From contig CAVQEQ010000004.1 in the NCBI GenBank assembly GCA_963711565.1, forward strand, positions 1,024,001-1,088,000: a DNA stretch of 64,000 bases, read 5' to 3'. Origin of the DNA: an uncultured delta proteobacterium (GTDB lineage Bacteria > Desulfobacterota > Binatia > Binatales > Binataceae). Position 1 is the first letter of the stretch; each line of letters starts with the position of its first letter. The translations under genes and the position numbers were made by a program. Below are positions 1 through 64,000 of the stretch, one piece after another. The notes under the pieces are model-generated. The model had not been told where the DNA came from and did not search any database. It worked only from the letters and a program-made list of their open reading frames with translations.

Positions 1-1947
1 GAAGGCGGCGAGCTTGGATATTCGCTGGTGCATGCGTTCGGCGCGGCGTTCGACAATCCCGATCTGATTGTTGCGTGCGTGATCGGCGATGGCGAGGCGG
101 AGACCGGGCCGCTCGAAGGTGGATGGAAAGGCGTAAAGTTTCTCAACCCGACGCGTGACGGCGCGGTGCTGCCGATCCTCCATCTGAACGGCTACAAAAT
201 TTCCGGTCCCACCGTATTCGGCCGCGACGAGGACGAGGAATTGCGTCTCCTGCTCAAGGGCCATGGCTACGAGGTCCACTTTGTCGAGGGCGATAACCCG
301 CCAAAGATGCATCGCGAGTTCGCGGCGACGCTCGACAAGTGCTACGCGGCGATTCGCGCGATTCAGACCGATGCGCGCGCAAACGGGCTTCGGAAGCGGC
401 CGACGTGGCCGGCGATCGTCCTGCGATCGCTTAAGGGATGGACGGGGCCGAAGGTCGTTGACGGCGTGCAGATCGAAGGAACCTTCCGCGCCCATCAGGT
501 GCCGCTTGCCGGCGTCAAGGAAAATCCCGAGCATTTGAAATTGCTCGAAAATTGGATGCGCAGTTACCGGCCCGAGGAATTGTTCGATCAACACGGACGA
601 CTGAAGCCGGAGATTAAAGCGATCGCGCCAAAAGGAAATCGCCGGATGGGCGCGAATCCGCATGCCAACGGTGGAATCCTGACCGTCGCGCTCGACATCC
701 CCTCGTTCACCAACTACGCGGTGAAGCTCGAGCAGCCCGGCAGCGTCAAGGTGGAATCGACGCGACCCTTCGGCAAGATGATGCGCGATATCTTCACGCG
801 CAATGCCAAACAGCACAACTTCCGCCTGTTCTGTCCCGACGAAACCAACTCCAATCGCCTCGGCGACGTGTTCAACGTCGAGAACCGATGCTTGGTGAGC
901 CGCGTCGAGAGCTACGACGATCACGTCTCGCACGACGGCCGCGTGATGGAAGTGCTGAGCGAGCATTGCCATCAGGGATGGCTCGAAGGCTACACGCTCA
1001 CCGGGCGTCACGGAGTCTTCGCGTCCTACGAGGCGTTCGCGATGATCGTCGATTCGATGGCGACGCAGCACGCGAAGTGGCTGCAGACTTGCCAGACCGA
1101 GTTGCCGTGGCGGCATCCGGTGCCGTCCTTGAACTACCTGCTCACTTCGACCTGCTGGCGCAACGATCACAACGGCTTCAGTCATCAGGGCCCCGGCTTC
1201 ATCGACACTCTGCTGACCAAGCGCGGCATCGTGTCGCGAATCTACCTGCCGCCCGACGCGAACTGCCTGCTGTCGGTCGCCGACCATTGTCTGCGCAGCC
1301 GCGACTACATCAACTTGATCGTGATCGACAAGCAGGAGCATCCGGTCTGGCTCGACATCGATGCTGCCCGCGAGCATTGTTCGCGCGGCGCGTCCGTATG
1401 GAAATGGGCCGGGAACGAAGGCGACAAGGATCCCGATCTCGTGCTCGCATGCGCCGGCGACGTGATGACGGAAGAGGCGATCGCGGCAGCGTGGTTGTTC
1501 CGCAAGTATCTTCCCGAGATGAAAATTCGAGTCGTGAACGTCGTCGATCTGATGACGCTGTTCCCGCCCGACCGTCATCCGCACGGCATGAGCGAGGACT
1601 ATTTTCTCGAGCTATTCACCCGCGACAAGGACGTAATCTTCGCCTTTCACGGCTACCCCGGCGAGGTTCATCAGCTCCTTCACGGTCGCCCAAATCCGGA
1701 TCGTTTTCACGTTCGCGGCTACGTCGAAGAAGGGACCACGACCACGCCGTTTGATATGTTGGTGCTGAACCAGGCGAGCCGCTATCACCTGTGCATCGAG
1801 GGTCTGCGCCGCGCGCCGCGCTACCAGGCGCGCGCGCGCGAACTGATCAAGATGACCGAGGCCGCGCTCGACGCGCATCGCAAATACATCGTCGAGCGTC
1901 TCGAAGACATGCCCGCGATTCGCAACTGGAAATGGACCCCGGATTAA
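1..1947 (+). CDS. xfp: Phosphoketolase (xylulose-5-P/fructose-6-P), 5'-truncated by window edge
   Basis: Open frame from base 1; motifs [57 protein letters not shown]. Confidence 0.96.
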
Positions 1948-1951
1948 TTCG

Positions 1952-3610
1952 ATGAAAGTAAGTCCGCTCGCCGGAAAACCTGTCGAACAAGCGCAGCTCG
2001 TCAACGTCCCGCGCTTGATCACCGCCTACTATAGTCTCGTGCCCGACGTCACGATTCCCGCGCAGCGAGTCTCATTCGGCACCTCGGGACATCGCGGCTC
2101 GGCGTTCGACGCGGCGTTCAACGAAGCGCACATCCTCGCCGTCAGTCAAGCCATTTGCCTCTATCGCAAAGGTCAAAATATCAGCGGCCCGCTCTACCTC
2201 GGGATGGACACGCACGCGCTTTCGGTTCCGGCGTTCGCCAGCGCGCTCGAAGTGCTGGCCGCGAACGGCGTCGAGACGATGGTGGATAGCGGCGAGGGCT
2301 ACACGCCGACGCCGGCCATTTCGCACGCAATCCTCACCTACAATCGTGGGCGCAAGAGCGGACTGGCCGATGGAATCGTGATTACGCCGTCGCACAATCC
2401 ACCGTCCGATGGCGGCTTCAAATACAATCCAGCCAACGGCGGCCCGGCCGATACGGCGATCACCGATTGGATTCAAAACAGGGCCAACGATTTTCTCAAG
2501 AACAAGCTAGCTGGTGTGGAGCGCGTTCCTTACGAGCGCGCGCTCACAGCGCCGACGCTGCACAAGCACGATTACATCGCCACCTACGTCGGCGACCTGG
2601 GCAACGTCGTTGACATGGAGAAGATTCGCAGCGCGGGCGTGCGGATCGGAATCGATCCGCTGGGCGGCGCCGCAGTGAACTATTGGCCCGCGGTGATCGC
2701 AAAGTACGGCATCAAGGCGACGGTCGTCAGCGACATCGTCGATCCGACATTTCGATTTATGACCGCCGACTGGGACGGCAAGATCAGGATGGATTGCTCG
2801 TCGCCGTACGCGATGGTGCGCCTGCTCGCGATGCGCGATCGATTCGACGTTGCATTCGCCAACGACACCGATGCCGACCGTCACGGGATTGTCACGCGCT
2901 CGAGCGGCTTGATGAATCCGAATCACTATCTCGCCGTCGCGATCTCGTACCTTTTTCCCAATCGCACGCGATGGCGCAAGGACGCTGCCGTCGGCAAGAC
3001 CGTGGTGAGCAGCAGCATGATCGATCGCGTCGCGGCGAGCCACGAGCGCAAGCTGATCGAGACTCCGGTCGGCTTCAAGTGGTTCGTAGACGGGCTGATC
3101 GACGGTTCGGTCGGATTTTGCGGCGAAGAAAGTGCGGGCGGCTCGTTTCTGCGCACCGACGGAACCGTCTGGACGACCGACAAGGACGGACTCATCCTCG
3201 GGCTGCTGGCCGCCGAGATGACGGCGCGCGAAGGGCGCGATCCCGGCTCGATTTACAACGACCTCACGAAGAAGTTCGGTGAGCCGGCCTACGAGCGGAT
3301 CGACGCGCCCGCAACGCTCGCGCAAAAAGAAATTCTAAAGAATCTGACCCCCGAGAAACTAAATGCGCGCGAACTCGCCGGCGAGAAAATTCTTAGCACA
3401 TTGACGGTCGCTCCCGGCAATCAAGCGGCCATCGGCGGAATCAAGGTGATCGCGAAGAGCGGATGGTTCGCGGCGCGGCCGTCCGGCACCGAAGAGGTCT
3501 ACAAGATTTACGCCGAGAGCTTCAAAGGCGAGGATCATCTGCACAAGATTCAGGCTGAAGCGCAGGAACTGATCGCGCAAGTCTTCAAGCGCGCCGAATC
3601 TGGCCACTAG
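1952..3610 (+). CDS. pgm: Phosphoglucomutase (alpha-D-glucose-1,6-bisphosphate dependent)
   Basis: [17 protein letters not shown] catalytic Ser, NDTDADR metal loop, GEESAG, RPSGTE. Confidence 0.96.
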
Positions 3611-3620
3611 GGAATCAGGC

Positions 3621-4799
3621 TTGCCGACTCCTCACACCGTCCTCTGCATCAACGTCGGTTCGTCGTCGTGCAAGTTCACCCTGTACTCGGTTTCCGGCGG
3701 CGCCGAATCCGTCGTGGCCGAAGGCGCGCTGGATCGAATCGGCGCGAGCGGCGGTAACCTTAAAATTCGCGACGCCAGCGGCCGCGCGCTCGCCGAATGG
3801 GATCGCGAATTCGCACGCCCGCAAGTTGCCGTCGATGCGATGTTCGAGGAGTTCGAGCGCTTGAAGTTGCCGCGTCTCGACGCCGTCGGTCATCGAATCG
3901 TTCACGGCGGCGCTGATCATGTCGCGCCCGAGCTCGTCACTCCCGCCTTGATCGCCGATCTGAAAAAGCTGATTCCGTTCGCACCGCTGCACATGCCGGG
4001 CGGTCTCGAGGGCATCGAGGCGGTCGCCGCACGTCATCCGAAACTTCCGCAGGTCGCATGCTTCGACACCGCGTTTCATCGCGGAATGCCCGAACGAGCC
4101 GAGCGTTTTCCCTTGCCGCGCAATCTGTTTGACGCCGGAGTACGCCGCTACGGCTTCCACGGAATCTCTTACGAGTACATCATGCACGCTCTGGGAGCCG
4201 GCGTGCCGCCGCGCCTGATAATCGCGCACCTAGGCAACGGCGCGAGCATGGCGGCGGTGGCAAACGGCCATCCTTGCGACACCACGATGGGCTTCACGCC
4301 GGCCGGTGGCTTCATGATGGGCACGCGGCCGGGTGATCTCGACCCCGGCGTGATTCTGTACCTGCTCAACCAGAAGGGCTACGACGCCGCGCAGCTCGAT
4401 CGACTCGTGAATCAGAAGTCCGGCTTGCTTGGAGTCTCGGGACTCAGTTCCAACGTCAAGACGTTGCTCGACGCGCGGCCCGCGAACGCGCATGCGGCAA
4501 TGGCGATTGAAATGTTCTGCTATCAGATCAGAAAATCAATTGGCGCATTGGCAGCCGCGCTCGGCGGAGTCGATCTGCTTGTCTTCACCGGCGGGATTGG
4601 CGAGCATGCCGCCGCGATCCGCGCGCAAGTCTGCGACGGGCTGGAGCATCTCGGGCTCGCGCTCGATCCGCGGCGGAACGACTCGAACGAAGACACTATC
4701 AGCATCGCCGACAGCCGATCCCGCGTGCGGGTCATCCCGACCAATGAAAACCTGATGGTCGCGCGGCACACGGTCCGGCTGGTATTTCCCGCCGCCTGA
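3621..4799 (+). CDS. ackA: Acetate/propionate kinase
   Basis: INVGSSSCK, GHRIVHGG, APLH, FDTAFH, RRYGFHG, HLGNGAS, FTGGIGE, PTNE; operon with xfp. Confidence 0.93.
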   Translation: MPTPHTVLCINVGSSSCKFTLYSVSGGAESVVAEGALDRIGASGGNLKIRDASGRALAEWDREFARPQVAVDAMFEEFERLKLPRLDAVGHRIVHGGADHVAPELVTPALIADLKKLIPFAPLHMPGGLEGIEAVAARHPKLPQVACFDTAFHRGMPERAERFPLPRNLFDAGVRRYGFHGISYEYIMHALGAGVPPRLIIAHLGNGASMAAVANGHPCDTTMGFTPAGGFMMGTRPGDLDPGVILYLLNQKGYDAAQLDRLVNQKSGLLGVSGLSSNVKTLLDARPANAHAAMAIEMFCYQIRKSIGALAAALGGVDLLVFTGGIGEHAAAIRAQVCDGLEHLGLALDPRRNDSNEDTISIADSRSRVRVIPTNENLMVARHTVRLVFPAA

Positions 4800-4902
4800 A
4801 ATAATTGCTGGCCGCAAGGTCGCGCGCGGCGCTAGAATCAGGGGCGCAAATTTTTCAGCCGCGCAACCGTCGGTAGCAATATCCTGAAGAGGCAAACCTG
4901 CG

Positions 4903-5469
4903 ATGAAGCTTTATTTCGCACCGCAGACCAGAGCGATACGGCCGCTGATCATGCTCGAGGAACTCGAAGTGCCCTACGAAATTGTGCTGATTGATTTCAA
5001 AGGCGGCGAGCACAAGGGCGTCGAGTATCTGAAAATTCATCCGCACGGCCAACTGCCCGCGCTGCAGGACGGCACGCTCACGATGTTCGAGTCGGCTGCC
5101 ATCTGCGGGTACCTCGCCGACAAGTTCCCGGACAAGCGGATGGCGCCGGCACTCGGCACCGTCGAGCGCGGAATGTACTACCAGTGGATGTTCTATTCGA
5201 TGGCGGCGCTCGAAGCATACGCGCTCGATCGTGAACGGATGAAGCAGTGTTTCCTCGTCCTCGGTCGCGCGCTCAGCGGTCAAGAATTCATCGTGGGCGA
5301 CAAGATCACTGCGGCGGACGTGATGATCGGCTCGGGAGTTATATGGCTCGACGCGCGGCACCATCTGCTGAACGATTTCCCATCGCTCGAGGCCTACGCA
5401 CAGCGCTTGCTCGCAAGGCCCTCATTTCAGTGCGCATTCGCGGCGCCCGGAGAAAACGCGCGAAAGTGA
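4903..5469 (+). CDS. Glutathione S-transferase family protein
   Basis: LEELEVPYE, HPHGQLPAL, FESAAICGYL, GDKITAADV motifs. Confidence 0.9.
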   Translation: MKLYFAPQTRAIRPLIMLEELEVPYEIVLIDFKGGEHKGVEYLKIHPHGQLPALQDGTLTMFESAAICGYLADKFPDKRMAPALGTVERGMYYQWMFYSMAALEAYALDRERMKQCFLVLGRALSGQEFIVGDKITAADVMIGSGVIWLDARHHLLNDFPSLEAYAQRLLARPSFQCAFAAPGENARK

Positions 5470-5588
5470 AATTCCGGGGACGTCAGATGAACCTATCGCT
5501 AAGAAGCGTCCAGGCAGACGTTTCAATTGATGCACTTTACCGCGCGTGATAATTGATTGGGTCCGGTCGCGACTGCGACTCGGCACGG

Positions 5589-5664
5589 GGCGGCGTACCC
5601 AAGTGGTTAAGGGAGAGGTCTGCAAAACCTCCATGCATCGGTTCGAATCCGATCGCCGCCTCCA
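5589..5664 (+). tRNA. tRNA-Cys (GCA)
   Basis: Acceptor stem GGCGGCG/CGCCGCC, D-loop AAGTGGTTAA, anticodon arm GAGGT-CTGCAAA-ACCTC, T-loop GTTCGAATC, discriminator U, encoded CCA. Confidence 0.97.
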
Positions 5665-5688
5665 TCAATCCCAACAAATCGCGCGCGC

Positions 5689-6588
5689 TCAGGCCCTCGG
5701 ATTGTTGCGCGAGAATTGCCGGAACTTCGCAACCAGCGGAAATCCCATCGGCGTATCGATCACTTGATCGAGCTCAAAATCGATCACTCGTTCCGCTCCA
5801 GGGAACTTGCGTATGCGGTCGAGACTCCAGTCGATCGATGCTCGACCAGTCAGCTGCAGCGTGCGGCCGCTATCGAAGTCGATGAACAGCAGTCCCGCGT
5901 GCGGATTGACCGTCAGGTTGCCGAGCGTATTGAACATGCTGTTGCCGTTGTAATCGGGGTAAGCGATGTGCCGTTCGTCGAGTATCCGCACGAAGCCGGG
6001 ATTGCCGCCCTTGTGCGACACGTCCGCGCCGCGCTCGGGATTGTCGGTCGCGATGAAGAACGTGTCGGCGCGAGAAATCCGCTCTTGTGCCGATGCTGAT
6101 AGCGTGGTGGCTACCCTGGCTTTCTGATTGGCCGAATGAATTTCCCGTTTGCCTGTGAATATTCGTTCCTGCAAGTAGCGGCGACAGTTGCCGTAAACCT
6201 CGTCGGTCGCGATGTAGATTGCGCCATCCTTGATCACGCCCCGGCCGTTGACCCGCACGCGCCGCGAAGAGACGAAATCCGGCGCGAACAGGGCTGCGTG
6301 ACCCTCGGTCGCGAGATTGCGGACGATCGGATCGCCGGACGATATAGGCGCCGCGATTTTGAGCGTGCGCTCGTCAACCGTCTCGATGAACCCAGGGTCG
6401 CCGATGACCACCGACGCCCAAACGTTCCCGCGACTATCGCCGGTGCCAAGTACCGCCATTTGCCGGCGTTCGAGAAACTCACTCGCACCTGCGGGAAGAT
6501 GATCGACGATGCCTTCGCCGACGTCCTCGGCGATGTCGCGGACTCCGGCCCGTTCCTGGACCGCGATTTCTCCGCTGTGAAATCTCAT
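5689..6588 (-). CDS. Pyridoxamine 5'-phosphate oxidase family protein (double FMN-binding split barrel)
   Basis: FHSGEIAVQERAG start, GDPGF, ADVSHKGGNPGF, PDYNGNSMFNTLGN. Confidence 0.88.
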   Translation of the reverse strand: MRFHSGEIAVQERAGVRDIAEDVGEGIVDHLPAGASEFLERRQMAVLGTGDSRGNVWASVVIGDPGFIETVDERTLKIAAPISSGDPIVRNLATEGHAALFAPDFVSSRRVRVNGRGVIKDGAIYIATDEVYGNCRRYLQERIFTGKREIHSANQKARVATTLSASAQERISRADTFFIATDNPERGADVSHKGGNPGFVRILDERHIAYPDYNGNSMFNTLGNLTVNPHAGLLFIDFDSGRTLQLTGRASIDWSLDRIRKFPGAERVIDFELDQVIDTPMGFPLVAKFRQFSRNNPRA

Positions 6589-6594
6589 CGACTT

Positions 6595-7074
6595 CTATTG
6601 CGCCGGTGCGCCGGGCGGCGCGGCATGTTGTACCGGCATTACTCGCAATTTCACGAGGCAGGGCGGACCGTCGTCGCCGTAGCATAGGTTGCTGACTTCG
6701 CCGAGTCGGGAATTGCGATCGTCGTGCGTGTAATCGGGACAGATCCAATGGCCGCCTTCGCGGTAAAGCGCGACCGCGAAATATTGGCCAGTCGCGAGAT
6801 TCCCGGACACCGGCGCGCCACCGGACGAGACCGGCCGCGTGTCAACAATGTCGAAACCGTCGTGCGCGGCATCGGGCGAATACTGCATGAAGAACATTCG
6901 CCATTGCCGTCCCGGAAGCGCGGTCACCTGGTATTCCATCGCGTGATTGTACGAGAAGACCGGCTTGTCGCGGCATAGCCACGGCCGCGCCTCTTGCGCC
7001 GACGCCGATGCTGCGGTCAGCGCCGCTATCGCCGCCGCGATCGAAAAGCATGTTGCAGCTTTTAGAATTTTCAT
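6595..7074 (-). CDS. Hypothetical secreted protein
   Basis: Signal peptide ending ASASA; 4 Cys in mature part; start overlaps mutase stop. Confidence 0.7.
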   Translation of the reverse strand: MKILKAATCFSIAAAIAALTAASASAQEARPWLCRDKPVFSYNHAMEYQVTALPGRQWRMFFMQYSPDAAHDGFDIVDTRPVSSGGAPVSGNLATGQYFAVALYREGGHWICPDYTHDDRNSRLGEVSNLCYGDDGPPCLVKLRVMPVQHAAPPGAPAQ

Positions 7075-9011
7075 GACTGTTCCCGATCCGCGATCGCGAT
7101 GATGCGACCGATGATCTCGCCGAGGTTGGAGTCCTTGGGGGTGAAGACCGCTTTGACGCCGAGCGCGAGCAGGGCGGTGCGGTCGGCTTCGGGGATAATC
7201 CCGCCCATCACGAGCGCGACGTCGGCGGCGCCGCGACTCTTTAGCAAGTCGATCGTATCGCGCGCGATTGACATGTGTGCGCCGGCGAGACTCGAGATTG
7301 CGAGCACGTCAACGTCTTCCTCGAGCGCCGTCGCGACCATCTGCTCCGGCGTTTGCTTGAAGCCCGCGAGGACTACCTCCATCCCGGCTTGCATGCATGC
7401 GTGCGCGAGCAGCTTGATAGCGTTGATATGGCCGTCGAGGCCGGCCTTGCCGAGCGCGATGCGAATCTTCCGCTTCGCGACGGGCACTTTCAGCGCGCCG
7501 ACGCTCACGCTGGTTTCGAGAATCGGCGGCGTGTAGCGGCCGCGGCCGACGCGCACTAGTGAGTCGGTCCATTCGCCGACGGTGCCACCGGCGCGCGCGA
7601 GATCGATCGTCGCCTCGATCAGTCCGCTGCCGCCGTTATCCGCGCCTGCGCGTTCGAGCGCCTCGCGCGCTTTCGCAACGGCGGCCCGGTTGCGCGTCGC
7701 GCGCCATTTCTTGATCGATTCGATGCGTTCCTTTTCCTTCGACGCATCCGCGCCGTGGTCCGCATTCTGTTTCGGCGGCGGCGTGAGTCCGACTTCGCCG
7801 GTGAAGGCATTGACGCCGATCTGCACGATCTCGCCCGACTCGACTTTGCGATGACGCTCGGCCAGCTGGCGCGTCAGCTCGCCGCTGACGATTGAAATTG
7901 CGCGCGAGTAGCCCGCCTCGCGCGTGCGGATCGCGATTTCGCGCGCGCGCGTCGCGGTCTCGTCGGTGAGCTTCTCGATAACCTTGCTGCCCTCGAAAAT
8001 ATCGCCGTAGCCCGCCAGCCCGGTCTCATACATGAGAACCTGCTGCGTGCGGAGGCTGAGCGTCTGCTCGGACTGGTCGGGCAGACTGAGTGCCTCGCGA
8101 AAGCCTGGCAACTGCAGCGCGTTAACGCGCGCGTCGGCCGACAGCACGACCGGCAGCGCCTCATATGCGATGCGAATAATGTTCACCTCAGGCTGCGGCT
8201 CGGTGAGCGTGAGCGATCGCACCTGGCATCCGGCGCGGAAAGCGACGTCATTGACGCCGTACTCGCTGGCGCATAGCTCACGCCAGAGTTTGAAGTACGC
8301 GCGAATCTTGCAAATCTCGGGGACCAGCTCGATGCCGCTGTTGATAAAAAATGAAATGCGGCGGACGGTTTGCTCGAAAGCGGCCGCGTCGAGCTTGGGA
8401 CGGATCGCGTCGAGAATCAGCAGCGCGTTGCCGAAGGCGTAGCCGATTTCCTCGGCGGGACCGGCGCCGCTCTCCATGTAGTGGTAGCCGCAACAGTTGA
8501 TCGGATTCCAGTTGGGCACGCGCTCCACGGCGAAACGAATCAGCTCGGTCGAGAGGCGAAACGACAGCTCGGGATGAAAAATCGAAGTGCCGCGCGCGAC
8601 GAATTCCTTCAGCAGATCGTTCTGCGTCGTGCCGCGCAGCTCGGACCACGGCACGCCATGCTTTTCCGCGACGACCAGGTACAGCGCGAGGACGAACGGC
8701 GCCGTCGCGTTAATCGTCATCGAGGTGTTGATCGACTGAAGCGGGATGCCCTCGAAGAGTCGCTCCATGTCATCCCAGTGGCAGATCGAAACTCCCGCTT
8801 CGCCGACCTCGCCGCGCGCGACCGGAGCGTCGGGGTCGTAGCCGTTTTGGGTGGGTAGGTCGAACGCGATCGAAAGGCCGCGCTGGCCCTGCTTCAAGTT
8901 CGCGAGGAATCGCTCGTTGGCCTGGCGCGCATCGCCGAAGCCGGCGTAAGTGCGGATGATCCACGGCTCGCGAGGCACGCGGGATTTTTTCTCAGCTTCC
9001 GGCATCGACAC
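7071..9011 (-). CDS. B12-dependent acyl-CoA mutase, ethylmalonyl-CoA mutase (Ecm/MeaA)-like
   Basis: PWIIRTYAG, GLSIAFDLPTQ, NTSMTINA, GTTQNDLLKE, C-terminal GLDGH B12-binding domain, SSLAGAH. Confidence 0.88.
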   Translation of the reverse strand: MSMPEAEKKSRVPREPWIIRTYAGFGDARQANERFLANLKQGQRGLSIAFDLPTQNGYDPDAPVARGEVGEAGVSICHWDDMERLFEGIPLQSINTSMTINATAPFVLALYLVVAEKHGVPWSELRGTTQNDLLKEFVARGTSIFHPELSFRLSTELIRFAVERVPNWNPINCCGYHYMESGAGPAEEIGYAFGNALLILDAIRPKLDAAAFEQTVRRISFFINSGIELVPEICKIRAYFKLWRELCASEYGVNDVAFRAGCQVRSLTLTEPQPEVNIIRIAYEALPVVLSADARVNALQLPGFREALSLPDQSEQTLSLRTQQVLMYETGLAGYGDIFEGSKVIEKLTDETATRAREIAIRTREAGYSRAISIVSGELTRQLAERHRKVESGEIVQIGVNAFTGEVGLTPPPKQNADHGADASKEKERIESIKKWRATRNRAAVAKAREALERAGADNGGSGLIEATIDLARAGGTVGEWTDSLVRVGRGRYTPPILETSVSVGALKVPVAKRKIRIALGKAGLDGHINAIKLLAHACMQAGMEVVLAGFKQTPEQMVATALEEDVDVLAISSLAGAHMSIARDTIDLLKSRGAADVALVMGGIIPEADRTALLALGVKAVFTPKDSNLGEIIGRIIAIADREQS

Positions 9012-9045
9012 AAGGTTAGTTATCGAAGCCTCGGGATTCCAGCTA

Positions 9046-9062
9046 GCGGGAAGGGGGACCGG
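9046..9062 (-). repeat. Degenerate partial copy of repeat family B
   Basis: Reverse complement CCGGTCCCCCTTCCCGC equals 49656-49672. Confidence 0.55.
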
Positions 9063-9065
9063 TCG

Positions 9066-10025
9066 TCAGCGCCGATGCGCCGCGCGGGCTGGGAGTTCCT
9101 GGTCGCGATGGCGGGCGAGGTCGGAGGCGAGGGTATCGATCAATTCGATTCCCGAGAGGCCGCTATGCTCGGCGATTTCGACGACGGGGCGGCCGGTCTC
9201 CGTGCGGATTTTTGCGATTGCTTTGCGCGCTTCCGCTGCGCGATTCAGTTCCGATTTTGCCAGCTCGGCCAGGTGCTCGAGGTCCTTCTTGCGGAGATGA
9301 GGGCCGCGCCGAGTTGTCAGCGCCGATATGTCGGCGGCATCGAATTCTGACGGCGGCATCCGATTGAAAAGTACGGCGGCCGGCGTCAGATGGATTTCAG
9401 TCAGCTGAGCATGCATCTCTATCGTTTCGGAAATCGAAAGAGAGTCGGCGGTGGTGACCTGGATGATTGCGCAATTGCGCCGATCGCGCAGCATCTGCGA
9501 GATGTTGCGCGCTTCCTTGCCGACGACGCTGTCGCCGAAGGTCGAGCGCGCCGCGGTCGGCATCTTGAGCAGGCTCATCGCCTGCCCGCTCGCGGGCGCG
9601 TCAACGATTATCACGTTGCTGGCGGGCGCCTTCGGATCGTTTCGCCCGGCGTCATAGAAGACTTTCCCGAGCATCATCAGTTCGCGCAGGCCCGGCGCGG
9701 CTTGTACGAAAAATTGATAGAGGCGGCTGGCGAAGACCGCCTTCAACAGCATCCGGCCCGGTACGACCAGGTGCAGATATTCTTCGAGTGCGGCGCGGCC
9801 GTCGAGCGTCATAAGCGCGAGATCGTGCGCGACAATCGTCGGCACGAATGACGGCTTGACGCCGAAGGTCGCCGCCAGCGGCGCGCGCGCGTCGCATTCC
9901 ATTATCAGCGCGCGCGAGCCTGACAGTGTCGCTAGCCTGGCGAGCGCGGCGCTGAGAGTAGATTTGCCGACGCCGCCCTTGCCGAGCACGATCAGCACGC
10001 GGCGGCCGAGGATTTCGTTTAGCAT
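9066..10025 (-). CDS. ArsA/Get3-related P-loop ATPase
   Basis: Deviant Walker A GKGGVGKS, APGLREL, IIVDAPASG. Confidence 0.85.
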   Translation of the reverse strand: MLNEILGRRVLIVLGKGGVGKSTLSAALARLATLSGSRALIMECDARAPLAATFGVKPSFVPTIVAHDLALMTLDGRAALEEYLHLVVPGRMLLKAVFASRLYQFFVQAAPGLRELMMLGKVFYDAGRNDPKAPASNVIIVDAPASGQAMSLLKMPTAARSTFGDSVVGKEARNISQMLRDRRNCAIIQVTTADSLSISETIEMHAQLTEIHLTPAAVLFNRMPPSEFDAADISALTTRRGPHLRKKDLEHLAELAKSELNRAAEARKAIAKIRTETGRPVVEIAEHSGLSGIELIDTLASDLARHRDQELPARAAHRR

Positions 10026-10036
10026 TTGCGGGGAGG

Positions 10037-10076
10037 AACCTAACCTCTAACCCCTTCCCATAGTCGGAAGGGGAAC
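10037..10076 (-). repeat. Repeat family B (hairpin plus GGGGTTAGGGGTTAGG tail), reverse orientation
   Basis: Reverse complement GTTCCCCTTCCGACTATGGGAAGGGGTTAGAGGTTAGGTT matches 34712-34750. Confidence 0.85.
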
Positions 10077-10091
10077 CTGTCAGTAAGAAAA

Positions 10092-11069
10092 TTACCAGCG
10101 GACCAGGTTTGCTCCCCAGGTGAGGCCGCCGCCGCATGCGTTCAGCATCACGATGCTGCCGTCGTGGATACGGCCTTGCTCGAGTGCTTCGTCGAGCGCG
10201 ATTGGCACGGACGCGGCCGAAGTGTTGCCGTAGCGATCAATATTCGTGAAGACTTTTTCCGGCGGCATCCCGAGCCGCTCCGCGACCGCCGAAATAATTC
10301 GCATGTTAGCCTGATGCGGCACGAACAGGTCGATGTCCTCGAGCTTGACGCCCGCGCGCTCGGCAACGAGGCGGCTGACATCCTCCATGCTCTTGACAGC
10401 GATCTTGAAAAGCTCGGGACCCTTCATCTGAATCGCGTCATCGGGGGAGCGCCGCACTTCCGAATCGATCGTGCTGCGGGTTCCGGTCGAGCGGACGGAG
10501 AGCAGCGTCCAATGCTCGCCCGATGAGCGCAGCAGGCTCGACAGCACCCCGCGATTTCCCGGCTCGGTGACCATCACGCATGCGCCCGCGCCGTCGCCAA
10601 ACAGTACTGCCGTGCGGCGATCGTTCCAATCGACCATCGTCGAGAGCGCGTCCGCGCCGACTACGAGTACACGCTTGAAATCGCCGGCGCGCATCTGGGC
10701 GTCGGCGACTTGAACCGCGTACACAAAGCCGGAGCATGCGGCGGCAACGTCGAAGGCGGGTATCGTCGAGATGCCGAGGCCGTACTGAACCTGGCAGGCG
10801 AAGGAGGGGAAGCCGTACTCGGAGGAAACGGTGCCGACGATGATCGCGTCGAGGTCGGACGGCTTGACGCCGGCGCGATCCAGGGCGATACGGCTGGCGT
10901 CGGTCGCGATCAGCGCGAGCGATTCGCCCTGGCGCATCAGGTAGCGCTGGCCGATGCCGGTGCGCGAGCGGATCCATTGATCGGACGTGTCCATGTACCG
11001 CTCGAGATCGTTGTTGGTCAGCGCGGTGCGCGGTACGGCCCGTCCGGTAGCGACAATTCTTGAGCCCAT
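10092..11069 (-). CDS. fabH: 3-oxoacyl-ACP synthase III
   Basis: DTSDQWIRSRTGI, AACSGF, LFGDGAGA, PHQAN, GNTSAAS. Confidence 0.95.
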   Translation of the reverse strand: MGSRIVATGRAVPRTALTNNDLERYMDTSDQWIRSRTGIGQRYLMRQGESLALIATDASRIALDRAGVKPSDLDAIIVGTVSSEYGFPSFACQVQYGLGISTIPAFDVAAACSGFVYAVQVADAQMRAGDFKRVLVVGADALSTMVDWNDRRTAVLFGDGAGACVMVTEPGNRGVLSSLLRSSGEHWTLLSVRSTGTRSTIDSEVRRSPDDAIQMKGPELFKIAVKSMEDVSRLVAERAGVKLEDIDLFVPHQANMRIISAVAERLGMPPEKVFTNIDRYGNTSAASVPIALDEALEQGRIHDGSIVMLNACGGGLTWGANLVRW

Positions 11070-11098
11070 GTTGAAACCAGTGAAAGAGTTAGCTCTGG

Positions 11099-12346
11099 TT
11101 AGGCGGGCCTGAAGGCCAGCGTCGTGTTGGTGCCGCCGAAGCCGAACGAATTATTCAGCGCGATGCGAATTGTCTTGGCGCGCGGCTTGTTCGGCACGTA
11201 GTCGAGGTCGCATTGGGGATCGGGGACTTCCTGGTTGATAGTCGGCGGCATCATCCTGCGATCGATCGCGAGCACCGTGTACACCGACTCGATTGCGCCG
11301 GCCGCGCCGAGCGTGTGCCCGGTCATCGACTTGGTCGAACTGATCGAAAGTTTTGCCGCGCGCTCGCCGAAGACGTGCTTCACCGCTTGAGTCTCGGCGA
11401 GGTCGCCCTGCTCGGTCGAAGTGCCGTGAGCGTTGATGTAATCGACCTCGTTGGGATCGAGGTCGCTGTCTTCGAGGCACATCCGCATGCACTTGGCGGC
11501 GCCGCGTCCCTCGGGCGCGGGCGACGTGATGTGATAGGCGTCGCTGTTGGCGGCGTAACCGCAGATCTCCGCGATGATCTTCGCGCCGCGCTCGATTGCG
11601 GCGTCGCGCTCCTCGAGGATCAGCGCGGCCGAGCCTTCCGACATCACAAATCCGTCGCGCTCCTTGTCGAACGGGCGGCTGGCTTTCGCGGGCTCTTCGT
11701 TGCGCGTCGAGAGCGCCCGCATCGCGACGAATCCGCCGACGCCGAGCGAAGTGATCGCCGCCTCCGAGCCGCCGGTGATCGCGGCGTCGAGGTAGCCGAG
11801 CCTGATCATGCGGTACGCCTCGCCGATCGCATGGCTGCCCGACGCGCACGCACTGGTGGTGGCAAGGTTGGCGCCGCGCGCGCCGTAGCGAATCGAGATC
11901 TGACCGGGCGCCAGGTTGCTGATCAGCTTGGGGATGAAAAACGGGGTGACGTGGCGCAGCCCGGTTTCGATGAAGACCTTGTGGTACTCCTCGATGGTGC
12001 AGAGGCCGCCGATGCCGACGCCGATCAGTACGCCGACGTTGTCGGCATTGTCTTCGGTGATTTTGAACCCCGACTGGCGCATCGCCTGCTCGGCCGACGC
12101 GACCGCGTACTGGATGAAGGGGTCCATCTTTTTGATGTCGCGTTTTTCGATCCAATCCTCGGGATTGAAATCCTTCACCTCGCCTGCGATGCGGGCGGGA
12201 AATTCCGAGGCGTCGAAGCGCGTAATCAGGCCGATACCGGATCGCCCCGCCATCAGGGCGTCCCAGTTCTTCTCCACTCCAACTCCGAGTGGAGTTACCA
12301 GACCGACTCCGGTGACCACCACGCGGCGCTCAAGCATTCGTCTCAT
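11099..12346 (-). CDS. fabF: 3-oxoacyl-ACP synthase II
   Basis: RRVVVTG, SACASG, DAYHIT, NAHGTST, KSMTGH, NSFGFGG; start chosen by GAGGGG RBS. Confidence 0.95.
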   Translation of the reverse strand: MRRMLERRVVVTGVGLVTPLGVGVEKNWDALMAGRSGIGLITRFDASEFPARIAGEVKDFNPEDWIEKRDIKKMDPFIQYAVASAEQAMRQSGFKITEDNADNVGVLIGVGIGGLCTIEEYHKVFIETGLRHVTPFFIPKLISNLAPGQISIRYGARGANLATTSACASGSHAIGEAYRMIRLGYLDAAITGGSEAAITSLGVGGFVAMRALSTRNEEPAKASRPFDKERDGFVMSEGSAALILEERDAAIERGAKIIAEICGYAANSDAYHITSPAPEGRGAAKCMRMCLEDSDLDPNEVDYINAHGTSTEQGDLAETQAVKHVFGERAAKLSISSTKSMTGHTLGAAGAIESVYTVLAIDRRMMPPTINQEVPDPQCDLDYVPNKPRAKTIRIALNNSFGFGGTNTTLAFRPA

Positions 12347-12531
12347 CAGGCCCCTCATCCTCCATCGAATTCAACTTTAATCATCTATCAAAAAGCAGTG
12401 CCGGTCGAGAATCAGATCCACCTTCTTCCCACATTCGCCGTATCTGTGCATGGGGATTCCGCTAAGGATGGAAATAGTAATTAGACACCCCCTTATGGGT
12501 GCGCTAGGCTGGCCGACAAGAGTTCCTGCGA

Positions 12532-12747
12532 ATGACGAGCGAATTTACGGCTATAGTTGAGCGCGACGGCGACTGGTACATCGCGTACTGCGCTGAAATT
12601 CCGGGCGCCAACGGCCAAGGCCGGACCAAAGCGGAAGCAAAAGAGAGTCTGGCAAAGGCGATTAAACTGATCCTAGCCGATCGCCGCACCGATGCTCTTC
12701 GCGGAGTTCCGCCCAGAGCGGTACGGGAAACCGTAACGGTCAAGTGA
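12532..12747 (+). CDS. hicB: HicB family antitoxin (short, no DNA-binding domain)
   Basis: FTAIVERDGDWYIAYCAEIPGANGQGRT..EA..L..AI pattern; GTGA overlap with hicA. Confidence 0.88.
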   Translation: MTSEFTAIVERDGDWYIAYCAEIPGANGQGRTKAEAKESLAKAIKLILADRRTDALRGVPPRAVRETVTVK

Positions 12748-12937
12748 AACGTGGCGACCTGCTTCGTCATGTTCGCCGCCACGGCTGCTATTTGAAGCGC
12801 GAAGGCAGCGCACATTCACTTTGGTGCAATCCCTCAACCGGCGCGGTGGAAGCGTGCCGCGCCACAATGAGATCGCGAATCGGCTCGCGGCGAAGATTTG
12901 CAAGGGGCTTTCGCTTCCGGAACCGGGTCGATCTTGA
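12744..12937 (+). pseudogene. hicA: HicA family toxin with 1-bp frameshift near 12854 (real or assembly error)
   Basis: MKRGDLLRHVRRHGC..REGSAHS; adding one G restores VPRHNEIANRLAAKICKGLSLPEPGRS-stop. Confidence 0.8.
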
Positions 12938-13023
12938 GAGCAGTCCAAGGTTCGATTCGTAATCGCTTCGGTCAAGAGAACTCGGCCTTGCATCTAAACT
13001 TGGACCGATGAAACAATCCAATC

Positions 13024-13392
13024 GTGCCGCTCAGCAATCCCGCAGACGATCCGTTCACTAAACTCGCGCAAAATCTTGGCGAACTCGAGATCGTGATCGG
13101 CGAGCGTGCGCGGCCTGCGATTGCCGGCGTGCGCGAGGGTTTGCGCGACGCGCTCGCATGCCGCGAGCGGGGCGATATGGCCGGGTCGATTGCCGCGATT
13201 CGCGTCGCGATGGAGCGGCTCGCTAATCTCGGCAGCACGCTCGACCCGGAGGAGGGCGCGATGATGCGGTTTATCGCGGATCGATTCACCGAAGCGCTGG
13301 GCGCCGGGCAGAAGGGTGACGCGAAAACCAGCGTGGACCTGATGCGTCGCAAGGCCGGCGACACCAACGACGACGACAAGAAAGATTGGTGA
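13024..13392 (+). CDS. Hypothetical helical protein
   Basis: 122-aa ORF with typical codon usage; no recognised motif. Confidence 0.7.
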   Translation: MPLSNPADDPFTKLAQNLGELEIVIGERARPAIAGVREGLRDALACRERGDMAGSIAAIRVAMERLANLGSTLDPEEGAMMRFIADRFTEALGAGQKGDAKTSVDLMRRKAGDTNDDDKKDW

Positions 13393-13501
13393 CCGCGCCC
13401 GCAGTTGGCGAGTCGCGCGCGTCCTGCGGTAAAATTTAGCGACATCGATTGAACCTAAACCGCGGATTCGATTACCGCCCCAAACCACGCGTGGTGAAAC
13501 C

Positions 13502-15535
13502 TTGGCGACTGCATCTGCGCAAATCAAAGTGAACCGATCCGATCTCGACCAAACCTGTGTCAACGCGATTCGCGTGCTGACCATCGACGCGGTCCAGAAG
13601 GCCAACTCCGGCCATTGCGGGTTGCCGATGGGCATGGCGCCCGTCGCATACCTGCTCTACACGCGCTTCATGCGGCATAACCCGAAGAATCCAAAATGGT
13701 TCGGCCGCGACCGTTTCGTGCTCTCCGCCGGCCACGGCTCGATGCTGCTGTACAGCCTGCTCTATCTTACCGGCTACGATATCTCTCTCGACGACATCAA
13801 GCAGTTCCGCCAGCTCGGCAGCAAAACTCCCGGCCATCCCGAGTACTGGTGCGTCCCCGGCGTCGAGACCACCACCGGCCCGCTCGGCCAGGGCTTCGGT
13901 AACGCCGTCGGCATGGCGATGGCCGCGAAGCATCTCGAAGCGCACTTCGAGCGCGACAAGTCGGGCCTGTTCGACCATCGCATCTTCGGCATCTGCAGCG
14001 ACGGCGACCTGATGGAAGGCGTGTCGAGCGAGGCGGCGTCGATCGCGGGACACCTCGGGCTCGGCAACATTGTTTTTCTTTACGACGACAACCACGTGAC
14101 CATCGACGGGCACACCGAGCTCAGCTTCGACGAGGACGTGGTCAAGCGCTTCGACGCGTACAAGTGGCACACGCAGGATGTCGCGGATGCGAACGATCTC
14201 GTGGCGCTGTCGAAGGCGATTGAAAATGGAATCGCGGAGACCAGTCGCCCGTCGCTGATTCGAGTCCACTCGATCATCGGCTACGGCAGCCCGCATAAGC
14301 AGGGCACCTCGGCGGCGCATAGCAATCCGCTCGGCGTCGAAGAGGTCAAGCTGACCAAGGAATTCTACAAATATCCGACCGAGCCGCCGTTCTTCGTCCC
14401 CGACGACGCGCTGGCGCATTTCCGCGAATGCGTCGAGCGTGGCGAGGAGATGGAGTCGGCTTGGAGCACGAAGTTCGAAACCTACGCCAAAAAAAATTCC
14501 GTCCTGGCTGGAGAATTTCAGGCGGTACTCGCGAAGGAGCTGCCCAATGGATGGGACGCCGAGCTGCCCGTGTTCACGCCCAAGGACAGCCTGGCGACGC
14601 GAGTGTCAGCCTCGCAGGCCGAAGCTGCGATCGCGAAGAAAGTCTGGTTCCTGTTCGGCGGCTCCGCCGACTTGAACGAATCCACCTTCACCGACATCAA
14701 GGACGGCGGCGATTTCGAGCGCGGGAACTACGACGGCCGCAATCCACATTTCGGAATCCGCGAGCACGGCATGTGCTCGATTCTCAATGGCCTCGCGCTC
14801 CACGGCGGGTTCATCCCGTACGGCTCGAGCTTCCTGTGCTTTACCGACTACGCACGCGGGGCGATTCGGCTGGCGGCGCTGATGGAACTGCAGGTTGTCT
14901 TCGTCTTCACGCACGACTCGATCGGCGTCGGCGAGGACGGCCCGACGCACGAGCCTATCGAGCATCTCGCGTCCCTGCGCGCGATTCCGCATCTCACTGT
15001 GTTTCGCCCCGGCGACGCGAACGAGGCGGTCGAGGCCTGGCGCACCGTCATGACGCATACGCAGGGGCCGGTACTGCTCGCGCTCTCGCGGCAGAAGGTG
15101 CCGACGCTCGATCGTACGAAGATGGCGCCCGCGAGCGGCGCGCGACGCGGCGGCTACGTGATTAGTGAGACGCAAGGCCGTCCTGCGGACATCATTCTGC
15201 TCGGCTCAGGATCCGAGCTGTCGCTGGTCGTCGATGCGAAAGCGAAGCTTGAAGATAAGGGCAAGTCGGTCCGCGTCGTCAGCATGCCCAGCGAAAATAT
15301 TTTCGAGCAGCAGGATCAGGCTTATCGCGATTCCGTTCTGCCGCCGGCCATTCGCCGCCGGCTCGCGGTGGAAGCGGGCGCGACGATGTCATGGTACCGA
15401 TGGGTCGGGCTCGACGGCGACATTATCGGGATGACGACCTACGGCGCCTCGGGCAAGTCCGAAGAAGTGATGAAGCATTTCGGCTTCACCGTGGACAACG
15501 TCGTCGAGCGCGCGCTGAAATTGCTCGCGCGTTAG
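13502..15535 (+). CDS. tkt: Transketolase
   Basis: NSGH, RDRFVLSAGH, TTGPLGQG, SDGDLMEG, GIREH, THDSIGVGEDGPTH. Confidence 0.97.
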   Translation: MATASAQIKVNRSDLDQTCVNAIRVLTIDAVQKANSGHCGLPMGMAPVAYLLYTRFMRHNPKNPKWFGRDRFVLSAGHGSMLLYSLLYLTGYDISLDDIKQFRQLGSKTPGHPEYWCVPGVETTTGPLGQGFGNAVGMAMAAKHLEAHFERDKSGLFDHRIFGICSDGDLMEGVSSEAASIAGHLGLGNIVFLYDDNHVTIDGHTELSFDEDVVKRFDAYKWHTQDVADANDLVALSKAIENGIAETSRPSLIRVHSIIGYGSPHKQGTSAAHSNPLGVEEVKLTKEFYKYPTEPPFFVPDDALAHFRECVERGEEMESAWSTKFETYAKKNSVLAGEFQAVLAKELPNGWDAELPVFTPKDSLATRVSASQAEAAIAKKVWFLFGGSADLNESTFTDIKDGGDFERGNYDGRNPHFGIREHGMCSILNGLALHGGFIPYGSSFLCFTDYARGAIRLAALMELQVVFVFTHDSIGVGEDGPTHEPIEHLASLRAIPHLTVFRPGDANEAVEAWRTVMTHTQGPVLLALSRQKVPTLDRTKMAPASGARRGGYVISETQGRPADIILLGSGSELSLVVDAKAKLEDKGKSVRVVSMPSENIFEQQDQAYRDSVLPPAIRRRLAVEAGATMSWYRWVGLDGDIIGMTTYGASGKSEEVMKHFGFTVDNVVERALKLLAR

Positions 15536-15558
15536 CGCGCCCGCTCGCTTATAAAGTT

Positions 15559-16302
15559 ATGTCTGAACCGAAATTGATCATTCTCAACGACGCGCAGGAA
15601 CTCTACGTTCGTGCCGCCGAAGAAGTCGCGCATATCACCGGCGAGGCGATCTGCACCCACGGCGAGTTCACGTTTTGTCTGTCGGGCGGCTCGACGCCCG
15701 CCGCCACCTACGACTTGCTCGCGACGCGATTTCGCCTGAGCGTCGATTGGAAGGAAGTGCAGTTTTTCTGGGGCGACGAACGATGCGTCCCACCCGATAA
15801 CGCCGAGAGCAACTACGCGATGGCGAATCGCACGATGCTGAGCAAGCTCGCGCTCCGCCCCGACCAGGTGCATCGGATGCGCGGCGAGGATCCTCCCGCG
15901 CCCGCGGCCGCCGCTTACGACGACCTGTTGCGCAAGCGCTTCGGACTTGCCGACGGCGAATTCCCGCGTTTCGATCTCATCATGTTGGGGCTCGGCGACA
16001 ATCGCCATACCGTGTCGCTGTTTCCGGGCGATCCCGCGATTCACGAAACCCAGCGCATGGTGGTTGCCGTCGAGGTTGCCGCCGAGCCGCCCAGGCGCCT
16101 GACCTTCACGCCGCCGGTGATCAACAACGCGCAGCACGTGATGTTCCTGGTGGCCGGGCAGGGCAAGGCCGCCGCCGTCAAGGACGTGCTCGAAGGACCG
16201 CGCGACCCGGACAAATTCCCCGCGCAGATAGTCGCGCCGGCGGGCGGCGAGGTGATCTGGATTCTCGACAAGGCCGCCGCCAGCCTGCTTTCTCCGCGCT
16301 GA
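15559..16302 (+). CDS. pgl: 6-phosphogluconolactonase
   Basis: LSGGSTP, FWGDER, LGLGDNRHTVSLFP. Confidence 0.93.
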   Translation: MSEPKLIILNDAQELYVRAAEEVAHITGEAICTHGEFTFCLSGGSTPAATYDLLATRFRLSVDWKEVQFFWGDERCVPPDNAESNYAMANRTMLSKLALRPDQVHRMRGEDPPAPAAAAYDDLLRKRFGLADGEFPRFDLIMLGLGDNRHTVSLFPGDPAIHETQRMVVAVEVAAEPPRRLTFTPPVINNAQHVMFLVAGQGKAAAVKDVLEGPRDPDKFPAQIVAPAGGEVIWILDKAAASLLSPR

Positions 16303-16320
16303 TCGGGCAAAATAGACGCG

Positions 16321-16861
16321 ATGCGATTCGTATTGCGCCACTTTACCGCAATTCTCATCCTTGCCGCAGTGGCGGCATGGGCGGTGTTTTACCTGCCGAA
16401 CTCTCCGACTTGGGCCGTGCTTCGGCTGAAGCAGAATATCGACGCGCGCGACGGCGACGAAGCGGCCAAGTACGTCGATTTCGAAAGCGTCGTGAAGAAG
16501 GCGGGTCAAGAGATGGTGCAGAAGCAGGGCGGCACCGACCCGCTGAGTGCGATGCTCGGCAACGCCGCGATCGAGATGCTCAGCAAGCCGATGGCGCAGG
16601 TGGCAAAATCGTGGGCCATCCAGAAAGTCGATGACGGTGCGCGCGAAGTGCAGATGCCCGGGGTGGCCGTGGCGGGCTCGATCGTCCTCTTGCATCGAAA
16701 CGGCGACACTGCGGCCACCGACTTCACCGACAACAAGGGTCAGCGCTGGCGGATACACCTGGCGCGCGGCGACGACGGCTATTGGCGCGTCACAGAGATC
16801 GAAGACGTTCGAGCAATTTCTGCAAAAGCTCCAACGCAACCAGCCCATGGCCACGCCCTAG
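16321..16861 (+). CDS. DUF2939-like membrane-anchored protein; probable +1 indel near 16809
   Basis: N-terminal TM helix, SPTWAV, YVDFESV; alternative frame gives a natural ending EQFLQKLQRNQPMATP-stop at 16861. Confidence 0.65.
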
Positions 16862-16897
16862 CCGCGGCCATTGTTCTTAATGTCTTCTTCTGATTTC

Positions 16898-17000
16898 AGT
16901 GGGGCGGGCCGCCGTGCCCGCCCTCTCTGGGATTTTCCTAGCAGACAATTGAGTAAGGTGAGTCACTGGCCGGATGGCGGGCACGGCGGCCCGCCCCACT
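16898..17000. repeat. REPIN-like element (family D): perfect 25-bp inverted repeats around a 53-bp spacer
   Basis: AGTGGGGCGGGCCGCCGTGCCCGCC at 16898-16922 and its reverse complement at 16976-17000. Confidence 0.9.
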
Positions 17001-17112
17001 ATATACAGACCCTGAGAGCGCTGCGTTTACTCTGTTCCCAGCGACGGCTAGAATAGAGCTCACGCGCGGGCGAACCTGACGGGCTCGGCCGCGCGTTAGC
17101 ATTCATCACACA

Positions 17113-18960
17113 ATGAGACGCCCAGACATAAGAAATTTAGCGATCGTCGCCCACGTCGATCACGGTAAAACCACTTTGGTCAACGCGATGCTGCGGCAGT
17201 CGGGCGTGTTTCGCGCCAACGAGCAGGTCATTGATCGCGTGATGGATTCCAACGCACTCGAGCGCGAACGCGGCATCACGATCATGGCCAAGAACACCTC
17301 GATCCTGTGGGGTGAGACGCGCATCAACATCGTCGATACTCCCGGTCACTCGGATTTCGGCGGCGAGGTCGAGCGCACGTTGTCGATGGTCAACGGCGTG
17401 CTGCTGCTGGTCGATGCGTGCGAGGGGCCCCTGCCGCAGACGCGGTTCGTGCTTAAGAAGGCGCTCGAGTCGAACCTGCCCGCGATTCTTTGCATCAACA
17501 AAATAGATCGCGCCGACGCGCGCGCGCCCGAAGTTCTCGACGAGGTTTACGATCTGTTCATCGACCTCGGCGCCAACGAAAGCCAGCTCGATTTCCCGGT
17601 GCTCTACACGCAAGCGCGCGCGGGAACCGCCTCGCTCAAGCTCGACGTTCCGAGTGAGAATCTGGTGCCGCTGTTCGACGCGATAGTCGCGCATCTGCCC
17701 GGCCCCGAAGTCGATCCCGACGCTACGCTGCAATTCCAGGTAAATAACATCGACTACGACGATTACGTCGGCCGCCTCGCGGTCGGCAGGATCATCGCCG
17801 GCTCGATGACGGCGTCGCAGAACTATTCGCTGTGCCGGCGCGACGGCAAGACCGTCGTGTGCAAGGTCGCCCACATCTACGGCTGGCAGGGGCTGACGCG
17901 CGTCGAGCGCGATACCGCCAGCGCGGGCGAGATTGTGATCGTCGCGGGCGTCGAGGATATCGCGATCGGTGAGACCATCGCCGACCTCGAAAACCCGCGC
18001 CCGCTGCCGCCGATTCGCATCGATGAGCCGACCGTGGCGATGACCTTCTCGGTGAACAATTCGCCGTGGGCGGGCCGCGAGGGAGAATTCGTCACCTCGC
18101 GCAAGCTGGGCGAGCGCATCGAATTCGAAGCGCGGCGCAACGTCAGCACCCGCGTCGAGCAGTTGTCGCCGGAAGCGTGGCGCGTGATGGGCCGCGGCGA
18201 ATTGCAGCTCGCCGTGATCATAGAAACCATGCGTCGCGAAGGCTACGAGATGCAGGTCTCGAAGCCCACCGTAATCACCAAGCAGGCCGACGGCCAGGTC
18301 CTCGAGCCGATGGAAATGCTCGTCATCGACATCCCCTCCGAGTACATCGGCACCGTCACGCAGATGCTCTCGAGCCGCAAGGCCAAGATGCGCACGATGG
18401 TCACGCATGCGAGCAATCGCGTGCGGCTCGAGTACGACATTCCCGCGCGCGGGCTGATCGGCTTTCGCGGCAGGTTTCTCGAAAGCACCCGCGGCAACGG
18501 CCTGATGAATACTCTCTTCAATGGTTACGCGCCGTGGTCGGGCACGATTCGCTCGCGCGCCAACGGGGCGATGATTTCCGATCGCGAGGGCGTCAGCACC
18601 CCTTACGCGATCTTCCATTTGCAGGAGCGCGGTATATTCTTCGTCGGACCCGGCCAGCCGGTTTATGAGGGGATGATCGTCGGCGAGTATGCGCGCGAGA
18701 TAAATTTGCCCGTCAACGTGTGCCGTGAAAAAAAGCTCAGCAATATGCGTGCGTCAGGCCACGATGAAGCCATTCGACTGTCTCCCGCGCGCATTCCGAC
18801 GCTCGACGCGGCGCTGGAATGGATCGACGAGGAGGAGCTGGTCGAGGTCACGCCCAAGTCGGTGCGGCTGCGCAACCGCGTCCTCAAGACCGCGCTCAGG
18901 AACAAGCATCGTGCGGGATACATCGACGCGCCGCCGTCGGAGATGGCCGAAGGCAACTGA
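17113..18960 (+). CDS. typA: Translational GTPase TypA/BipA
   Basis: [46 protein letters not shown]. Confidence 0.96.
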
Positions 18961-19020
18961 TCGCTTCGTGAGCCATGCGTTCGGCGTCGCGCGGGACGTG
19001 GCGATGGCGTCATCGCAATC

Positions 19021-22000
19021 ATGAGACTGGTCCGAATCGCCGCGGGTTTCGCGCTCATCCTGATAATCGTGGTCGGCGGTTCCGCGGGCCTGATCCTTTC
19101 CAACCAGGCTCGCCTCGTCGTTTACGTCCTCTCCTCGATCCACAAACGCACCGGCGTCGAGATCATCCCGCGTGCCAGTTCCGTCCACCTCAGCACTCAC
19201 CTGATTGTCGTCCTCGACCAACCGCAGGTCATCGAAAATGGTCATGAAATCGTCAAGCTGAAATCGCTCAGCGCCACAATCTCCTACCATTCAATCTTCA
19301 CCGGCACCGGGCTTCCGCTGTATCGCCTCACCGCCGACAGTCCCGAGATAACCCTTCCTGTCACCGCGACTCACGCGGCCGCCGTCTCGGTCCCGCGCCC
19401 CGGCACCCCGACAATCGATGCGCTGCAGGACACGCTGCACTCGCTGGCGCGGATTTGCTGGCGCGTCGATACGATCGACGCATCGGTGCGCTACGCCGAC
19501 GGCGTGCCGCTGGCGAATCACGTTGGGATGGTGGCGTATCGTACCCGTCGCGAACCTTCTCGATGGCGGCTCGGCTTCAGCGGCGCGCTGCTTGGCGCGC
19601 GTGTTTCCGGCGCACAATTCAGCGGGAAGTTCAGTTTGGGCACTTCGAGCAGTTCGCGTCCCGGCGAATTCGGGCATGGCGAGGTGTGGACCTGGAACGT
19701 GCCGCTCGAGGGAATCGAGGCTGAGGGTTTCACCCTGGCCGGCGCCGTCCAGAGCACCCTCAAATATTCGCTCCGTGATGACGGCTCGGTGACCGGCGAG
19801 ATCGATGCCGGTGCGAAGGACCTGGTACTCAAAAGTGCGCGGCTCGCTGCTCCGCAGGATCTTGGCGAGTACTCGCTGCATGCCGGCTTCGACATCACCG
19901 ACGGCAAGTATGCGGTCAACCAAATCGTTTTGCGCCACGTCAACACGCCGATTCTTTCCGCCAATACCGAGCTGGTCGGTCCTGAAAGCGAGAAGCCTCG
20001 CCTGGGAATCCAACTCGGCGGATTTCGCTTCGACGCGGCTGCGGTTAAGCAGAAGCTGCTGTCGGTCCGTCATCTGCCCGCCGACTTCGTGAGCATGCTC
20101 AACCGGCTCGGTCCTGGCAAGGTGACCGTCGGTGACGCGACTCTCAGCGCCGCGCTCGAGGAGATCAAGACTGCGCCGCTCGAAACGATTCGCAGGAACC
20201 TCGTGGTCACCGGCATGATCGAGGACGTGGGCTTCACAATTCCGTCGGATACCAGGCTGCCGGCTGTCAACGGTCTGAGCGCGCAGCTCGCCTACTCGAA
20301 GGGCCTGCTGACGATCTCGCAGGGCACCGCGAAGTTCGGAAACTCCTCGATCCACGACCTCGTTGCCAGTGCGAATCTTGCCAACGGAATCGAGGGCGCC
20401 GACTACAAGTCCAGCGTCGGCATGGACGCCGACCTCGCCGAACTCTATCCCGCCATCGCGCGGTCGCTCGAGTTGTATCAATTGCAGCAACGCGACCGTC
20501 TCGAGCACTTGGGCGGCCGCGTCCAGGTGGTTGTTACCGCATCGGGAAAGTTGAGTGTTAAAACCCTGGTTCCACCCAAAGATTACCAGGTGCGCGCGGA
20601 TGCTAACGGCACCGTCGTCAGCATCAAGGGTTCGCCGGGACCGCTCAAGGTTTCACGCGGCACGATCGTCATCAATCGGGACTCAGTCAGGTTCGACCAT
20701 CTGATGCTGGCGGCGACCGGTGGCGACGCGACCCTGGACGGCACCGTCAATTTCGTTAAGCAGGGATTCATACTGCGCGATGTGACCCTCGGTCTGCATA
20801 ACTTCCCGTCCGAAACGTGGTTGTCGTTACTGGTCGATCCGTCCGATTTCAGCGTGAGCGGACCGATCGGCGGCAGAGTCGTCGTCAACAGCGATCCAAA
20901 GAATCTCACGAACATGACGCCCGAAGGCAAGCTGACGCTCGCCGGGGGCAACGTGAAGTTCAACTTCCTGCGCTCGCCGATCCTGGTTCAGGGCGCGACG
21001 CTCACCATGCACCGCAAGGAGGTCATCCTCGCGATGCCGGGCTCCAAGCTGGAAAATCAGGCGATCAACTTCAAGGTCACTGTCGCTGACTACACACATC
21101 CCACGATTCGCATCGACGCCACCGTGCAGAAGCTCGATCTCGAGGTGATGAACTTTGTGCGGATGCCGTGGTCGCCGGCCATGCCGCCGATCCATTTCCC
21201 GGTTCCTTGCAGCGGGCATATCGAAGCGCACGCGGCAAATCTGGCGGCATTTCAGATGACCAACGTCAAGACTGATTTTACGCGCAGCCCCATGGGCGAT
21301 TGGCACATTTACAACATGAGCGCTACCGCCTATCGCGGGAAGATGAAGCTCGAACTGGTCGGCCGCGCCCCCGACAACTGGATTCACATGATGGGCAGCG
21401 CCACCGACATGGACCCGGCGCCGCTCTTCATGCTGGGCGGCGAGAACAAGCAGTCGCCGTTGTTGGGGCATCTCTATCTGGCAGCGGATCTGTGGGGCAA
21501 CACCGACACCAACTTCTTCGAGACTCTTGCCGGCGACATGACGATCACCGTGCGCGACGGAACCCTCAACAAGTTTACCCTGCTCTCGCGCCTGCTGAGT
21601 TTTATCGATATCAAGAATTGGTTGAGCGCGCAGATTCCGGACCCGCGCATCAATGGCGTCCCGTTCAAAACTATCTTCACCGATTTCAAAGGCGAGGGCG
21701 GCCTTTTCTACACCGATAACTTCGCGCTGAAGGGCCCAGTGATGGATATAACTGCGAACGGCAGCATTCAGTTCGGCGCCGATATGCTCGATATGCAGGT
21801 CGGCATGTTCCCGTTCGACACGGTCAACTGGGTCTTGAATCACATCCCGTTAATCGGCGAGCGCATCGGCTCGGGCACCGGCAAACTTGTCGCGGCGTAC
21901 TTCCATGTCAGCGGCCCGATCAGCAACCCGTCGATTATGCCGCAACCGATTTCGTCGGTGACGAACTTCATCAAGAAGACTCTCGGCATGCCGATAAACA

Positions 22001-22026
22001 TCATCCGTCCCAACACGATCAAGTGA
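19021..22026 (+). CDS. AsmA-like family lipid-bridge protein
   Basis: 1001 aa, N-terminal TM anchor, beta-rich body, C-terminal IPLIG..AAYFHVSGPISNP pattern. Confidence 0.8.
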   Translation: MRLVRIAAGFALILIIVVGGSAGLILSNQARLVVYVLSSIHKRTGVEIIPRASSVHLSTHLIVVLDQPQVIENGHEIVKLKSLSATISYHSIFTGTGLPLYRLTADSPEITLPVTATHAAAVSVPRPGTPTIDALQDTLHSLARICWRVDTIDASVRYADGVPLANHVGMVAYRTRREPSRWRLGFSGALLGARVSGAQFSGKFSLGTSSSSRPGEFGHGEVWTWNVPLEGIEAEGFTLAGAVQSTLKYSLRDDGSVTGEIDAGAKDLVLKSARLAAPQDLGEYSLHAGFDITDGKYAVNQIVLRHVNTPILSANTELVGPESEKPRLGIQLGGFRFDAAAVKQKLLSVRHLPADFVSMLNRLGPGKVTVGDATLSAALEEIKTAPLETIRRNLVVTGMIEDVGFTIPSDTRLPAVNGLSAQLAYSKGLLTISQGTAKFGNSSIHDLVASANLANGIEGADYKSSVGMDADLAELYPAIARSLELYQLQQRDRLEHLGGRVQVVVTASGKLSVKTLVPPKDYQVRADANGTVVSIKGSPGPLKVSRGTIVINRDSVRFDHLMLAATGGDATLDGTVNFVKQGFILRDVTLGLHNFPSETWLSLLVDPSDFSVSGPIGGRVVVNSDPKNLTNMTPEGKLTLAGGNVKFNFLRSPILVQGATLTMHRKEVILAMPGSKLENQAINFKVTVADYTHPTIRIDATVQKLDLEVMNFVRMPWSPAMPPIHFPVPCSGHIEAHAANLAAFQMTNVKTDFTRSPMGDWHIYNMSATAYRGKMKLELVGRAPDNWIHMMGSATDMDPAPLFMLGGENKQSPLLGHLYLAADLWGNTDTNFFETLAGDMTITVRDGTLNKFTLLSRLLSFIDIKNWLSAQIPDPRINGVPFKTIFTDFKGEGGLFYTDNFALKGPVMDITANGSIQFGADMLDMQVGMFPFDTVNWVLNHIPLIGERIGSGTGKLVAAYFHVSGPISNPSIMPQPISSVTNFIKKTLGMPINIIRPNTIK

Positions 22027-22030
22027 GTCA

Positions 22031-22732
22031 GTGAGAGATTCGCGGCCAGCGCTGATCGTCTTCTGCCGCGAGCCTGTCGAGCACCAGGTCAAGACCCGCT
22101 TGCTCGGTGCGATCACGCCCGCCGCCGCGGTCGCGTTGTCCGACGCGTTCATTCGCGACGCACTCGCCAAGGCAGTCTCGGTCCACCCCTCGCAAATCGT
22201 CATCGCAGCCGGCGCGCGGGGCGGTGCCGAGCGGAGCAAATACTTCCAGCGCCTCTCGCGCCGATTTGGCGCCGACCTCATCGATCAAGGAAGTGGCTCG
22301 CTCGGCGCGCGGATGACGCACGCACTCGAACCGTTTTCATCCAATGGCGCGCTGTTAATCGGTACTGACACTCCGTCTCTTCCAACTGCGCTGCTCGCGG
22401 CCAGCCTCGAAGCACTTCGCCGCGCCCGCGTCGTGATCGCGCCCAGTCTCGACGGCGGCTACTACGCGGTCGGCGTGCGCGGTGCGATGCCCCCGATTTT
22501 CACCGGCATGCGATGGGGTACCGGCAGCGTCTTTGCCTCAACGATCAGGCGTCTCAAACGCGCCGGCATCAGGTACAGTCTCGGTCCAGCGTGGTACGAC
22601 GTCGATCTATGGGGCGACGTGATGCTGTTGGCAGCGCACCTGCGGCTGCTTGCTCGATTCCGCAATGGCACGCCGTGTCCCGCGACCGAGTCTGTGCTCA
22701 AGCGGCTTGGACTCCTGCGCCACGCTCGCTAA
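22031..22732 (+). CDS. TIGR04282/DUF2064 family glycosyltransferase-like protein
   Basis: VKTRL, QGSGSLGARM, IGTDTP, DGGYY, DVD motifs. Confidence 0.85.
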   Translation: MRDSRPALIVFCREPVEHQVKTRLLGAITPAAAVALSDAFIRDALAKAVSVHPSQIVIAAGARGGAERSKYFQRLSRRFGADLIDQGSGSLGARMTHALEPFSSNGALLIGTDTPSLPTALLAASLEALRRARVVIAPSLDGGYYAVGVRGAMPPIFTGMRWGTGSVFASTIRRLKRAGIRYSLGPAWYDVDLWGDVMLLAAHLRLLARFRNGTPCPATESVLKRLGLLRHAR

Positions 22733-22741
22733 AGTACCCCG

Positions 22742-22990
22742 GTGATCGAGCTGACTCTCTACACCCGCAACGACTGCGAGCTGTGCCGCGAGATGGAAGA
22801 AGTGATCGCGGCCGAGCTGCCGAAATTCGACGCGCAGCTGCGGCGCATCGAAATCGACGGTGACGCGGACCTCGAGGCCCGCTTTGGAATCGAAGTGCCG
22901 GTGCTGTTTGTGAACGATCGCAAGGCGTTCAAGTATCGATGCACTCCCGCTGAGTTGCGGATTCGCCTCGCGCGCGAGGCAAGGAGCTGA
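22742..22990 (+). CDS. Glutaredoxin-like protein (DUF836)
   Basis: LYTRNDCELC, EVPVL. Confidence 0.85.
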   Translation: MIELTLYTRNDCELCREMEEVIAAELPKFDAQLRRIEIDGDADLEARFGIEVPVLFVNDRKAFKYRCTPAELRIRLAREARS

Positions 22991-22991
22991 C

Positions 22992-23390
22992 ATGCCGGCG
23001 CGAACCCCTCACAAGATGCGCGTGATATTCGTTACGGCCGCGAGCGAGGACCAGGCCGTCACGATCGCGCGTACGCTGGTCGGCGAACGACTCGCGGCCT
23101 GCGTCAATATCGTCGGACCGGTGCGCTCCATTTATCGCTGGCGCGACGAGGTCAAGGACGATCGCGAGTATCTGCTGATCATCAAGACTCGCGCGATGCT
23201 CTATATGAAAGTGGAGACGCGCGTTCGCGAGATGCATACCTACGAGGTGCCCGAAGTCCTCGCGCTGAACGCAGATCGCGGCTCGCCGCCTTACATTCAA
23301 TGGATGCTCGACACGACCGGGCCGCCGCGCGGACACGCGAACAAGGGTCTATCGAGACCCGCAACCAGTCATCGCGGACGCTCACGATGA
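22992..23390 (+). CDS. cutA: Divalent-cation tolerance protein CutA
   Basis: LAACVN, SIYRW, HTYEVPE. Confidence 0.92.
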   Translation: MPARTPHKMRVIFVTAASEDQAVTIARTLVGERLAACVNIVGPVRSIYRWRDEVKDDREYLLIIKTRAMLYMKVETRVREMHTYEVPEVLALNADRGSPPYIQWMLDTTGPPRGHANKGLSRPATSHRGRSR

Positions 23391-24430
23391 TCAGGATTGC
23401 GATTGCAGGCGCCGGCGCGATTACCGAGCGCGCGCATATTCCGGCGCTGCGCGGCGTCGCCGACGCCCAAATTGTCGCGCTGCAAAGCCGCACCGCCGAC
23501 AAGGCCGAGTACGTCGCGCGCGCGCTTTGGCCAGACGACGCGGGGCGCCCCAAGACCTACTCGAATTTCGACGACATGCTGGCGCGCGAGCGTCCCGACG
23601 CGGTCGGAATCTTCACGCCGAATCATTTGCATTGCGAGTTCACCGTCAAGGCGCTGAGCGCGGGCGCGCACGTGCTCGTCGAGAAGCCGATGGCGCCCAC
23701 CGCCGCCCAAGCGCGCAAGATGGTCGATACGGCCGCGAAAGCTGGTCGCGTGCTGATGGTCGCGATGCAGCGGCGCTTCGGTGGAATCGAGCGCGCCATC
23801 AAGGACGCCCTCGCAAGCGGCGCAATCGGCACGCCGAATTTCATTCGCGCGCGGCTCTCGCACGGCGGACCGCAGGCGTGGGCGCCCGGGCAGAAATGGT
23901 TCACGACGGCTTCGGAAGCGGGCGGCGGCGCGATGCTCGATCTCGGCGTTCACGTCGCCGACCTTGCAATCTGGTTCATGGGCGAGATCGATTCCGTCTC
24001 CGGCCAGGTGGCAACGCTCGCCAAGCAGATCGAAGTCGATGACACCGGCGCGATGGTTGTCCACTTCAAGTCGGGCGCGATCGGCGTCGTCGATGCTAGT
24101 TGGAGCAGCATGCCGCCGCTGTCTGCGATCGAGATTTATGGCAGCGAGGGCAGGGTGATGGCCGGTTATCCGCGCAACGACATCTCGATTCTTAAATCCG
24201 ACGGCAATCCGGCGCCTGGATTTTCACGCGAGGAAGTGATCAGTCGTTTCGATCCGCGCGATTTTCTCGCGCCTTCCCGCGCGCTCGCGGAGAACTTCAT
24301 TGCCGCGATTCAAGGCCGTGCGAAACCTTCACCCGACGGCATCGACGGCCTGCGTGCGGTCGAGGCGATCGAGGCGTGCTATCGTTCGTCGCGTACCGGT
24401 AGTCGAATCAACCTGCCGCTCGATTCATAA
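23387..24430 (+). CDS. Gfo/Idh/MocA family oxidoreductase
   Basis: GAGAI, HVLVEKP, GGGAMLDLGVH; ATGA overlap with cutA. Confidence 0.9.
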   Translation: MIRIAIAGAGAITERAHIPALRGVADAQIVALQSRTADKAEYVARALWPDDAGRPKTYSNFDDMLARERPDAVGIFTPNHLHCEFTVKALSAGAHVLVEKPMAPTAAQARKMVDTAAKAGRVLMVAMQRRFGGIERAIKDALASGAIGTPNFIRARLSHGGPQAWAPGQKWFTTASEAGGGAMLDLGVHVADLAIWFMGEIDSVSGQVATLAKQIEVDDTGAMVVHFKSGAIGVVDASWSSMPPLSAIEIYGSEGRVMAGYPRNDISILKSDGNPAPGFSREEVISRFDPRDFLAPSRALAENFIAAIQGRAKPSPDGIDGLRAVEAIEACYRSSRTGSRINLPLDS

Positions 24431-24437
24431 TTCACAC

Positions 24438-25523
24438 ATGTTTCGCGAATCGATCAAAAGCATGGCGCCGTATCGGCCCGGCGAGCAGCCGCGTCCCGGC
24501 GAGCGCCTGATCAAGCTCAACACCAATGAGAATCCGTATCCGCCGTCGCCGCGAGTCCGCCGTGCCGTTGCGAGAGCGATGGCGGGTTCGGCGCTGCGAT
24601 TGTATCCTGCCCCGCGCGCCGACGAATTCGTGGCGAGCGCTGCGAAAATCTACTCGATACCGCAAAGCATGATCCTCGCCGGCAACGGCTCGGACGAATT
24701 GCTCGCGATGGTGTTCCGCGCCACGCTCGGCGAGGGCGACACCGTTGCCTATCCCGTCCCGACCTATTCGCTCTACGACACCTTGGCGCTCGTGCAGGAG
24801 GCGCGCATCCTCCACGTCCCGCTGGGCGGCGACTTCGCGTTGCCGCTCGACGCGCTCGCCGACGCGCGCGCCAATCTCACGATCGTTTGCAGTCCGAACT
24901 CGCCGTCCGGCACCTCGACCCCGAGCAGCAACCTGGGCGCGCTGGCAAAACGCCTCGAGGGCCGTCTCCTCGTGATCGACGAAGCCTACGTCGACTTCGC
25001 GGACGAGAATGCGCTCGGCCTGGTCCGGCGCCATCGCAACGTCGTCGTCCTGCGCACGCTGTCGAAGTCCTACTCGCTGGCCGGAATGCGGCTGGGTCTC
25101 TGCTTTGCGCATCCGTCGGTGATCGACGCGCTGATGAAGGTCAAGGATTCGTACAACCTGAGCCGCGTCGCGCTGGCTGCCGGGGCCGAAGCGCTGCGCG
25201 ACGATGCCTGGATGCGCCGCAATGTCGCGAAGGTAATCCGCACGCGCGCCGCGACCGAGGTGCGGCTGCGTGAGCTCGGCTTCGAGGTGCCGCCCTCGCA
25301 GGCGAATTTCGTGCTGGCGCGGATACCGGGACGCGACATGGCCCCGGTCATGCGCGGGCTGCGTCGCGCCGGAATCCTGGTCCGCCACTTCGCGACGCCG
25401 CTGCTGCAGGACGCCCTCCGCATCTCGATTGGAACTCCGACCGAGATGGACGCGCTGACCAAGGCACTCGCGCCGCTGGTTCGCGCGACGCTACCGAAAC
25501 CGAAACGCCGCGTTCGCGCATGA
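24438..25523 (+). CDS. hisC: Histidinol-phosphate aminotransferase
   Basis: KLNTNENPY, GNGSDE, DEAYVDF, RTLSKSYSLAGMRLG. Confidence 0.93.
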   Translation: MFRESIKSMAPYRPGEQPRPGERLIKLNTNENPYPPSPRVRRAVARAMAGSALRLYPAPRADEFVASAAKIYSIPQSMILAGNGSDELLAMVFRATLGEGDTVAYPVPTYSLYDTLALVQEARILHVPLGGDFALPLDALADARANLTIVCSPNSPSGTSTPSSNLGALAKRLEGRLLVIDEAYVDFADENALGLVRRHRNVVVLRTLSKSYSLAGMRLGLCFAHPSVIDALMKVKDSYNLSRVALAAGAEALRDDAWMRRNVAKVIRTRAATEVRLRELGFEVPPSQANFVLARIPGRDMAPVMRGLRRAGILVRHFATPLLQDALRISIGTPTEMDALTKALAPLVRATLPKPKRRVRA

Positions 25524-25536
25524 GCGCTTGAATTCG

Positions 25537-26220
25537 ATGGCGGCGATCAAGCGTCTATTCGGAAATTTTCGTTCGTCGCGCGCGAAGAAATCCGACTCCG
25601 AAGCGCGTTCTGCGATTGAATGGGTTGTGACCGGGCTGGGGAATCCCGGCGAGGAATACGCGCGCTCGCGCCACAACTCCGGCTTCATGACGATCGATCG
25701 GATCGCCAAAGCGAAAGGCGTCGAGCTTGGCCGGCGCCGATTCAAAGGCGTCACCGCTGAGACTACGCTGGCCGAAAAGCCGGCGCTCCTCGTCAAGCCG
25801 CAGACTTTTTACAACCTGAGCGGCGAATGCGTTTCGGCTCTGCTCGGCTATTTCAAAATTCCGCCCAATCATCTGATCGTGCTGCATGACGAGCTCGACC
25901 TCGAAGCAGGGCGCCTCAGGATCAAGCAGGGCGGCGGCGACGCCGGCAACCGCGGCGTTCGTTCAATCGCCGAGTCGCTCGGAACAACGGATTTCATCCG
26001 CGTCAGAATCGGAATCGGCCGGCCGCCCGGATTTACCGTCGAAATGGAACCTGGCCGCCAGCCGAAGACCGAAGAAAACAAGGACTACCTCCTCCGCCCG
26101 ATGACGGCCGCCGAGCGGCAGGCGCTGGCGCCGATCCTCGAGCGCGCCGCGAGCGCGGTCGAAGCGATCGCCGCCAACGGACTCGAAGCGGCGATGAATC
26201 GTTACAACCAGCGCAGCTGA
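25537..26220 (+). CDS. pth: Peptidyl-tRNA hydrolase
   Basis: GLGNPG, RHNSGF, KPQTFYNLSG, HDELD, RVRIGIGRP. Confidence 0.93.
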   Translation: MAAIKRLFGNFRSSRAKKSDSEARSAIEWVVTGLGNPGEEYARSRHNSGFMTIDRIAKAKGVELGRRRFKGVTAETTLAEKPALLVKPQTFYNLSGECVSALLGYFKIPPNHLIVLHDELDLEAGRLRIKQGGGDAGNRGVRSIAESLGTTDFIRVRIGIGRPPGFTVEMEPGRQPKTEENKDYLLRPMTAAERQALAPILERAASAVEAIAANGLEAAMNRYNQRS

Positions 26221-26253
26221 AGTTGATTCAGGGTGATCTGCGGAGAATCCTGA

Positions 26254-27975
26254 ATGTCGCCAAACACGCGCGCCTCTGAAGAATCCGTTTCTCGTTTCAA
26301 AGGAATCGACGCGGCGCTGCTCGCGCTCCTGCTCGCGCTCGCGATGCTCCTCATCGCCGACTCGGGATTTGTCAGCGGACAGGAGTTGTGGCCGATGCCC
26401 GACGCGGTCGAATACGCCGCGCTTGCCGTCAACCTCGATCGCGGCCTGGGCCCGGTACTCCATTTCGGCGGGGATACTTATCCGAGCCGCTACACCATCG
26501 GCTATCCACTGATCCTCGCCGCGGCCTATCCAATTCTGGGCCGCAAGCCCGAGCGGCTATGCCTCGTCACGGCGCTGACGGCATTGATCGCGATCGCCGG
26601 CCTATACCTGCTGACGCTGTGGGTATTCGATCGGCCGAGCGCAATGGTGGCCAGTCTGCTGCTGGCTACCTCGCCACATTTTCTCGGACTTTCCACTTGC
26701 GTGCTGAGCGACGTTCCTTCGCTCGCCGTCGTAATCCTCGCGGTGCTGGCATTTTCATATGCCGAGGAAAAACAAAGCCTGATTGCGTCAGCGCTGTGCG
26801 GGATTCTGGTCGGCCTGGCCGTCACAATCCGTGTCACCAACGGCGCCATTTTGATCGGAATGCTCGCGGCGGCATTGCTCGTGCAACCGCGGAGAGCGCA
26901 ATTCGCGCGAGTGACCGCGTTCGCGATCGGATTCGTCGCATTTCCAGGATTGCAGGTTGGGCTGAATCTGCATTACCTCGGTTCGCCGCTGTCGAACGGT
27001 TACGCGTTCTGGCAGCCGGATGTTTACAGCTCATTTTTCACCGCCTTTGATCCGCGCTACCTCTTTGTCCCTTGGGATCCGTCGCATCGGCACGGAAATT
27101 TCGTCGCTTATGCGATCGCGATGCTCGGTCTCGACGGCATCTTCGGCCAGCTTAATTTGGGCGCTGAGTCACGAACGTTATTTCGCGCGCGCTACGGGTT
27201 CTACCCGTTTCCGGTGGTGCTGTTCGCAGGGTTGGGCGTGTTCCTGGCGATGCGCCGCAAGCGCGACGCACTTACGATGCGCACAGTGATTTTGGGCTTG
27301 AGCTTTCTCGCCGCGCTGTTGCTGGTTTACCTCCCTTATTTCTATGTCGATCCCCGTTTCTTGCTGCCGGCGTTGTTCATCGTTTTTGCCGCGGCAGGCT
27401 ACGGGCTGATCAGCGCAAATCGAAAGCTCGAGCGCGGATGGGCTGGATTTGTGGCGATTGCCCTCGACGTGGTTGTCGCCGGAGCGATCGTGGTGCAGAC
27501 GCTTTCGCGGCTTGCGATGCCGCTGCCACGGGATTCGAGGCTCGTTGCCGACGTGCTCGCGCTCCGGCCCCGGCTCAGCAACGCCGTGCTGGTCAGCGAC
27601 ATTTCTCTACAGTGGCTCGAACTTTATGCGGGCGGAGAAGGAACCGAATTTGTCGGCCTCCGCAGTCATTTTGGCGCGCAACCGGTCAACGAAGAACATT
27701 TGCACTGGCTCTACGAGAAAAGGTCCAAAGGATGGTCCGGGCCGACGCCGCCAATATTGCTCCTTCCCGATGGTGGCCTCGACCCGGCCGAGGCGCGCCG
27801 GCTCGCCGACGAGGACAAGCAGGGACGCCCGGTTTACCTGCTCGTCTTGAATGCCACCTCCAGCGAATGGTTGGGGGTGCTCAAGCGGGAGGTCGCCGAG
27901 ATCGATCGCGGCTTCGCGCTCGAAAGGATCGCGCACTATCCCGAAATGGGGCTTTACCGTTTGCGGCCGCGCTAG
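26254..27975 (+). CDS. GT-C fold (ArnT/PMT-like) membrane glycosyltransferase
   Basis: Multiple TM helices, PDAVEY first-loop acidic motif, GYP, DPRFLLP, C-terminal soluble domain. Confidence 0.8.
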   Translation: MSPNTRASEESVSRFKGIDAALLALLLALAMLLIADSGFVSGQELWPMPDAVEYAALAVNLDRGLGPVLHFGGDTYPSRYTIGYPLILAAAYPILGRKPERLCLVTALTALIAIAGLYLLTLWVFDRPSAMVASLLLATSPHFLGLSTCVLSDVPSLAVVILAVLAFSYAEEKQSLIASALCGILVGLAVTIRVTNGAILIGMLAAALLVQPRRAQFARVTAFAIGFVAFPGLQVGLNLHYLGSPLSNGYAFWQPDVYSSFFTAFDPRYLFVPWDPSHRHGNFVAYAIAMLGLDGIFGQLNLGAESRTLFRARYGFYPFPVVLFAGLGVFLAMRRKRDALTMRTVILGLSFLAALLLVYLPYFYVDPRFLLPALFIVFAAAGYGLISANRKLERGWAGFVAIALDVVVAGAIVVQTLSRLAMPLPRDSRLVADVLALRPRLSNAVLVSDISLQWLELYAGGEGTEFVGLRSHFGAQPVNEEHLHWLYEKRSKGWSGPTPPILLLPDGGLDPAEARRLADEDKQGRPVYLLVLNATSSEWLGVLKREVAEIDRGFALERIAHYPEMGLYRLRPR

Positions 27976-28003
27976 TCCGCGCGCGCACGCGAAGCACGGA
28001 TCG

Positions 28004-28039
28004 GAAGCCGCGATCAATCGCTACAACCAGCGTCGTTAG
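28004..28039 (+). repeat. Orphan duplicate of the pth 3' end (att-like scar)
   Basis: 26/30 nt identical to 26185-26214; reads EAAINRYNQRR-stop versus EAAMNRYNQRS-stop. Confidence 0.8.
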
Positions 28040-28279
28040 AGTACATTGAGCGACTTCATTAATAACAAATTGTCTCTAACTCTAATCATTCTGTTGACTT
28101 AGCGACGGACCCCGCGCTAAGCATCACTTCATTGGAATCCTCGTCGCGTTGGTGCGGGTAAGGTTTCGCGTCCCGCTCGAATAGCAGCGCTGTTCGCGCA
28201 GATGCGAGAGGGGCCTGATTGGCCCCGTCGCCCACGCGCTTCGTTCGGGTTCGTAATCTTTACCTCGGATAGGGCTGCC

Positions 28280-28768
28280 ATGTTTGACGAAAACAAGACC
28301 CGCTTCAAAAGTGCGGAGGAAGCTCTTCGCTTTTATTTCCGTTTGCGCGAGCTGCTTTACAGCGGACGGTCGCGACGCCTGGTGGCGGACGAGTTGCCGA
28401 CCAATGCCTGCGCGGTAGCGCTCAACGCGATCGACGACTACCAATGCATCGGCTGGTGCATGCGCAGTCTCGATCAGATCGCCCTGTGGCTGCTCAGCGA
28501 ACTTTACGGGCCGACTTGCTTCGGCGTGCATCGGCGAACGCTCTCGCACGCCCGCCGGGCCGGCAGGCTCGAGTTCCCCGAGCGCGAGTTTCGCCTGCGC
28601 GAGGTCGGCCTGATCCACGAGCACGCACTCGGCGTTGTGAAGCGAGGCTTGCGCGAACTCGGCATGATCCCCGCCCGTCAAGTGAAAGCCGTGCGCGATC
28701 GCCGCGGGATGATCGCCGTGGGCAAACGGACCGATTTCCAGGGCTCCCGCGCGGCCGAGCGCGGATAG
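28280..28768 (+). CDS. Hypothetical protein, possibly sigma-region-4/phage-regulator-like
   Basis: 162-aa ORF starting MFDENKTRFKSAEEALRFYF; function inferred from helix pattern only. Confidence 0.65.
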   Translation: MFDENKTRFKSAEEALRFYFRLRELLYSGRSRRLVADELPTNACAVALNAIDDYQCIGWCMRSLDQIALWLLSELYGPTCFGVHRRTLSHARRAGRLEFPEREFRLREVGLIHEHALGVVKRGLRELGMIPARQVKAVRDRRGMIAVGKRTDFQGSRAAERG

Positions 28769-28876
28769 TTTCGCGATCGGAAGTCAGGGAGCGCCGGCAG
28801 GCTATTCCGCGCCGTCAAAATTCCTGTACCCTTGAGCATCTATGGCTCTGGGCGAACGGATTTGACGAAGCGAAAC

Positions 28877-30061
28877 GTGAAGGAAGATCAGGCGAATGAA
28901 CAGGCTGCCGCGTTCGCGCGCGGCACCGCGGAGGTTATTTCTCCGACGGAGCTTGCCGCCAAAATCGCGCTCGGCCGGCCCCTCAGGATCAAGCTCGGGA
29001 TGGATCCGACCGCGCCCGATCTGCATCTCGGTCACAGCTTGACGCTCAAGAAGCTGCGCGAGTTTCAGGATGCGGGCCACACCGTAATTTTCCTGGTCGG
29101 CGACTTCACCGCGATGATCGGCGATCCAACTGGACGCTCCGAGACGCGCAAGCCCCTCTCGCGCGACGAGATCGAGCGCAACGCTGATACCTATCGCGAA
29201 CAGGCTTACCGGATTCTCGATCGCGAGCTGACCGAGGTCCGCTTCAACAGCGAATGGATGAACGAATTGGACGTGGCGAAGCTGATCGAAGTTGCGGCGA
29301 AGGTGAGCGTCGCCCGCCTGCTCGAGCGCGACGACTTCGAGAAGCGCCTCGGCGCCGAGGAGCCCCTGTTCCTGCACGAGCTGCTGTATCCCGTGATCCA
29401 GGGTTACGATTCTGTCGCGCTGAAAGCGGATCTCGAAATTGGCGGCACCGATCAGAAGTTCAACATGCTGGTCGGGCGCGATCTGCAACGGCATTTTGGA
29501 CAGGCGCCGCAAGCGGTGATGACGATGCCGCTGCTCGAAGGTCTCGACGGCGTGCGCAAAATGTCCAAGTCGCTCGGCAACTACGTCGGCCTGACCGACA
29601 AACCCGTGGACATGTATGGCAAGCTGATGTCGGTGCCCGATAAGTTGATGGTTCGCTATTACGAGCTGCTGACGACGGCCACGCCTGAGGAGATCGCGGC
29701 GGTGAAATCAGGCGCGATGCATCCGATGGAAGCGAAGAAACGTCTTGCCCGCACCATCGTCACCGAATATCACGGTGCGCCCGCCGCGACTCGCGCCGAG
29801 GAATACTTCGAGAGCAAGCACCAACGGCGCGAAGTTCCCACAAGCGCGCAGGTGTATCGAATCGCCGAGGACCTTTGGATTTGCGAGCTGATGAAGCAGC
29901 TACAGTTCACGCCTTCGACCAGCGAGGCGCGCCGCCTTGTCAGCCAGGGCGCGGTGCGGGTTAACGGCCGCACGATTACCGACGTGAATTTTCGCTTCGT
30001 TCCCGGAGAGCACAAAGTGCTCGAAGTGGGCAAGCGCCGCGTCGCGCGAATCGAGCCCTGA
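28877..30061 (+). CDS. tyrS: Tyrosine--tRNA ligase
   Basis: DPTAPDLHLGH, QGYDS, GGTDQKFN, KMSKS, C-terminal S4 domain. Confidence 0.97.
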   Translation: MKEDQANEQAAAFARGTAEVISPTELAAKIALGRPLRIKLGMDPTAPDLHLGHSLTLKKLREFQDAGHTVIFLVGDFTAMIGDPTGRSETRKPLSRDEIERNADTYREQAYRILDRELTEVRFNSEWMNELDVAKLIEVAAKVSVARLLERDDFEKRLGAEEPLFLHELLYPVIQGYDSVALKADLEIGGTDQKFNMLVGRDLQRHFGQAPQAVMTMPLLEGLDGVRKMSKSLGNYVGLTDKPVDMYGKLMSVPDKLMVRYYELLTTATPEEIAAVKSGAMHPMEAKKRLARTIVTEYHGAPAATRAEEYFESKHQRREVPTSAQVYRIAEDLWICELMKQLQFTPSTSEARRLVSQGAVRVNGRTITDVNFRFVPGEHKVLEVGKRRVARIEP

Positions 30062-30073
30062 CGCGCCGGGCGC

Positions 30074-30337
30074 TCAGTCGCCTTTATTCTTCTCGGCCGC
30101 CGCTACCGCTTCGCGCAGCTTTTCCATCGTGCGCCCGAGCGCCTTCGTGTAGCGCTGCTTGGTCCAGGTCTCCTTGGTGCGCATCTTGAGCCAGCCGAGC
30201 TTCACCGCGTCGGGCTTGTTGCCCATCTCGCCGGTCGAAACCTCGATGATCGCGCGCTCCTCGGTGTTGAGCGAGTCGAGCACTTCGCGCTTGAGGTTCT
30301 GCAGAAATCCGGACTTGAGGTCGATATCGATCTTCAT
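30074..30337 (-). CDS. Hypothetical small protein, sigma-region-4-like pattern
   Basis: 87-aa ORF with good codon usage; LDSLNTEERAII..G..TKQR..MEKLR. Confidence 0.7.
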   Translation of the reverse strand: MKIDIDLKSGFLQNLKREVLDSLNTEERAIIEVSTGEMGNKPDAVKLGWLKMRTKETWTKQRYTKALGRTMEKLREAVAAAEKNKGD

Positions 30338-30485
30338 CGAAAACGCACTTCCATCACCAAAGCCTAGACCATCGCATGCGCGCCCTCAACGGGTGGCAGC
30401 AACGATCGTCCGCCAGCGGCACGCATCGAGTTCCCGAAAAGGAATCGGCGTGCCGCCGGCATGGGGAGCGGAAGCGCGAGCTCGG

Positions 30486-30920
30486 CTACTCTTCGTCGAC
30501 CGCCTGCCGAATCGCGTTTAGAATGAACAAATACTGATTCGGCCCCGACACGCGGCCGAGCATGTTCACGGTTTTAAGAACCCTGAGTTCCTGCTCCGTC
30601 ACCTTGTGACGCGCGAGCGTCCCGCGATCGCCGGCAAACCGGCGCCATGCGTCTTCGCGCCGCTTGGACGGTGAGGCCTCCGGCCGCTCGGTGACGATCC
30701 AATGCGCCTCAGGATGCGCCAGCAGGAACAGCCGCTTCTTGTCGAGTTCGAGCGTATCCGCGATCCGCGACAGCAGCGAGAGCGAAGGGCGCCGCCGTCC
30801 GTTTTCGAGGTAGGCGACGTGGCTGGCCTTGACGCCGAGTTTGCGCGCCAGTTCACGCTGTGTGTAAGCGTAGGCGCCGCGCCGCTGTTTGAGGACCTGA
30901 CCAAGAGTTTCTTTTTTCAT
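30486..30920 (-). CDS. XRE-family HTH transcriptional regulator
   Basis: TQRELARKLGVKASHVAYLENGRRRPS. Confidence 0.88.
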   Translation of the reverse strand: MKKETLGQVLKQRRGAYAYTQRELARKLGVKASHVAYLENGRRRPSLSLLSRIADTLELDKKRLFLLAHPEAHWIVTERPEASPSKRREDAWRRFAGDRGTLARHKVTEQELRVLKTVNMLGRVSGPNQYLFILNAIRQAVDEE

Positions 30921-31346
30921 AGTTCGTCGTCCGCCCATAGTGCCCGTAGGGGTCTCGCGTAGTGGATGTTACCGGTCAGGTGTTGAGAACACCGACCGAT
31001 CGATAGTGAAATGCCAAAATCGCCTTTGCTCAAATTCTGCGGTTCTCGGATCGGCTTCTCAGCGCAAACTTTAATCGCGGCCGGTTTCGCGGCCCGATTT
31101 CAAAATCGCTTCAGCCACCATACATGCGTCTGAGCGTTCGTTCAGTTTTCAGCGCTTTGACCAACAGTCTCATACTTATGCACATAAAGTCCACACCGAC
31201 AACTCTTCGCGCGGCAAGAGTTACAAGAATATTAACAGAACGAATGGCCCGTTAGCGCGTTCGATGACAGTTTGACTCTGGTAGAAAGACTGCAAGTTAC
31301 GGAACAACGGTAAATTTTACAATCTGCGTTGTTCGGAACTTCGAGG

Positions 31347-31823
31347 CTATCCGGCTGATGGCGGTGGAAGATGTGGCTTCTGGCAGGTGCCGCCCGCGGC
31401 GCAATTGAGACCGGCGCCAAAATAAATCGCGCCCGCCTTCACCGGATAGAACAGATAGTCGAGCGGCGTCTGAATCGGATCGAACCGCTGCGGTGGCCCT
31501 GCCGCAGCTGCCTCGGCCTGAGTTTGTTCCTCGACATGCTGCTGGGTATTGGTCTCGACATCCTGCACGCTCGCCAGGCGCTCGTCGGATCCGAAGATTG
31601 CGGCTTTGCCCGGCTCGAGCCAGACGTAGCGTAGCACGGTGGCGCCGCTATGGTTGGGGTCCGCGACGTTGTCCTTGAGGTCGGGCTCGCCCATCGACTG
31701 TACCGTTTGAGCCGGCGTCATCCCGGGAGTCAGCGACCCGCTCTTGACCGTCGAGCACGCGACGACAAATAGCGCGATCAGCCCGACCGCCGCGCGTGCA
31801 AGAAGTGTCTGCATCGTCATCAT
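31347..31823 (-). CDS. Hypothetical lipoprotein (SmpA/BamE-like N-terminus)
   Basis: Lipobox VVAC; LTPGMT..Q..MGEPD. Confidence 0.7.
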   Translation of the reverse strand: MMTMQTLLARAAVGLIALFVVACSTVKSGSLTPGMTPAQTVQSMGEPDLKDNVADPNHSGATVLRYVWLEPGKAAIFGSDERLASVQDVETNTQQHVEEQTQAEAAAAGPPQRFDPIQTPLDYLFYPVKAGAIYFGAGLNCAAGGTCQKPHLPPPSAG

Positions 31824-31901
31824 TCGATACCTCAAGACTCGTATGGAGCTAACATACGAAAACATCTGCGGCAACCTGACCGCCCATCATTGTCGTCGCC
31901 G

Positions 31902-33101
31902 TCATTTTGTAGAAGTCGAATCCGCAGTGCCGGGCGCGGGCGCGGCGACCGCTGGAATCGCGGACATTGTCGTCGGCGCCGGTTGAGAACTGCACGCGCT
32001 GGCTGGCGACGCCGTCAACATCACGGGTTGCGATCCGGCACTCGGCGACGGGCTCGCGAGCGGATGCGTCAGATTGTAGAACCCGTTGATAAAGCGAATT
32101 CCCCAGCCGCCGCCGTTGTCCATGAAGCCGGTGAGCTGGTCGTAGAGCAGGGGATCGTTGACCATCAGTCCCGCAGTCCCGCGGCGCGAGTTGATCTTCT
32201 GGAGAATCTCCTTCAAGTCGCGCGACGATTGGCGCAGGTTCGGCAGCACGTCATCGGAGAATTCCTTGTTCTCCATCAGTTGCGGGATAATCCCGTTGGC
32301 TTTGTCGAACCGCGCGATCAGCGTGTCCATCCGCGCGCTGGTCTGGCGAATCTTCGTCGCCGTATCCGACAAGTTGTCCAGGAACTGCTTGCCGTTGGTG
32401 TCGTTGCTCAGCATCGCGCCGACCAGTCCCTGGCCCTTGTTGACGCGGTCCATCACCTGGCTGAGCGCGACCGACAACTTGTCCACGTGGTCGAGCGTCT
32501 GCTCGATCGATTCGAGCGTCAGCCGATGGTTCGGCTCGTTGGCGTCCTCGCCGCGCACCAGTTCGCTGAGCAAGCCGTGACCGTTTTCAATCGACGCGAG
32601 GATTGCCCGCAGCGATCCTGAGATCGCCATCACGTTCGCGATCAAGTCGTCGGTGCCTTCGCGCTGCAGAATTGCCTCGTAGTCGATCGGATTTATCGAG
32701 GCGAGCACCGTGTCCGGAGTCGCGCGCGGCGCCGCGGCCGTCCCCGGCGTCAGCGCGACGAACTTGTCGCCGAGCAGCCCCATCGAATGTATCTGCATAA
32801 CCGAATCGGTGCGCACCCGCTCCGCCGCGGATTCTTCCACCCAGATTCGCACGATCACGTAACTGTTCTCGGGCTCGGGCGGAAACATGATAGAATCGAC
32901 GGCGCCGATCCGCACGCCTGACAGCGTCACCGGCGCGCCGGTCTGCAAGCCCTCGATTCGCTCGAAATGCGCTTGCAGGATTTCGGTGCGCGTGAAAAAT
33001 TGCGCGCCGTGTCCGATCGTGATGATCGCGAAGCACAGGATTCCGAGTCCGGCCGCGATCAACGCGCCGACCCGCACTCGCGCATACGCGGAATCAGCCA
33101 C
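31902..33101 (-). CDS. mlaD: MCE/MlaD family protein
   Basis: TM anchor, GLQTGAPVTLSGVRIGAV, GLLGDKFV, helical extension. Confidence 0.9.
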   Translation of the reverse strand: MADSAYARVRVGALIAAGLGILCFAIITIGHGAQFFTRTEILQAHFERIEGLQTGAPVTLSGVRIGAVDSIMFPPEPENSYVIVRIWVEESAAERVRTDSVMQIHSMGLLGDKFVALTPGTAAAPRATPDTVLASINPIDYEAILQREGTDDLIANVMAISGSLRAILASIENGHGLLSELVRGEDANEPNHRLTLESIEQTLDHVDKLSVALSQVMDRVNKGQGLVGAMLSNDTNGKQFLDNLSDTATKIRQTSARMDTLIARFDKANGIIPQLMENKEFSDDVLPNLRQSSRDLKEILQKINSRRGTAGLMVNDPLLYDQLTGFMDNGGGWGIRFINGFYNLTHPLASPSPSAGSQPVMLTASPASACSSQPAPTTMSAIPAVAAPAPGTADSTSTK

Positions 33102-33125
33102 GCTCGCCTCGTAATGTCGCCGTTG

Positions 33126-33875
33126 TCATAGCGCGATCTCCACAAATTCGCGCATCAGCTCGTCCGTGGTCGCGCGCACTGCATCCGCCGTACCGCTGAA
33201 TCGTATCCGGCCCTGGTCCAGCAGCGCGAAGCGGTCGCCGACCATGAACGCGCTCTTCAGATCGTGCGTCACCACCACCGACGTAAACCCCAACTGCCGC
33301 TGCAAGTCACGAATCAGCAAGTTTATCTTGTGCGTCACCAAAGGGTCCAATCCCGTCGTCGGCTCGTCGTACAGCACCGCCTTGGGCTGCAGCGCGATCG
33401 ACCGCGCCAGCGCCACCCGTTTTTTCATTCCGCCCGACAGTTCCGCCGGATAAAGATGCTCGACGCGGGTCATCCCGACCATGTCGAGCAGCTCGGTCAC
33501 GCGCCGCGCGATCGCGGGCTCGTCCATCCCGCCATGCTCGCGCAGCGGGTAGCTCACGTTGCCGAACACGGTGAACGAGTCGAACAGCGCGCCGCCCTGG
33601 AACACCATCGCGACTTGCTTGCGGACCTCGGCCATCGCGTCCTCGCTGAGATCGTTCAGCCGCGTCCCCTCGACAATCACCTCGCCGCTGTCGGGCCGTT
33701 CGAGTCCATTCAGATGCCGCAGCATGACGCTCTTGCCCTCGCCGCTGCCGCCGAGCACGACCAGGGTCTCACCCTCGAACACCTCGAGATCGACCCCTTG
33801 CAGCACCGCTTTGCCCGCGAAGCTCTTGCGGAGCCGGCGCACCTCGATAAACTTCTTGCGTCCGTCGTTCTGCAT
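33126..33875 (-). CDS. mlaF: ABC ATPase, MlaF/Mkl family
   Basis: GGSGEGKS, LSGGMKKRVALAR, YDEPTTGLDP. Confidence 0.92.
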   Translation of the reverse strand: MQNDGRKKFIEVRRLRKSFAGKAVLQGVDLEVFEGETLVVLGGSGEGKSVMLRHLNGLERPDSGEVIVEGTRLNDLSEDAMAEVRKQVAMVFQGGALFDSFTVFGNVSYPLREHGGMDEPAIARRVTELLDMVGMTRVEHLYPAELSGGMKKRVALARSIALQPKAVLYDEPTTGLDPLVTHKINLLIRDLQRQLGFTSVVVTHDLKSAFMVGDRFALLDQGRIRFSGTADAVRATTDELMREFVEIAL

Positions 33876-34630
33876 CAGATCGATAGAAAAAACTTGGTCA
33901 AAAAGAAATCCGAAATCAGCACCGTGATCGACGCCGCCACCACCGCCGACGTCGTCGCCCGTCCGACGCCGTCCGCGCCACCGCTCGCCGAGAGGCCCTT
34001 CGCACATGCGATTATCGCAATCTCGAAGCCAAAAAACACTGACTTGCCGAGGCCGCTGAACAGGTCGCCGAGCTGCGCGTTCTGGATTAACGAACTGTAA
34101 AAGTAGTCGGCGCTGACGCCGAGCTGAGTGACCGCAATCACCAGCCCGCCGAACAAGCCAACGGCGTCGGCCAGCACCGTCAGTATCGGTAGCATGATCA
34201 CGGTTGCAAGCACGCGCGGCACTACCAGCTTCTTGATTGGACTCGTCGCCAGAGATCGCATCGCGTCGATCTGCTCGGTCACCTTCATCGTGCCGAGCTC
34301 CGCCGTAATTCCCGCGCCCACGCGCGCCGCAACCATCAGCGCGCTCAGCACCGGCCCCATCTCGCGCAGCAACGAGAGCCCCATGATACGGCTGACGTAA
34401 ATCTTGGCGCCGAACTTTGCCAGGAACTGGCCCATCTGCAGCGCCAGCACCATCCCCGAAAAAATCGCGGTCAGATTGACGACGTTGACCGACTTCACGC
34501 CCACTGCTTCGAGTTGATCGAGCAACAGGCGTCCCTCGAACGGGCGGCGGATCAGGTAGCGGAAAAATTCGCCGGTCAGGACTCCGACTTCGCCAAGTTC
34601 ATCGAGAAACCGGTATATTCTTTCAAGCAT
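33875..34630 (-). CDS. mlaE: ABC permease, MlaE family
   Basis: REMGPV, ITAELGTMKVTEQIDA, GGADGVGRATT. Confidence 0.92.
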   Translation of the reverse strand: MLERIYRFLDELGEVGVLTGEFFRYLIRRPFEGRLLLDQLEAVGVKSVNVVNLTAIFSGMVLALQMGQFLAKFGAKIYVSRIMGLSLLREMGPVLSALMVAARVGAGITAELGTMKVTEQIDAMRSLATSPIKKLVVPRVLATVIMLPILTVLADAVGLFGGLVIAVTQLGVSADYFYSSLIQNAQLGDLFSGLGKSVFFGFEIAIIACAKGLSASGGADGVGRATTSAVVAASITVLISDFFLTKFFLSI

Positions 34631-34711
34631 CGCGCCAGTCGAAGCGAGCGTAAGCGAACCCAATGAACGCAGCAACACGAGCTGGGCGCCAGCATCATCT
34701 TTCCTGCGATT

Positions 34712-34750
34712 GTTCCCCTTCCCTCGAGGGAAGGGGTTAGGGGTTAGGTT
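34712..34750 (+). repeat. Repeat family B
   Basis: GTTCCCCTTCCCTCGAGGGAAGGGGTTAGGGGTTAGGTT; copies at 10037, 44349, 48084, 49659. Confidence 0.9.
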
Positions 34751-35084
34751 GGACTCCGACAACCAACTGCTATTCGTCTACGGAACTCTGATGAATTCCG
34801 CCAAGCGCGTGATGCTGCTGGGCCGCCACATCAACGCCAGCCCCGCGCGGCTCCACGGCTACGCGCGCGGCGAAAAGCGCTTCCCCTTCGTCGCGAAGCA
34901 GGCCGACGCCGTCACCGACGGCGCAGTCCTCGAGGACCTCACAGCGCACGATCTCGCGATCCTCGACGAGTACGAAGAAGTGCCGAAGCTCTACACGCGC
35001 GAGCGCGTCAAGGTCGTCACCGTCAACGGCCGCAAAGTCGAATGCTGGATCTACATCCCGACTGATTGGGCGAATGAGTTCTGA
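34749..35084 (+). CDS. Gamma-glutamylcyclotransferase (AIG2-like) family protein
   Basis: LFVYGTLM, LDEYEE, YTR; probable TTG start overlapping the repeat end. Confidence 0.85.
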   Translation: MDSDNQLLFVYGTLMNSAKRVMLLGRHINASPARLHGYARGEKRFPFVAKQADAVTDGAVLEDLTAHDLAILDEYEEVPKLYTRERVKVVTVNGRKVECWIYIPTDWANEF

Positions 35085-35127
35085 AGAATGAAACTTTATT
35101 CCGATCCGCGCCGATGTGCCTTTTTCC

Positions 35128-35387
35128 CTAACCTCTCCTTGTCCGAGGAGAGGTCGGCGCGAGCCGAAGGTGAGCGACGGGTGAGGTGCAAAGCCGGCCG
35201 CCGCAGTGAGCGCGTTGTACTTGTTGCTGAAAGTCAGAAAGTCGTGCTGCGGTCGGTCTCGGACCAGTACCTGTGAATTACGGTTAAACGAGTTGAGATG
35301 GGTGCGTTGTCTTGCGTTGCACCTCTCCCGGCGACACCGCTTTTCAAGCGGCTTTCGCCGACCTCTCCTCGGACAAGGAGAGGTTAG
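35128..35387. repeat. Repeat family A: MITE/REP-like element with perfect 32-bp terminal inverted repeats
   Basis: CTAACCTCTCCTTGTCCGAGGAGAGGTCGGCG at 35128 and its reverse complement at 35356-35387. Confidence 0.9.
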
Positions 35388-35417
35388 ATCAGCGGCCCCA
35401 CATCCTTTTCTTCCTAT

Positions 35418-35474
35418 CACTGGGTGCAGGGGTCACCCCTGCCGAGGAAGTTTGAAACCCGCGGAGGGTTTCAA
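35418..35474 (-). repeat. Repeat family C (double hairpin)
   Basis: GGGTGCAGGGGTCACCCCTGCC..GGAAG..TGAAACCC-N5-GGGTTTCA; copies at 45345, 48218, 50153, 54536. Confidence 0.88.
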
Positions 35475-35498
35475 ATTAAATCAGTGGCCTCTTCCCTC

Positions 35499-36917
35499 TT
35501 ACTTCACATCCGGCGGTATCGCCTTGCTCAGCTCGCCCCGCTTCAACCCGAACTTATCGATCCTGTATTGCAACGTCCGATAGCTCATCGCGAGCATCTT
35601 CGCCGCTTTCGCTATTACCCAATCGTTGCGCTCGAGCGCTTGCAGAATCGCGTCGCGCTCGAACGTCTCGAAATTGAAGCCCTCGCTCGGTATCTCGTAC
35701 TTGTCGCCGCGCTGACGCTCGCCAACGCGCGTCGGAGTCTTGCGCGCCAGTACTTCCTCCGGCAAATCCCGCGGCGTGACGGTATCGCTTTCGCACAGCA
35801 GGATCGCCCGCTCGATCGCCGATTCGAGCTGCCGCACGTTGCCCGGCCACGAATAGTCGAGCAGTACTTCCATCGCCTCGCGCCCGATCTCTTTCACGCG
35901 GCCTTCCGCCAGATGCCCGAATTTCGCGAGCGCATGATTCGCCAGCAATGCAATGTCGCCGCGCCGCTCGCGCAGCGGCGGCATCGTGACGGTCACGACG
36001 TTGATCCTGTAGTACAAGTCCTCGCGGAAACGGCCCTCGCCGACTTCCTCCGCGATATTGCGATTACTCGCCGCCACCAGTCGCACGTCGATACGGAACG
36101 AATCGTTACCGCCGACGCGCCGCAGCTCCTTCTCCTGCAGCACGCGCAGAATCTTCGCCTGCATCCCCTGCGGCAGGTCCGCGATCTCGTCGAGAAACAG
36201 CGTCGATTTGTCCGCGCTCTCGAACAGTCCGATCTTGCGCTCGTTGGCGCCCGTGAATGCGCCCCGCTCATGCCCGAACAGCTCGTTTTCGATCAGGTTG
36301 TCGGGAATCGCCGAGCAGTTGATCGCGACGAACGGGCGCGCCGCGCGCGGCGACAGCCGATGTATCGCCTTCGCGACGACTTCCTTGCCGGTCCCGCTCT
36401 CGCCCTGGATCAGCACCGTCGAATTCGAAGGCGCGACGCGCCGCACCAGCCGAATCACTTCCTGGATCGCGGGATCCTGCCCGATGATCCCCTCGATCTC
36501 GAAAGTCCCTTCGAGCCGCCGTTTCAGCAGCAGATTTTCCTGCTGCAGATTTGCGAACTCCGCCGCCTTCGCGACCCGCGTCACCAGCTTCTCGCGATCG
36601 GTCGGCTTCTCGAGGTAATCGAACGCGCCCGCCTTCATCGCCTGCACGACGCTGTCGGTCGATCCGTGCGCCGTCAGCACCACCACCTGGCTGCCGGGAT
36701 ACGAGCCGCGCACATTCGCGAGCAGCTCCTCGCCCGACATTCCCGGCATCATCAGGTCCGTCAGCACAACGTCGAAACGCGACAGCGCCAGCAGCTCGAT
36801 CGCGCGCTTGCCGACCGCCGCCTCTTCGACCGCGAAGCCTTCTTCGCGCAACGTGTCCGCGGTTATCTGCCGTTCGAGGTCGTTATCTTCAACGACCAGT
36901 ACTGAGGCCTGCGTCAT
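35499..36917 (-). CDS. Sigma54-dependent response regulator (NtrC/AtoC family)
   Basis: REC (DLMMP), GESGTGKE, GAFTGA, FLDEI, WPGNVRQL, Fis HTH. Confidence 0.94.
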   Translation of the reverse strand: MTQASVLVVEDNDLERQITADTLREEGFAVEEAAVGKRAIELLALSRFDVVLTDLMMPGMSGEELLANVRGSYPGSQVVVLTAHGSTDSVVQAMKAGAFDYLEKPTDREKLVTRVAKAAEFANLQQENLLLKRRLEGTFEIEGIIGQDPAIQEVIRLVRRVAPSNSTVLIQGESGTGKEVVAKAIHRLSPRAARPFVAINCSAIPDNLIENELFGHERGAFTGANERKIGLFESADKSTLFLDEIADLPQGMQAKILRVLQEKELRRVGGNDSFRIDVRLVAASNRNIAEEVGEGRFREDLYYRINVVTVTMPPLRERRGDIALLANHALAKFGHLAEGRVKEIGREAMEVLLDYSWPGNVRQLESAIERAILLCESDTVTPRDLPEEVLARKTPTRVGERQRGDKYEIPSEGFNFETFERDAILQALERNDWVIAKAAKMLAMSYRTLQYRIDKFGLKRGELSKAIPPDVK

Positions 36918-38388
36918 GCTTGCGTCCGTTTACTACCGCACTCGGCGGGAAGGTGAAAGTCAATGTGGTTCCGGGTCCGTCCGCGTTCGGTCCGATGTCG
37001 ATTGTACCCCCATGCGTCTCGATGATCGCCTTCGACAGAAACAGCCCGAGTCCAATTCCTTCGCGCTTGGTCGTGAAGAACGGCTCGAACACGTGGTCGG
37101 CGACTTCCGCTTCGATCCCAGCGCCCGTGTCCGAGAACGCGATCACCATCGAACCGTCAACGCGCCGAAACGTGATCCGCATCGTGCCGCCTTCGGGCAT
37201 CGCCTGGATCGCGTTTGCGACCACGTTGATAAAACAGGTCCGCAGCTTCTCAACGTCCACGTTGAGAATCGGCGCCGCGTCGTTGCACTCCTCGACCAGC
37301 TCGATTCCCTGGCTCTTCATTTTCGATTCCGACAGCGCCACCACTTCATCGACCAGTTCATGCACATCCGTCGGTTCCGGGAATATTTCGATCGGCTTGC
37401 CGTAATGCAGAAAGCTCTGCACCAGGTCCGCCAGCCGCCGCATCTCGTCCTTCATGATTCCGAGCTGGCGCAAAAACGCTTCGCGATCGTTCGGCTGCTG
37501 CGGCGCGTAGCGTGCGCGGAGCTGGTCGAGCGCCAGGCTGATAAAGTTCAGCGGATTTTTGATTTCATGCGCCAGGCCGCCCGCCAATTGCCCCAGCGCC
37601 GTGAACCGCTCCAACCGGTTCAGCTCCTGCTCGCGTTCGCGCGCATGCCGCAGTTGCCCGACCATGTCGTTGAAGCTGCGCGTCAGCAAGCCGATCTCGT
37701 CGCGCCGATGCGCCTCCGGCACCGGCTCCAGTCCGCGCGCCGCGATATTCTGCGCCGCATTCGCGACCGCATGAATCGGCTTCACGTACCGATCGGCGAG
37801 TATGTACGCGAACACCAGCCCGATTGCGAAAATCGCAAACGCGATCATCAGCTCGCGCGTCCGGCTCTCCTCGAGCGGCTGCGCGAAGTCGCCGAAATTC
37901 GCCACCACCTGCACGTAGCCCAGCAGATGGTCCTCGACCTCGACCGGAATCAGGTAAACCGTCGTCTCGGGCGCCAGACCGAGCTTGCCGGGCGGAATCG
38001 TCAGCAGAGTATCGGGATGCTTAAGTTGCTCGGGCGTCAGCCATTCTGCCTGCTTGGGCCGCAGCGCCGCGCCGATCAATTGCGGATTCGAGCTGTTGAG
38101 AATCAGGTTCTCGCTCGACGCGATCGACACTTCGAGTCCCTGCGTATGCAGATCGTCAACGTAGTTGTGCAGCTGCTCGCGATCGGTGTCGCGCACCGCC
38201 GTCAATTCCTGCACGCCAATCTGGATCACGCGCGCCAGGTCCTTGACCTTCTCCTGCGTGTCCGCGACGATCGCCGCCTGCGTGCCCAGGCTCACCCACA
38301 CCTCCGCGCCCAGCGTCAGCCCGAGCAGCCCGACCATCAGCACGATCAGCTTCGCCTTGAGGTTCAGCGCGGGAAAGTATGATTCCAT
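36889..38388 (-). CDS. Sensor histidine kinase (2 TM, HAMP, HisKA, HATPase)
   Basis: DEIGLL, LAHEIKNPL, NAIQA, DTGAG, FFTTK, GLGL. Confidence 0.93.
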   Translation of the reverse strand: MESYFPALNLKAKLIVLMVGLLGLTLGAEVWVSLGTQAAIVADTQEKVKDLARVIQIGVQELTAVRDTDREQLHNYVDDLHTQGLEVSIASSENLILNSSNPQLIGAALRPKQAEWLTPEQLKHPDTLLTIPPGKLGLAPETTVYLIPVEVEDHLLGYVQVVANFGDFAQPLEESRTRELMIAFAIFAIGLVFAYILADRYVKPIHAVANAAQNIAARGLEPVPEAHRRDEIGLLTRSFNDMVGQLRHAREREQELNRLERFTALGQLAGGLAHEIKNPLNFISLALDQLRARYAPQQPNDREAFLRQLGIMKDEMRRLADLVQSFLHYGKPIEIFPEPTDVHELVDEVVALSESKMKSQGIELVEECNDAAPILNVDVEKLRTCFINVVANAIQAMPEGGTMRITFRRVDGSMVIAFSDTGAGIEAEVADHVFEPFFTTKREGIGLGLFLSKAIIETHGGTIDIGPNADGPGTTLTFTFPPSAVVNGRKHDAGLSTGR

Positions 38389-38417
38389 TTTCGATGCCGG
38401 CGCGGGCCGACGGATAA

Positions 38418-39050
38418 TTATTCGGGCAATTCGCTCTTGGCTGCTGGTTCGGTGGTCTTGCGTATCACCAGCAGCCGGGTCCCGTACACCAGCACGCTCA
38501 GGACCGCTACAACTATGATCAGCTTGTCGAAGCCGCCGATGTATCTGACGATCCATTCGAGCTGCTTGCCGAATACGTAGCCGAGCGTCACAACGATCGG
38601 CACCGATATCAATGCTCCAAGCAGATCGTAGAACAGGAACACGCCCGGACGCACGCCGAAAGATCCCGCTGACAAATAGACCAGCGCGCGCAGTCCGGCC
38701 AGGAATCGCGCGTAAAAGATCGCGCGATGCCCATGGCGCTGCATGAAGCCCTCGATCCGCTCAATCTGATGCTTGCGGCCCGGCCGTCCGAGGGAGAAAT
38801 AGCGCACCAGTCCCGATCCGAAGCGCCGTCCCATGAAAAACAGCGAGTTGTCACCTGCCACCACGCCCAGCAGCGCCACGATCAGCGTGATCGGATAGCG
38901 CGTGACCCCGCGATGCACCAGGTAGCCGCCCGCGAGCAGCGCCACGTCTTCTGGAATCGGCAATCCAAGGCCGCACAACATCAGAACGACAAACAGTCCT
39001 AGATAGGTGAAGTGTTCGATGTACGCCGAGATCAGTCCGACCAAGCTCAC
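38418..39050 (-). CDS. DedA family membrane protein
   Basis: GLPIPED, GDNSLF, ARFLAGLR; GTG start overlaps upstream stop. Confidence 0.9.
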   Translation of the reverse strand: MSLVGLISAYIEHFTYLGLFVVLMLCGLGLPIPEDVALLAGGYLVHRGVTRYPITLIVALLGVVAGDNSLFFMGRRFGSGLVRYFSLGRPGRKHQIERIEGFMQRHGHRAIFYARFLAGLRALVYLSAGSFGVRPGVFLFYDLLGALISVPIVVTLGYVFGKQLEWIVRYIGGFDKLIIVVAVLSVLVYGTRLLVIRKTTEPAAKSELPE

Positions 39051-39469
39051 TCTCCGTGCGCGTATCGCGCGCGCAGAGCGTCGCGAATTTGCTCGACCGA
39101 CATGCCCTGGCGAGCCATCGGCTCCGCATCGCGCGCCTCGCCCATGCAGATTCCACACCTGCTGGCGTGATCATCACGGTAGCAATCGAGCAGGCTCTTG
39201 TGGCCGAGTGACTTGTCGCATCCGCAGTAGCAGTGAAGTTGCGAAAGCAGCGCGGGATCGTGCTCGGCGACTTCATAAGCCTCGCGCACATTGCCCTGGA
39301 ATTGCTGCGGATCAAGCGTTACTCGCAGTTGTTCGCCCGGATCGCCGGCCGCGGCTGCCTGGCCGTCCGACGACTTCGAATTGCCCGACAGGTAGCCGCC
39401 ATATGCGATCGCCACTACCACGATCGCAGCTGCGCTCAACGCGACAATTCCTTTTATGCCTTTGAACAT
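39047..39469 (-). CDS. PCYCGC-motif (CYCXC family) exported protein
   Basis: N-terminal TM/signal; HCYCGC..GHKSLLDCY..H..CGIC. Confidence 0.85.
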   Translation of the reverse strand: MFKGIKGIVALSAAAIVVVAIAYGGYLSGNSKSSDGQAAAAGDPGEQLRVTLDPQQFQGNVREAYEVAEHDPALLSQLHCYCGCDKSLGHKSLLDCYRDDHASRCGICMGEARDAEPMARQGMSVEQIRDALRARYAHGE

Positions 39470-39488
39470 GACTCCCCGCGGCCCGAAA

Positions 39489-40163
39489 TTATAGCATCTC
39501 GATGAATCTAAGGCTTTGATTCGCGAAACTATATAGAGCGGCCGGCCGATGCGGTCCGCGGCGCGTATGCGGCAGCCGTTTCAGCATCCCCATCGCGAGT
39601 ATGCTGCGCCGGAAGTTCCGCCGATCCAGCGGACGCCCCAGGATTAAAGAGTACAGCTCCTCGAACTCGGCGAAGGTGAATTCCCGCGGCAGCAGCGCAT
39701 ACGCGATATTCGTGTACTCGAGTTTCGACTTCAGCCGCTTCACCGCATACGCCGCCATCAGCGAATGATCGTACGCAAGCTGCGGCAGCCGCGTGACTTC
39801 GTACCACTTACCGGTAGAGTATTTGTCGCACGGTGCGCCAACCTCGTCCGCTTCCGGAATCAGCGCCATGTACGCGACCGACACCACGTGCGCGCGCGGG
39901 TCCCGCGACGGATCGCCGAAGGTGAACAGTTGCTCCAGGTAAGCGCCGCGCAGTCCCGTCGAATCGTGCAGCTCGCGCCGCGCCGCGTCGTCGAGCAGCT
40001 CGCCCACTCGCACCAGCCCGCCCGGAAACGCCCATCGCCCGCGCCCCGGCCCCCGCCGCAACTCGACCAGGTACGTCTGCAACCGGCCGTCCTTAACCGC
40101 GAACAACACCGTATCGACCGCGACCATCGGCCGCGCCGGCTTTTCGCCGGTAGGGCGGGTCAC
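39489..40163 (-). CDS. nrtR: NrtR-type Nudix transcriptional regulator
   Basis: VAVDTV, WAFPGG, LEQLFTFGDPSRDPR, C-terminal winged helix DRRNFRR..RPAALY; next to nadA. Confidence 0.88.
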   Translation of the reverse strand: MTRPTGEKPARPMVAVDTVLFAVKDGRLQTYLVELRRGPGRGRWAFPGGLVRVGELLDDAARRELHDSTGLRGAYLEQLFTFGDPSRDPRAHVVSVAYMALIPEADEVGAPCDKYSTGKWYEVTRLPQLAYDHSLMAAYAVKRLKSKLEYTNIAYALLPREFTFAEFEELYSLILGRPLDRRNFRRSILAMGMLKRLPHTRRGPHRPAALYSFANQSLRFIEML

Positions 40164-40164
40164 C

Positions 40165-40251
40165 AGTGGGGCGGGCCGCCGTGCCCGCCGTCGATGCTCG
40201 CCAGTGGGGCGGCCCGCCATGCCCTCAGTGGGGCGGGCCGCCGTGCCCGCC
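40165..40251 (+). repeat. Three tandem direct copies of family D REP
   Basis: AGTGGGGCGGGCCGCCGTGCCCGCC at 40165 and 40227, degenerate copy at 40203. Confidence 0.88.
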
Positions 40252-40297
40252 CTCGGCTCGCGCGCAGATCCCCGCGCGACGCTCTGTAAATTCGCGC

Positions 40298-41308
40298 TCA
40301 GACGCTCAGCTCGAGCATGCGCTCAAGCGCCTTCTTCGCGCCTACTCGCACGTCCTCGGTCAGTTCAATTTCGTAACGCAGATGCCGCAATGAATCGAGC
40401 GTGCCCTCGAGCGTTATCATCTTCATGAACCGGCACAGCTTGCACGCCTTGTAAAAATGCTTGTCGGGAATCTCCATCAGCAACCGATCCGACAGACCGC
40501 ATTCCGTCACCACCAGGAACTTATCCGCGTCGCTGGCCCGCGCATACGACATCATCGCGCTCGTCGATAGCACCGCGTCCGCAATCGCGAGCACGTCGCG
40601 CCGGCATTCCGGATGCGCAATCACCTTGATTCCGGGGATCGCGCGCTTGACCTTGTTCACCTCGTCCGGGGTTATCTGATGGTGCACGTAACAATTACCG
40701 TCCCAGGAAATCACGCGCTTCTTCGTCTGCGATTGCACGTAGTTCGCAAGATTCTGATCCGGCACGAACAAAATATTTTCCGAGTCGATCCGCTCGACGA
40801 TCTTCGCCGCATTCGCCGAGGTACAGCACGCATCCGACAGCGCCTTCACATCCGCCGTGCAATTGACGTAAGACACGACCTTGAGATCGGGATAAATCTT
40901 GAGCAATTCTTCCTTCCGATCCGCCAGCGCCTCCGCCGTAACGCTATCCGCCAACGAGCACCCGGCTTTGAGATCCGGCAGCAAAACTTTCCGCTCCGGA
41001 TTAAAAACCTTCGCCGTCTCGGCCATGAAATGCACCCCGCAAAACACGATCACATCCGCGTCCCGAACGTCGCGAGCATTGCGCGCCAACTCCAGCGAGT
41101 CCCCAATAAAATCCGCAACCTCAAAAATCTCCGGCCGCTGATAGTTATGCGCAAGGATAACCGCCCGCCGCTCCTTCTTCAGCTCGCGTATCTCCGCGAT
41201 CATCCCCGCATAACGCTCGCAAGTCTCCGCGGTGTAACTCTCATTCCCAAGCACCGCCAACTTCTCGCGCAGCGCCCCCGCTTCAATCGCCGTCTGTACA
41301 GCTTCCAT
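40298..41308 (-). CDS. nadA: Quinolinate synthase
   Basis: ILAHNYQ, GDSLEL, FCGVHFMAETAK, GCSLA, YVN, CYVH, HPEC; start set by AAGAGG RBS. Confidence 0.95.
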   Translation of the reverse strand: MEAVQTAIEAGALREKLAVLGNESYTAETCERYAGMIAEIRELKKERRAVILAHNYQRPEIFEVADFIGDSLELARNARDVRDADVIVFCGVHFMAETAKVFNPERKVLLPDLKAGCSLADSVTAEALADRKEELLKIYPDLKVVSYVNCTADVKALSDACCTSANAAKIVERIDSENILFVPDQNLANYVQSQTKKRVISWDGNCYVHHQITPDEVNKVKRAIPGIKVIAHPECRRDVLAIADAVLSTSAMMSYARASDADKFLVVTECGLSDRLLMEIPDKHFYKACKLCRFMKMITLEGTLDSLRHLRYEIELTEDVRVGAKKALERMLELSV

Positions 41309-41334
41309 CGCCGTCAATCCTCTTAACTCAATAC

Positions 41335-41355
41335 TTTGCGTCAATCTGACACTTA
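41335..41355 (-). promoter_or_regulatory. NrtR operator upstream of nadA
   Basis: TAAGTGTCAGATTGACGCAAA: 21-bp imperfect palindrome with the GT-N7-AC core typical of NrtR boxes. Confidence 0.8.
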
Positions 41356-41444
41356 CTCCACCCCGCGCGCCGGCGCAAGTCGTCTCCTGATCCGAAATAC
41401 CTCGCCCCAGTTAGGATGTTGCGTTTCGCGCCACATGCTATTCG

Positions 41445-41544
41445 CCTCTCCCACTTCGTTGTGGGAGAGGCCGCGCCGAAGGCGCGGGTGAGGCGAGCTT
41501 TACGGGAGAGGCGGCCGGCCGCATCGCGGCCGGTAGGTGAGGGT
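41445..41544 (+). repeat. Two tandem arms of A/B-related repeat (CCTCTCCC..GGGAGAGG-hairpin-GGTGAGG)
   Basis: Same arm grammar as 35128 and 45164. Confidence 0.7.
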
Positions 41545-41582
41545 TCCGTGATTCAATCACAAAACCGGCTAGCAAGATTTTG

Positions 41583-41665
41583 TGTCATCCTGACGACCCG
41601 AGCATCGCGAGCGCTTGCTTGTCATTCCGACGACGGGAGCGACGCGACGGGAGGAAGGACCTCTG
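41583..41665 (+). repeat. GTCAT(C/T)C(T/C)GA-type palindromic repeat remnants (family E)
   Basis: TGTCATCCTGACGAC and TGTCATTCCGACGAC..GGAGGAAGGACCTCTG. Confidence 0.55.
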
Positions 41666-41822
41666 CCAAACTTTCGTCTCGCCGCCGGGTTCCGCGGGAT
41701 TACAGAGGTAGCCCTCGACGTGCAGCGCGCCGGCATCGGCGTCCAGGAACGCCGTCGGATAGCTCTGCGGAGTCTGAGAAACCACGCCGTGAGAGTAAGA
41801 CTCCGCAGCGTGCTACTAAACA

Positions 41823-41839
41823 GGGGAATTTAATTCCCC
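41823..41839 (-). terminator. Possible terminator hairpin
   Basis: GGGGAA-N5-TTCCCC followed by TGTTT on the minus strand, just after the stop at 41851. Confidence 0.4.
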
Positions 41840-41850
41840 CTAAGAAAAGA

Positions 41851-42366
41851 TCACGCGGGTTTACGCGGGCGCTTCGACGGTTTCTTTGCTGCCAGCGTGG
41901 TCACCGGCGGCCGGGCAACGTACAACTGATATGCACGCTGGTTCACGGCGTTTGCAAGGCTGGATTCTACCCGACCTGAAGCCATGAGGTCGCGGCTCGC
42001 TGGTTTGAATGCGTTGGCGAGTTCGGTGCCTGCGATTAGCATCGCTCGCTTTTCGGGATAACCGAAGCGCGCGATCAATTCATCACGCAATCGTATCGCG
42101 TCCCATTCTGATTCGATTGCTTCCACGACCGCGGCCCTGACGCCCTCGATAGTTCCCGGATGCGGCTCGCGTATCTTTTCGCCCGCGTGCTTCGAAGCGA
42201 AGTCCAATTCAGCAGCCTTGAAGTCTTGCCCAACCCGTTCCGCGTGACTTTGTTCCGCGTCCGCGCGGAAGCAAGCTCCGCACCTGCTCGCCTTCATAAG
42301 CGCATTGACTAAGCGCTCGAAGATCGACAACCGCTGGCCGCACTTCGCGCAGTGCTTCCGTGGCAC
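41851..42366 (-). CDS. Hypothetical protein: CxxC..CxxC N-terminus plus phage Mu gpF-like helical segment
   Basis: CAKC..CGAC; TIEGVRAAVVEAIE..RAMLIAGTELANA. Confidence 0.6.
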   Translation of the reverse strand: MPRKHCAKCGQRLSIFERLVNALMKASRCGACFRADAEQSHAERVGQDFKAAELDFASKHAGEKIREPHPGTIEGVRAAVVEAIESEWDAIRLRDELIARFGYPEKRAMLIAGTELANAFKPASRDLMASGRVESSLANAVNQRAYQLYVARPPVTTLAAKKPSKRPRKPA

Positions 42367-42373
42367 GCGCGGA

Positions 42374-42817
42374 TCAGCCTGGCTGTTGCGCGACGATCGC
42401 TTTCCCGCAAGCGCTCGAAATCTTGTGATCGGCGAGATCGCTGAACCACTGCTGGACGATGAAGCCGGCGCGCAGGTGCTCGATACCCGCTTTCTCGACC
42501 TCTGCGCCAACGTCCGGCTCGATTCCGAGAACATCGTGATTGGGATCGCCATTTTGGACTGTGCAGAACGCTCTTTCCACGATTTGACGTTCCGCCGTCG
42601 TGGCCGGCGCCGCCGCGGCTAGATCGTCGTTGCCGGAGGGAGCCAGCGCGGCGACTATCGCAATCACTACAAGCAGCGCGATCCCTCCGACGACAGCCAG
42701 GGCGATTTTAGTGCCACGTGCCATCCCCGCCGGCTGTCCCTGCCCGCAATGCGGACAATGTCTAGCTGTGGCCGATACTTCCTTGCCGCACGTTTTGCAG
42801 TTCGCCAGTTTGGCCAT
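42374..42817 (-). CDS. Zinc-ribbon domain membrane protein
   Basis: CKTCGKEVSATARHCPHCG then a TM helix; GGAGG RBS. Confidence 0.8.
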   Translation of the reverse strand: MAKLANCKTCGKEVSATARHCPHCGQGQPAGMARGTKIALAVVGGIALLVVIAIVAALAPSGNDDLAAAAPATTAERQIVERAFCTVQNGDPNHDVLGIEPDVGAEVEKAGIEHLRAGFIVQQWFSDLADHKISSACGKAIVAQQPG

Positions 42818-43189
42818 TTTAAATCCTCCCCTTCTTTACTCCAACGACGGGCGGCGCGTGGCCGCGATGATTTTGTGTGCCGCAGATTGTGATCACCCTT
42901 CACTGAATCTTCCGGCTCGACTCTTGACTCCTGCGAAGGGCCGTCGCCGAGACTCAGTAACTGCGAAAATTCTTTTGCTTGCGATCCTCTTTGTCGGCCA
43001 TTGGTCGGCACCCCGCATCTACCAGTTACATACTCAAGCCGATAGGCTGCCGACAAGCCGGACAGCTTCGCGCACGCGAAGCCGGTTCCGGTTCCGAAAA
43101 TCGCGCAGCGCTCCTTCCCTCGCTCAGGCCCTCGGATTCTCGTACTCTCCCCACAATCCGGATGAATCACGCCATCAGGAGCGAAACCA

Positions 43190-44336
43190 ATGGACGAACT
43201 ACCAGATCGCGAAATCATCGCCACCGTCCGCCGCTTCGTCGAGCGCGACGTAATTTCCAACGCTTCCGCCCTCGAGCATCGCGACGAATACCCGCATGCG
43301 ATGGTCGCGACGATGCGCGAGCTCGGCCTCTTCGGCGCCACCATCCCGGCCGAGCACGGCGGCCTCGGCCTCAGCTTCACAACCTACGCGCGCGTGATGG
43401 AAGAACTCGCGCGCGGATGGATGTCGCTGGCCGGCGTCATCAACAGCCATCTCATCATGGCCTTCATCATTGCCAATCACGGCACCGACGCGCAGAAAAA
43501 ATATTTCCTGCCCGCGATGGCGCGCGGCGAAAAACGCGGCGGCCTCGCGCTCACCGAACCGCATGCCGGCAGCGACGTGCAATCGATTCGCACCACCGCC
43601 GTCCGCCGCGGCGATGACTACATCCTCGCCGGCTCGAAGATGTTCATCACCAACGCGCGCCACGGTACGATGCTCGCCGTCGCCGCCAAGACCAACCCTC
43701 ACGCCGATCCCGCCTACGCCGGCATCAGCATGTTCGCCGTCGAGAAGTCCGACCGCGGTCCCACCGTCAGCCGCAATCTCGACAAGCTCGGCTACAAGGG
43801 CATCGACACCTGCGAAGTTCTGTTCGAAGACGTCAGTGTCCCTGCCGCAAATCTGATCGGCGCCGCCGAAGGCGCGGGCTTCAAACAAGTGATGAGCGCA
43901 CTCGAGGTCGGACGCATCAACGTCGCCGCGCGCGCCGTGGGAGTAGGGCAGGCTGCCTTCGAAACCGCAATCCGCTACGCGCAACAGCGCACCGCATTTG
44001 GCAAACCGATCTGCCAGCATCAAGCAGTCCAGTTGATGCTCGCCGACATGGCGACGCGCGTCGAGGCCGCGCGCCTGATGGTCGCCAGCGCGGCCCGCAA
44101 AAAACGCCGGCGAACGATGCAACGTCGAAGCCGGGATGGCGAAACTCTTCGCCTCGGAAGCCTGCGCAAAAATCTCGCTGGACGCGATGCGCGTGCTCGG
44201 CGGCTACGGCTTCATGGCCGACTTCCCGGTCGAAAGATTCTACCGCGACGCCCCACTGATGATGATCGGCGAGGGCACCAACGAAATCCAGGCGCTAGTA
44301 ATCGCCCGCGGCCTCTTAGCGCGCTATCCGATCTGA
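43190..44336 (+). CDS. Acyl-CoA dehydrogenase; frameshift in A-run near 44100 (probable assembly error)
   Basis: ALTEPHAGSD, GSKMFITN, GRINVAA, RTAFGKPI; C-terminus MAKLFASE..LGGYG..IGEGTNEIQ in a shifted frame. Confidence 0.88.
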
Positions 44337-44348
44337 TCTTTACTTTTG

Positions 44349-44386
44349 GTACCCTTCCCTCGAGGGAACGGGTCAGGGGTTAGGTT
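44349..44386 (+). repeat. Repeat family B
   Basis: CCCTTCCCTCGAGGGAACGGGTCAGGGGTTAGGTT between convergent genes. Confidence 0.8.
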
Positions 44387-44411
44387 CTTCGCATCGAGCT
44401 CGCTGCTCGCC

Positions 44412-45143
44412 TCATTCCCCGCGCGCCAACTCGTGCAGCGCCCGGGCGCATTCCACCGGATGCGTAAACATCACCTCATGCCCGCTCTTCACGAACTTGA
44501 GCGTCGGATTCTTAAGCCTGCTCGAATAGAACGGATGCCAATTCGGCGCGCCCGCGATCGGCGTCTGATCGTCCTCGCACACGATATAGCTGCTCGGAAT
44601 TCCGGTCGCGAAGTAGGGCGCCATCGCGATCGGCGCGACCAGCGGTGCAATCGGCTCCGGCCCCAGCGCCGACAGCACGTATTCCCTCACCGCCGGCGCC
44701 ATATCATTCGCGAGCCCGTCGAGAAATTCCTTGCCCATCACTTCGATCGTTGTCGATCGCTCGGGCATCGACTCCATCGCCGCCGCCAGCGGCAACGTCG
44801 CCGGGTCGATGATCGGCTGCCCGTCCAACGCCACCATCGCCGTCACCCACACGACGCGCTTGATCCGCGCCGGAATCTTCGCTGCCACTCCGGAAATCGT
44901 AAGCCCGCCCAGACTATGCCCCGCGAGCACGACGCCTTTCAGATCGTGCCGCTCGACAAACTCCGCGACGCTATCGACATAACTCTCGAGCGTAACCTTC
45001 GACCTATCCGCCCGATTCATCCCATGCCCCGGCAGATCAACCGCGTAAGCCCGGTCTCCCAGCTTCTCGAGCTGATTGATCACCGCCGCCCAGCACCACG
45101 CTCCATGCCATGCGCCATGTACCAAAACAAAAGTCTCCGCCAT
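44412..45143 (-). CDS. Alpha/beta hydrolase (esterase)
   Basis: FVLVHGAWHGAWCW, DLPGHG, GHSLGG, SGHEVM. Confidence 0.9.
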   Translation of the reverse strand: MAETFVLVHGAWHGAWCWAAVINQLEKLGDRAYAVDLPGHGMNRADRSKVTLESYVDSVAEFVERHDLKGVVLAGHSLGGLTISGVAAKIPARIKRVVWVTAMVALDGQPIIDPATLPLAAAMESMPERSTTIEVMGKEFLDGLANDMAPAVREYVLSALGPEPIAPLVAPIAMAPYFATGIPSSYIVCEDDQTPIAGAPNWHPFYSSRLKNPTLKFVKSGHEVMFTHPVECARALHELARGE

Positions 45144-45163
45144 TTTCTTTTCCCCTGTATGTT

Positions 45164-45289
45164 ACCACTCCCTTCGGGAGAGGACGCGACTCCGTCGCGG
45201 GTGAGGGCGCCCGCATCCAGCTCGATTCCCACGCCCTCACCCGTGCGCGACACAAGTGTCGCCGCACGACCTCTCCCGAAGGGAGAGGT
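45164..45289. repeat. A-related inverted-repeat element
   Basis: CTCCCTTCGGGAGAGG..GGGTGAGGGCG / CGCCCTCACCC..CCTCTCCCGAAGGGAG. Confidence 0.8.
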
Positions 45290-45344
45290 AATTCTTCCTC
45301 GCCAAACTTCCGACCAGGGACGAAGTCTCGCCTCTTCTCTTAAT

Positions 45345-45402
45345 ACTAAGGTGCAGGGCTTAGCCCTGCCGAAGGAAGCATGAAACCCACCGTGGGTTTC
45401 AT
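45345..45402 (-). repeat. Repeat family C
   Basis: GGTGCAGGGCTTAGCCCTGCCGAAGGAAGCATGAAACCCACCGTGGGTTTCAT. Confidence 0.88.
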
Positions 45403-45424
45403 TTGGATTAAGTTCCTACTTCCC

Positions 45425-46633
45425 CTAACTCGCGACCGCCGTGACTTCCTGCCCCTCTTTCAACGTCGCCGCCGGCACCACGATCACCATCTCGCCGCCG
45501 CTCAGTCCATTCTTGACCTCGACCCCGTCCTGGTATTCGCGCCCGACCGTGATCGGCGCCAGATGGATCGTGTCGCCGCGCACGACCCAGACCGAATTCG
45601 CGCTGCCGTCCGTGACGATCGCCTTCTTCGGCACCAGCACCATCGGCGCCGTCGCCGCATTCGTCATGATCGATTGGAAGGTGACCTTGGCGCTCATTTC
45701 CGGCTTGATAATTTTCAGGTCTGGCTGCAGGATTCGCACTTCGACTTTCACCGTGCCTTTCTGCCGGTCCGCCTCGGGATAAATCTTCGCCACCTGCGCC
45801 GGGAACGGATCGTCGGGATACGCGTCCGGGATCACCGTCGCCGGCGTGCCCATCTTGACCTTTGCGATATCGCTTTCGTTGATATCGACTTCGCAGCGCA
45901 TATCGGTCAGGTCCGCGAGCTGCGCGATATCCGTGGCGCCGCCGCCCGCCTGGATTTCGCCGCCATAGTTAATCGTGTCGCCCAGTTCGCGATACTTCTG
46001 CAGCACCACGCCGTTGATCGGCGACGTGATCACGGTCTGGCTCACGTTGAATTTCGCGAATTCGATTTCGCCGTCCGACTTCTTGAGGTTCGCCTCCGCC
46101 ACCGACAGCTGATTCTCCGCGTCGTCGAGCGAGTCCTTCGACTCCACGCCCTGTGCGTAGAGCGTGCGCATCCGATCCGCGCGCGCCCGCTTCAGCACCA
46201 GGTCGGCCGCCGCCAAATCGCGATCCGCATACGCCTGCTTCAGTTGCGCCTGGTAATCGCGATCGTCGATTCGCGCAAGCAGGTCGCCGACCTTGACCCG
46301 CTGCCCTTCCTCGATCGGCTCGGCCACGATCTGCCCGAGAATCTTGGTGCCAATCACGATGTACTTGTGCTTCGTGATTACATAGCCGCTGCCGGTCAGC
46401 ACGGTGCCCGCCTGTCCCGCCTGCTTGACGCTGACGATCGCGGTCTGCACTTCGGGCGGCCGCCCGAGCGTCTTCTGATAGACGACATAGCCCGCCGCGC
46501 CTACCACGGCGAGAATCACGATCGTGATCGCCGCCGGTACCAGCCGGCTCGGTTTCTTCGGCTGCGCCGCGCGCGCAATCCGGAGCGACTCGAGCTCGCG
46601 GATATTCGGTCCTTTTGGCGCTTCAGTGGACAA
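45425..46633 (-). CDS. Periplasmic adaptor (MFP) of a MacAB-type exporter
   Basis: TM anchor, lipoyl halves (EEGQRVKVGDLLARID, SPINGVV), EVDINESDI. Confidence 0.9.
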   Translation of the reverse strand: MSTEAPKGPNIRELESLRIARAAQPKKPSRLVPAAITIVILAVVGAAGYVVYQKTLGRPPEVQTAIVSVKQAGQAGTVLTGSGYVITKHKYIVIGTKILGQIVAEPIEEGQRVKVGDLLARIDDRDYQAQLKQAYADRDLAAADLVLKRARADRMRTLYAQGVESKDSLDDAENQLSVAEANLKKSDGEIEFAKFNVSQTVITSPINGVVLQKYRELGDTINYGGEIQAGGGATDIAQLADLTDMRCEVDINESDIAKVKMGTPATVIPDAYPDDPFPAQVAKIYPEADRQKGTVKVEVRILQPDLKIIKPEMSAKVTFQSIMTNAATAPMVLVPKKAIVTDGSANSVWVVRGDTIHLAPITVGREYQDGVEVKNGLSGGEMVIVVPAATLKEGQEVTAVAS

Positions 46634-46637
46634 AGGG

Positions 46638-47801
46638 TCACACGCTCCTCAAAGCATCTACCACCGGCATTTTCATCGCCTGCCGCGCGGGAAGCCAGCC
46701 CCCGACCATACCCATTACGGCGGCGAAAATCAGCGCCTCGATCACTATCGCAAACGTGACGCGGAAGCTGAATGCCAGCGTCGAGAACGTGACAAAATTG
46801 CCGAACGTCGTCGACAGCCCGTTAATTGGCAGCGCGATTATAATTCCGATCACGCCCGCCGCCACCGCCAGCACCAGCGATTCGAGCAGGAACAACGTCA
46901 TCACCGCGATCGGCGCGAAACCGAGCGCGCGCAGCGTGCCGATTTCAGTCGTCCGCGACGAGACCGCCGCGTACATCGTATTCATCGCGCCGAAAATCGC
47001 GCCTACCGCCATTATCACCGCGACGATCATCCCCAGCACCCGCATCTGGTTGGCGACCACCGCCTGATCCTTGTAGTAGTCCGCCTCGGTCTCCGCCTGC
47101 AGATTTATTCGCGGATCGTCGGCCAGCCGCCGTATCAACGCCCCGGTGTCCGCGCCCGGCGCGAGTTTCAAGCGCACGTCGGCGTAGTACGCGCCGCGCT
47201 GCGCGTCGTCCTGCACGTTATGAATATCGCCCCACACCTCGGACTCGAACGATCCGCCGTCGGCCGCGAAAATCCCGACCACCTTCCAGTTGCCGCGTCC
47301 GAAGCGCAGGGTGTCGCCGAGCTGCATATTCTCGTAATGCCCCTGTAAGCCCTTCCCGACAATCACTTCATTGACTGAAGGATTAAACATCCGCCCTTCG
47401 ATAATCTTCACCTTCGGATGTACTTTCAGCGCGATCGGTAGCACTCCGCGCACGACTATATTGTCGCGTCCGCCGCCCGTGCGATCCATCAGCGCCTGCA
47501 CCGGCAATTCCGGCGACACATCCACGGTCCCATCCGGCTCGCGCCGAATCTGCGGCAGAAATTTCATCGCATCGAACTGATCGAGCTGAATCGCCGAGTA
47601 GGTCTCGGTGGTAGCCCCCTTGCGCAGCACAATTACGTTATCCGGATCCCCAGTATCCGAAATCGCCGAATTAAGCCCCGCGACTAACGCCATCACGATC
47701 ACAAACACGCAAACGACCAGCGCAATCCCGCCCCCAGTCATAGCAGTAGAAACCCGCCTAACCAGCAGCGACCTAACATTATATTTCAGCGGTATCGCCA
47801 T
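46638..47801 (-). CDS. ABC transporter permease (MacB/FtsX family)
   Basis: MAIPLKYNVRSL, RTTEIGTLRALGF, PARQA. Confidence 0.9.
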   Translation of the reverse strand: MAIPLKYNVRSLLVRRVSTAMTGGGIALVVCVFVIVMALVAGLNSAISDTGDPDNVIVLRKGATTETYSAIQLDQFDAMKFLPQIRREPDGTVDVSPELPVQALMDRTGGGRDNIVVRGVLPIALKVHPKVKIIEGRMFNPSVNEVIVGKGLQGHYENMQLGDTLRFGRGNWKVVGIFAADGGSFESEVWGDIHNVQDDAQRGAYYADVRLKLAPGADTGALIRRLADDPRINLQAETEADYYKDQAVVANQMRVLGMIVAVIMAVGAIFGAMNTMYAAVSSRTTEIGTLRALGFAPIAVMTLFLLESLVLAVAAGVIGIIIALPINGLSTTFGNFVTFSTLAFSFRVTFAIVIEALIFAAVMGMVGGWLPARQAMKMPVVDALRSV

Positions 47802-47869
47802 CTCACTTCAGTCCCCCTTTCCGTCTTCCCCTCTCCCCATTCTGGGAGAGGAGAAGAAGCGTGTCCATT

Positions 47870-48121
47870 CCTAACCTCTCCTTGTCCGAGGAGAGAGCCT
47901 GCCCTGAGCCTGCCGAAGGGTCGGCGAAAGCCGCCTGTAAAGCGGTGTCGCCGGGAGAGGTACAACGCCAGTCATCGCACCACCTCATACTTATCTCTCC
48001 AATCCAGACACTCGTGCGGCGTCGCGCATAGCACCTCTTCTTAACCCTCTCCTCGGACAAGGAGAGGGCACTGAATAAATCCGGTCCCCCTTCCCTCGAG
48101 GGAAGGGGTTAGGGGTTAGGT
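47870..48121 (+). repeat. Composite A+B repeat (about 250 bp), copy 1
   Basis: Colinear direct repeat of 49446-49697; 24-bp insert at 47896-47919. Confidence 0.92.
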
Positions 48122-48217
48122 AGCACTCATCCATCACAGTTCCCGCCAACTCGCTCCCTCATTCATTCCACGCGCCCCTGACAGCAAAGTAGCGCGCCGC
48201 GCGCAACTTTGCTCTTC

Positions 48218-48244
48218 ACACTGGGTGCAGGGCTCAGCCCTGCC
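48218..48244 (-). repeat. Partial repeat family C
   Basis: ACACTGGGTGCAGGGCTCAGCCCTGCC, identical to the start of the 50153 copy. Confidence 0.8.
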
Positions 48245-48275
48245 GCCCGCCGCGCAGGCGATTATTTCCTGCTCC

Positions 48276-49415
48276 TCACGCCACCGTCCTCAACGCATCC
48301 ACAATATTCCTCCGCGCCGCCGATCTGGCCGGCACCATCGCACTGAACAAGCCAATCAGCGCCGCTATCACCAGGGTCTCCGCCAATACCACCGGCGGCA
48401 TCCGGATCGTCCCCAGCGGTCCGCCCATGTTGCCGACCGAAAAAGCCTTCAGCGCCAGATACGCCGATCCGCATCCTATTATTCCGCCGATAAGTCCTAT
48501 CAGCAGCGACTCCGCCAATAGCAGCGACAAAATCGTGCGCGACGTAAATCCTATCGAGCGCATCACCGCTATCTCGCCGCGCCGCTCCCGAATCGACATC
48601 GCCGCCGTATTCGCCGCCACCAGACCTATCGTCAGCACCACGATAAAGCCCAGCAGCTCCGCCATCCTGAAAAACGTGCGGTACTGTTCCATGAAGCTGC
48701 CGATAAACGCCGCCTCCGATTCCGAGATCGTCTCCGCCGACGAGTTGGCAAAGCCTTCGTCTATCGCCGCGATCACCTGCGGAACGTTCTCCGGCTTGTC
48801 AACTCTGACCCAGATATTATCGACGACTCCCGGCCGCCCGGCCGCCTCTTCCAGGTAGTCTCTCCTGAACAGCAGAAAATCCGGCGGCGCCTTGCCGCCG
48901 ATCGTACCGACGATTTGCAGCGTCACGTTGAACGGGTAGAGCGTGCCTTTGAGCTGAATCTGCTGCCCGACCCGCAGATGGAACCGCTTCATCGTGTCGC
49001 CGCCGACGAGCGCCGCCGTGCGAATCTTCTTGAACTGCGCGAACGCCTCCGGGCTGATTCCCCAGTCGGTCCACATCTTGTCAACGTCCTCGGGATCGGC
49101 CGCCAGGTTGGGAAACTGATCGTAGACCTCATGGTAAACGCCGCCGAACCAGCTCTCCGGCACCACCACCTCGACATGCGGCACGGCGATTATTCGCTGC
49201 TTGTAGGCGACCGGAATCGAGTAGGCGAGCCCGGCCTTGTTATGCGTCGCGACGCGCGTCAACGAAGCCGTATTTCCAAGAATCTCGTTAGCCACAGTCG
49301 GAATACTGACCAGCGCGGAAAAAATAAACAGAGAAACCGCAATCGACAAAACGGTAAGAAAGGTCCGCCGCTTCGAGCGCAGCAAATTCTTAAATATCAG
49401 CGCCAAGTACTTCAT
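48276..49415 (-). CDS. ABC transporter permease (MacB/FtsX family)
   Basis: MKYLALIFKNLLRSKRRT, RERRGEIAVMRSIGF, PARSA. Confidence 0.9.
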   Translation of the reverse strand: MKYLALIFKNLLRSKRRTFLTVLSIAVSLFIFSALVSIPTVANEILGNTASLTRVATHNKAGLAYSIPVAYKQRIIAVPHVEVVVPESWFGGVYHEVYDQFPNLAADPEDVDKMWTDWGISPEAFAQFKKIRTAALVGGDTMKRFHLRVGQQIQLKGTLYPFNVTLQIVGTIGGKAPPDFLLFRRDYLEEAAGRPGVVDNIWVRVDKPENVPQVIAAIDEGFANSSAETISESEAAFIGSFMEQYRTFFRMAELLGFIVVLTIGLVAANTAAMSIRERRGEIAVMRSIGFTSRTILSLLLAESLLIGLIGGIIGCGSAYLALKAFSVGNMGGPLGTIRMPPVVLAETLVIAALIGLFSAMVPARSAARRNIVDALRTVA

Positions 49416-49445
49416 CGCGCCACCTTCATCCTTATACCTCCTGCT

Positions 49446-49697
49446 CCTAACCTCTCCTTGTCCGAGGAGAGAGCCTGCCCTGAGCCTGCCGAAGGGTCGG
49501 CGAAAGCCGCTCGAAGAGCGGCGTCGCCGGGTGAGGTACAACGCCAGTCACCGCACAGCCGCATACTTACCTCTCCGAGCCCGACACTCGTGGCGCGTCG
49601 CGCGTCGCACCTCTCCCTAACCCTCTCCTCGGACAAGGAGAGGGCACTAAGCAATCCGGTCCCCCTTCCCGCGCGGGAAGGGGTTAGGGGTTAGGTT
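49446..49697 (+). repeat. Composite A+B repeat (about 250 bp), copy 2
   Basis: Direct repeat of 47870-48121; 24-bp insert at 49472-49495. Confidence 0.92.
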
Positions 49698-49716
49698 CCT
49701 GAGCATCACAACCACC

Positions 49717-50112
49717 TCAAGCGCCCTCAGCCATCGCCGCCGCCGAACTCTTAGTCCTAATCTCCAGTACATGATTCGCAAGATCGAAGAAGTAAACGAC
49801 GCGCCCGCCATGCGACTCATCCACCTTCATATCCCCGAGCGACCACGGCTGACTGCCATAACTCAGCCCCTCTTTCTTGATCCGCCCGAATATCGCGTCG
49901 AACTCCTCTTCACTGACATGGAACGCATAATGATGGACGCCGAAATTCTCCCAGCGGTCATCGAAGTCCATCGTCAGCGTCCCATTCACCCGCACTGGCG
50001 CGAACGGACCCATCGGCCCGTCGTAACTAAGTCCAAAAAGCTTCGCAAAGTACTTGGCCGACGCAACCTTATCCCGCGCCGGAACGATAGTGTGATCCAA
50101 TACAATAGCCAT
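49717..50112 (-). CDS. VOC/glyoxalase family protein
   Basis: LDHTIVPARDK, HYAFHVSEEEFD, GGRVVYFFD..HVLE. Confidence 0.9.
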   Translation of the reverse strand: MAIVLDHTIVPARDKVASAKYFAKLFGLSYDGPMGPFAPVRVNGTLTMDFDDRWENFGVHHYAFHVSEEEFDAIFGRIKKEGLSYGSQPWSLGDMKVDESHGGRVVYFFDLANHVLEIRTKSSAAAMAEGA

Positions 50113-50152
50113 AGTCACACCTCCTACAAATTAATCCGTGCGTTATCTCCTA

Positions 50153-50211
50153 ACACTGGGTGCAGGGCTCAGCCCTGCCCAGGGAAGCGTGAAACCCAGG
50201 AGGGGTTTCAC
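50153..50211 (-). repeat. Repeat family C
   Basis: GGGTGCAGGGCTCAGCCCTGCCCAGGGAAGCGTGAAACCCAGGAGGGGTTTCAC. Confidence 0.88.
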
Positions 50212-50225
50212 ATTCAATTAGTTCC

Positions 50226-50954
50226 TCACCCATGCGCCGCCGCCTCGCTCGTAACTCCTCTCATCCCCGGCTCAACTCCCGCCAGCACTCCCTTATCCAG
50301 CCGATAAACCGTATCCACATACCGCTCCGCGCGCGGGTCATGCGTCACCATCACGATCGTCTTCTGAAACTGCCGATTCATATCGACCAGCAGCCCCAGA
50401 ATCTCCTCCGCCGACTTCGCATCGAGATCTCCGGTCGGCTCGTCGGCCACGATAATCGTCGGGTCCGCCACGATCGCGCGCGCAATCGCCACGCGCTGCT
50501 CCTGACCGCCCGACAATTGCCGCGGATAATGGTCCATTCTGTCCGCCAGGCCCACCACCTTGAGCGCCGTCTCGACATGCTCGCGCCGCTCGGCCTTGTT
50601 CAGACTCGTCAGCAGCAGCGGCAACTCGACGTTCTCGAACGCCGTCAGCACCGGGATCAGATTGTAGAACTGGAACACCAGCCCGATATGCCGCGCGCGC
50701 CAGCCCGCCAGGTCGCGCTCCTTCATCCCGGTTATTTCCTCGCCGCCGACCGCGACCCGTCCCGTGCTCGCGTGATCGATTCCCGCAACCAGGTTGAGCA
50801 TCGTGGTCTTGCCGGACCCCGATGGCCCCATGATCGCGACGAAGCGTCCGGCCGGAATCTGCACCGTCACGTCGTCGAGCGCGCGCACCTCGAATTCGTC
50901 GCGCTTGTAGATTCGGGTCACATGTTCGAGATCGATCGCAAACTTTTGGTCCAT
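50226..50954 (-). CDS. ABC ATPase (LolD/MacB family)
   Basis: [32 protein letters not shown]. Confidence 0.93.
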
Positions 50955-51031
50955 GGTGTCCTTCCCTTTGTGAAATTGTTGCAGTTAACCCTGATCTTTG
51001 ACTCAAATCTGTATATTGCCGCCGCCGCCAG

Positions 51032-51613
51032 TCAACGCAGCCCGGATGCTGCCGTGCGCGCGACTTTTACCCGCGATGTACCGCGCCGCTTAAGCTGTAT
51101 TTCACGCTTCAACTGCGCGCAAAGCCGCGCCAGCGCCCGCGCCTTGGCATCGACGATCTCGCGCCCAAGCTCCAACACCATTCTCCGCACCGGACTCGCA
51201 CCCGCGCGGCGCATCTCGGCCACCATCTCTGCCAGTATCGCCGTGCGCGCCACATCGTCGCGCCGCGACCGCTCCAGATGCTCGAGCGCGATCTCGGGCT
51301 CGCGGTCCGCAAAATAAACCTTCACCTGCGACTCGTCGAATACGAACAGCGGCTGCGCCGGCTCGCGCAGCATCCGCATAAAATGCGCCCGGCCGCGCGG
51401 CGTGATCGCATAAACCTTGCGCGCGCGCCGCCCATGCCGTTCCGTCCGCAGCTTGACGTGTCCGTCGTGCGCCAGCTTCTTCAACGCGGGATAAATCGAT
51501 CCGTCGCTGACCCGGTAAAAGAACCCGACCGGGTCCTGGAACCGCTGCTTCAGGTCGTAACCAGTCGCCTCCGCCTCCATCAAAAACCCGAGGATCGGAA
51601 ACTTCACATCCAT
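51032..51613 (-). CDS. PadR family regulator
   Basis: ILGFL..TGYDLK, GSIYPALKKL, KVYAITPRG. Confidence 0.9.
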   Translation of the reverse strand: MDVKFPILGFLMEAEATGYDLKQRFQDPVGFFYRVSDGSIYPALKKLAHDGHVKLRTERHGRRARKVYAITPRGRAHFMRMLREPAQPLFVFDESQVKVYFADREPEIALEHLERSRRDDVARTAILAEMVAEMRRAGASPVRRMVLELGREIVDAKARALARLCAQLKREIQLKRRGTSRVKVARTAASGLR

Positions 51614-51725
51614 CCGCGGCGGCGTCTTCTCGAATTCCAGGACCGACCTGGCCGGAAACAACTGCGCGCCGCCACGATATCCGTTCAGCGATATAAACGA
51701 CACCTCACGCATACCCATCGAGCCA

Positions 51726-51751
51726 ATAGCTCGACTTGAGCTATGAGTCAA
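51726..51751 (-). promoter_or_regulatory. Candidate promoter with palindromic operator for the PadR/ABC operon
   Basis: Minus-strand TTGACT followed by perfect palindrome ATAGCTC-N5-GAGCTAT (51726-51744). Confidence 0.55.
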
Positions 51752-51754
51752 CAA

Positions 51755-52276
51755 TCAGGGTGCAGCAGTATGACTGCGGATCGCTCGGCCAAGATTGCTC
51801 GACCCCGCCAGCGGCGCGACCCGCGCCCCGATAGCCGCCAACTCCCGCATCCGCGCCGGCTCGGGCTCCGTCCCAAACACCACATCCCAGAGCCGCGTCG
51901 TCACCCCGAAAATCGCGTCCGGCTCTGCCACATGATGCGCCAGATGCCGCGCGCGCAGCCGCGCCTCAACCTCGAACAACCGCGTCGCGAAATGAATCCG
52001 GTAATGTACGTACTCATACACCGCGAACCCCGCGACGATCCCGCCATAAAAGACCACGCCAGGCGCCAAACCAAACCACGCAAGCGCGCTGGCTAGCACC
52101 AGCGCAGTAGGAATCCACGCACCCAACGCAAAAACCGCGCGAGGATCGCGATGGTGCACGTCATGCAGCGGCGTCACGAACGTCCGATGCGCATGCCCGA
52201 GGACGCCATGAATGACGTATTCGACCAACGTCCACGCGAACAGCCCCGCCGCGAAAATCAGCAAATCGAGCAGCAT
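51755..52276 (-). CDS. Sterol desaturase/fatty acid hydroxylase family protein
   Basis: EYVIHGVLGH, HDVHH, YEYVHYRIH, HLAHH, FGVTTRLWD..GT. Confidence 0.88.
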   Translation of the reverse strand: MLLDLLIFAAGLFAWTLVEYVIHGVLGHAHRTFVTPLHDVHHRDPRAVFALGAWIPTALVLASALAWFGLAPGVVFYGGIVAGFAVYEYVHYRIHFATRLFEVEARLRARHLAHHVAEPDAIFGVTTRLWDVVFGTEPEPARMRELAAIGARVAPLAGSSNLGRAIRSHTAAP

Positions 52277-52350
52277 CTGGCCTGATCGTAATTCCGTTTC
52301 GTACCGGTAATCAACGCAGCGCTCGGCTTGCAGGCCCCGTCTTTCGGGCC

Positions 52351-52385
52351 TTGACACCCTATTCAAGGATTGGAATACTCCAATC
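52351..52385 (+). promoter_or_regulatory. Sigma70 promoter with overlapping palindromes upstream of the carotenoid oxygenase
   Basis: TTGACA-N17-AATACT; TATTC-N8-GAATA and GATTGGA-N4-TCCAATC. Confidence 0.55.
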
Positions 52386-52409
52386 TTGTAGCGGGAGGAA
52401 TAAAGCGAA

Positions 52410-53777
52410 ATGAACGATTCTGCCAATCCATACCTGACCGGCAACTACGCACCGTGGCGCGAAGAGGGCGACGCCTTCGATCTCGAGATCGAAGGCGAGC
52501 TGCCGCGCGAGCTCAACGGCGCGCTCTATCGAATCGGGCCGAACCCGCACTTCAAACCGCTCGGCCGCTACCATTGGTTCGACGGCGACGGGATGGTCCA
52601 TGCGTTCATCCTGCGCGACGGCCGCGCCGCCTATCGCAATCGCTACGTCCGCACCGACGGCCTCAAGGCCGAGATGAAGAATGGGCGCGCGCTCTTCGGC
52701 GGATTGCTCGGCACCCCGCGCGAGATGCCGCCGGATATGCCGCCCTTCAAGAACGCCGCCAACACCAACATCATCGGCTACGCCAGTCGCCTGCTCGCGC
52801 TGTTCGAGGCCGCGTCGCCGCACGAGCTCAAGCCGCTCACGCTCGAGACCGTCGGCCTGTTCGATTTCGGCGGCAAGCTCACCGGCCCCGTCACGGCGCA
52901 TCCGAAGTTCGATCCCGTCACCGGCGACTTGCTGTTCTTCGGCTACCAGCCTTTTCCGCCGTACGTGACGTGGTATCGCGCCAGCAGCGACGGCAAGCTG
53001 CTCGAGTCGCGCCCGATCGACACCGGCCTGCCCGTGATGATGCACGACTTCATCGCGACCGACGACTACGCGATCTTTTTCGTGTGCCCCTCTGTGTTCC
53101 ATCTCGAGAACGCGGCCGCGGGCAAACCGATGCTCAACTGGGAGCCGCAACACGGCACGAAGATCGGCGTGATGAACCGCAAGACCGGCGACGTGAAATG
53201 GTTCCAGGACGAAGCGTTCTACGTCTTCCACTTCCTCAATGCCTACGCGGAGAACGGCTCGATCGTTGTTGACGGCTGCCGGATGCGCTCGCTCGACATG
53301 ACCGGCAATTCCTTCGGCGGCAATCCGCCGCTGACCTGGCGATGGAATCTGAATCTGAAAGAGGGCTCGATGAGCCAGCGGCAGATCGATGACGTCTCGA
53401 ACGAGTTCCCGCGCTTCGACGAGCGCCTTGCCGGCCGCAAGCATCGCTACGGTTACTTTGCCGGCGGCAATCCCGGCTCGCCCGAGAAGGACACGAACTT
53501 CAAGGCTCTACTCAAGCGCGACTACCAGACCGACAAGGTCGAGGTTCACGACCTCGGCAAAAACTTTGCGCCCGGAGAGCCGGTGTTCGTGCCGCGCAAT
53601 GCGAGCTCGGCCGAAGACGACGGCTGGATTCTCGCGGTCTGGTACGACGCGGCGCTCAATCGCAGCGAGATGGTTGTGCTCGACGCGGATAACTTCGCGG
53701 GCGCTCCCGTCGCGCGGATCAAATTGCAGCATCGCGTGCCGTGGGGCTTTCATGGCAACTGGGTGTCCGCGCAATGA
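52410..53777 (+). CDS. Carotenoid cleavage oxygenase/lignostilbene dioxygenase family protein
   Basis: GPNP, WFDGDGM, four Fe-binding His (TAHP, MHDF, FHFLN, FHGNW), EFPR, EPVFVP, EDDG. Confidence 0.93.
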   Translation: MNDSANPYLTGNYAPWREEGDAFDLEIEGELPRELNGALYRIGPNPHFKPLGRYHWFDGDGMVHAFILRDGRAAYRNRYVRTDGLKAEMKNGRALFGGLLGTPREMPPDMPPFKNAANTNIIGYASRLLALFEAASPHELKPLTLETVGLFDFGGKLTGPVTAHPKFDPVTGDLLFFGYQPFPPYVTWYRASSDGKLLESRPIDTGLPVMMHDFIATDDYAIFFVCPSVFHLENAAAGKPMLNWEPQHGTKIGVMNRKTGDVKWFQDEAFYVFHFLNAYAENGSIVVDGCRMRSLDMTGNSFGGNPPLTWRWNLNLKEGSMSQRQIDDVSNEFPRFDERLAGRKHRYGYFAGGNPGSPEKDTNFKALLKRDYQTDKVEVHDLGKNFAPGEPVFVPRNASSAEDDGWILAVWYDAALNRSEMVVLDADNFAGAPVARIKLQHRVPWGFHGNWVSAQ

Positions 53778-54529
53778 AGAAGGCGGTGCGTTCGACCGCG
53801 GTACCGATTCGCAAACGCGCACGCGATGTTCCGCGTGAAGCTCCGAACGATGGGCTCGGCTACCTGCGGTTTCCCACCAGGAAGGCGTCGCTCGATCTCG
53901 CACTGCTCGGATTGATCGCGGAAGTCCCTGGCGTGTCCGGCTACGACATCATGAAGATCTTCGATCTGTCGATGGCGCATTACTGGCACGCGCAGCCGAC
54001 GCAGATCTACCCGACGCTCGATCGGATGGAGGAGTTCGGGCTGATCAAGAGCCGCAACGTCGTGCAGCGCAATCGGCCCAACAAGCGCCTCTACACGATC
54101 ACGCCGGCGGGCGAGCGAGTGCTGATCGAATGGCTAGAGAGTCCGTTCGAGGGAATCAACCTGAAGCATCCGCCGCTGCTGCGATGCCGCTTCCTGGGAC
54201 ATCTCGGCGCCGACGGCGCGATCGCGGTTCTCAAGGAAGAGCGGCGGTCGTGGGCGATTCATCTGAAGCGCTACCGCGAGCTGGAAAAGAACTACTTCGC
54301 CGACGGCAAGGGCTATCGCAACGTCAACGCGATGTTCTCGATGTTCACGCTCAGGCGCGGCATCGACTGGATGGAAGAGAACATCCGATGGTGCGATTGG
54401 ACGATGAGCGAGATCGACCGTAATCGCGCACTGTTCCCGGCCGAGAGCACGAAGGCCGCGTTGAAACCACTCATCCCATTCGATCCAATCCGCCACGGCC
54501 AGACCGCGCGAAGAAAAGCCGCCATCTAA
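53774..54529 (+). CDS. PadR family regulator
   Basis: SGYDI, QIYPTL, RPNKRLYTITPAG; ATGA overlap with the oxygenase. Confidence 0.9.
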   Translation: MKKAVRSTAVPIRKRARDVPREAPNDGLGYLRFPTRKASLDLALLGLIAEVPGVSGYDIMKIFDLSMAHYWHAQPTQIYPTLDRMEEFGLIKSRNVVQRNRPNKRLYTITPAGERVLIEWLESPFEGINLKHPPLLRCRFLGHLGADGAIAVLKEERRSWAIHLKRYRELEKNYFADGKGYRNVNAMFSMFTLRRGIDWMEENIRWCDWTMSEIDRNRALFPAESTKAALKPLIPFDPIRHGQTARRKAAI

Positions 54530-54535
54530 TCTAAG

Positions 54536-54592
54536 GTGAAACCCACCGTGGGTTTCACGCTTCCCTGGGCACGGGTAACCCCTGCACCTTAG
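54536..54592 (+). repeat. Repeat family C, opposite genomic orientation
   Basis: GTGAAACCCACCGTGGGTTTCACGCTTCCCTGGGCACGGGTAACCCCTGCACCTTAG. Confidence 0.88.
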
Positions 54593-54620
54593 CGTAACCT
54601 TTTCGGGGCATTGCGGTTTC
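54593..54620 (+). promoter_or_regulatory. Candidate ECF autoregulatory promoter
   Basis: CGTAACC -35 element directly upstream of the ECF gene; -10 element uncertain. Confidence 0.35.
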
Positions 54621-54715
54621 TGTAGATAGAGGCTGATGTGTCCCCGCGAGCTGTATCCTTATATGCGCGCTCTGCTGCGCGCGCGATCGGTCATCCCAAT
54701 ACGCGGGAGGGTGGG

Positions 54716-55294
54716 TTGAAGGCGCGGGTGGCGGCGAAAGTCGATGCCGACTACTCGGCTGAGCGCGCGCTGATTGAGGCGGCGCAGCGGGAGCGGGGGC
54801 GGTTTGCCGATTTGTATGAGGCCAACTTTGAGCGGGTTTATGCGTATGTCGTGCGGCGGGTGAGGGATCGGGACGAGGCGCAGGACGTTACCGCCGATGT
54901 TTTTCATCTGGCCCTGAAAAGTTTGCCGCGGTTTGAATGGCGCGGGGTGCCTTTCGCGGCCTGGCTTTTCAGGATCGCTGCCAACGAAATAGCTGATCGA
55001 TCAAAGAGCATCGCCAAGCGCCGGGCGCATGAGCGCGAGGCACTATTCGAGACGCCGGACGAACACGGCGGAGTCGCGGCGGGGTTTGAAGAGGCGGAGC
55101 GGCGGGGGCGATTGTTCAAGCTCGTCGAGCGGCTGCCGCGCGATCAGTCGCGCGTGATCGTGATGCGATTTGCCGAGCAGAAGTCGATTCGCGAAATCGC
55201 GACTGCGCTCGGGCGATCCGAGGGCAGTATCAAGCAGCTTCAATTCCGCGCCATGCAGAATTTGCGGGTGCGGTTGGGTGATTCGAATGGCTAA
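54716..55294 (+). CDS. ECF-type RNA polymerase sigma factor
   Basis: FADLYE, EAQDVTADVF, FAAWLFRIA, LPRDQ..SIREIA..LG; TTG start after GGGAGG (alternative start 54638). Confidence 0.92.
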   Translation: MKARVAAKVDADYSAERALIEAAQRERGRFADLYEANFERVYAYVVRRVRDRDEAQDVTADVFHLALKSLPRFEWRGVPFAAWLFRIAANEIADRSKSIAKRRAHEREALFETPDEHGGVAAGFEEAERRGRLFKLVERLPRDQSRVIVMRFAEQKSIREIATALGRSEGSIKQLQFRAMQNLRVRLGDSNG

Positions 55295-56810
55295 GGGGAA
55301 ACTGATCGAACAACTGGACCATGCGGTGGAGGCGATCATGGCGAAGCCAGATGCGTCGCTGCCCACGGCCGATCCGCGGCTGGCGGGGATTTTGCGGATC
55401 GCGGGCGAGTTGCGGGATTTGCCGCGCGCCGATTTCAGGGATCGTCTCAAGGCGGACCTTGCCGCCCAATCGAAGGAGCTTGAACCGTCGGCGCCCGGCG
55501 GCAAGCCGCTGTTCACTCATGAGGAGATAGAAGCGCGGCTGAAGGAATTGGCCGCCCAGCCGAAATTTATCGTGCATGACGTGCGCGCCGCGCTGAGCGA
55601 TTTGCCCCAGATGTCGATGCGCTTCCTCGATTCGATGAACAATCATCTGCTGATCGCGTCGCGCGGCGACAAGCGCACGCATTGGGAGCGCCATTTCGGG
55701 TCCGACGAGATGATCTACGTGATGGACGGTGAGACCGACGTCGTCACGTTGACCGACGGCGGGCCGGTCGAATCGACGATTCATGCTGGGTCGTTGTTCG
55801 TGTGTCCCGAGGGATTGTGGCATCGCCTGACGCCGCGGCCGTTCGTGTCCGCATTCTACCTGACGCCGGGCAACACGGCGGGCTCGGCCGCCAAGGATCC
55901 GCGACCGAAGAATGAGCGCGTCGCGAGAAGGCAGGTACGCAGGGGAACTGCCGCGAGGCTTAAGGAGCATGACCTGCGCGCGGCGCTCCGCGAGGTGCCG
56001 CATCTGAATATCACGGCGGACACGACCGCCCAGGAAGCCAATGCGGCAGTGCGCAACGTCGCGAAGATCGGAAATCTGACGCTGGGCGTGATGAGCTATA
56101 CCGGCTTGACGCCGTGGGAGCGGCATCCCGACGGCGACGAGCTGTTGCTGGCGCTTGATGGCGAGCTCGAAGTGACGGTGCTGACGGACGAGGGCCCGGT
56201 GACGCGGAAACTACGCGCGGGCGAGGCGTTCGTGTGTCCGCAAGGCTTGTGGCATCGGCAACTCGCGGCAAAATCGGTGTCGATGCTCTACGGGACGCCA
56301 ACCGACACGACCGAGATTTCGATGGCGGACGATCCTCGCGTCGAGAAAAAGGAAGCCGGCGCGGCGGCACCGGGAGTTGCACGGAGCATCATGCCGTTCC
56401 TGAATATTGAGGGCGTGGCCAGCGCGGTGGAATTCTACAAGAGCGTGTTTGGCGCGTCGGTACTGATGCGCGATGAGGAGCCGAGCGGGATCGTGAGCCA
56501 TGCGATGCTCAAGCTGGGCGACACGACGGTCATGCTGTCGGATCCGACGTCGGCGGACGTGAAGCAGAACGACGTGCATCACCTGTCGCGCTCGCCGCGA
56601 TCGTACGGCGGCTCGCCGGTGCAACTGTATATTTATGTCGCCGACACCGACGACGTTGTCCGGCGCGCGGTTGCGGCCGGCGCGAAGATTATTGACCCGG
56701 TGGAAGATCGGGACTGGGGCGACCGCTGCGGCGGGATCGAGGACCCATACGGTCACGTGTGGTTTGTTGGGACGCCGCTGAAGGACGTGCCGCCGAAGGA
56801 TTCGAATTAG
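55287..56810 (+). CDS. Putative anti-sigma domain + cupin + cupin + VOC (PhnB-like) fusion protein
   Basis: N-terminal LAGILRIAGELRDLPRADFRDRL; two WERH..DE..G..CP.GLWH cupin repeats; C-terminal AVEFYKSVFGA..DWGDRCGGIEDPYGHVW. Confidence 0.85.
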   Translation: MAKGKLIEQLDHAVEAIMAKPDASLPTADPRLAGILRIAGELRDLPRADFRDRLKADLAAQSKELEPSAPGGKPLFTHEEIEARLKELAAQPKFIVHDVRAALSDLPQMSMRFLDSMNNHLLIASRGDKRTHWERHFGSDEMIYVMDGETDVVTLTDGGPVESTIHAGSLFVCPEGLWHRLTPRPFVSAFYLTPGNTAGSAAKDPRPKNERVARRQVRRGTAARLKEHDLRAALREVPHLNITADTTAQEANAAVRNVAKIGNLTLGVMSYTGLTPWERHPDGDELLLALDGELEVTVLTDEGPVTRKLRAGEAFVCPQGLWHRQLAAKSVSMLYGTPTDTTEISMADDPRVEKKEAGAAAPGVARSIMPFLNIEGVASAVEFYKSVFGASVLMRDEEPSGIVSHAMLKLGDTTVMLSDPTSADVKQNDVHHLSRSPRSYGGSPVQLYIYVADTDDVVRRAVAAGAKIIDPVEDRDWGDRCGGIEDPYGHVWFVGTPLKDVPPKDSN

Positions 56811-56829
56811 GGGAAAAAGGAGAACAGCG

Positions 56830-57315
56830 ATGGCGAAAAAAGTGAAAATGATGCCCGACGGTTGGCATAACGTGACACCGTTCCTGAGCGTCAACGATGC
56901 GGCGCGCGCGGTCGAGTTCTATCGCAAGGCCTTCGGCGCGACCGAGTTGGAGCGCATGGCTGAACCGGACGGGAAGGTAAATCACGCGGTGCTGAAAATC
57001 GGCGACTCGATCGTAAGACTCTCGGACGACAGCTCCAAACACGCAGCGGAGTGGGTGGCGAAGGGCTGGTCGCGCAGTCCAAAATCGCTGGGCGGCACGC
57101 CGGTACACTTTTATGTTTACGTCGAGGACTCGGACGCGGTATTTAAACGTGCAATCGCCGCAGGCGCAAAAGTTATGGAGCCGGTGGTGGACAAGGAGTG
57201 GGGCGACAGGGTTGGGTCACTCACAGATCCTTTCGGACACATCTGGCTGGTCGCGACTCACAAAAGGGACGTGTCGTTTAAGGATGTCGTGAAGCTTCGC
57301 GCGGCCAGATCGTGA
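56830..57315 (+). CDS. VOC (PhnB-like) family protein
   Basis: VTPFL, AVEFYRKAFGA, WGDRVGSLTDPFGHIW. Confidence 0.9.
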   Translation: MAKKVKMMPDGWHNVTPFLSVNDAARAVEFYRKAFGATELERMAEPDGKVNHAVLKIGDSIVRLSDDSSKHAAEWVAKGWSRSPKSLGGTPVHFYVYVEDSDAVFKRAIAAGAKVMEPVVDKEWGDRVGSLTDPFGHIWLVATHKRDVSFKDVVKLRAARS

Positions 57316-57357
57316 AGCAGATCGTGGACGTGGACTGAGAGGAGCGGCGAACGCAAA

Positions 57358-58926
57358 ATGAAAATCTCCCGCATCATCGCAATCGGTCTAGCGGTCCTGT
57401 TCATCCTTTTGATCGCGCGCCTGAACCATGAGGAAAACGGCGGGCCGCCGCATGCGTTCGTGATGCTGCCCGGACAGGAGCCGGCGACCCTTTATCTGCC
57501 GGGGCCGGGGCATCCGTTCTATACGCTGTTTCCCAAACCGGTAGCGGAGCGGCCGCCGGCGGTCGTGCTGATTCACGGCTTCACCGGCGATCGCGTGTTG
57601 ATGAGCGGGCTCGCGCGGCGGCTGGCGGAGAATGGGTACGCGGTGCTGGCGATCGACGTTCACGGACACGGCGAGAATCGCAATCCGTTCAACAGCGGCG
57701 AAGCCCAGAACGACAGCCTGCGCGGGGACGTTAAGAATGCGGTCGATTTTCTTCGCGGCAGCCAATTCGTGGACGGATCGCGAATCGTCGTGATGGGGCA
57801 TTCGATGGGCGCGGGCGCGGCGCTCGACTACGCGACGAACGATCCAAGTGTCAAAGGCGCGGTGATGATTTCCGGCGGCTGGACGATGGGTCCCGAGCGT
57901 CCGAAGAACGCGCTGTTCATTTTCGCCCAGAATGACCCGGTCGAGGGAATCCAGGACACATCCACAGCAATCGCGGCGCATCTGGCGGGCGTCGAGCAGA
58001 TCGAACTTGGCAAGACCTACGGCGATTTCACGCAGAGCACCGCGGTCGAGGCGATCCGAATGCCGGGGCTCAATCACATAACGATCGTCAGCTCGCCGGC
58101 AGCCGCGACGGTCATCGTAAAATGGCTCGACAGTACATTTGGAACCGCGAGAACGGGCGCGATCGAAGTTAAAGACGCGCGTCGTGGATCGGCGAGATTC
58201 GCGCTGCTGGTGTTTGTGATCCTGCTGATTCCGATCGGCCGGTTTTGCGGCTCGATAGCGCCGGGCTGGGCGCAGGCGCGGCCGGGACCGAGCGGTTGGG
58301 CAGGACTGCTGATACTCGGTGGCGCACTGCTCGCGGCGATGCCACTGGCGGCGGCGAACCCGGCGTCGTTCGTGCAGATCATCGTGGGCGACATTCAGAT
58401 CTCATGGTTTGCGATCGCCGGGCTGATCATGCTCGGTGTGATCGCGCTGTGGCACCTGGCTGTCTGGGAGCATATCCGCGACGGCGCGGGCGCTGCGGTG
58501 CTGGCCGGCGCGGCGGGATTCACGGTCGCGTATGTGTGCCAGGTCGCGATGTCCCCGATGCTGCATCACCTGTCGTTGTCGCCCGAGCGGCTGATGGTGC
58601 TGGCGATGGCCACGGTGCTGATGTTCCCGTTCTGGATCAGTTTCGAGCTGCTGGTGCGGCGCGGCGGTCTCGCGATTTCGACGATGTGGGCGGTGCTCGG
58701 GCGTCTGCTGATCCTCATTCTGATGGCGGTGGGTGTCAGCCTGAACGTGTTGCCGGGCGTACTGATGCTAGTCCTGCCGATCATAGGAGTGGGCTTCGTG
58801 CTGATCGAAATCCTCTCGGCGTCGGCATACAGCGCGTCGCGCAATCTGCTGCTGATCGCAGTCGCCGAAACGATCTGGTTCGCGTGGATGATCGCGGCTG
58901 CAAGCCCGATCACTTTTATGTTCTAG
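57358..58926 (+). CDS. Membrane alpha/beta hydrolase with multi-TM C-terminal domain
   Basis: HGF, GHG, GHSMGA nucleophile elbow; hydrophobic C-terminal half. Confidence 0.85.
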   Translation: MKISRIIAIGLAVLFILLIARLNHEENGGPPHAFVMLPGQEPATLYLPGPGHPFYTLFPKPVAERPPAVVLIHGFTGDRVLMSGLARRLAENGYAVLAIDVHGHGENRNPFNSGEAQNDSLRGDVKNAVDFLRGSQFVDGSRIVVMGHSMGAGAALDYATNDPSVKGAVMISGGWTMGPERPKNALFIFAQNDPVEGIQDTSTAIAAHLAGVEQIELGKTYGDFTQSTAVEAIRMPGLNHITIVSSPAAATVIVKWLDSTFGTARTGAIEVKDARRGSARFALLVFVILLIPIGRFCGSIAPGWAQARPGPSGWAGLLILGGALLAAMPLAAANPASFVQIIVGDIQISWFAIAGLIMLGVIALWHLAVWEHIRDGAGAAVLAGAAGFTVAYVCQVAMSPMLHHLSLSPERLMVLAMATVLMFPFWISFELLVRRGGLAISTMWAVLGRLLILILMAVGVSLNVLPGVLMLVLPIIGVGFVLIEILSASAYSASRNLLLIAVAETIWFAWMIAAASPITFMF

Positions 58927-58936
58927 GAGACAGCTT

Positions 58937-59413
58937 ATGGCGGACAAATTGGATCCGATTCCGGTCGGGCCGCGCGCGATCACCGCATACCTGACAATCA
59001 AGGGCGCGGCGCAGGGAATTGAATTTTACAAGAAAGCATTCGGCGCGAAGGAGTTGATGCGCTGGACCGGGCCGGACGGAAGAGTGGGGCATGCCGAAGT
59101 CGAAATCAGCGGTACCCCGGTGTTCCTCAGCGACGAGCATCCCGAGATGGGCGTGGTCAGTCCGCAGACGCTGGGCGGGACCTGCGTCGGACTCCATCTG
59201 CTGGTCGAGGATGCGGACGCGACCTTCAAGCGGGCAATTGCGGCGGGCGGAAGGGCGATCAAGCCGATGGAAGACGAGCCGTGGGGTCAGAAGTCGGGAA
59301 CGCTGCAGGACCCGTTCGGGCATCGATGGTTCGTCACGCAGCGCACGGCGGAACTGTCGGTGGACGAGATGAACAAGATCGGCAAAGCCGCCGGCTACAA
59401 GACGCTCAGCTGA
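58937..59413 (+). CDS. VOC (PhnB-like) family protein
   Basis: IEFYKKAFGA, LSDEHP, DPFGHRW. Confidence 0.9.
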   Translation: MADKLDPIPVGPRAITAYLTIKGAAQGIEFYKKAFGAKELMRWTGPDGRVGHAEVEISGTPVFLSDEHPEMGVVSPQTLGGTCVGLHLLVEDADATFKRAIAAGGRAIKPMEDEPWGQKSGTLQDPFGHRWFVTQRTAELSVDEMNKIGKAAGYKTLS

Positions 59414-59414
59414 A

Positions 59415-59795
59415 ATGAAAGTCCATGACGTGCAGTCGGCGCTCGACGAGATTGTTGAGCAAGCCCACGCGAATCCTCGCGGCCGCGCCAACGCGGATTT
59501 CGGGATGCTGAATGACTACCAGCTCGGCCTCGGCCGTTACACGGGACAGTCGCCTTGGGAACGGCATCGCAACGGCGACGAACTGCTCTACGTGATGGAC
59601 GGCGAAGTCGAGATAACGTTGCTGTCGGAAGCCGGCGCAGAAGAGCGCGAAATTCTTCGCAGCGGAAGTCTGTTCGTAGTGCCGCGCGACCGCTGGCATC
59701 AGCTCAATACGTCGAACGAGGTCTCGATTTTCTTCGCGAGCCCGCCCGAAAGCGGCGCCGAGCGCACTCGCGACGACCCTCGCGGCTCGCAGTAA
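59415..59795 (+). CDS. Cupin domain protein
   Basis: PWERHRNGDELLYVMDGE..GSLFVVPRDRWH. Confidence 0.88.
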   Translation: MKVHDVQSALDEIVEQAHANPRGRANADFGMLNDYQLGLGRYTGQSPWERHRNGDELLYVMDGEVEITLLSEAGAEEREILRSGSLFVVPRDRWHQLNTSNEVSIFFASPPESGAERTRDDPRGSQ

Positions 59796-59910
59796 CCACC
59801 TTCATAATGCGCGCGATCAATGCGCGGCCGTGCTAGGCTTGCCGCAGCAGATCGCCCGGTCTGCTTTCATTACTATTAAACCCGTCGTACGCGACGAAAG
59901 GAAAGCAATC

Positions 59911-60372
59911 ATGCTCGAGACAGGAAAACCGTTTGTCAATTTCGCGCTGCAGAACCAGGACGGCAAGCAGATGAAGCTCGGCGACTTCGCCGGCAAGTGG
60001 CTGGTGGTGTACGTCTATCCGAAGGACGATACTCCCGGATGCACGATCCAGGGCAAGTCGTTCACGGCGAGCAAGGCCGACTTCGACGCGGCGAACATCA
60101 AGGTGGTGGGCGTCAGCGCGGACGACGTCGCGTCGCACAAGAACTTCTGCAACAAGTTTGCGTTCACGATCGATCTGCTCGCGGACACCAACGCGGATCT
60201 GCTCAAGGCGGCCGGCGTCGGGCAGGTCGAGTTCAACGGGGTCAAGTATTGGAGCCGGACCAGCTTCGTGATCGATCCGAAGGGCAACCTGCGTAAGGTT
60301 TATGAAAAAGTGAATCCGCAGGGGCATGAAAAAGTGCTGCTCGACGATATCAAGGCGATGCAAAAGGGTTAG
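59911..60372 (+). CDS. bcp: Peroxiredoxin (BCP family)
   Basis: YPKDDTPGCT, GVSAD, RTSFVID. Confidence 0.9.
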   Translation: MLETGKPFVNFALQNQDGKQMKLGDFAGKWLVVYVYPKDDTPGCTIQGKSFTASKADFDAANIKVVGVSADDVASHKNFCNKFAFTIDLLADTNADLLKAAGVGQVEFNGVKYWSRTSFVIDPKGNLRKVYEKVNPQGHEKVLLDDIKAMQKG

Positions 60373-60603
60373 CGTCGAGGGGGCAGGCTCGGACGGCAAG
60401 GGGCACGTCGGGAACGTTTTATTATTGCCGCGAATTTTGATTTGATGGAGTAGTGGCAAGGACCCTGACCAGACGGCGAAGGCGATAGCCGGTTTTGGCG
60501 GATTACCTGAATTTTGGACGAAATTTATCGTCCGATAGCTAGATGGTCCGCTACTTGCCCTGCCTCATGAACCAGGAGTTTCGCTACATTCCAGGAGGAA
60601 TGC

Positions 60604-62247
60604 ATGGTTAAGAAGATCGCCGCCGTGGCCGGCGGCGTTTTGATCGGCCTGTTCATCGCCTTTGCGCGCGTCGGCGCGTTCCCATTCTGGGGTTCCGATT
60701 CCGACGCTTCCAAGGCGCCTCCGGCGCAGCAAGCGCAAGCAAACCCGGCACCTCTGCCTGCACCGCCGGTGCCCGGCGTACAGGTGGCGCCATTGGCGCC
60801 CGCCGCGCCAAATACGCCTGAGCCGGGCGAAAAGGTCGGCGTAATCACGTCGTTCGCTCCGCTGGTCAAGCGCATGATACCGGCCGTGGTGAGCGTAAAC
60901 GTCGTTCAGGATGTGAAAGTTTCGGGGATGCCGTTCGGCCCGCAAGCGGGTCCTGGGGATGACGGCGGCGGCGACGACAACGGCGACAATGGCGACAACG
61001 GCGGCGACCAAGGCGCGGTACCGCCCGGCGGCGGCGATCCGTTCGATCAGCTGCGCCGCTACTTCGGCCAGGGTCAGCGCGAATACAAACAGCACGGGTT
61101 GGGCTCGGGCGTGATCGTGTCGGCCGACGGTTACATCCTGACCAACAATCACGTGGTCGGTAACGCCGAAGAAATCCACGTAACCCTGCAGGACAAGCGC
61201 GAGTTCACCGCCAAGGTGATCGGCAAGGACGCGAAGACCGATCTGGGACTTATCAAAATCGATACCAAGGATGCGCTGCCGGTCGCACCGCTGGGCGATT
61301 CCAATTCTACCGACGTCGGCGATTGGGTGATCGCGATCGGTAACCCGTTCAACGTCGGGATGACGGTGACGGCGGGAATCGTCAGCGCCAAGGGACGAAT
61401 CCTCGGCGGCGACTACGACGATTTCATCCAGACCGACGCGTCGATTAATCCAGGCAACTCCGGCGGACCGCTGATCAATACGCGCGGCGAGGTAATCGGA
61501 ATCAACACCGCGATTTACAGCCGTACCGGCGCCAACAACGGCATCGGCTTCGCGATTCCGATCGACATGGCGCGCAACGTGATGGATCAGTTGAAGGCGC
61601 ATGGACGTGTGATCCGCGGATGGCTGGGCGTCGAGATACAGGAAGTGACGCCTGACCTTGCACAATCATTCGGATTGCCGAAGCCCGAGGGCGCGCTGGT
61701 CGCGAGTGCGGACAAGGACGGCCCCGCGGGCAAGGGCGGAATCGAGCGCGGCGATATCGTGCTCAGCTTCAACGGCCATCCGGTTGACGACGAGCATGAG
61801 TTGCCGGCACTGGTCGCGCAGACGCCGATCAACAGCAGCGTGCCGGTCGAGGTCGTGCGCAACGGCAAGCACATGACGCTCGAGGTTACGATCGGCGAGC
61901 GCAAGGAACCCGAAGTGGCGTCGGCCAAGGCTGAGACGCCGGGCGGGAACTGGGGGATGCAGGTCGGCGATATCACGCCCGAGCTTGCGCAGCAGTTCCA
62001 TCTCGAGGGCACCAAGGGCGTGGTGATTCAGAAGGTCGCGCCGGACAGTCCGTCGGCGGAGGCGGGCTTGCAGCCGGGCGATGTGGTCATGGAAATAAAT
62101 CACGACAAAGTCGCGACGGTTGCGGATTTCGTCGCGAAGGCCAAAGCAGCGCAGGCCAACAAGACGCCGGCGCTCCTGCTGGTGGAGCGCGGCGGCGCGA
62201 CGCTGTACACGGTGGTCAAGCCGGCCGAGGGCCAAGGCCAAGGCTGA
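60604..62247 (+). CDS. DegP/DegQ (HtrA) serine endoprotease with two PDZ domains
   Basis: LGSGVI, TNNHV, DLGLI, QTDASINPGNSGGPL, RGWLGV. Confidence 0.94.
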   Translation: MVKKIAAVAGGVLIGLFIAFARVGAFPFWGSDSDASKAPPAQQAQANPAPLPAPPVPGVQVAPLAPAAPNTPEPGEKVGVITSFAPLVKRMIPAVVSVNVVQDVKVSGMPFGPQAGPGDDGGGDDNGDNGDNGGDQGAVPPGGGDPFDQLRRYFGQGQREYKQHGLGSGVIVSADGYILTNNHVVGNAEEIHVTLQDKREFTAKVIGKDAKTDLGLIKIDTKDALPVAPLGDSNSTDVGDWVIAIGNPFNVGMTVTAGIVSAKGRILGGDYDDFIQTDASINPGNSGGPLINTRGEVIGINTAIYSRTGANNGIGFAIPIDMARNVMDQLKAHGRVIRGWLGVEIQEVTPDLAQSFGLPKPEGALVASADKDGPAGKGGIERGDIVLSFNGHPVDDEHELPALVAQTPINSSVPVEVVRNGKHMTLEVTIGERKEPEVASAKAETPGGNWGMQVGDITPELAQQFHLEGTKGVVIQKVAPDSPSAEAGLQPGDVVMEINHDKVATVADFVAKAKAAQANKTPALLLVERGGATLYTVVKPAEGQGQG

Positions 62248-62337
62248 TCGAGCAATCAGTTATACGGATTGAACGCGCGGCGCATCGAGGAAGTCGATGC
62301 GCCGCGCTTGTTTTGATGCTAGGCGTTGAAGCTTGCG

Positions 62338-63571
62338 ATGGAAGCCTCGCGAAAATTTGACGTCGTGATTGCAGCGCGGCCCGGCAGGACTGGCGACTGC
62401 GATGTTCCTTGTGAAGAATCGGCCAAGCCTGGCGGGTCGAATCGTCGCGATCGAGAAATCGGCGCATCCGCGGTTCAAGGTTTGCGCCGGCGGACTGATT
62501 CCAAAGACGATGCTCGCGCTCGACGAGCTTGGAATCGCGCTCGACGTGCCCGCCGTCGAAGTGATTCGAGGAGAAGCGGCAACTCCGGTGGGCAGCGTCG
62601 ATCTGTCGCGCAACGGCGATGTACTCGCCACCGTGATTCGGCGCGACCAGTTCGACTCGATGCTGGCGCGCGCCGCGACCGAGGCAGGAATCGAAATCGC
62701 GCAACGCACTCGCGTGCTCGGCGTCACTCAGGATGCGGGCGGCGTGCGCGTCAGCACCGACGGTGGCATCTTCGAAGCGCAAGTCCTGGTTGGCGCTGAT
62801 GGCTCGGGAAGCCGCGTGCGTCGCGCTGTATTCGGCGCACGCAAGGAAACGATCGGGCGCGCGCTGATGACGGACATCGCGGTCGATCCTGAGCGCACGC
62901 CCGAGTTTACTGAGAAGCGTTACCGGTTCGACTTCCGCTGCATCAGCGGCGGAATCAACGGTTACAGCTGGTCTTTTCCGTGCTTGATTGGCGGTGCGCC
63001 TCATCTGAACGTGGGCATCTACGATCAACGCTCACACGAATTCACGGAAGAAGGTGGCGAACACGCGCGGATGATCGCGGAACTCGTCGCTGCCTTTCCC
63101 GAACTTCCGCTCGACGGCTTGAAGCGCCACGCCGCGCGATGGCAATCGTTCCCGATTCGATGGTTCGACGCGCGTGACAGCTATGCTCGCGGACGCGTCA
63201 TCCTTGCCGGTGATGCCGCGGGTGTCGATCCGCTGATAGGCGAGGGCATCTCGTGCTCGTTCGAGCATGGCAAGCTTGCCGCAAGAGCGATCTGCAAACT
63301 TCTAGACGGCAACAGCGCCGCGCTCGCGGCCTACAATCGCGAACTGCACGAAGGTGCGGTGGGGAAAAAACTTGGCAAGCTCGCGTTCGCGGCGCGTCAT
63401 TTCTACGGGCCTCGCAGCCGACTCTTCTTCCGTATCGCGCGCATCAGCCGCCCCGCGCAGGAAATCGGCGTCGATTGGTACAACGGCGCGCGGCATCTCG
63501 ACGAGCTGCCGACCCGGCGGCTGATCGCGCGATGGGCGCGTGCGGTTCTATTAGGTGACCCTGTGCGGTAG
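62338..63571 (+). CDS. Geranylgeranyl reductase family FAD oxidoreductase; frameshift near 62375 (probable assembly error)
   Basis: FDVVIA + GPAG split across frames; KVCAGG, RDQFD, GADG, LAGDAAG.DPLIGEGI. Confidence 0.85.
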
Positions 63572-63605
63572 CATCTCCGGTGTCGCTTGGTGGAGGGGTT
63601 GCGAG

Positions 63606-63926
63606 ATGGCGGATCGAGTACGAGCGGCGTCGTCGCGAAGGGGCGTGGGGAAGCGGCGGCCGGTGAAAAGGAAACGGATGCGGCGGCTGGGAATCCTCGG
63701 GCTGGCCGCGCTCACGGCATTGATCCTGGGATTTTTGGCGAAGAGAATCATGATCCCGTCGGCCGTCCATTACATCGCGTATCGCGCGCCCGATCAGCCG
63801 CAGCCCGCGGGAGATGCAAATCCGCCTGCCGCTTCAGAAGGGCAGGGCGACGCCGGCGGCTCCGAAAATCTGACACCCAGCGATCGCAGTCAGCTCGACG
63901 CGATCATCAAGCGCAAGGCCAAGTGA
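63606..63926 (+). CDS. Hypothetical single-TM protein
   Basis: Basic N-terminus, TM helix, ENLTPSDRSQLDAII tail. Confidence 0.7.
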   Translation: MADRVRAASSRRGVGKRRPVKRKRMRRLGILGLAALTALILGFLAKRIMIPSAVHYIAYRAPDQPQPAGDANPPAASEGQGDAGGSENLTPSDRSQLDAIIKRKAK

Positions 63927-63937
63927 CGAAGATTTAG

Positions 63938-64000
63938 ATGGCGGGCTCGATGCAAATAGCGGATGACATGGGCTTTCGCGTCGAGCTCGAGCGCCCGCCG
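63938..64000 (+). CDS. Start of next CDS, truncated by window edge
   Basis: ATG 11 nt after the previous stop; frame open to window end. Confidence 0.35.
   Translation, partial: MAGSMQIADDMGFRVELERPP

What the first reader, a model, noticed from the sequence alone, without database searches (positions are those of the whole stretch)
7000..59400. Multi-kb strand-composition domains whose polarity matches the orientation of intergenic repeats
Judged by eye, not computed. The + strand is G-rich at about 7-12 kb, C/A-rich at about 33-54.5 kb and G/T-rich from 54.6 kb. Gene direction does not explain this: minus-strand fabF uses C-ending codons, while minus-strand nadA, the ABC permeases and the VOC gene use G/T-ending codons, and the + strand ACAD in the same domain is very C-rich. 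The bias looks strongest next to repeats (40860-41310, 44900-45140, 47640-47800, 49720-50110, 54700-54960). All four family B copies and four family C copies in the C-rich domain share one orientation. B copies at 9046/10037 and the C copy at 54536, where the skew flips, are inverted. B copies point opposite ways in two different minus-strand operons, so B follows skew rather than transcription. Inference: the repeats may be oriented nicking or strand-displacement sites (for example for an HUH/RAYT or Vsr/DUF559-type nuclease encoded elsewhere) that imprint local strand-asymmetric mutation.
Basis: partly seen in the sequence, partly recalled or inferred. Interest (0 to 1): 0.75.

Follow-up and report, generated by a model that had tools for sequence, protein, structure and literature searches.

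The report
Sawtooth strand skew with oriented repeats
In this soil bacterium and its relatives, stretches of 5-20 thousand bases carry far more C than G on one DNA strand whichever way the genes point, hairpin repeats inside them mostly face the same way, and all ten clusters of a chromosome-segregation-type sequence sit at C-to-G switches, which likely marks many local starting points of DNA copying instead of one.

Summary
The domains are real. After removing gene strand, fourfold-site G-C skew is -0.34 at 32-52 kb (the most negative 20 kb in the genome), +0.16 at 7-12 kb and +0.25 at 54.6-59.4 kb; A/T skew is about 0. Genome-wide, repeat orientation predicts the sign irrespective of transcription or replichore. 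DUF559, RAYT and GIY-YIG genes lie between inverted copies of several repeat families. The domain is conserved in six congeners and still accumulating, chiefly by C-G exchanges without a higher substitution rate; four repeat-free genomes show no domains. The repeats are not the whole cause: domains persist far from repeats, and relatives lacking a copy are already skewed. New here: the pattern is a sawtooth (18 sharp C-to-G jumps against 3); all 10 dispersed parS-type clusters sit at such steps (p<1e-5); the replichores carry almost no skew. Best reading (0.4, inferred): many local starts of DNA synthesis set the polarity, and nuclease-cut repeats are oriented by it and reinforce it. Unchecked notes of this scan report similar skew-repeat links in other genomes.

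The parts
7000..12400 (.). G-rich (+ strand) domain over four minus-strand genes (methylmalonyl-CoA mutase family, ArsA-family ATPase, an unscanned gene, ketoacyl synthase)
   Evidence: residual +0.159 for 7000-12000; genes positive in most of 7 genomes; families
9046..9060 (+). remnant: one arm of a family-B hairpin
   Evidence: sequence printed
10039..10073 (-). family B repeat (DUF559-linked hairpin plus tail), facing so as to predict a G-rich + strand
   Evidence: (I21)
16898..17000 (.). inverted pair of family E (RAYT-linked, GTGG-tagged) repeats; balanced, weak skew around it
   Evidence: (I8)
31900..53570 (.). C-rich (+ strand) domain, deepening towards its right edge; against the KOPS-defined replichore
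   Evidence: residual -0.336; conserved where aligned in six congeners; KOPS polarity
34716..34748 (+). family B repeat, predicts C-rich + strand
   Evidence: (D3)
35130..35443 (+). inverted pair of family A (DUF559-linked element ends, 35130-35385) followed by a family C hairpin (35422-35443)
40165..40250 (+). three family E repeats (RAYT-linked), all predicting a C-rich + strand
   Evidence: (D8)
41529..41594 (+). family O tail and family J (GTCAT-tagged) repeat, both predicting a C-rich + strand
44352..44384 (+). family B repeat after the acyl-CoA dehydrogenase gene
   Evidence: (D3), sequence
45165..45402 (+). inverted Q pair (45165-45288), then a family C hairpin with the D hairpin (to 45402)
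   Evidence: (D14)
47873..48244 (+). mosaic cluster: A pair, B, H hairpin, C
   Evidence: other families with the same net polarity fill this gap in congeners
49449..49695 (+). mosaic cluster: A pair and B
   Evidence: (D1)
50158..50211 (+). family C plus D double hairpin, last C-predicting copy before the jump
   Evidence: folding z -5.6
53540..53713 (.). sharp C-to-G jump (change point about 53570; -0.34 to +0.22): candidate local start of DNA synthesis; no parS-type site here
   Evidence: step 0.55
54536..54589 (-). inverted family C plus D double hairpin, facing the jump, predicts a G-rich + strand
   Evidence: (I3, I4)
53570..60400 (.). G-rich (+ strand) domain, fading by about 60.5 kb
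   Evidence: residual +0.225 for 53774-60400, +0.037 beyond

Best explanation
The chromosome is a sawtooth of strand-polar G/C domains that is likely laid down by bidirectional DNA synthesis starting at many local sites, some of them marked by dispersed parS-type sequences, and the hairpin repeats are likely oriented by that local direction and probably reinforce it where their nucleases would cut. Shown: the domains, their sawtooth shape, their continuing accumulation, the parS and repeat associations, the flanked nuclease genes. Inferred: that the jumps (in the window, about 53570) are starts of synthesis, the strand read 5'-3' away from a jump being the G-rich leading strand; that a repeat survives when its tagged, cleavable strand is the leading-strand template and is lost when it lies on the single-stranded lagging template; and that an occasional cut on the tagged strand causes resection 3' of the repeat and a restarted fork 5' of it, adding the local peak.
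For: Sharp C-to-G jumps outnumber G-to-C jumps 18 to 3 at threshold 0.3 (80 to 62 at 0.2), step skewness +0.4 to +0.5 for 4-8 kb steps, also in relatives, and after correcting for codon position. All 10 clusters of the parS-type palindrome sit at positive steps: mean +0.218, null SD 0.039, p<1e-5; +0.111, 8 of 10, p=0.001 after subtracting the repeat effect; p=2e-5 against repeat-near positions; 8 of 9 positive in relatives' stretches, some orthologous. A symmetric palindrome with an antisymmetric skew is what an origin gives. The jump with the strongest G-rich flank lies 2 kb from the three sites at the only parB locus and fades within 30-100 kb. Replichore skew is 0.008, and 0.004 away from repeats; cyanobacteria with irregular skew replicate from several sites (PMC7198777, passages). 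Repeats are 4-fold denser within 5 kb of parS-type sites and face them 61 to 24; different families agree in polarity within 6 kb (C against DUF559-type 67 of 88 and 57 of 75, about half beyond 12 kb). The oriented profile has a long plateau 5' and a short decline 3' of the tag. Substitution is ongoing and symmetric (favoured direction up, reverse down): log-likelihood about 140 better than a relic model and about 80 better than one-way extra mutagenesis. TnpA-REP and SsnA cut only the tagged single strand, and IS608-type excision prefers the lagging template (PMC3333891, PMC11893778, passages).
Against: No replication data exist here. KOPS-type octamers keep a two-arm polarity, also inside domains that oppose it (39 to 17), which fits an ordinary oriC-to-terminus layout. 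DnaA boxes lie beside dnaA, where the step is only 0.057. Genes are hardly co-oriented with local polarity (404 of 772) and tend to converge on the jumps. Only 3 of 29 sharp jumps are within 3 kb of a parS-type site, the window's is not, several have no marker, and no common initiator motif was seen. The exact palindrome was not found in 8 of 24 congeners searched. Isolated repeats have a nearly symmetric halo, and unrelated metagenome loci show a halo of only 2-4 kb, which fits a repeat-driven process as well. The parS link was found after the fact, among some twenty motifs looked at.
Confidence: 0.4

Rival explanations
1. The repeats are the primary cause: their nucleases nick the tagged strand, and nick-directed mismatch repair or recombination rewrites that strand from the other. 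Well-recognised mismatches (G:G, G:T, purine pairs) are resolved for the untagged strand and C:C escapes, so the tagged strand gains C; new repeats insert or survive in agreement with old ones.
For: All six substitution pairs are biased in the direction this predicts, C-G most (theta 1.65, then 1.22, 1.13, 0.61, 0.51, 0.41), with no rate increase; C:C is worst and G:G best repaired in E. coli (PMC3167615, passages); a pre-formed nick suffices to direct repair (PMC5416779, passages). MutL and MutS present, MutH and NucS not found in this 95% complete genome. Peak next to the repeat at fourfold sites (-0.16 at 60-200 nt 3') and in non-coding flanks (-0.16 and -0.13 within 40 nt); carriers of private copies gain skew; slope 0.61 within genes; predicted sign at DUF559-type repeats in unrelated metagenome contigs (+0.034+-0.014 within 2 kb).
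Against: Repair patches of hundreds of bases do not reach 5-14 kb; it does not predict the sawtooth or the parS steps; domains persist far from repeats; RAYT was found in only 4 of 24 congeners and no enzyme for family C; the characterised enzymes do not cut duplex DNA. The same spectrum would arise from leading-against-lagging repair differences.
Confidence: 0.25
2. ParB spreading or SMC loading at dispersed parS sites imposes a direction on repair or fork restart for 10-30 kb on each side, while bulk replication still runs from one origin; repeats follow that direction.
For: parS-type steps; no step at the DnaA boxes; intact KOPS arms; decay length similar to ParB spreading (recalled, not checked).
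Against: 26 of 29 sharp jumps are not within 3 kb of such a site; I know of no way for ParB or SMC to bias one strand; bulk oriC replication should leave replichore skew, and there is almost none.
Confidence: 0.15
3. One reading: nicking or strand displacement at the repeats exposes one strand, which collects extra deamination damage.
For: Two-fold sites shift to T and G on the G-rich strand; non-coding DNA in strong domains has TA skew +0.02 to +0.03; local peak at repeats.
Against: C-to-T is among the weakest terms and C-to-G the strongest; the rate terms are about zero or negative; the one-way model fits about 80 log units worse (fits stopped before full convergence); no A/T skew at fourfold sites.
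Confidence: 0.08
4. Strand selection during natural transformation: single-strand nucleases cut incoming DNA of one polarity near repeats, so one strand is the usual donor and mismatch-repair marker effects bias conversion.
For: SsnA acts this way in Neisseria; ComEC and DprA present; strain contigs are mosaic (0 differences in 2237 nt beside 20 in 763 nt).
Against: If cutting lowers integration, as in Neisseria, the tagged strand should end up G-rich, the opposite of what is seen (inference); the Ssn-type families have the weakest effect; it does not explain parS steps.
Confidence: 0.05
5. Ordinary causes: gene strand, replichore position, old inversions, selection on codons, or assembly error.
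For: Gene order is shuffled in 50-100 kb blocks among congeners; one octamer bias in this assembly does look like an artefact.
Against: Opposite-strand genes share the skew; domains lie inside conserved blocks; KOPS not inverted; relic model rejected; independent contigs match the C-rich domain letter for letter over 2237 nt.
Confidence: 0.02

Closest known systems
Replication-associated GC skew of bacterial replichores (review PMC3269016, passages read)
   Same: Strand-specific G over C at silent sites, independent of gene direction; C-to-G switch at the parAB-mnmG locus.
   Different: Amplitude up to 0.4 in 5-20 kb patches but 0.008 across the replichores; dozens of switches; no T over A at fourfold sites.
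Skew N-domains of mammalian genomes (mentioned in PMC3269016; details recalled) and multi-origin cyanobacteria (PMC7198777, passages read)
   Same: Sharp upward jumps with gradual decline; no two-arm GC skew although dnaA is present.
   Different: Teeth of tens of kb in a bacterium that keeps KOPS arms; jumps tied to parS-type sites and oriented hairpins; genes not co-oriented; initiation not measured.
REP/BIME/REPIN repeats with RAYT (TnpA-REP) (PMC3333891, passages read)
   Same: GTAG/GTGG-tagged hairpins, inverted pairs around a Y1 transposase gene (families E, L), mosaic intergenic clusters with fast turnover.
   Different: No link to strand skew found in my searches; most copies here belong to DUF559-linked or orphan families.
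NTS/SRM repeats with SsnA, GIY-YIG single-strand nucleases (PMC11893778, passages read)
   Same: GTCAT-tagged hairpins (F, J) around a single-domain GIY-YIG gene; orientation matters for cutting.
   Different: The paper has no occurrence of 'GC skew'; these families show the weakest skew here. DUF559 genes have the same repeat-gene-repeat layout, which that paper does not cover (no occurrence of 'Vsr').
parABS (PMC7383237, passages read)
   Same: The 14-base core equals the published consensus; three copies lie at the parB-parA locus.
   Different: parS is 'almost always' origin-proximal; here 10 clusters lie on three contigs and 16 sites around the single contig of G007, each tested cluster at a skew step.
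GRINS (PMC8256042, passages read)
   Same: Intense local skews in bacterial coding DNA, strongest at third positions, mechanism open.
   Different: GRINS are duplicated 0.3-1.4 kb gene segments with correlated GC and TA skews; these domains span many single-copy genes on both strands and lack TA skew.

Membership tests
Replichore GC skew | Sign constant along each arm, switching only at origin and terminus | tested here: not met
   29 sharp upward jumps; window domain opposes its arm
Replichore GC skew | G excess on the oriC-defined leading strand | tested here: not met
   0.008 overall, 0.004 more than 10 kb from repeats; arms assigned from KOPS counts and dnaA, C2 left out
N-domain / multi-origin skew | Sharp upward jumps, gradual decline | tested here: met
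   18 against 3; skewness positive in G000 and relatives
N-domain / multi-origin skew | Genes co-oriented away from the jumps | tested here: not met
   404 of 772 genes on the locally G-rich strand; mean direction convergent
N-domain / multi-origin skew | Replication starts at the jumps | not testable with these tools
   only assembled contigs available
REP/RAYT | Tagged hairpins in inverted pair around a Y1_Tnp gene | tested here: met
   families E and L, 2 of 2 genes
REP/RAYT | Same for family C/D/H | tested here: not met
   no nuclease gene between or recurrently beside copies (two of seven viral loci read)
REP/RAYT | Cleavage of the tagged single strand | not testable with these tools
   known for E. 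coli TnpA-REP only
SRM/Ssn | Single-domain GIY-YIG gene flanked by GTCAT hairpins | tested here: met
   C1:78255 on both sides, C1:417602 on one; 4 of 6 matches examined
parS | Match to the consensus palindrome and copies at parAB | tested here: met
parS | Confined to the origin region | tested here: not met
parS | Bound by ParB | not testable with these tools
   no binding data
GRINS | Correlated GC and TA skews | tested here: not met
   per-gene correlation of G-C and T-A residuals -0.12
GRINS | Skewed region is a duplicated coding segment | tested here: not met
   longest direct repeat in the window is 226 nt and intergenic; tested in the window only

The most novel reading that the evidence does not exclude
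Candidatus Binatus replicates a single bacterial chromosome from dozens of fixed secondary starts, a subset provided with their own parS centromere, while selfish hairpin-nuclease elements (RAYT, Ssn-type and an undescribed DUF559 class) read the local fork direction and feed back on it, so that the genome's silent sites record a multi-origin replication map.
Probability: 0.25. Interest if true: 0.93.

Novelty: new variant of a known kind. Interest (0 to 1): 0.78.

Why it matters
One origin per bacterial chromosome, and GC skew as its marker, are textbook assumptions. A lineage with no arm-scale skew but strong, conserved, still-growing sawtooth domains anchored at dispersed parS-type sites gives exact coordinates at which to test multi-origin replication, or else a new strand-biased repair process. 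It also gives testable substrates for DUF559 proteins (8 of 8 stand-alone genes lie between inverted hairpin-tail repeats) and shows that codon usage of ordinary genes can be set by position and strand over a few kilobases, which matters for codon-bias, origin-prediction and dN/dS work on such genomes.

Tried and rejected
Gene strand, transcription direction, replichore, inversions, relic skew and assembly error were tested and rejected. A purely symmetric halo (isolated copies) and a purely one-sided one both fail: both sides are skewed near the repeat. Copy age by mismatches to the commonest family-C form made no difference, so gave no time order. No dif-like site matched the recalled pattern. 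No cluster of three or more non-coding DnaA boxes passed the filter; looser matching finds boxes beside dnaA only. The cognate enzyme of family C was sought between inverted copies, among 1611 short frames beside copies and in viral contigs (7 loci, 2 read: prophage genes) without result. Families F and Q show no clear oriented skew, and P and K2 the opposite sign to my guess. Unpolarised differences in four public runs could not separate mutation from conversion. The planned test around solo DUF559-type repeats in a genome of another family (G031) was not done, so generality outside the genus rests alone. The octamer that looked replichore-polar is biased to the + strand of every contig and not in relatives and was dropped. 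Literature: nine answered searches for the link listed nothing describing repeat-oriented or parS-anchored local skew; subscription journals are mostly not covered, two recalled papers were not held, and no supplements were read.
Full report
Setting. The window is G000:C4:1024001-1088000 of a 4.84-Mb, four-contig genome. Record titles of genomes sharing its family-C repeat name Candidatus Binatus / Binataceae, so the genus is inferred from that. Genes were called with my own dicodon model (4193 genes); window products were checked against Pfam for 29 proteins. 'Residual' means G minus C at fourfold sites, minus the genome-wide sense-strand mean of that codon box, signed to the + strand.

Observation. 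Raw skew is -0.10 to -0.22 over most of 33-53 kb and +0.08 to +0.14 beyond 54 kb. Residuals are +0.159 (7-12 kb), -0.336 (31.9-52.3 kb) and +0.251 (54.6-59.4 kb), with raw AT skew about 0.01 in the last two.

Repeats and nucleases. Twelve intergenic families were defined from frequent words. Inverted copies flank 8 of 8 stand-alone DUF559 genes (A, B, K types; two or three read by eye from the printed flanks), 2 of 2 RAYT genes (E, L) and, on both sides, 1 of 4 GIY-YIG genes examined (F). One DUF559 gene lies about 6 kb left of the window. DUF559 was found in 22 of 24 congeners, RAYT in 4 of 24, the family-C pattern in 20 of 24 and in 0 of 16 other genera searched. No enzyme was found for C/D/H.

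Orientation predicts skew. Solo copies of C (139), D (75) and B (71) give z of 4-7 within 3-5 kb against random orientation; E, K, O and J give 2-4; F none. The strand carrying the GTGG/GTAG/GGTG tag, or the hairpin followed by its G-rich tail, is C-rich in the flanks; the sign of each family was chosen on this genome, so these z values are descriptive. The effect holds for genes on either strand, is unrelated to transcription (211 against 216) and to the KOPS-defined arms. A pooled profile explains R2 0.115 (shift null at most 0.016, ceiling about 0.65). With signs fixed, it predicts gene residuals in six congeners (r 0.26-0.66 over 400 kb each, centred on the window's orthologue and partly orthologous), in 75 of 80 family-C loci from other genomes that could be scored (-0.052+-0.018, 51 negative), and weakly in unrelated metagenome contigs (80 of at least 121 matches fetched, 2 duplicates dropped, 48 solo: +0.034+-0.014 within 2 kb in the predicted direction, -0.016+-0.015 at 4-6 kb; 30 paired loci about 0; raw skew without gene calls +0.011+-0.011). 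Four genomes of other families, 100 kb each, GC 65-72%, with 0-2 weak pattern matches, have SD 0.040-0.055 and no opposite-strand covariance; their higher GC and small samples limit this control.

Cause or marker. The window's domain is present in all six congeners where aligned, at fourfold identity 0.62-0.74, and weakest in G017, which has the fewest repeats there. Within 556 orthologous genes, change in predicted skew tracks change in observed skew (slope 0.61, 0.41-0.78). At 29 sites with a copy in one genome only, carriers show -0.117+-0.026, non-carriers -0.072+-0.023, non-carriers with no repeat within 5 kb -0.028+-0.017 (18 sites); private copies agree with their neighbours 19 to 6. 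At 18 sites with several carriers, often of different families, orientation agreed in 98% (smaller data set). Domains persist far from repeats (SD 0.07-0.08 against 0.13). So polarity usually precedes a given copy, and the copy goes with a modest further gain. Kin are not independent, so these intervals overstate certainty.

Substitution process. A non-reversible model on 60,032 fourfold sites of 386 genes in seven genomes, with polarity taken from neighbouring genes, gives on the G-rich strand C>G 1.65, A>G 1.22, T>G 1.13, C>A 0.61, C>T 0.51, T>A 0.41 per unit of polarity, and rate terms from +0.37 to -0.99. Negative log-likelihoods: asymmetric 214678, with rate terms 214664, relic 214816, one-way extra mutagenesis 214758; all fits were stopped by time, one root was tried, and only 21 genes fall in the two extreme classes. 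The bias is therefore ongoing and redistributes substitutions instead of adding them. It fits a mixture of fork directions, or strand-directed mismatch repair; MutS and MutL are present, MutH and NucS were not found.

Shape and anchors. After reading earlier notes of the scan I tested for a sawtooth: sharp C-to-G jumps outnumber the reverse 18 to 3, and 65 to 9 positions after codon-position correction, 45 to 10 in relatives. The oriented profile peaks 60-200 nt 3' of the tag (-0.16), reaches zero by 6-9 kb 3', and stays at -0.04 to -0.11 for 14 kb 5' (440 clusters); 63 isolated clusters are more symmetric. A palindrome whose core equals the published parS consensus occurs 15 times in 10 clusters on C1, C3 and C4; three copies lie at the single parB gene, beside genes I recognise from their sequences as parA and mnmG (names recalled, not scanned). 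All 10 clusters lie at positive steps (+0.218, p<1e-5; +0.200 without the parAB locus; +0.111, p=0.001, after removing the repeat profile), whereas hairpin clusters average +0.033. Repeats crowd around these sites (6.0 against 1.36 per 10 kb) and face them (61 to 24). G007, a single contig, has 16 exact sites around its whole length. The DnaA boxes beside dnaA, 35 kb from parB, show no jump (0.057), the arms show none (0.008), yet KOPS-type octamers keep two arms. Only 3 of 29 sharp jumps are within 3 kb of a parS-type site, and the window's jump (step 0.55) has none; it lies between a C/D copy facing right (50158) and one facing left (54536), and four relatives examined have a left-facing copy at the same place.

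Mechanism. A symmetric site with an antisymmetric, outward G-rich skew, a sawtooth, no arm-scale skew and no rate increase are together the footprint of bidirectional synthesis from many sites (inference; precedent in cyanobacteria). Because the characterised enzymes cut only the tagged single strand, copies whose tag lies on the lagging template would be lost, leaving the tag on the C-rich strand, as seen (inference). The peak beside the repeat and the extra skew in carriers suggest feedback by occasional cutting (inference). I put this at 0.4, repeat-driven strand-directed repair at 0.25, a ParB/SMC-directed process at 0.15, simple damage at 0.08, transformation donor choice at 0.05.

Standing. 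The pieces (REP/RAYT, Ssn, parS, replication skew) are known; their combination, the DUF559-flanking repeats and dispersed parS-type sites at skew steps were not found in nine literature searches. Papers were seen as passages only; no supplements were read. Unchecked notes of this scan describe repeat-oriented skew or sawtooth skew in other genomes; none of those listed for a parS query concerned a bacterial chromosome. They are leads, not support.

Noticed in passing
G000 C1:281466, 1108946-1109881; C3:131320, 1369608; C4:428872-428938, 579674-579853, 918338, 1142224, 1192888, 1504819-1504984: Fifteen parS-type palindromes in ten clusters spread over the chromosome, each cluster at a C-to-G skew step; exact pattern in 16 of 24 congeners and 1 of 16 other genera.
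   Followed up: yes
L003-L010 (G000 C1, C3, C4): Eight stand-alone DUF559 genes, each between inverted hairpin-plus-tail repeats (one with an internal stop, one apparently truncated): an IS-like repeat-gene-repeat layout parallel to RAYT and Ssn.
   Followed up: partly
window 44098 (acyl-CoA dehydrogenase 43190-44335): The gene is frameshifted in this assembly, but contigs of all four laid runs carry two extra bases there, so it is probably an assembly error.
   Followed up: partly
all four contigs of G000: CAACGTC-containing octamers are about twice as common on the + strand of every contig (for example 405 against 193) and not so in six relatives: likely a consensus artefact of the assembly.
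   Followed up: partly
G000 C4 near 1.3-1.35 Mb: KOPS-type octamers flip polarity here (likely terminus); no dif-like site matched the recalled pattern; to the right of dnaA on C1 the expected flip is not seen, on small counts.
   Followed up: partly
G031 C1:1561263-2996421: The last nine listed DUF559-type repeat matches of this genome of another family are all on the + strand, suggesting orientation by chromosome arm there.
   Followed up: no
G000 C3:329815-330850: A 250-aa HExxH protein gene lies between inverted C/H repeats, the only gene-sized inverted family-C pair in the genome.
   Followed up: no
G000 C4 about 1558-1562 kb; L408, L413: Mu-like prophage genes (terminase-, portal-like by my reading) carry host B, K and C repeats in this genome and in viral contigs.
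   Followed up: no
window 32501-52500: Contigs of other runs are mosaic against the window, from 0 differences in 2237 nt to 40 in 1541 nt, as expected from frequent recombination among strains.
   Followed up: no
window 41582-43087: A 1.5-kb stretch between repeats, holding the zinc-ribbon gene at 42374-42817, is covered in one run and nearly uncovered in three; one contig joins across it: a variable cassette.
   Followed up: no
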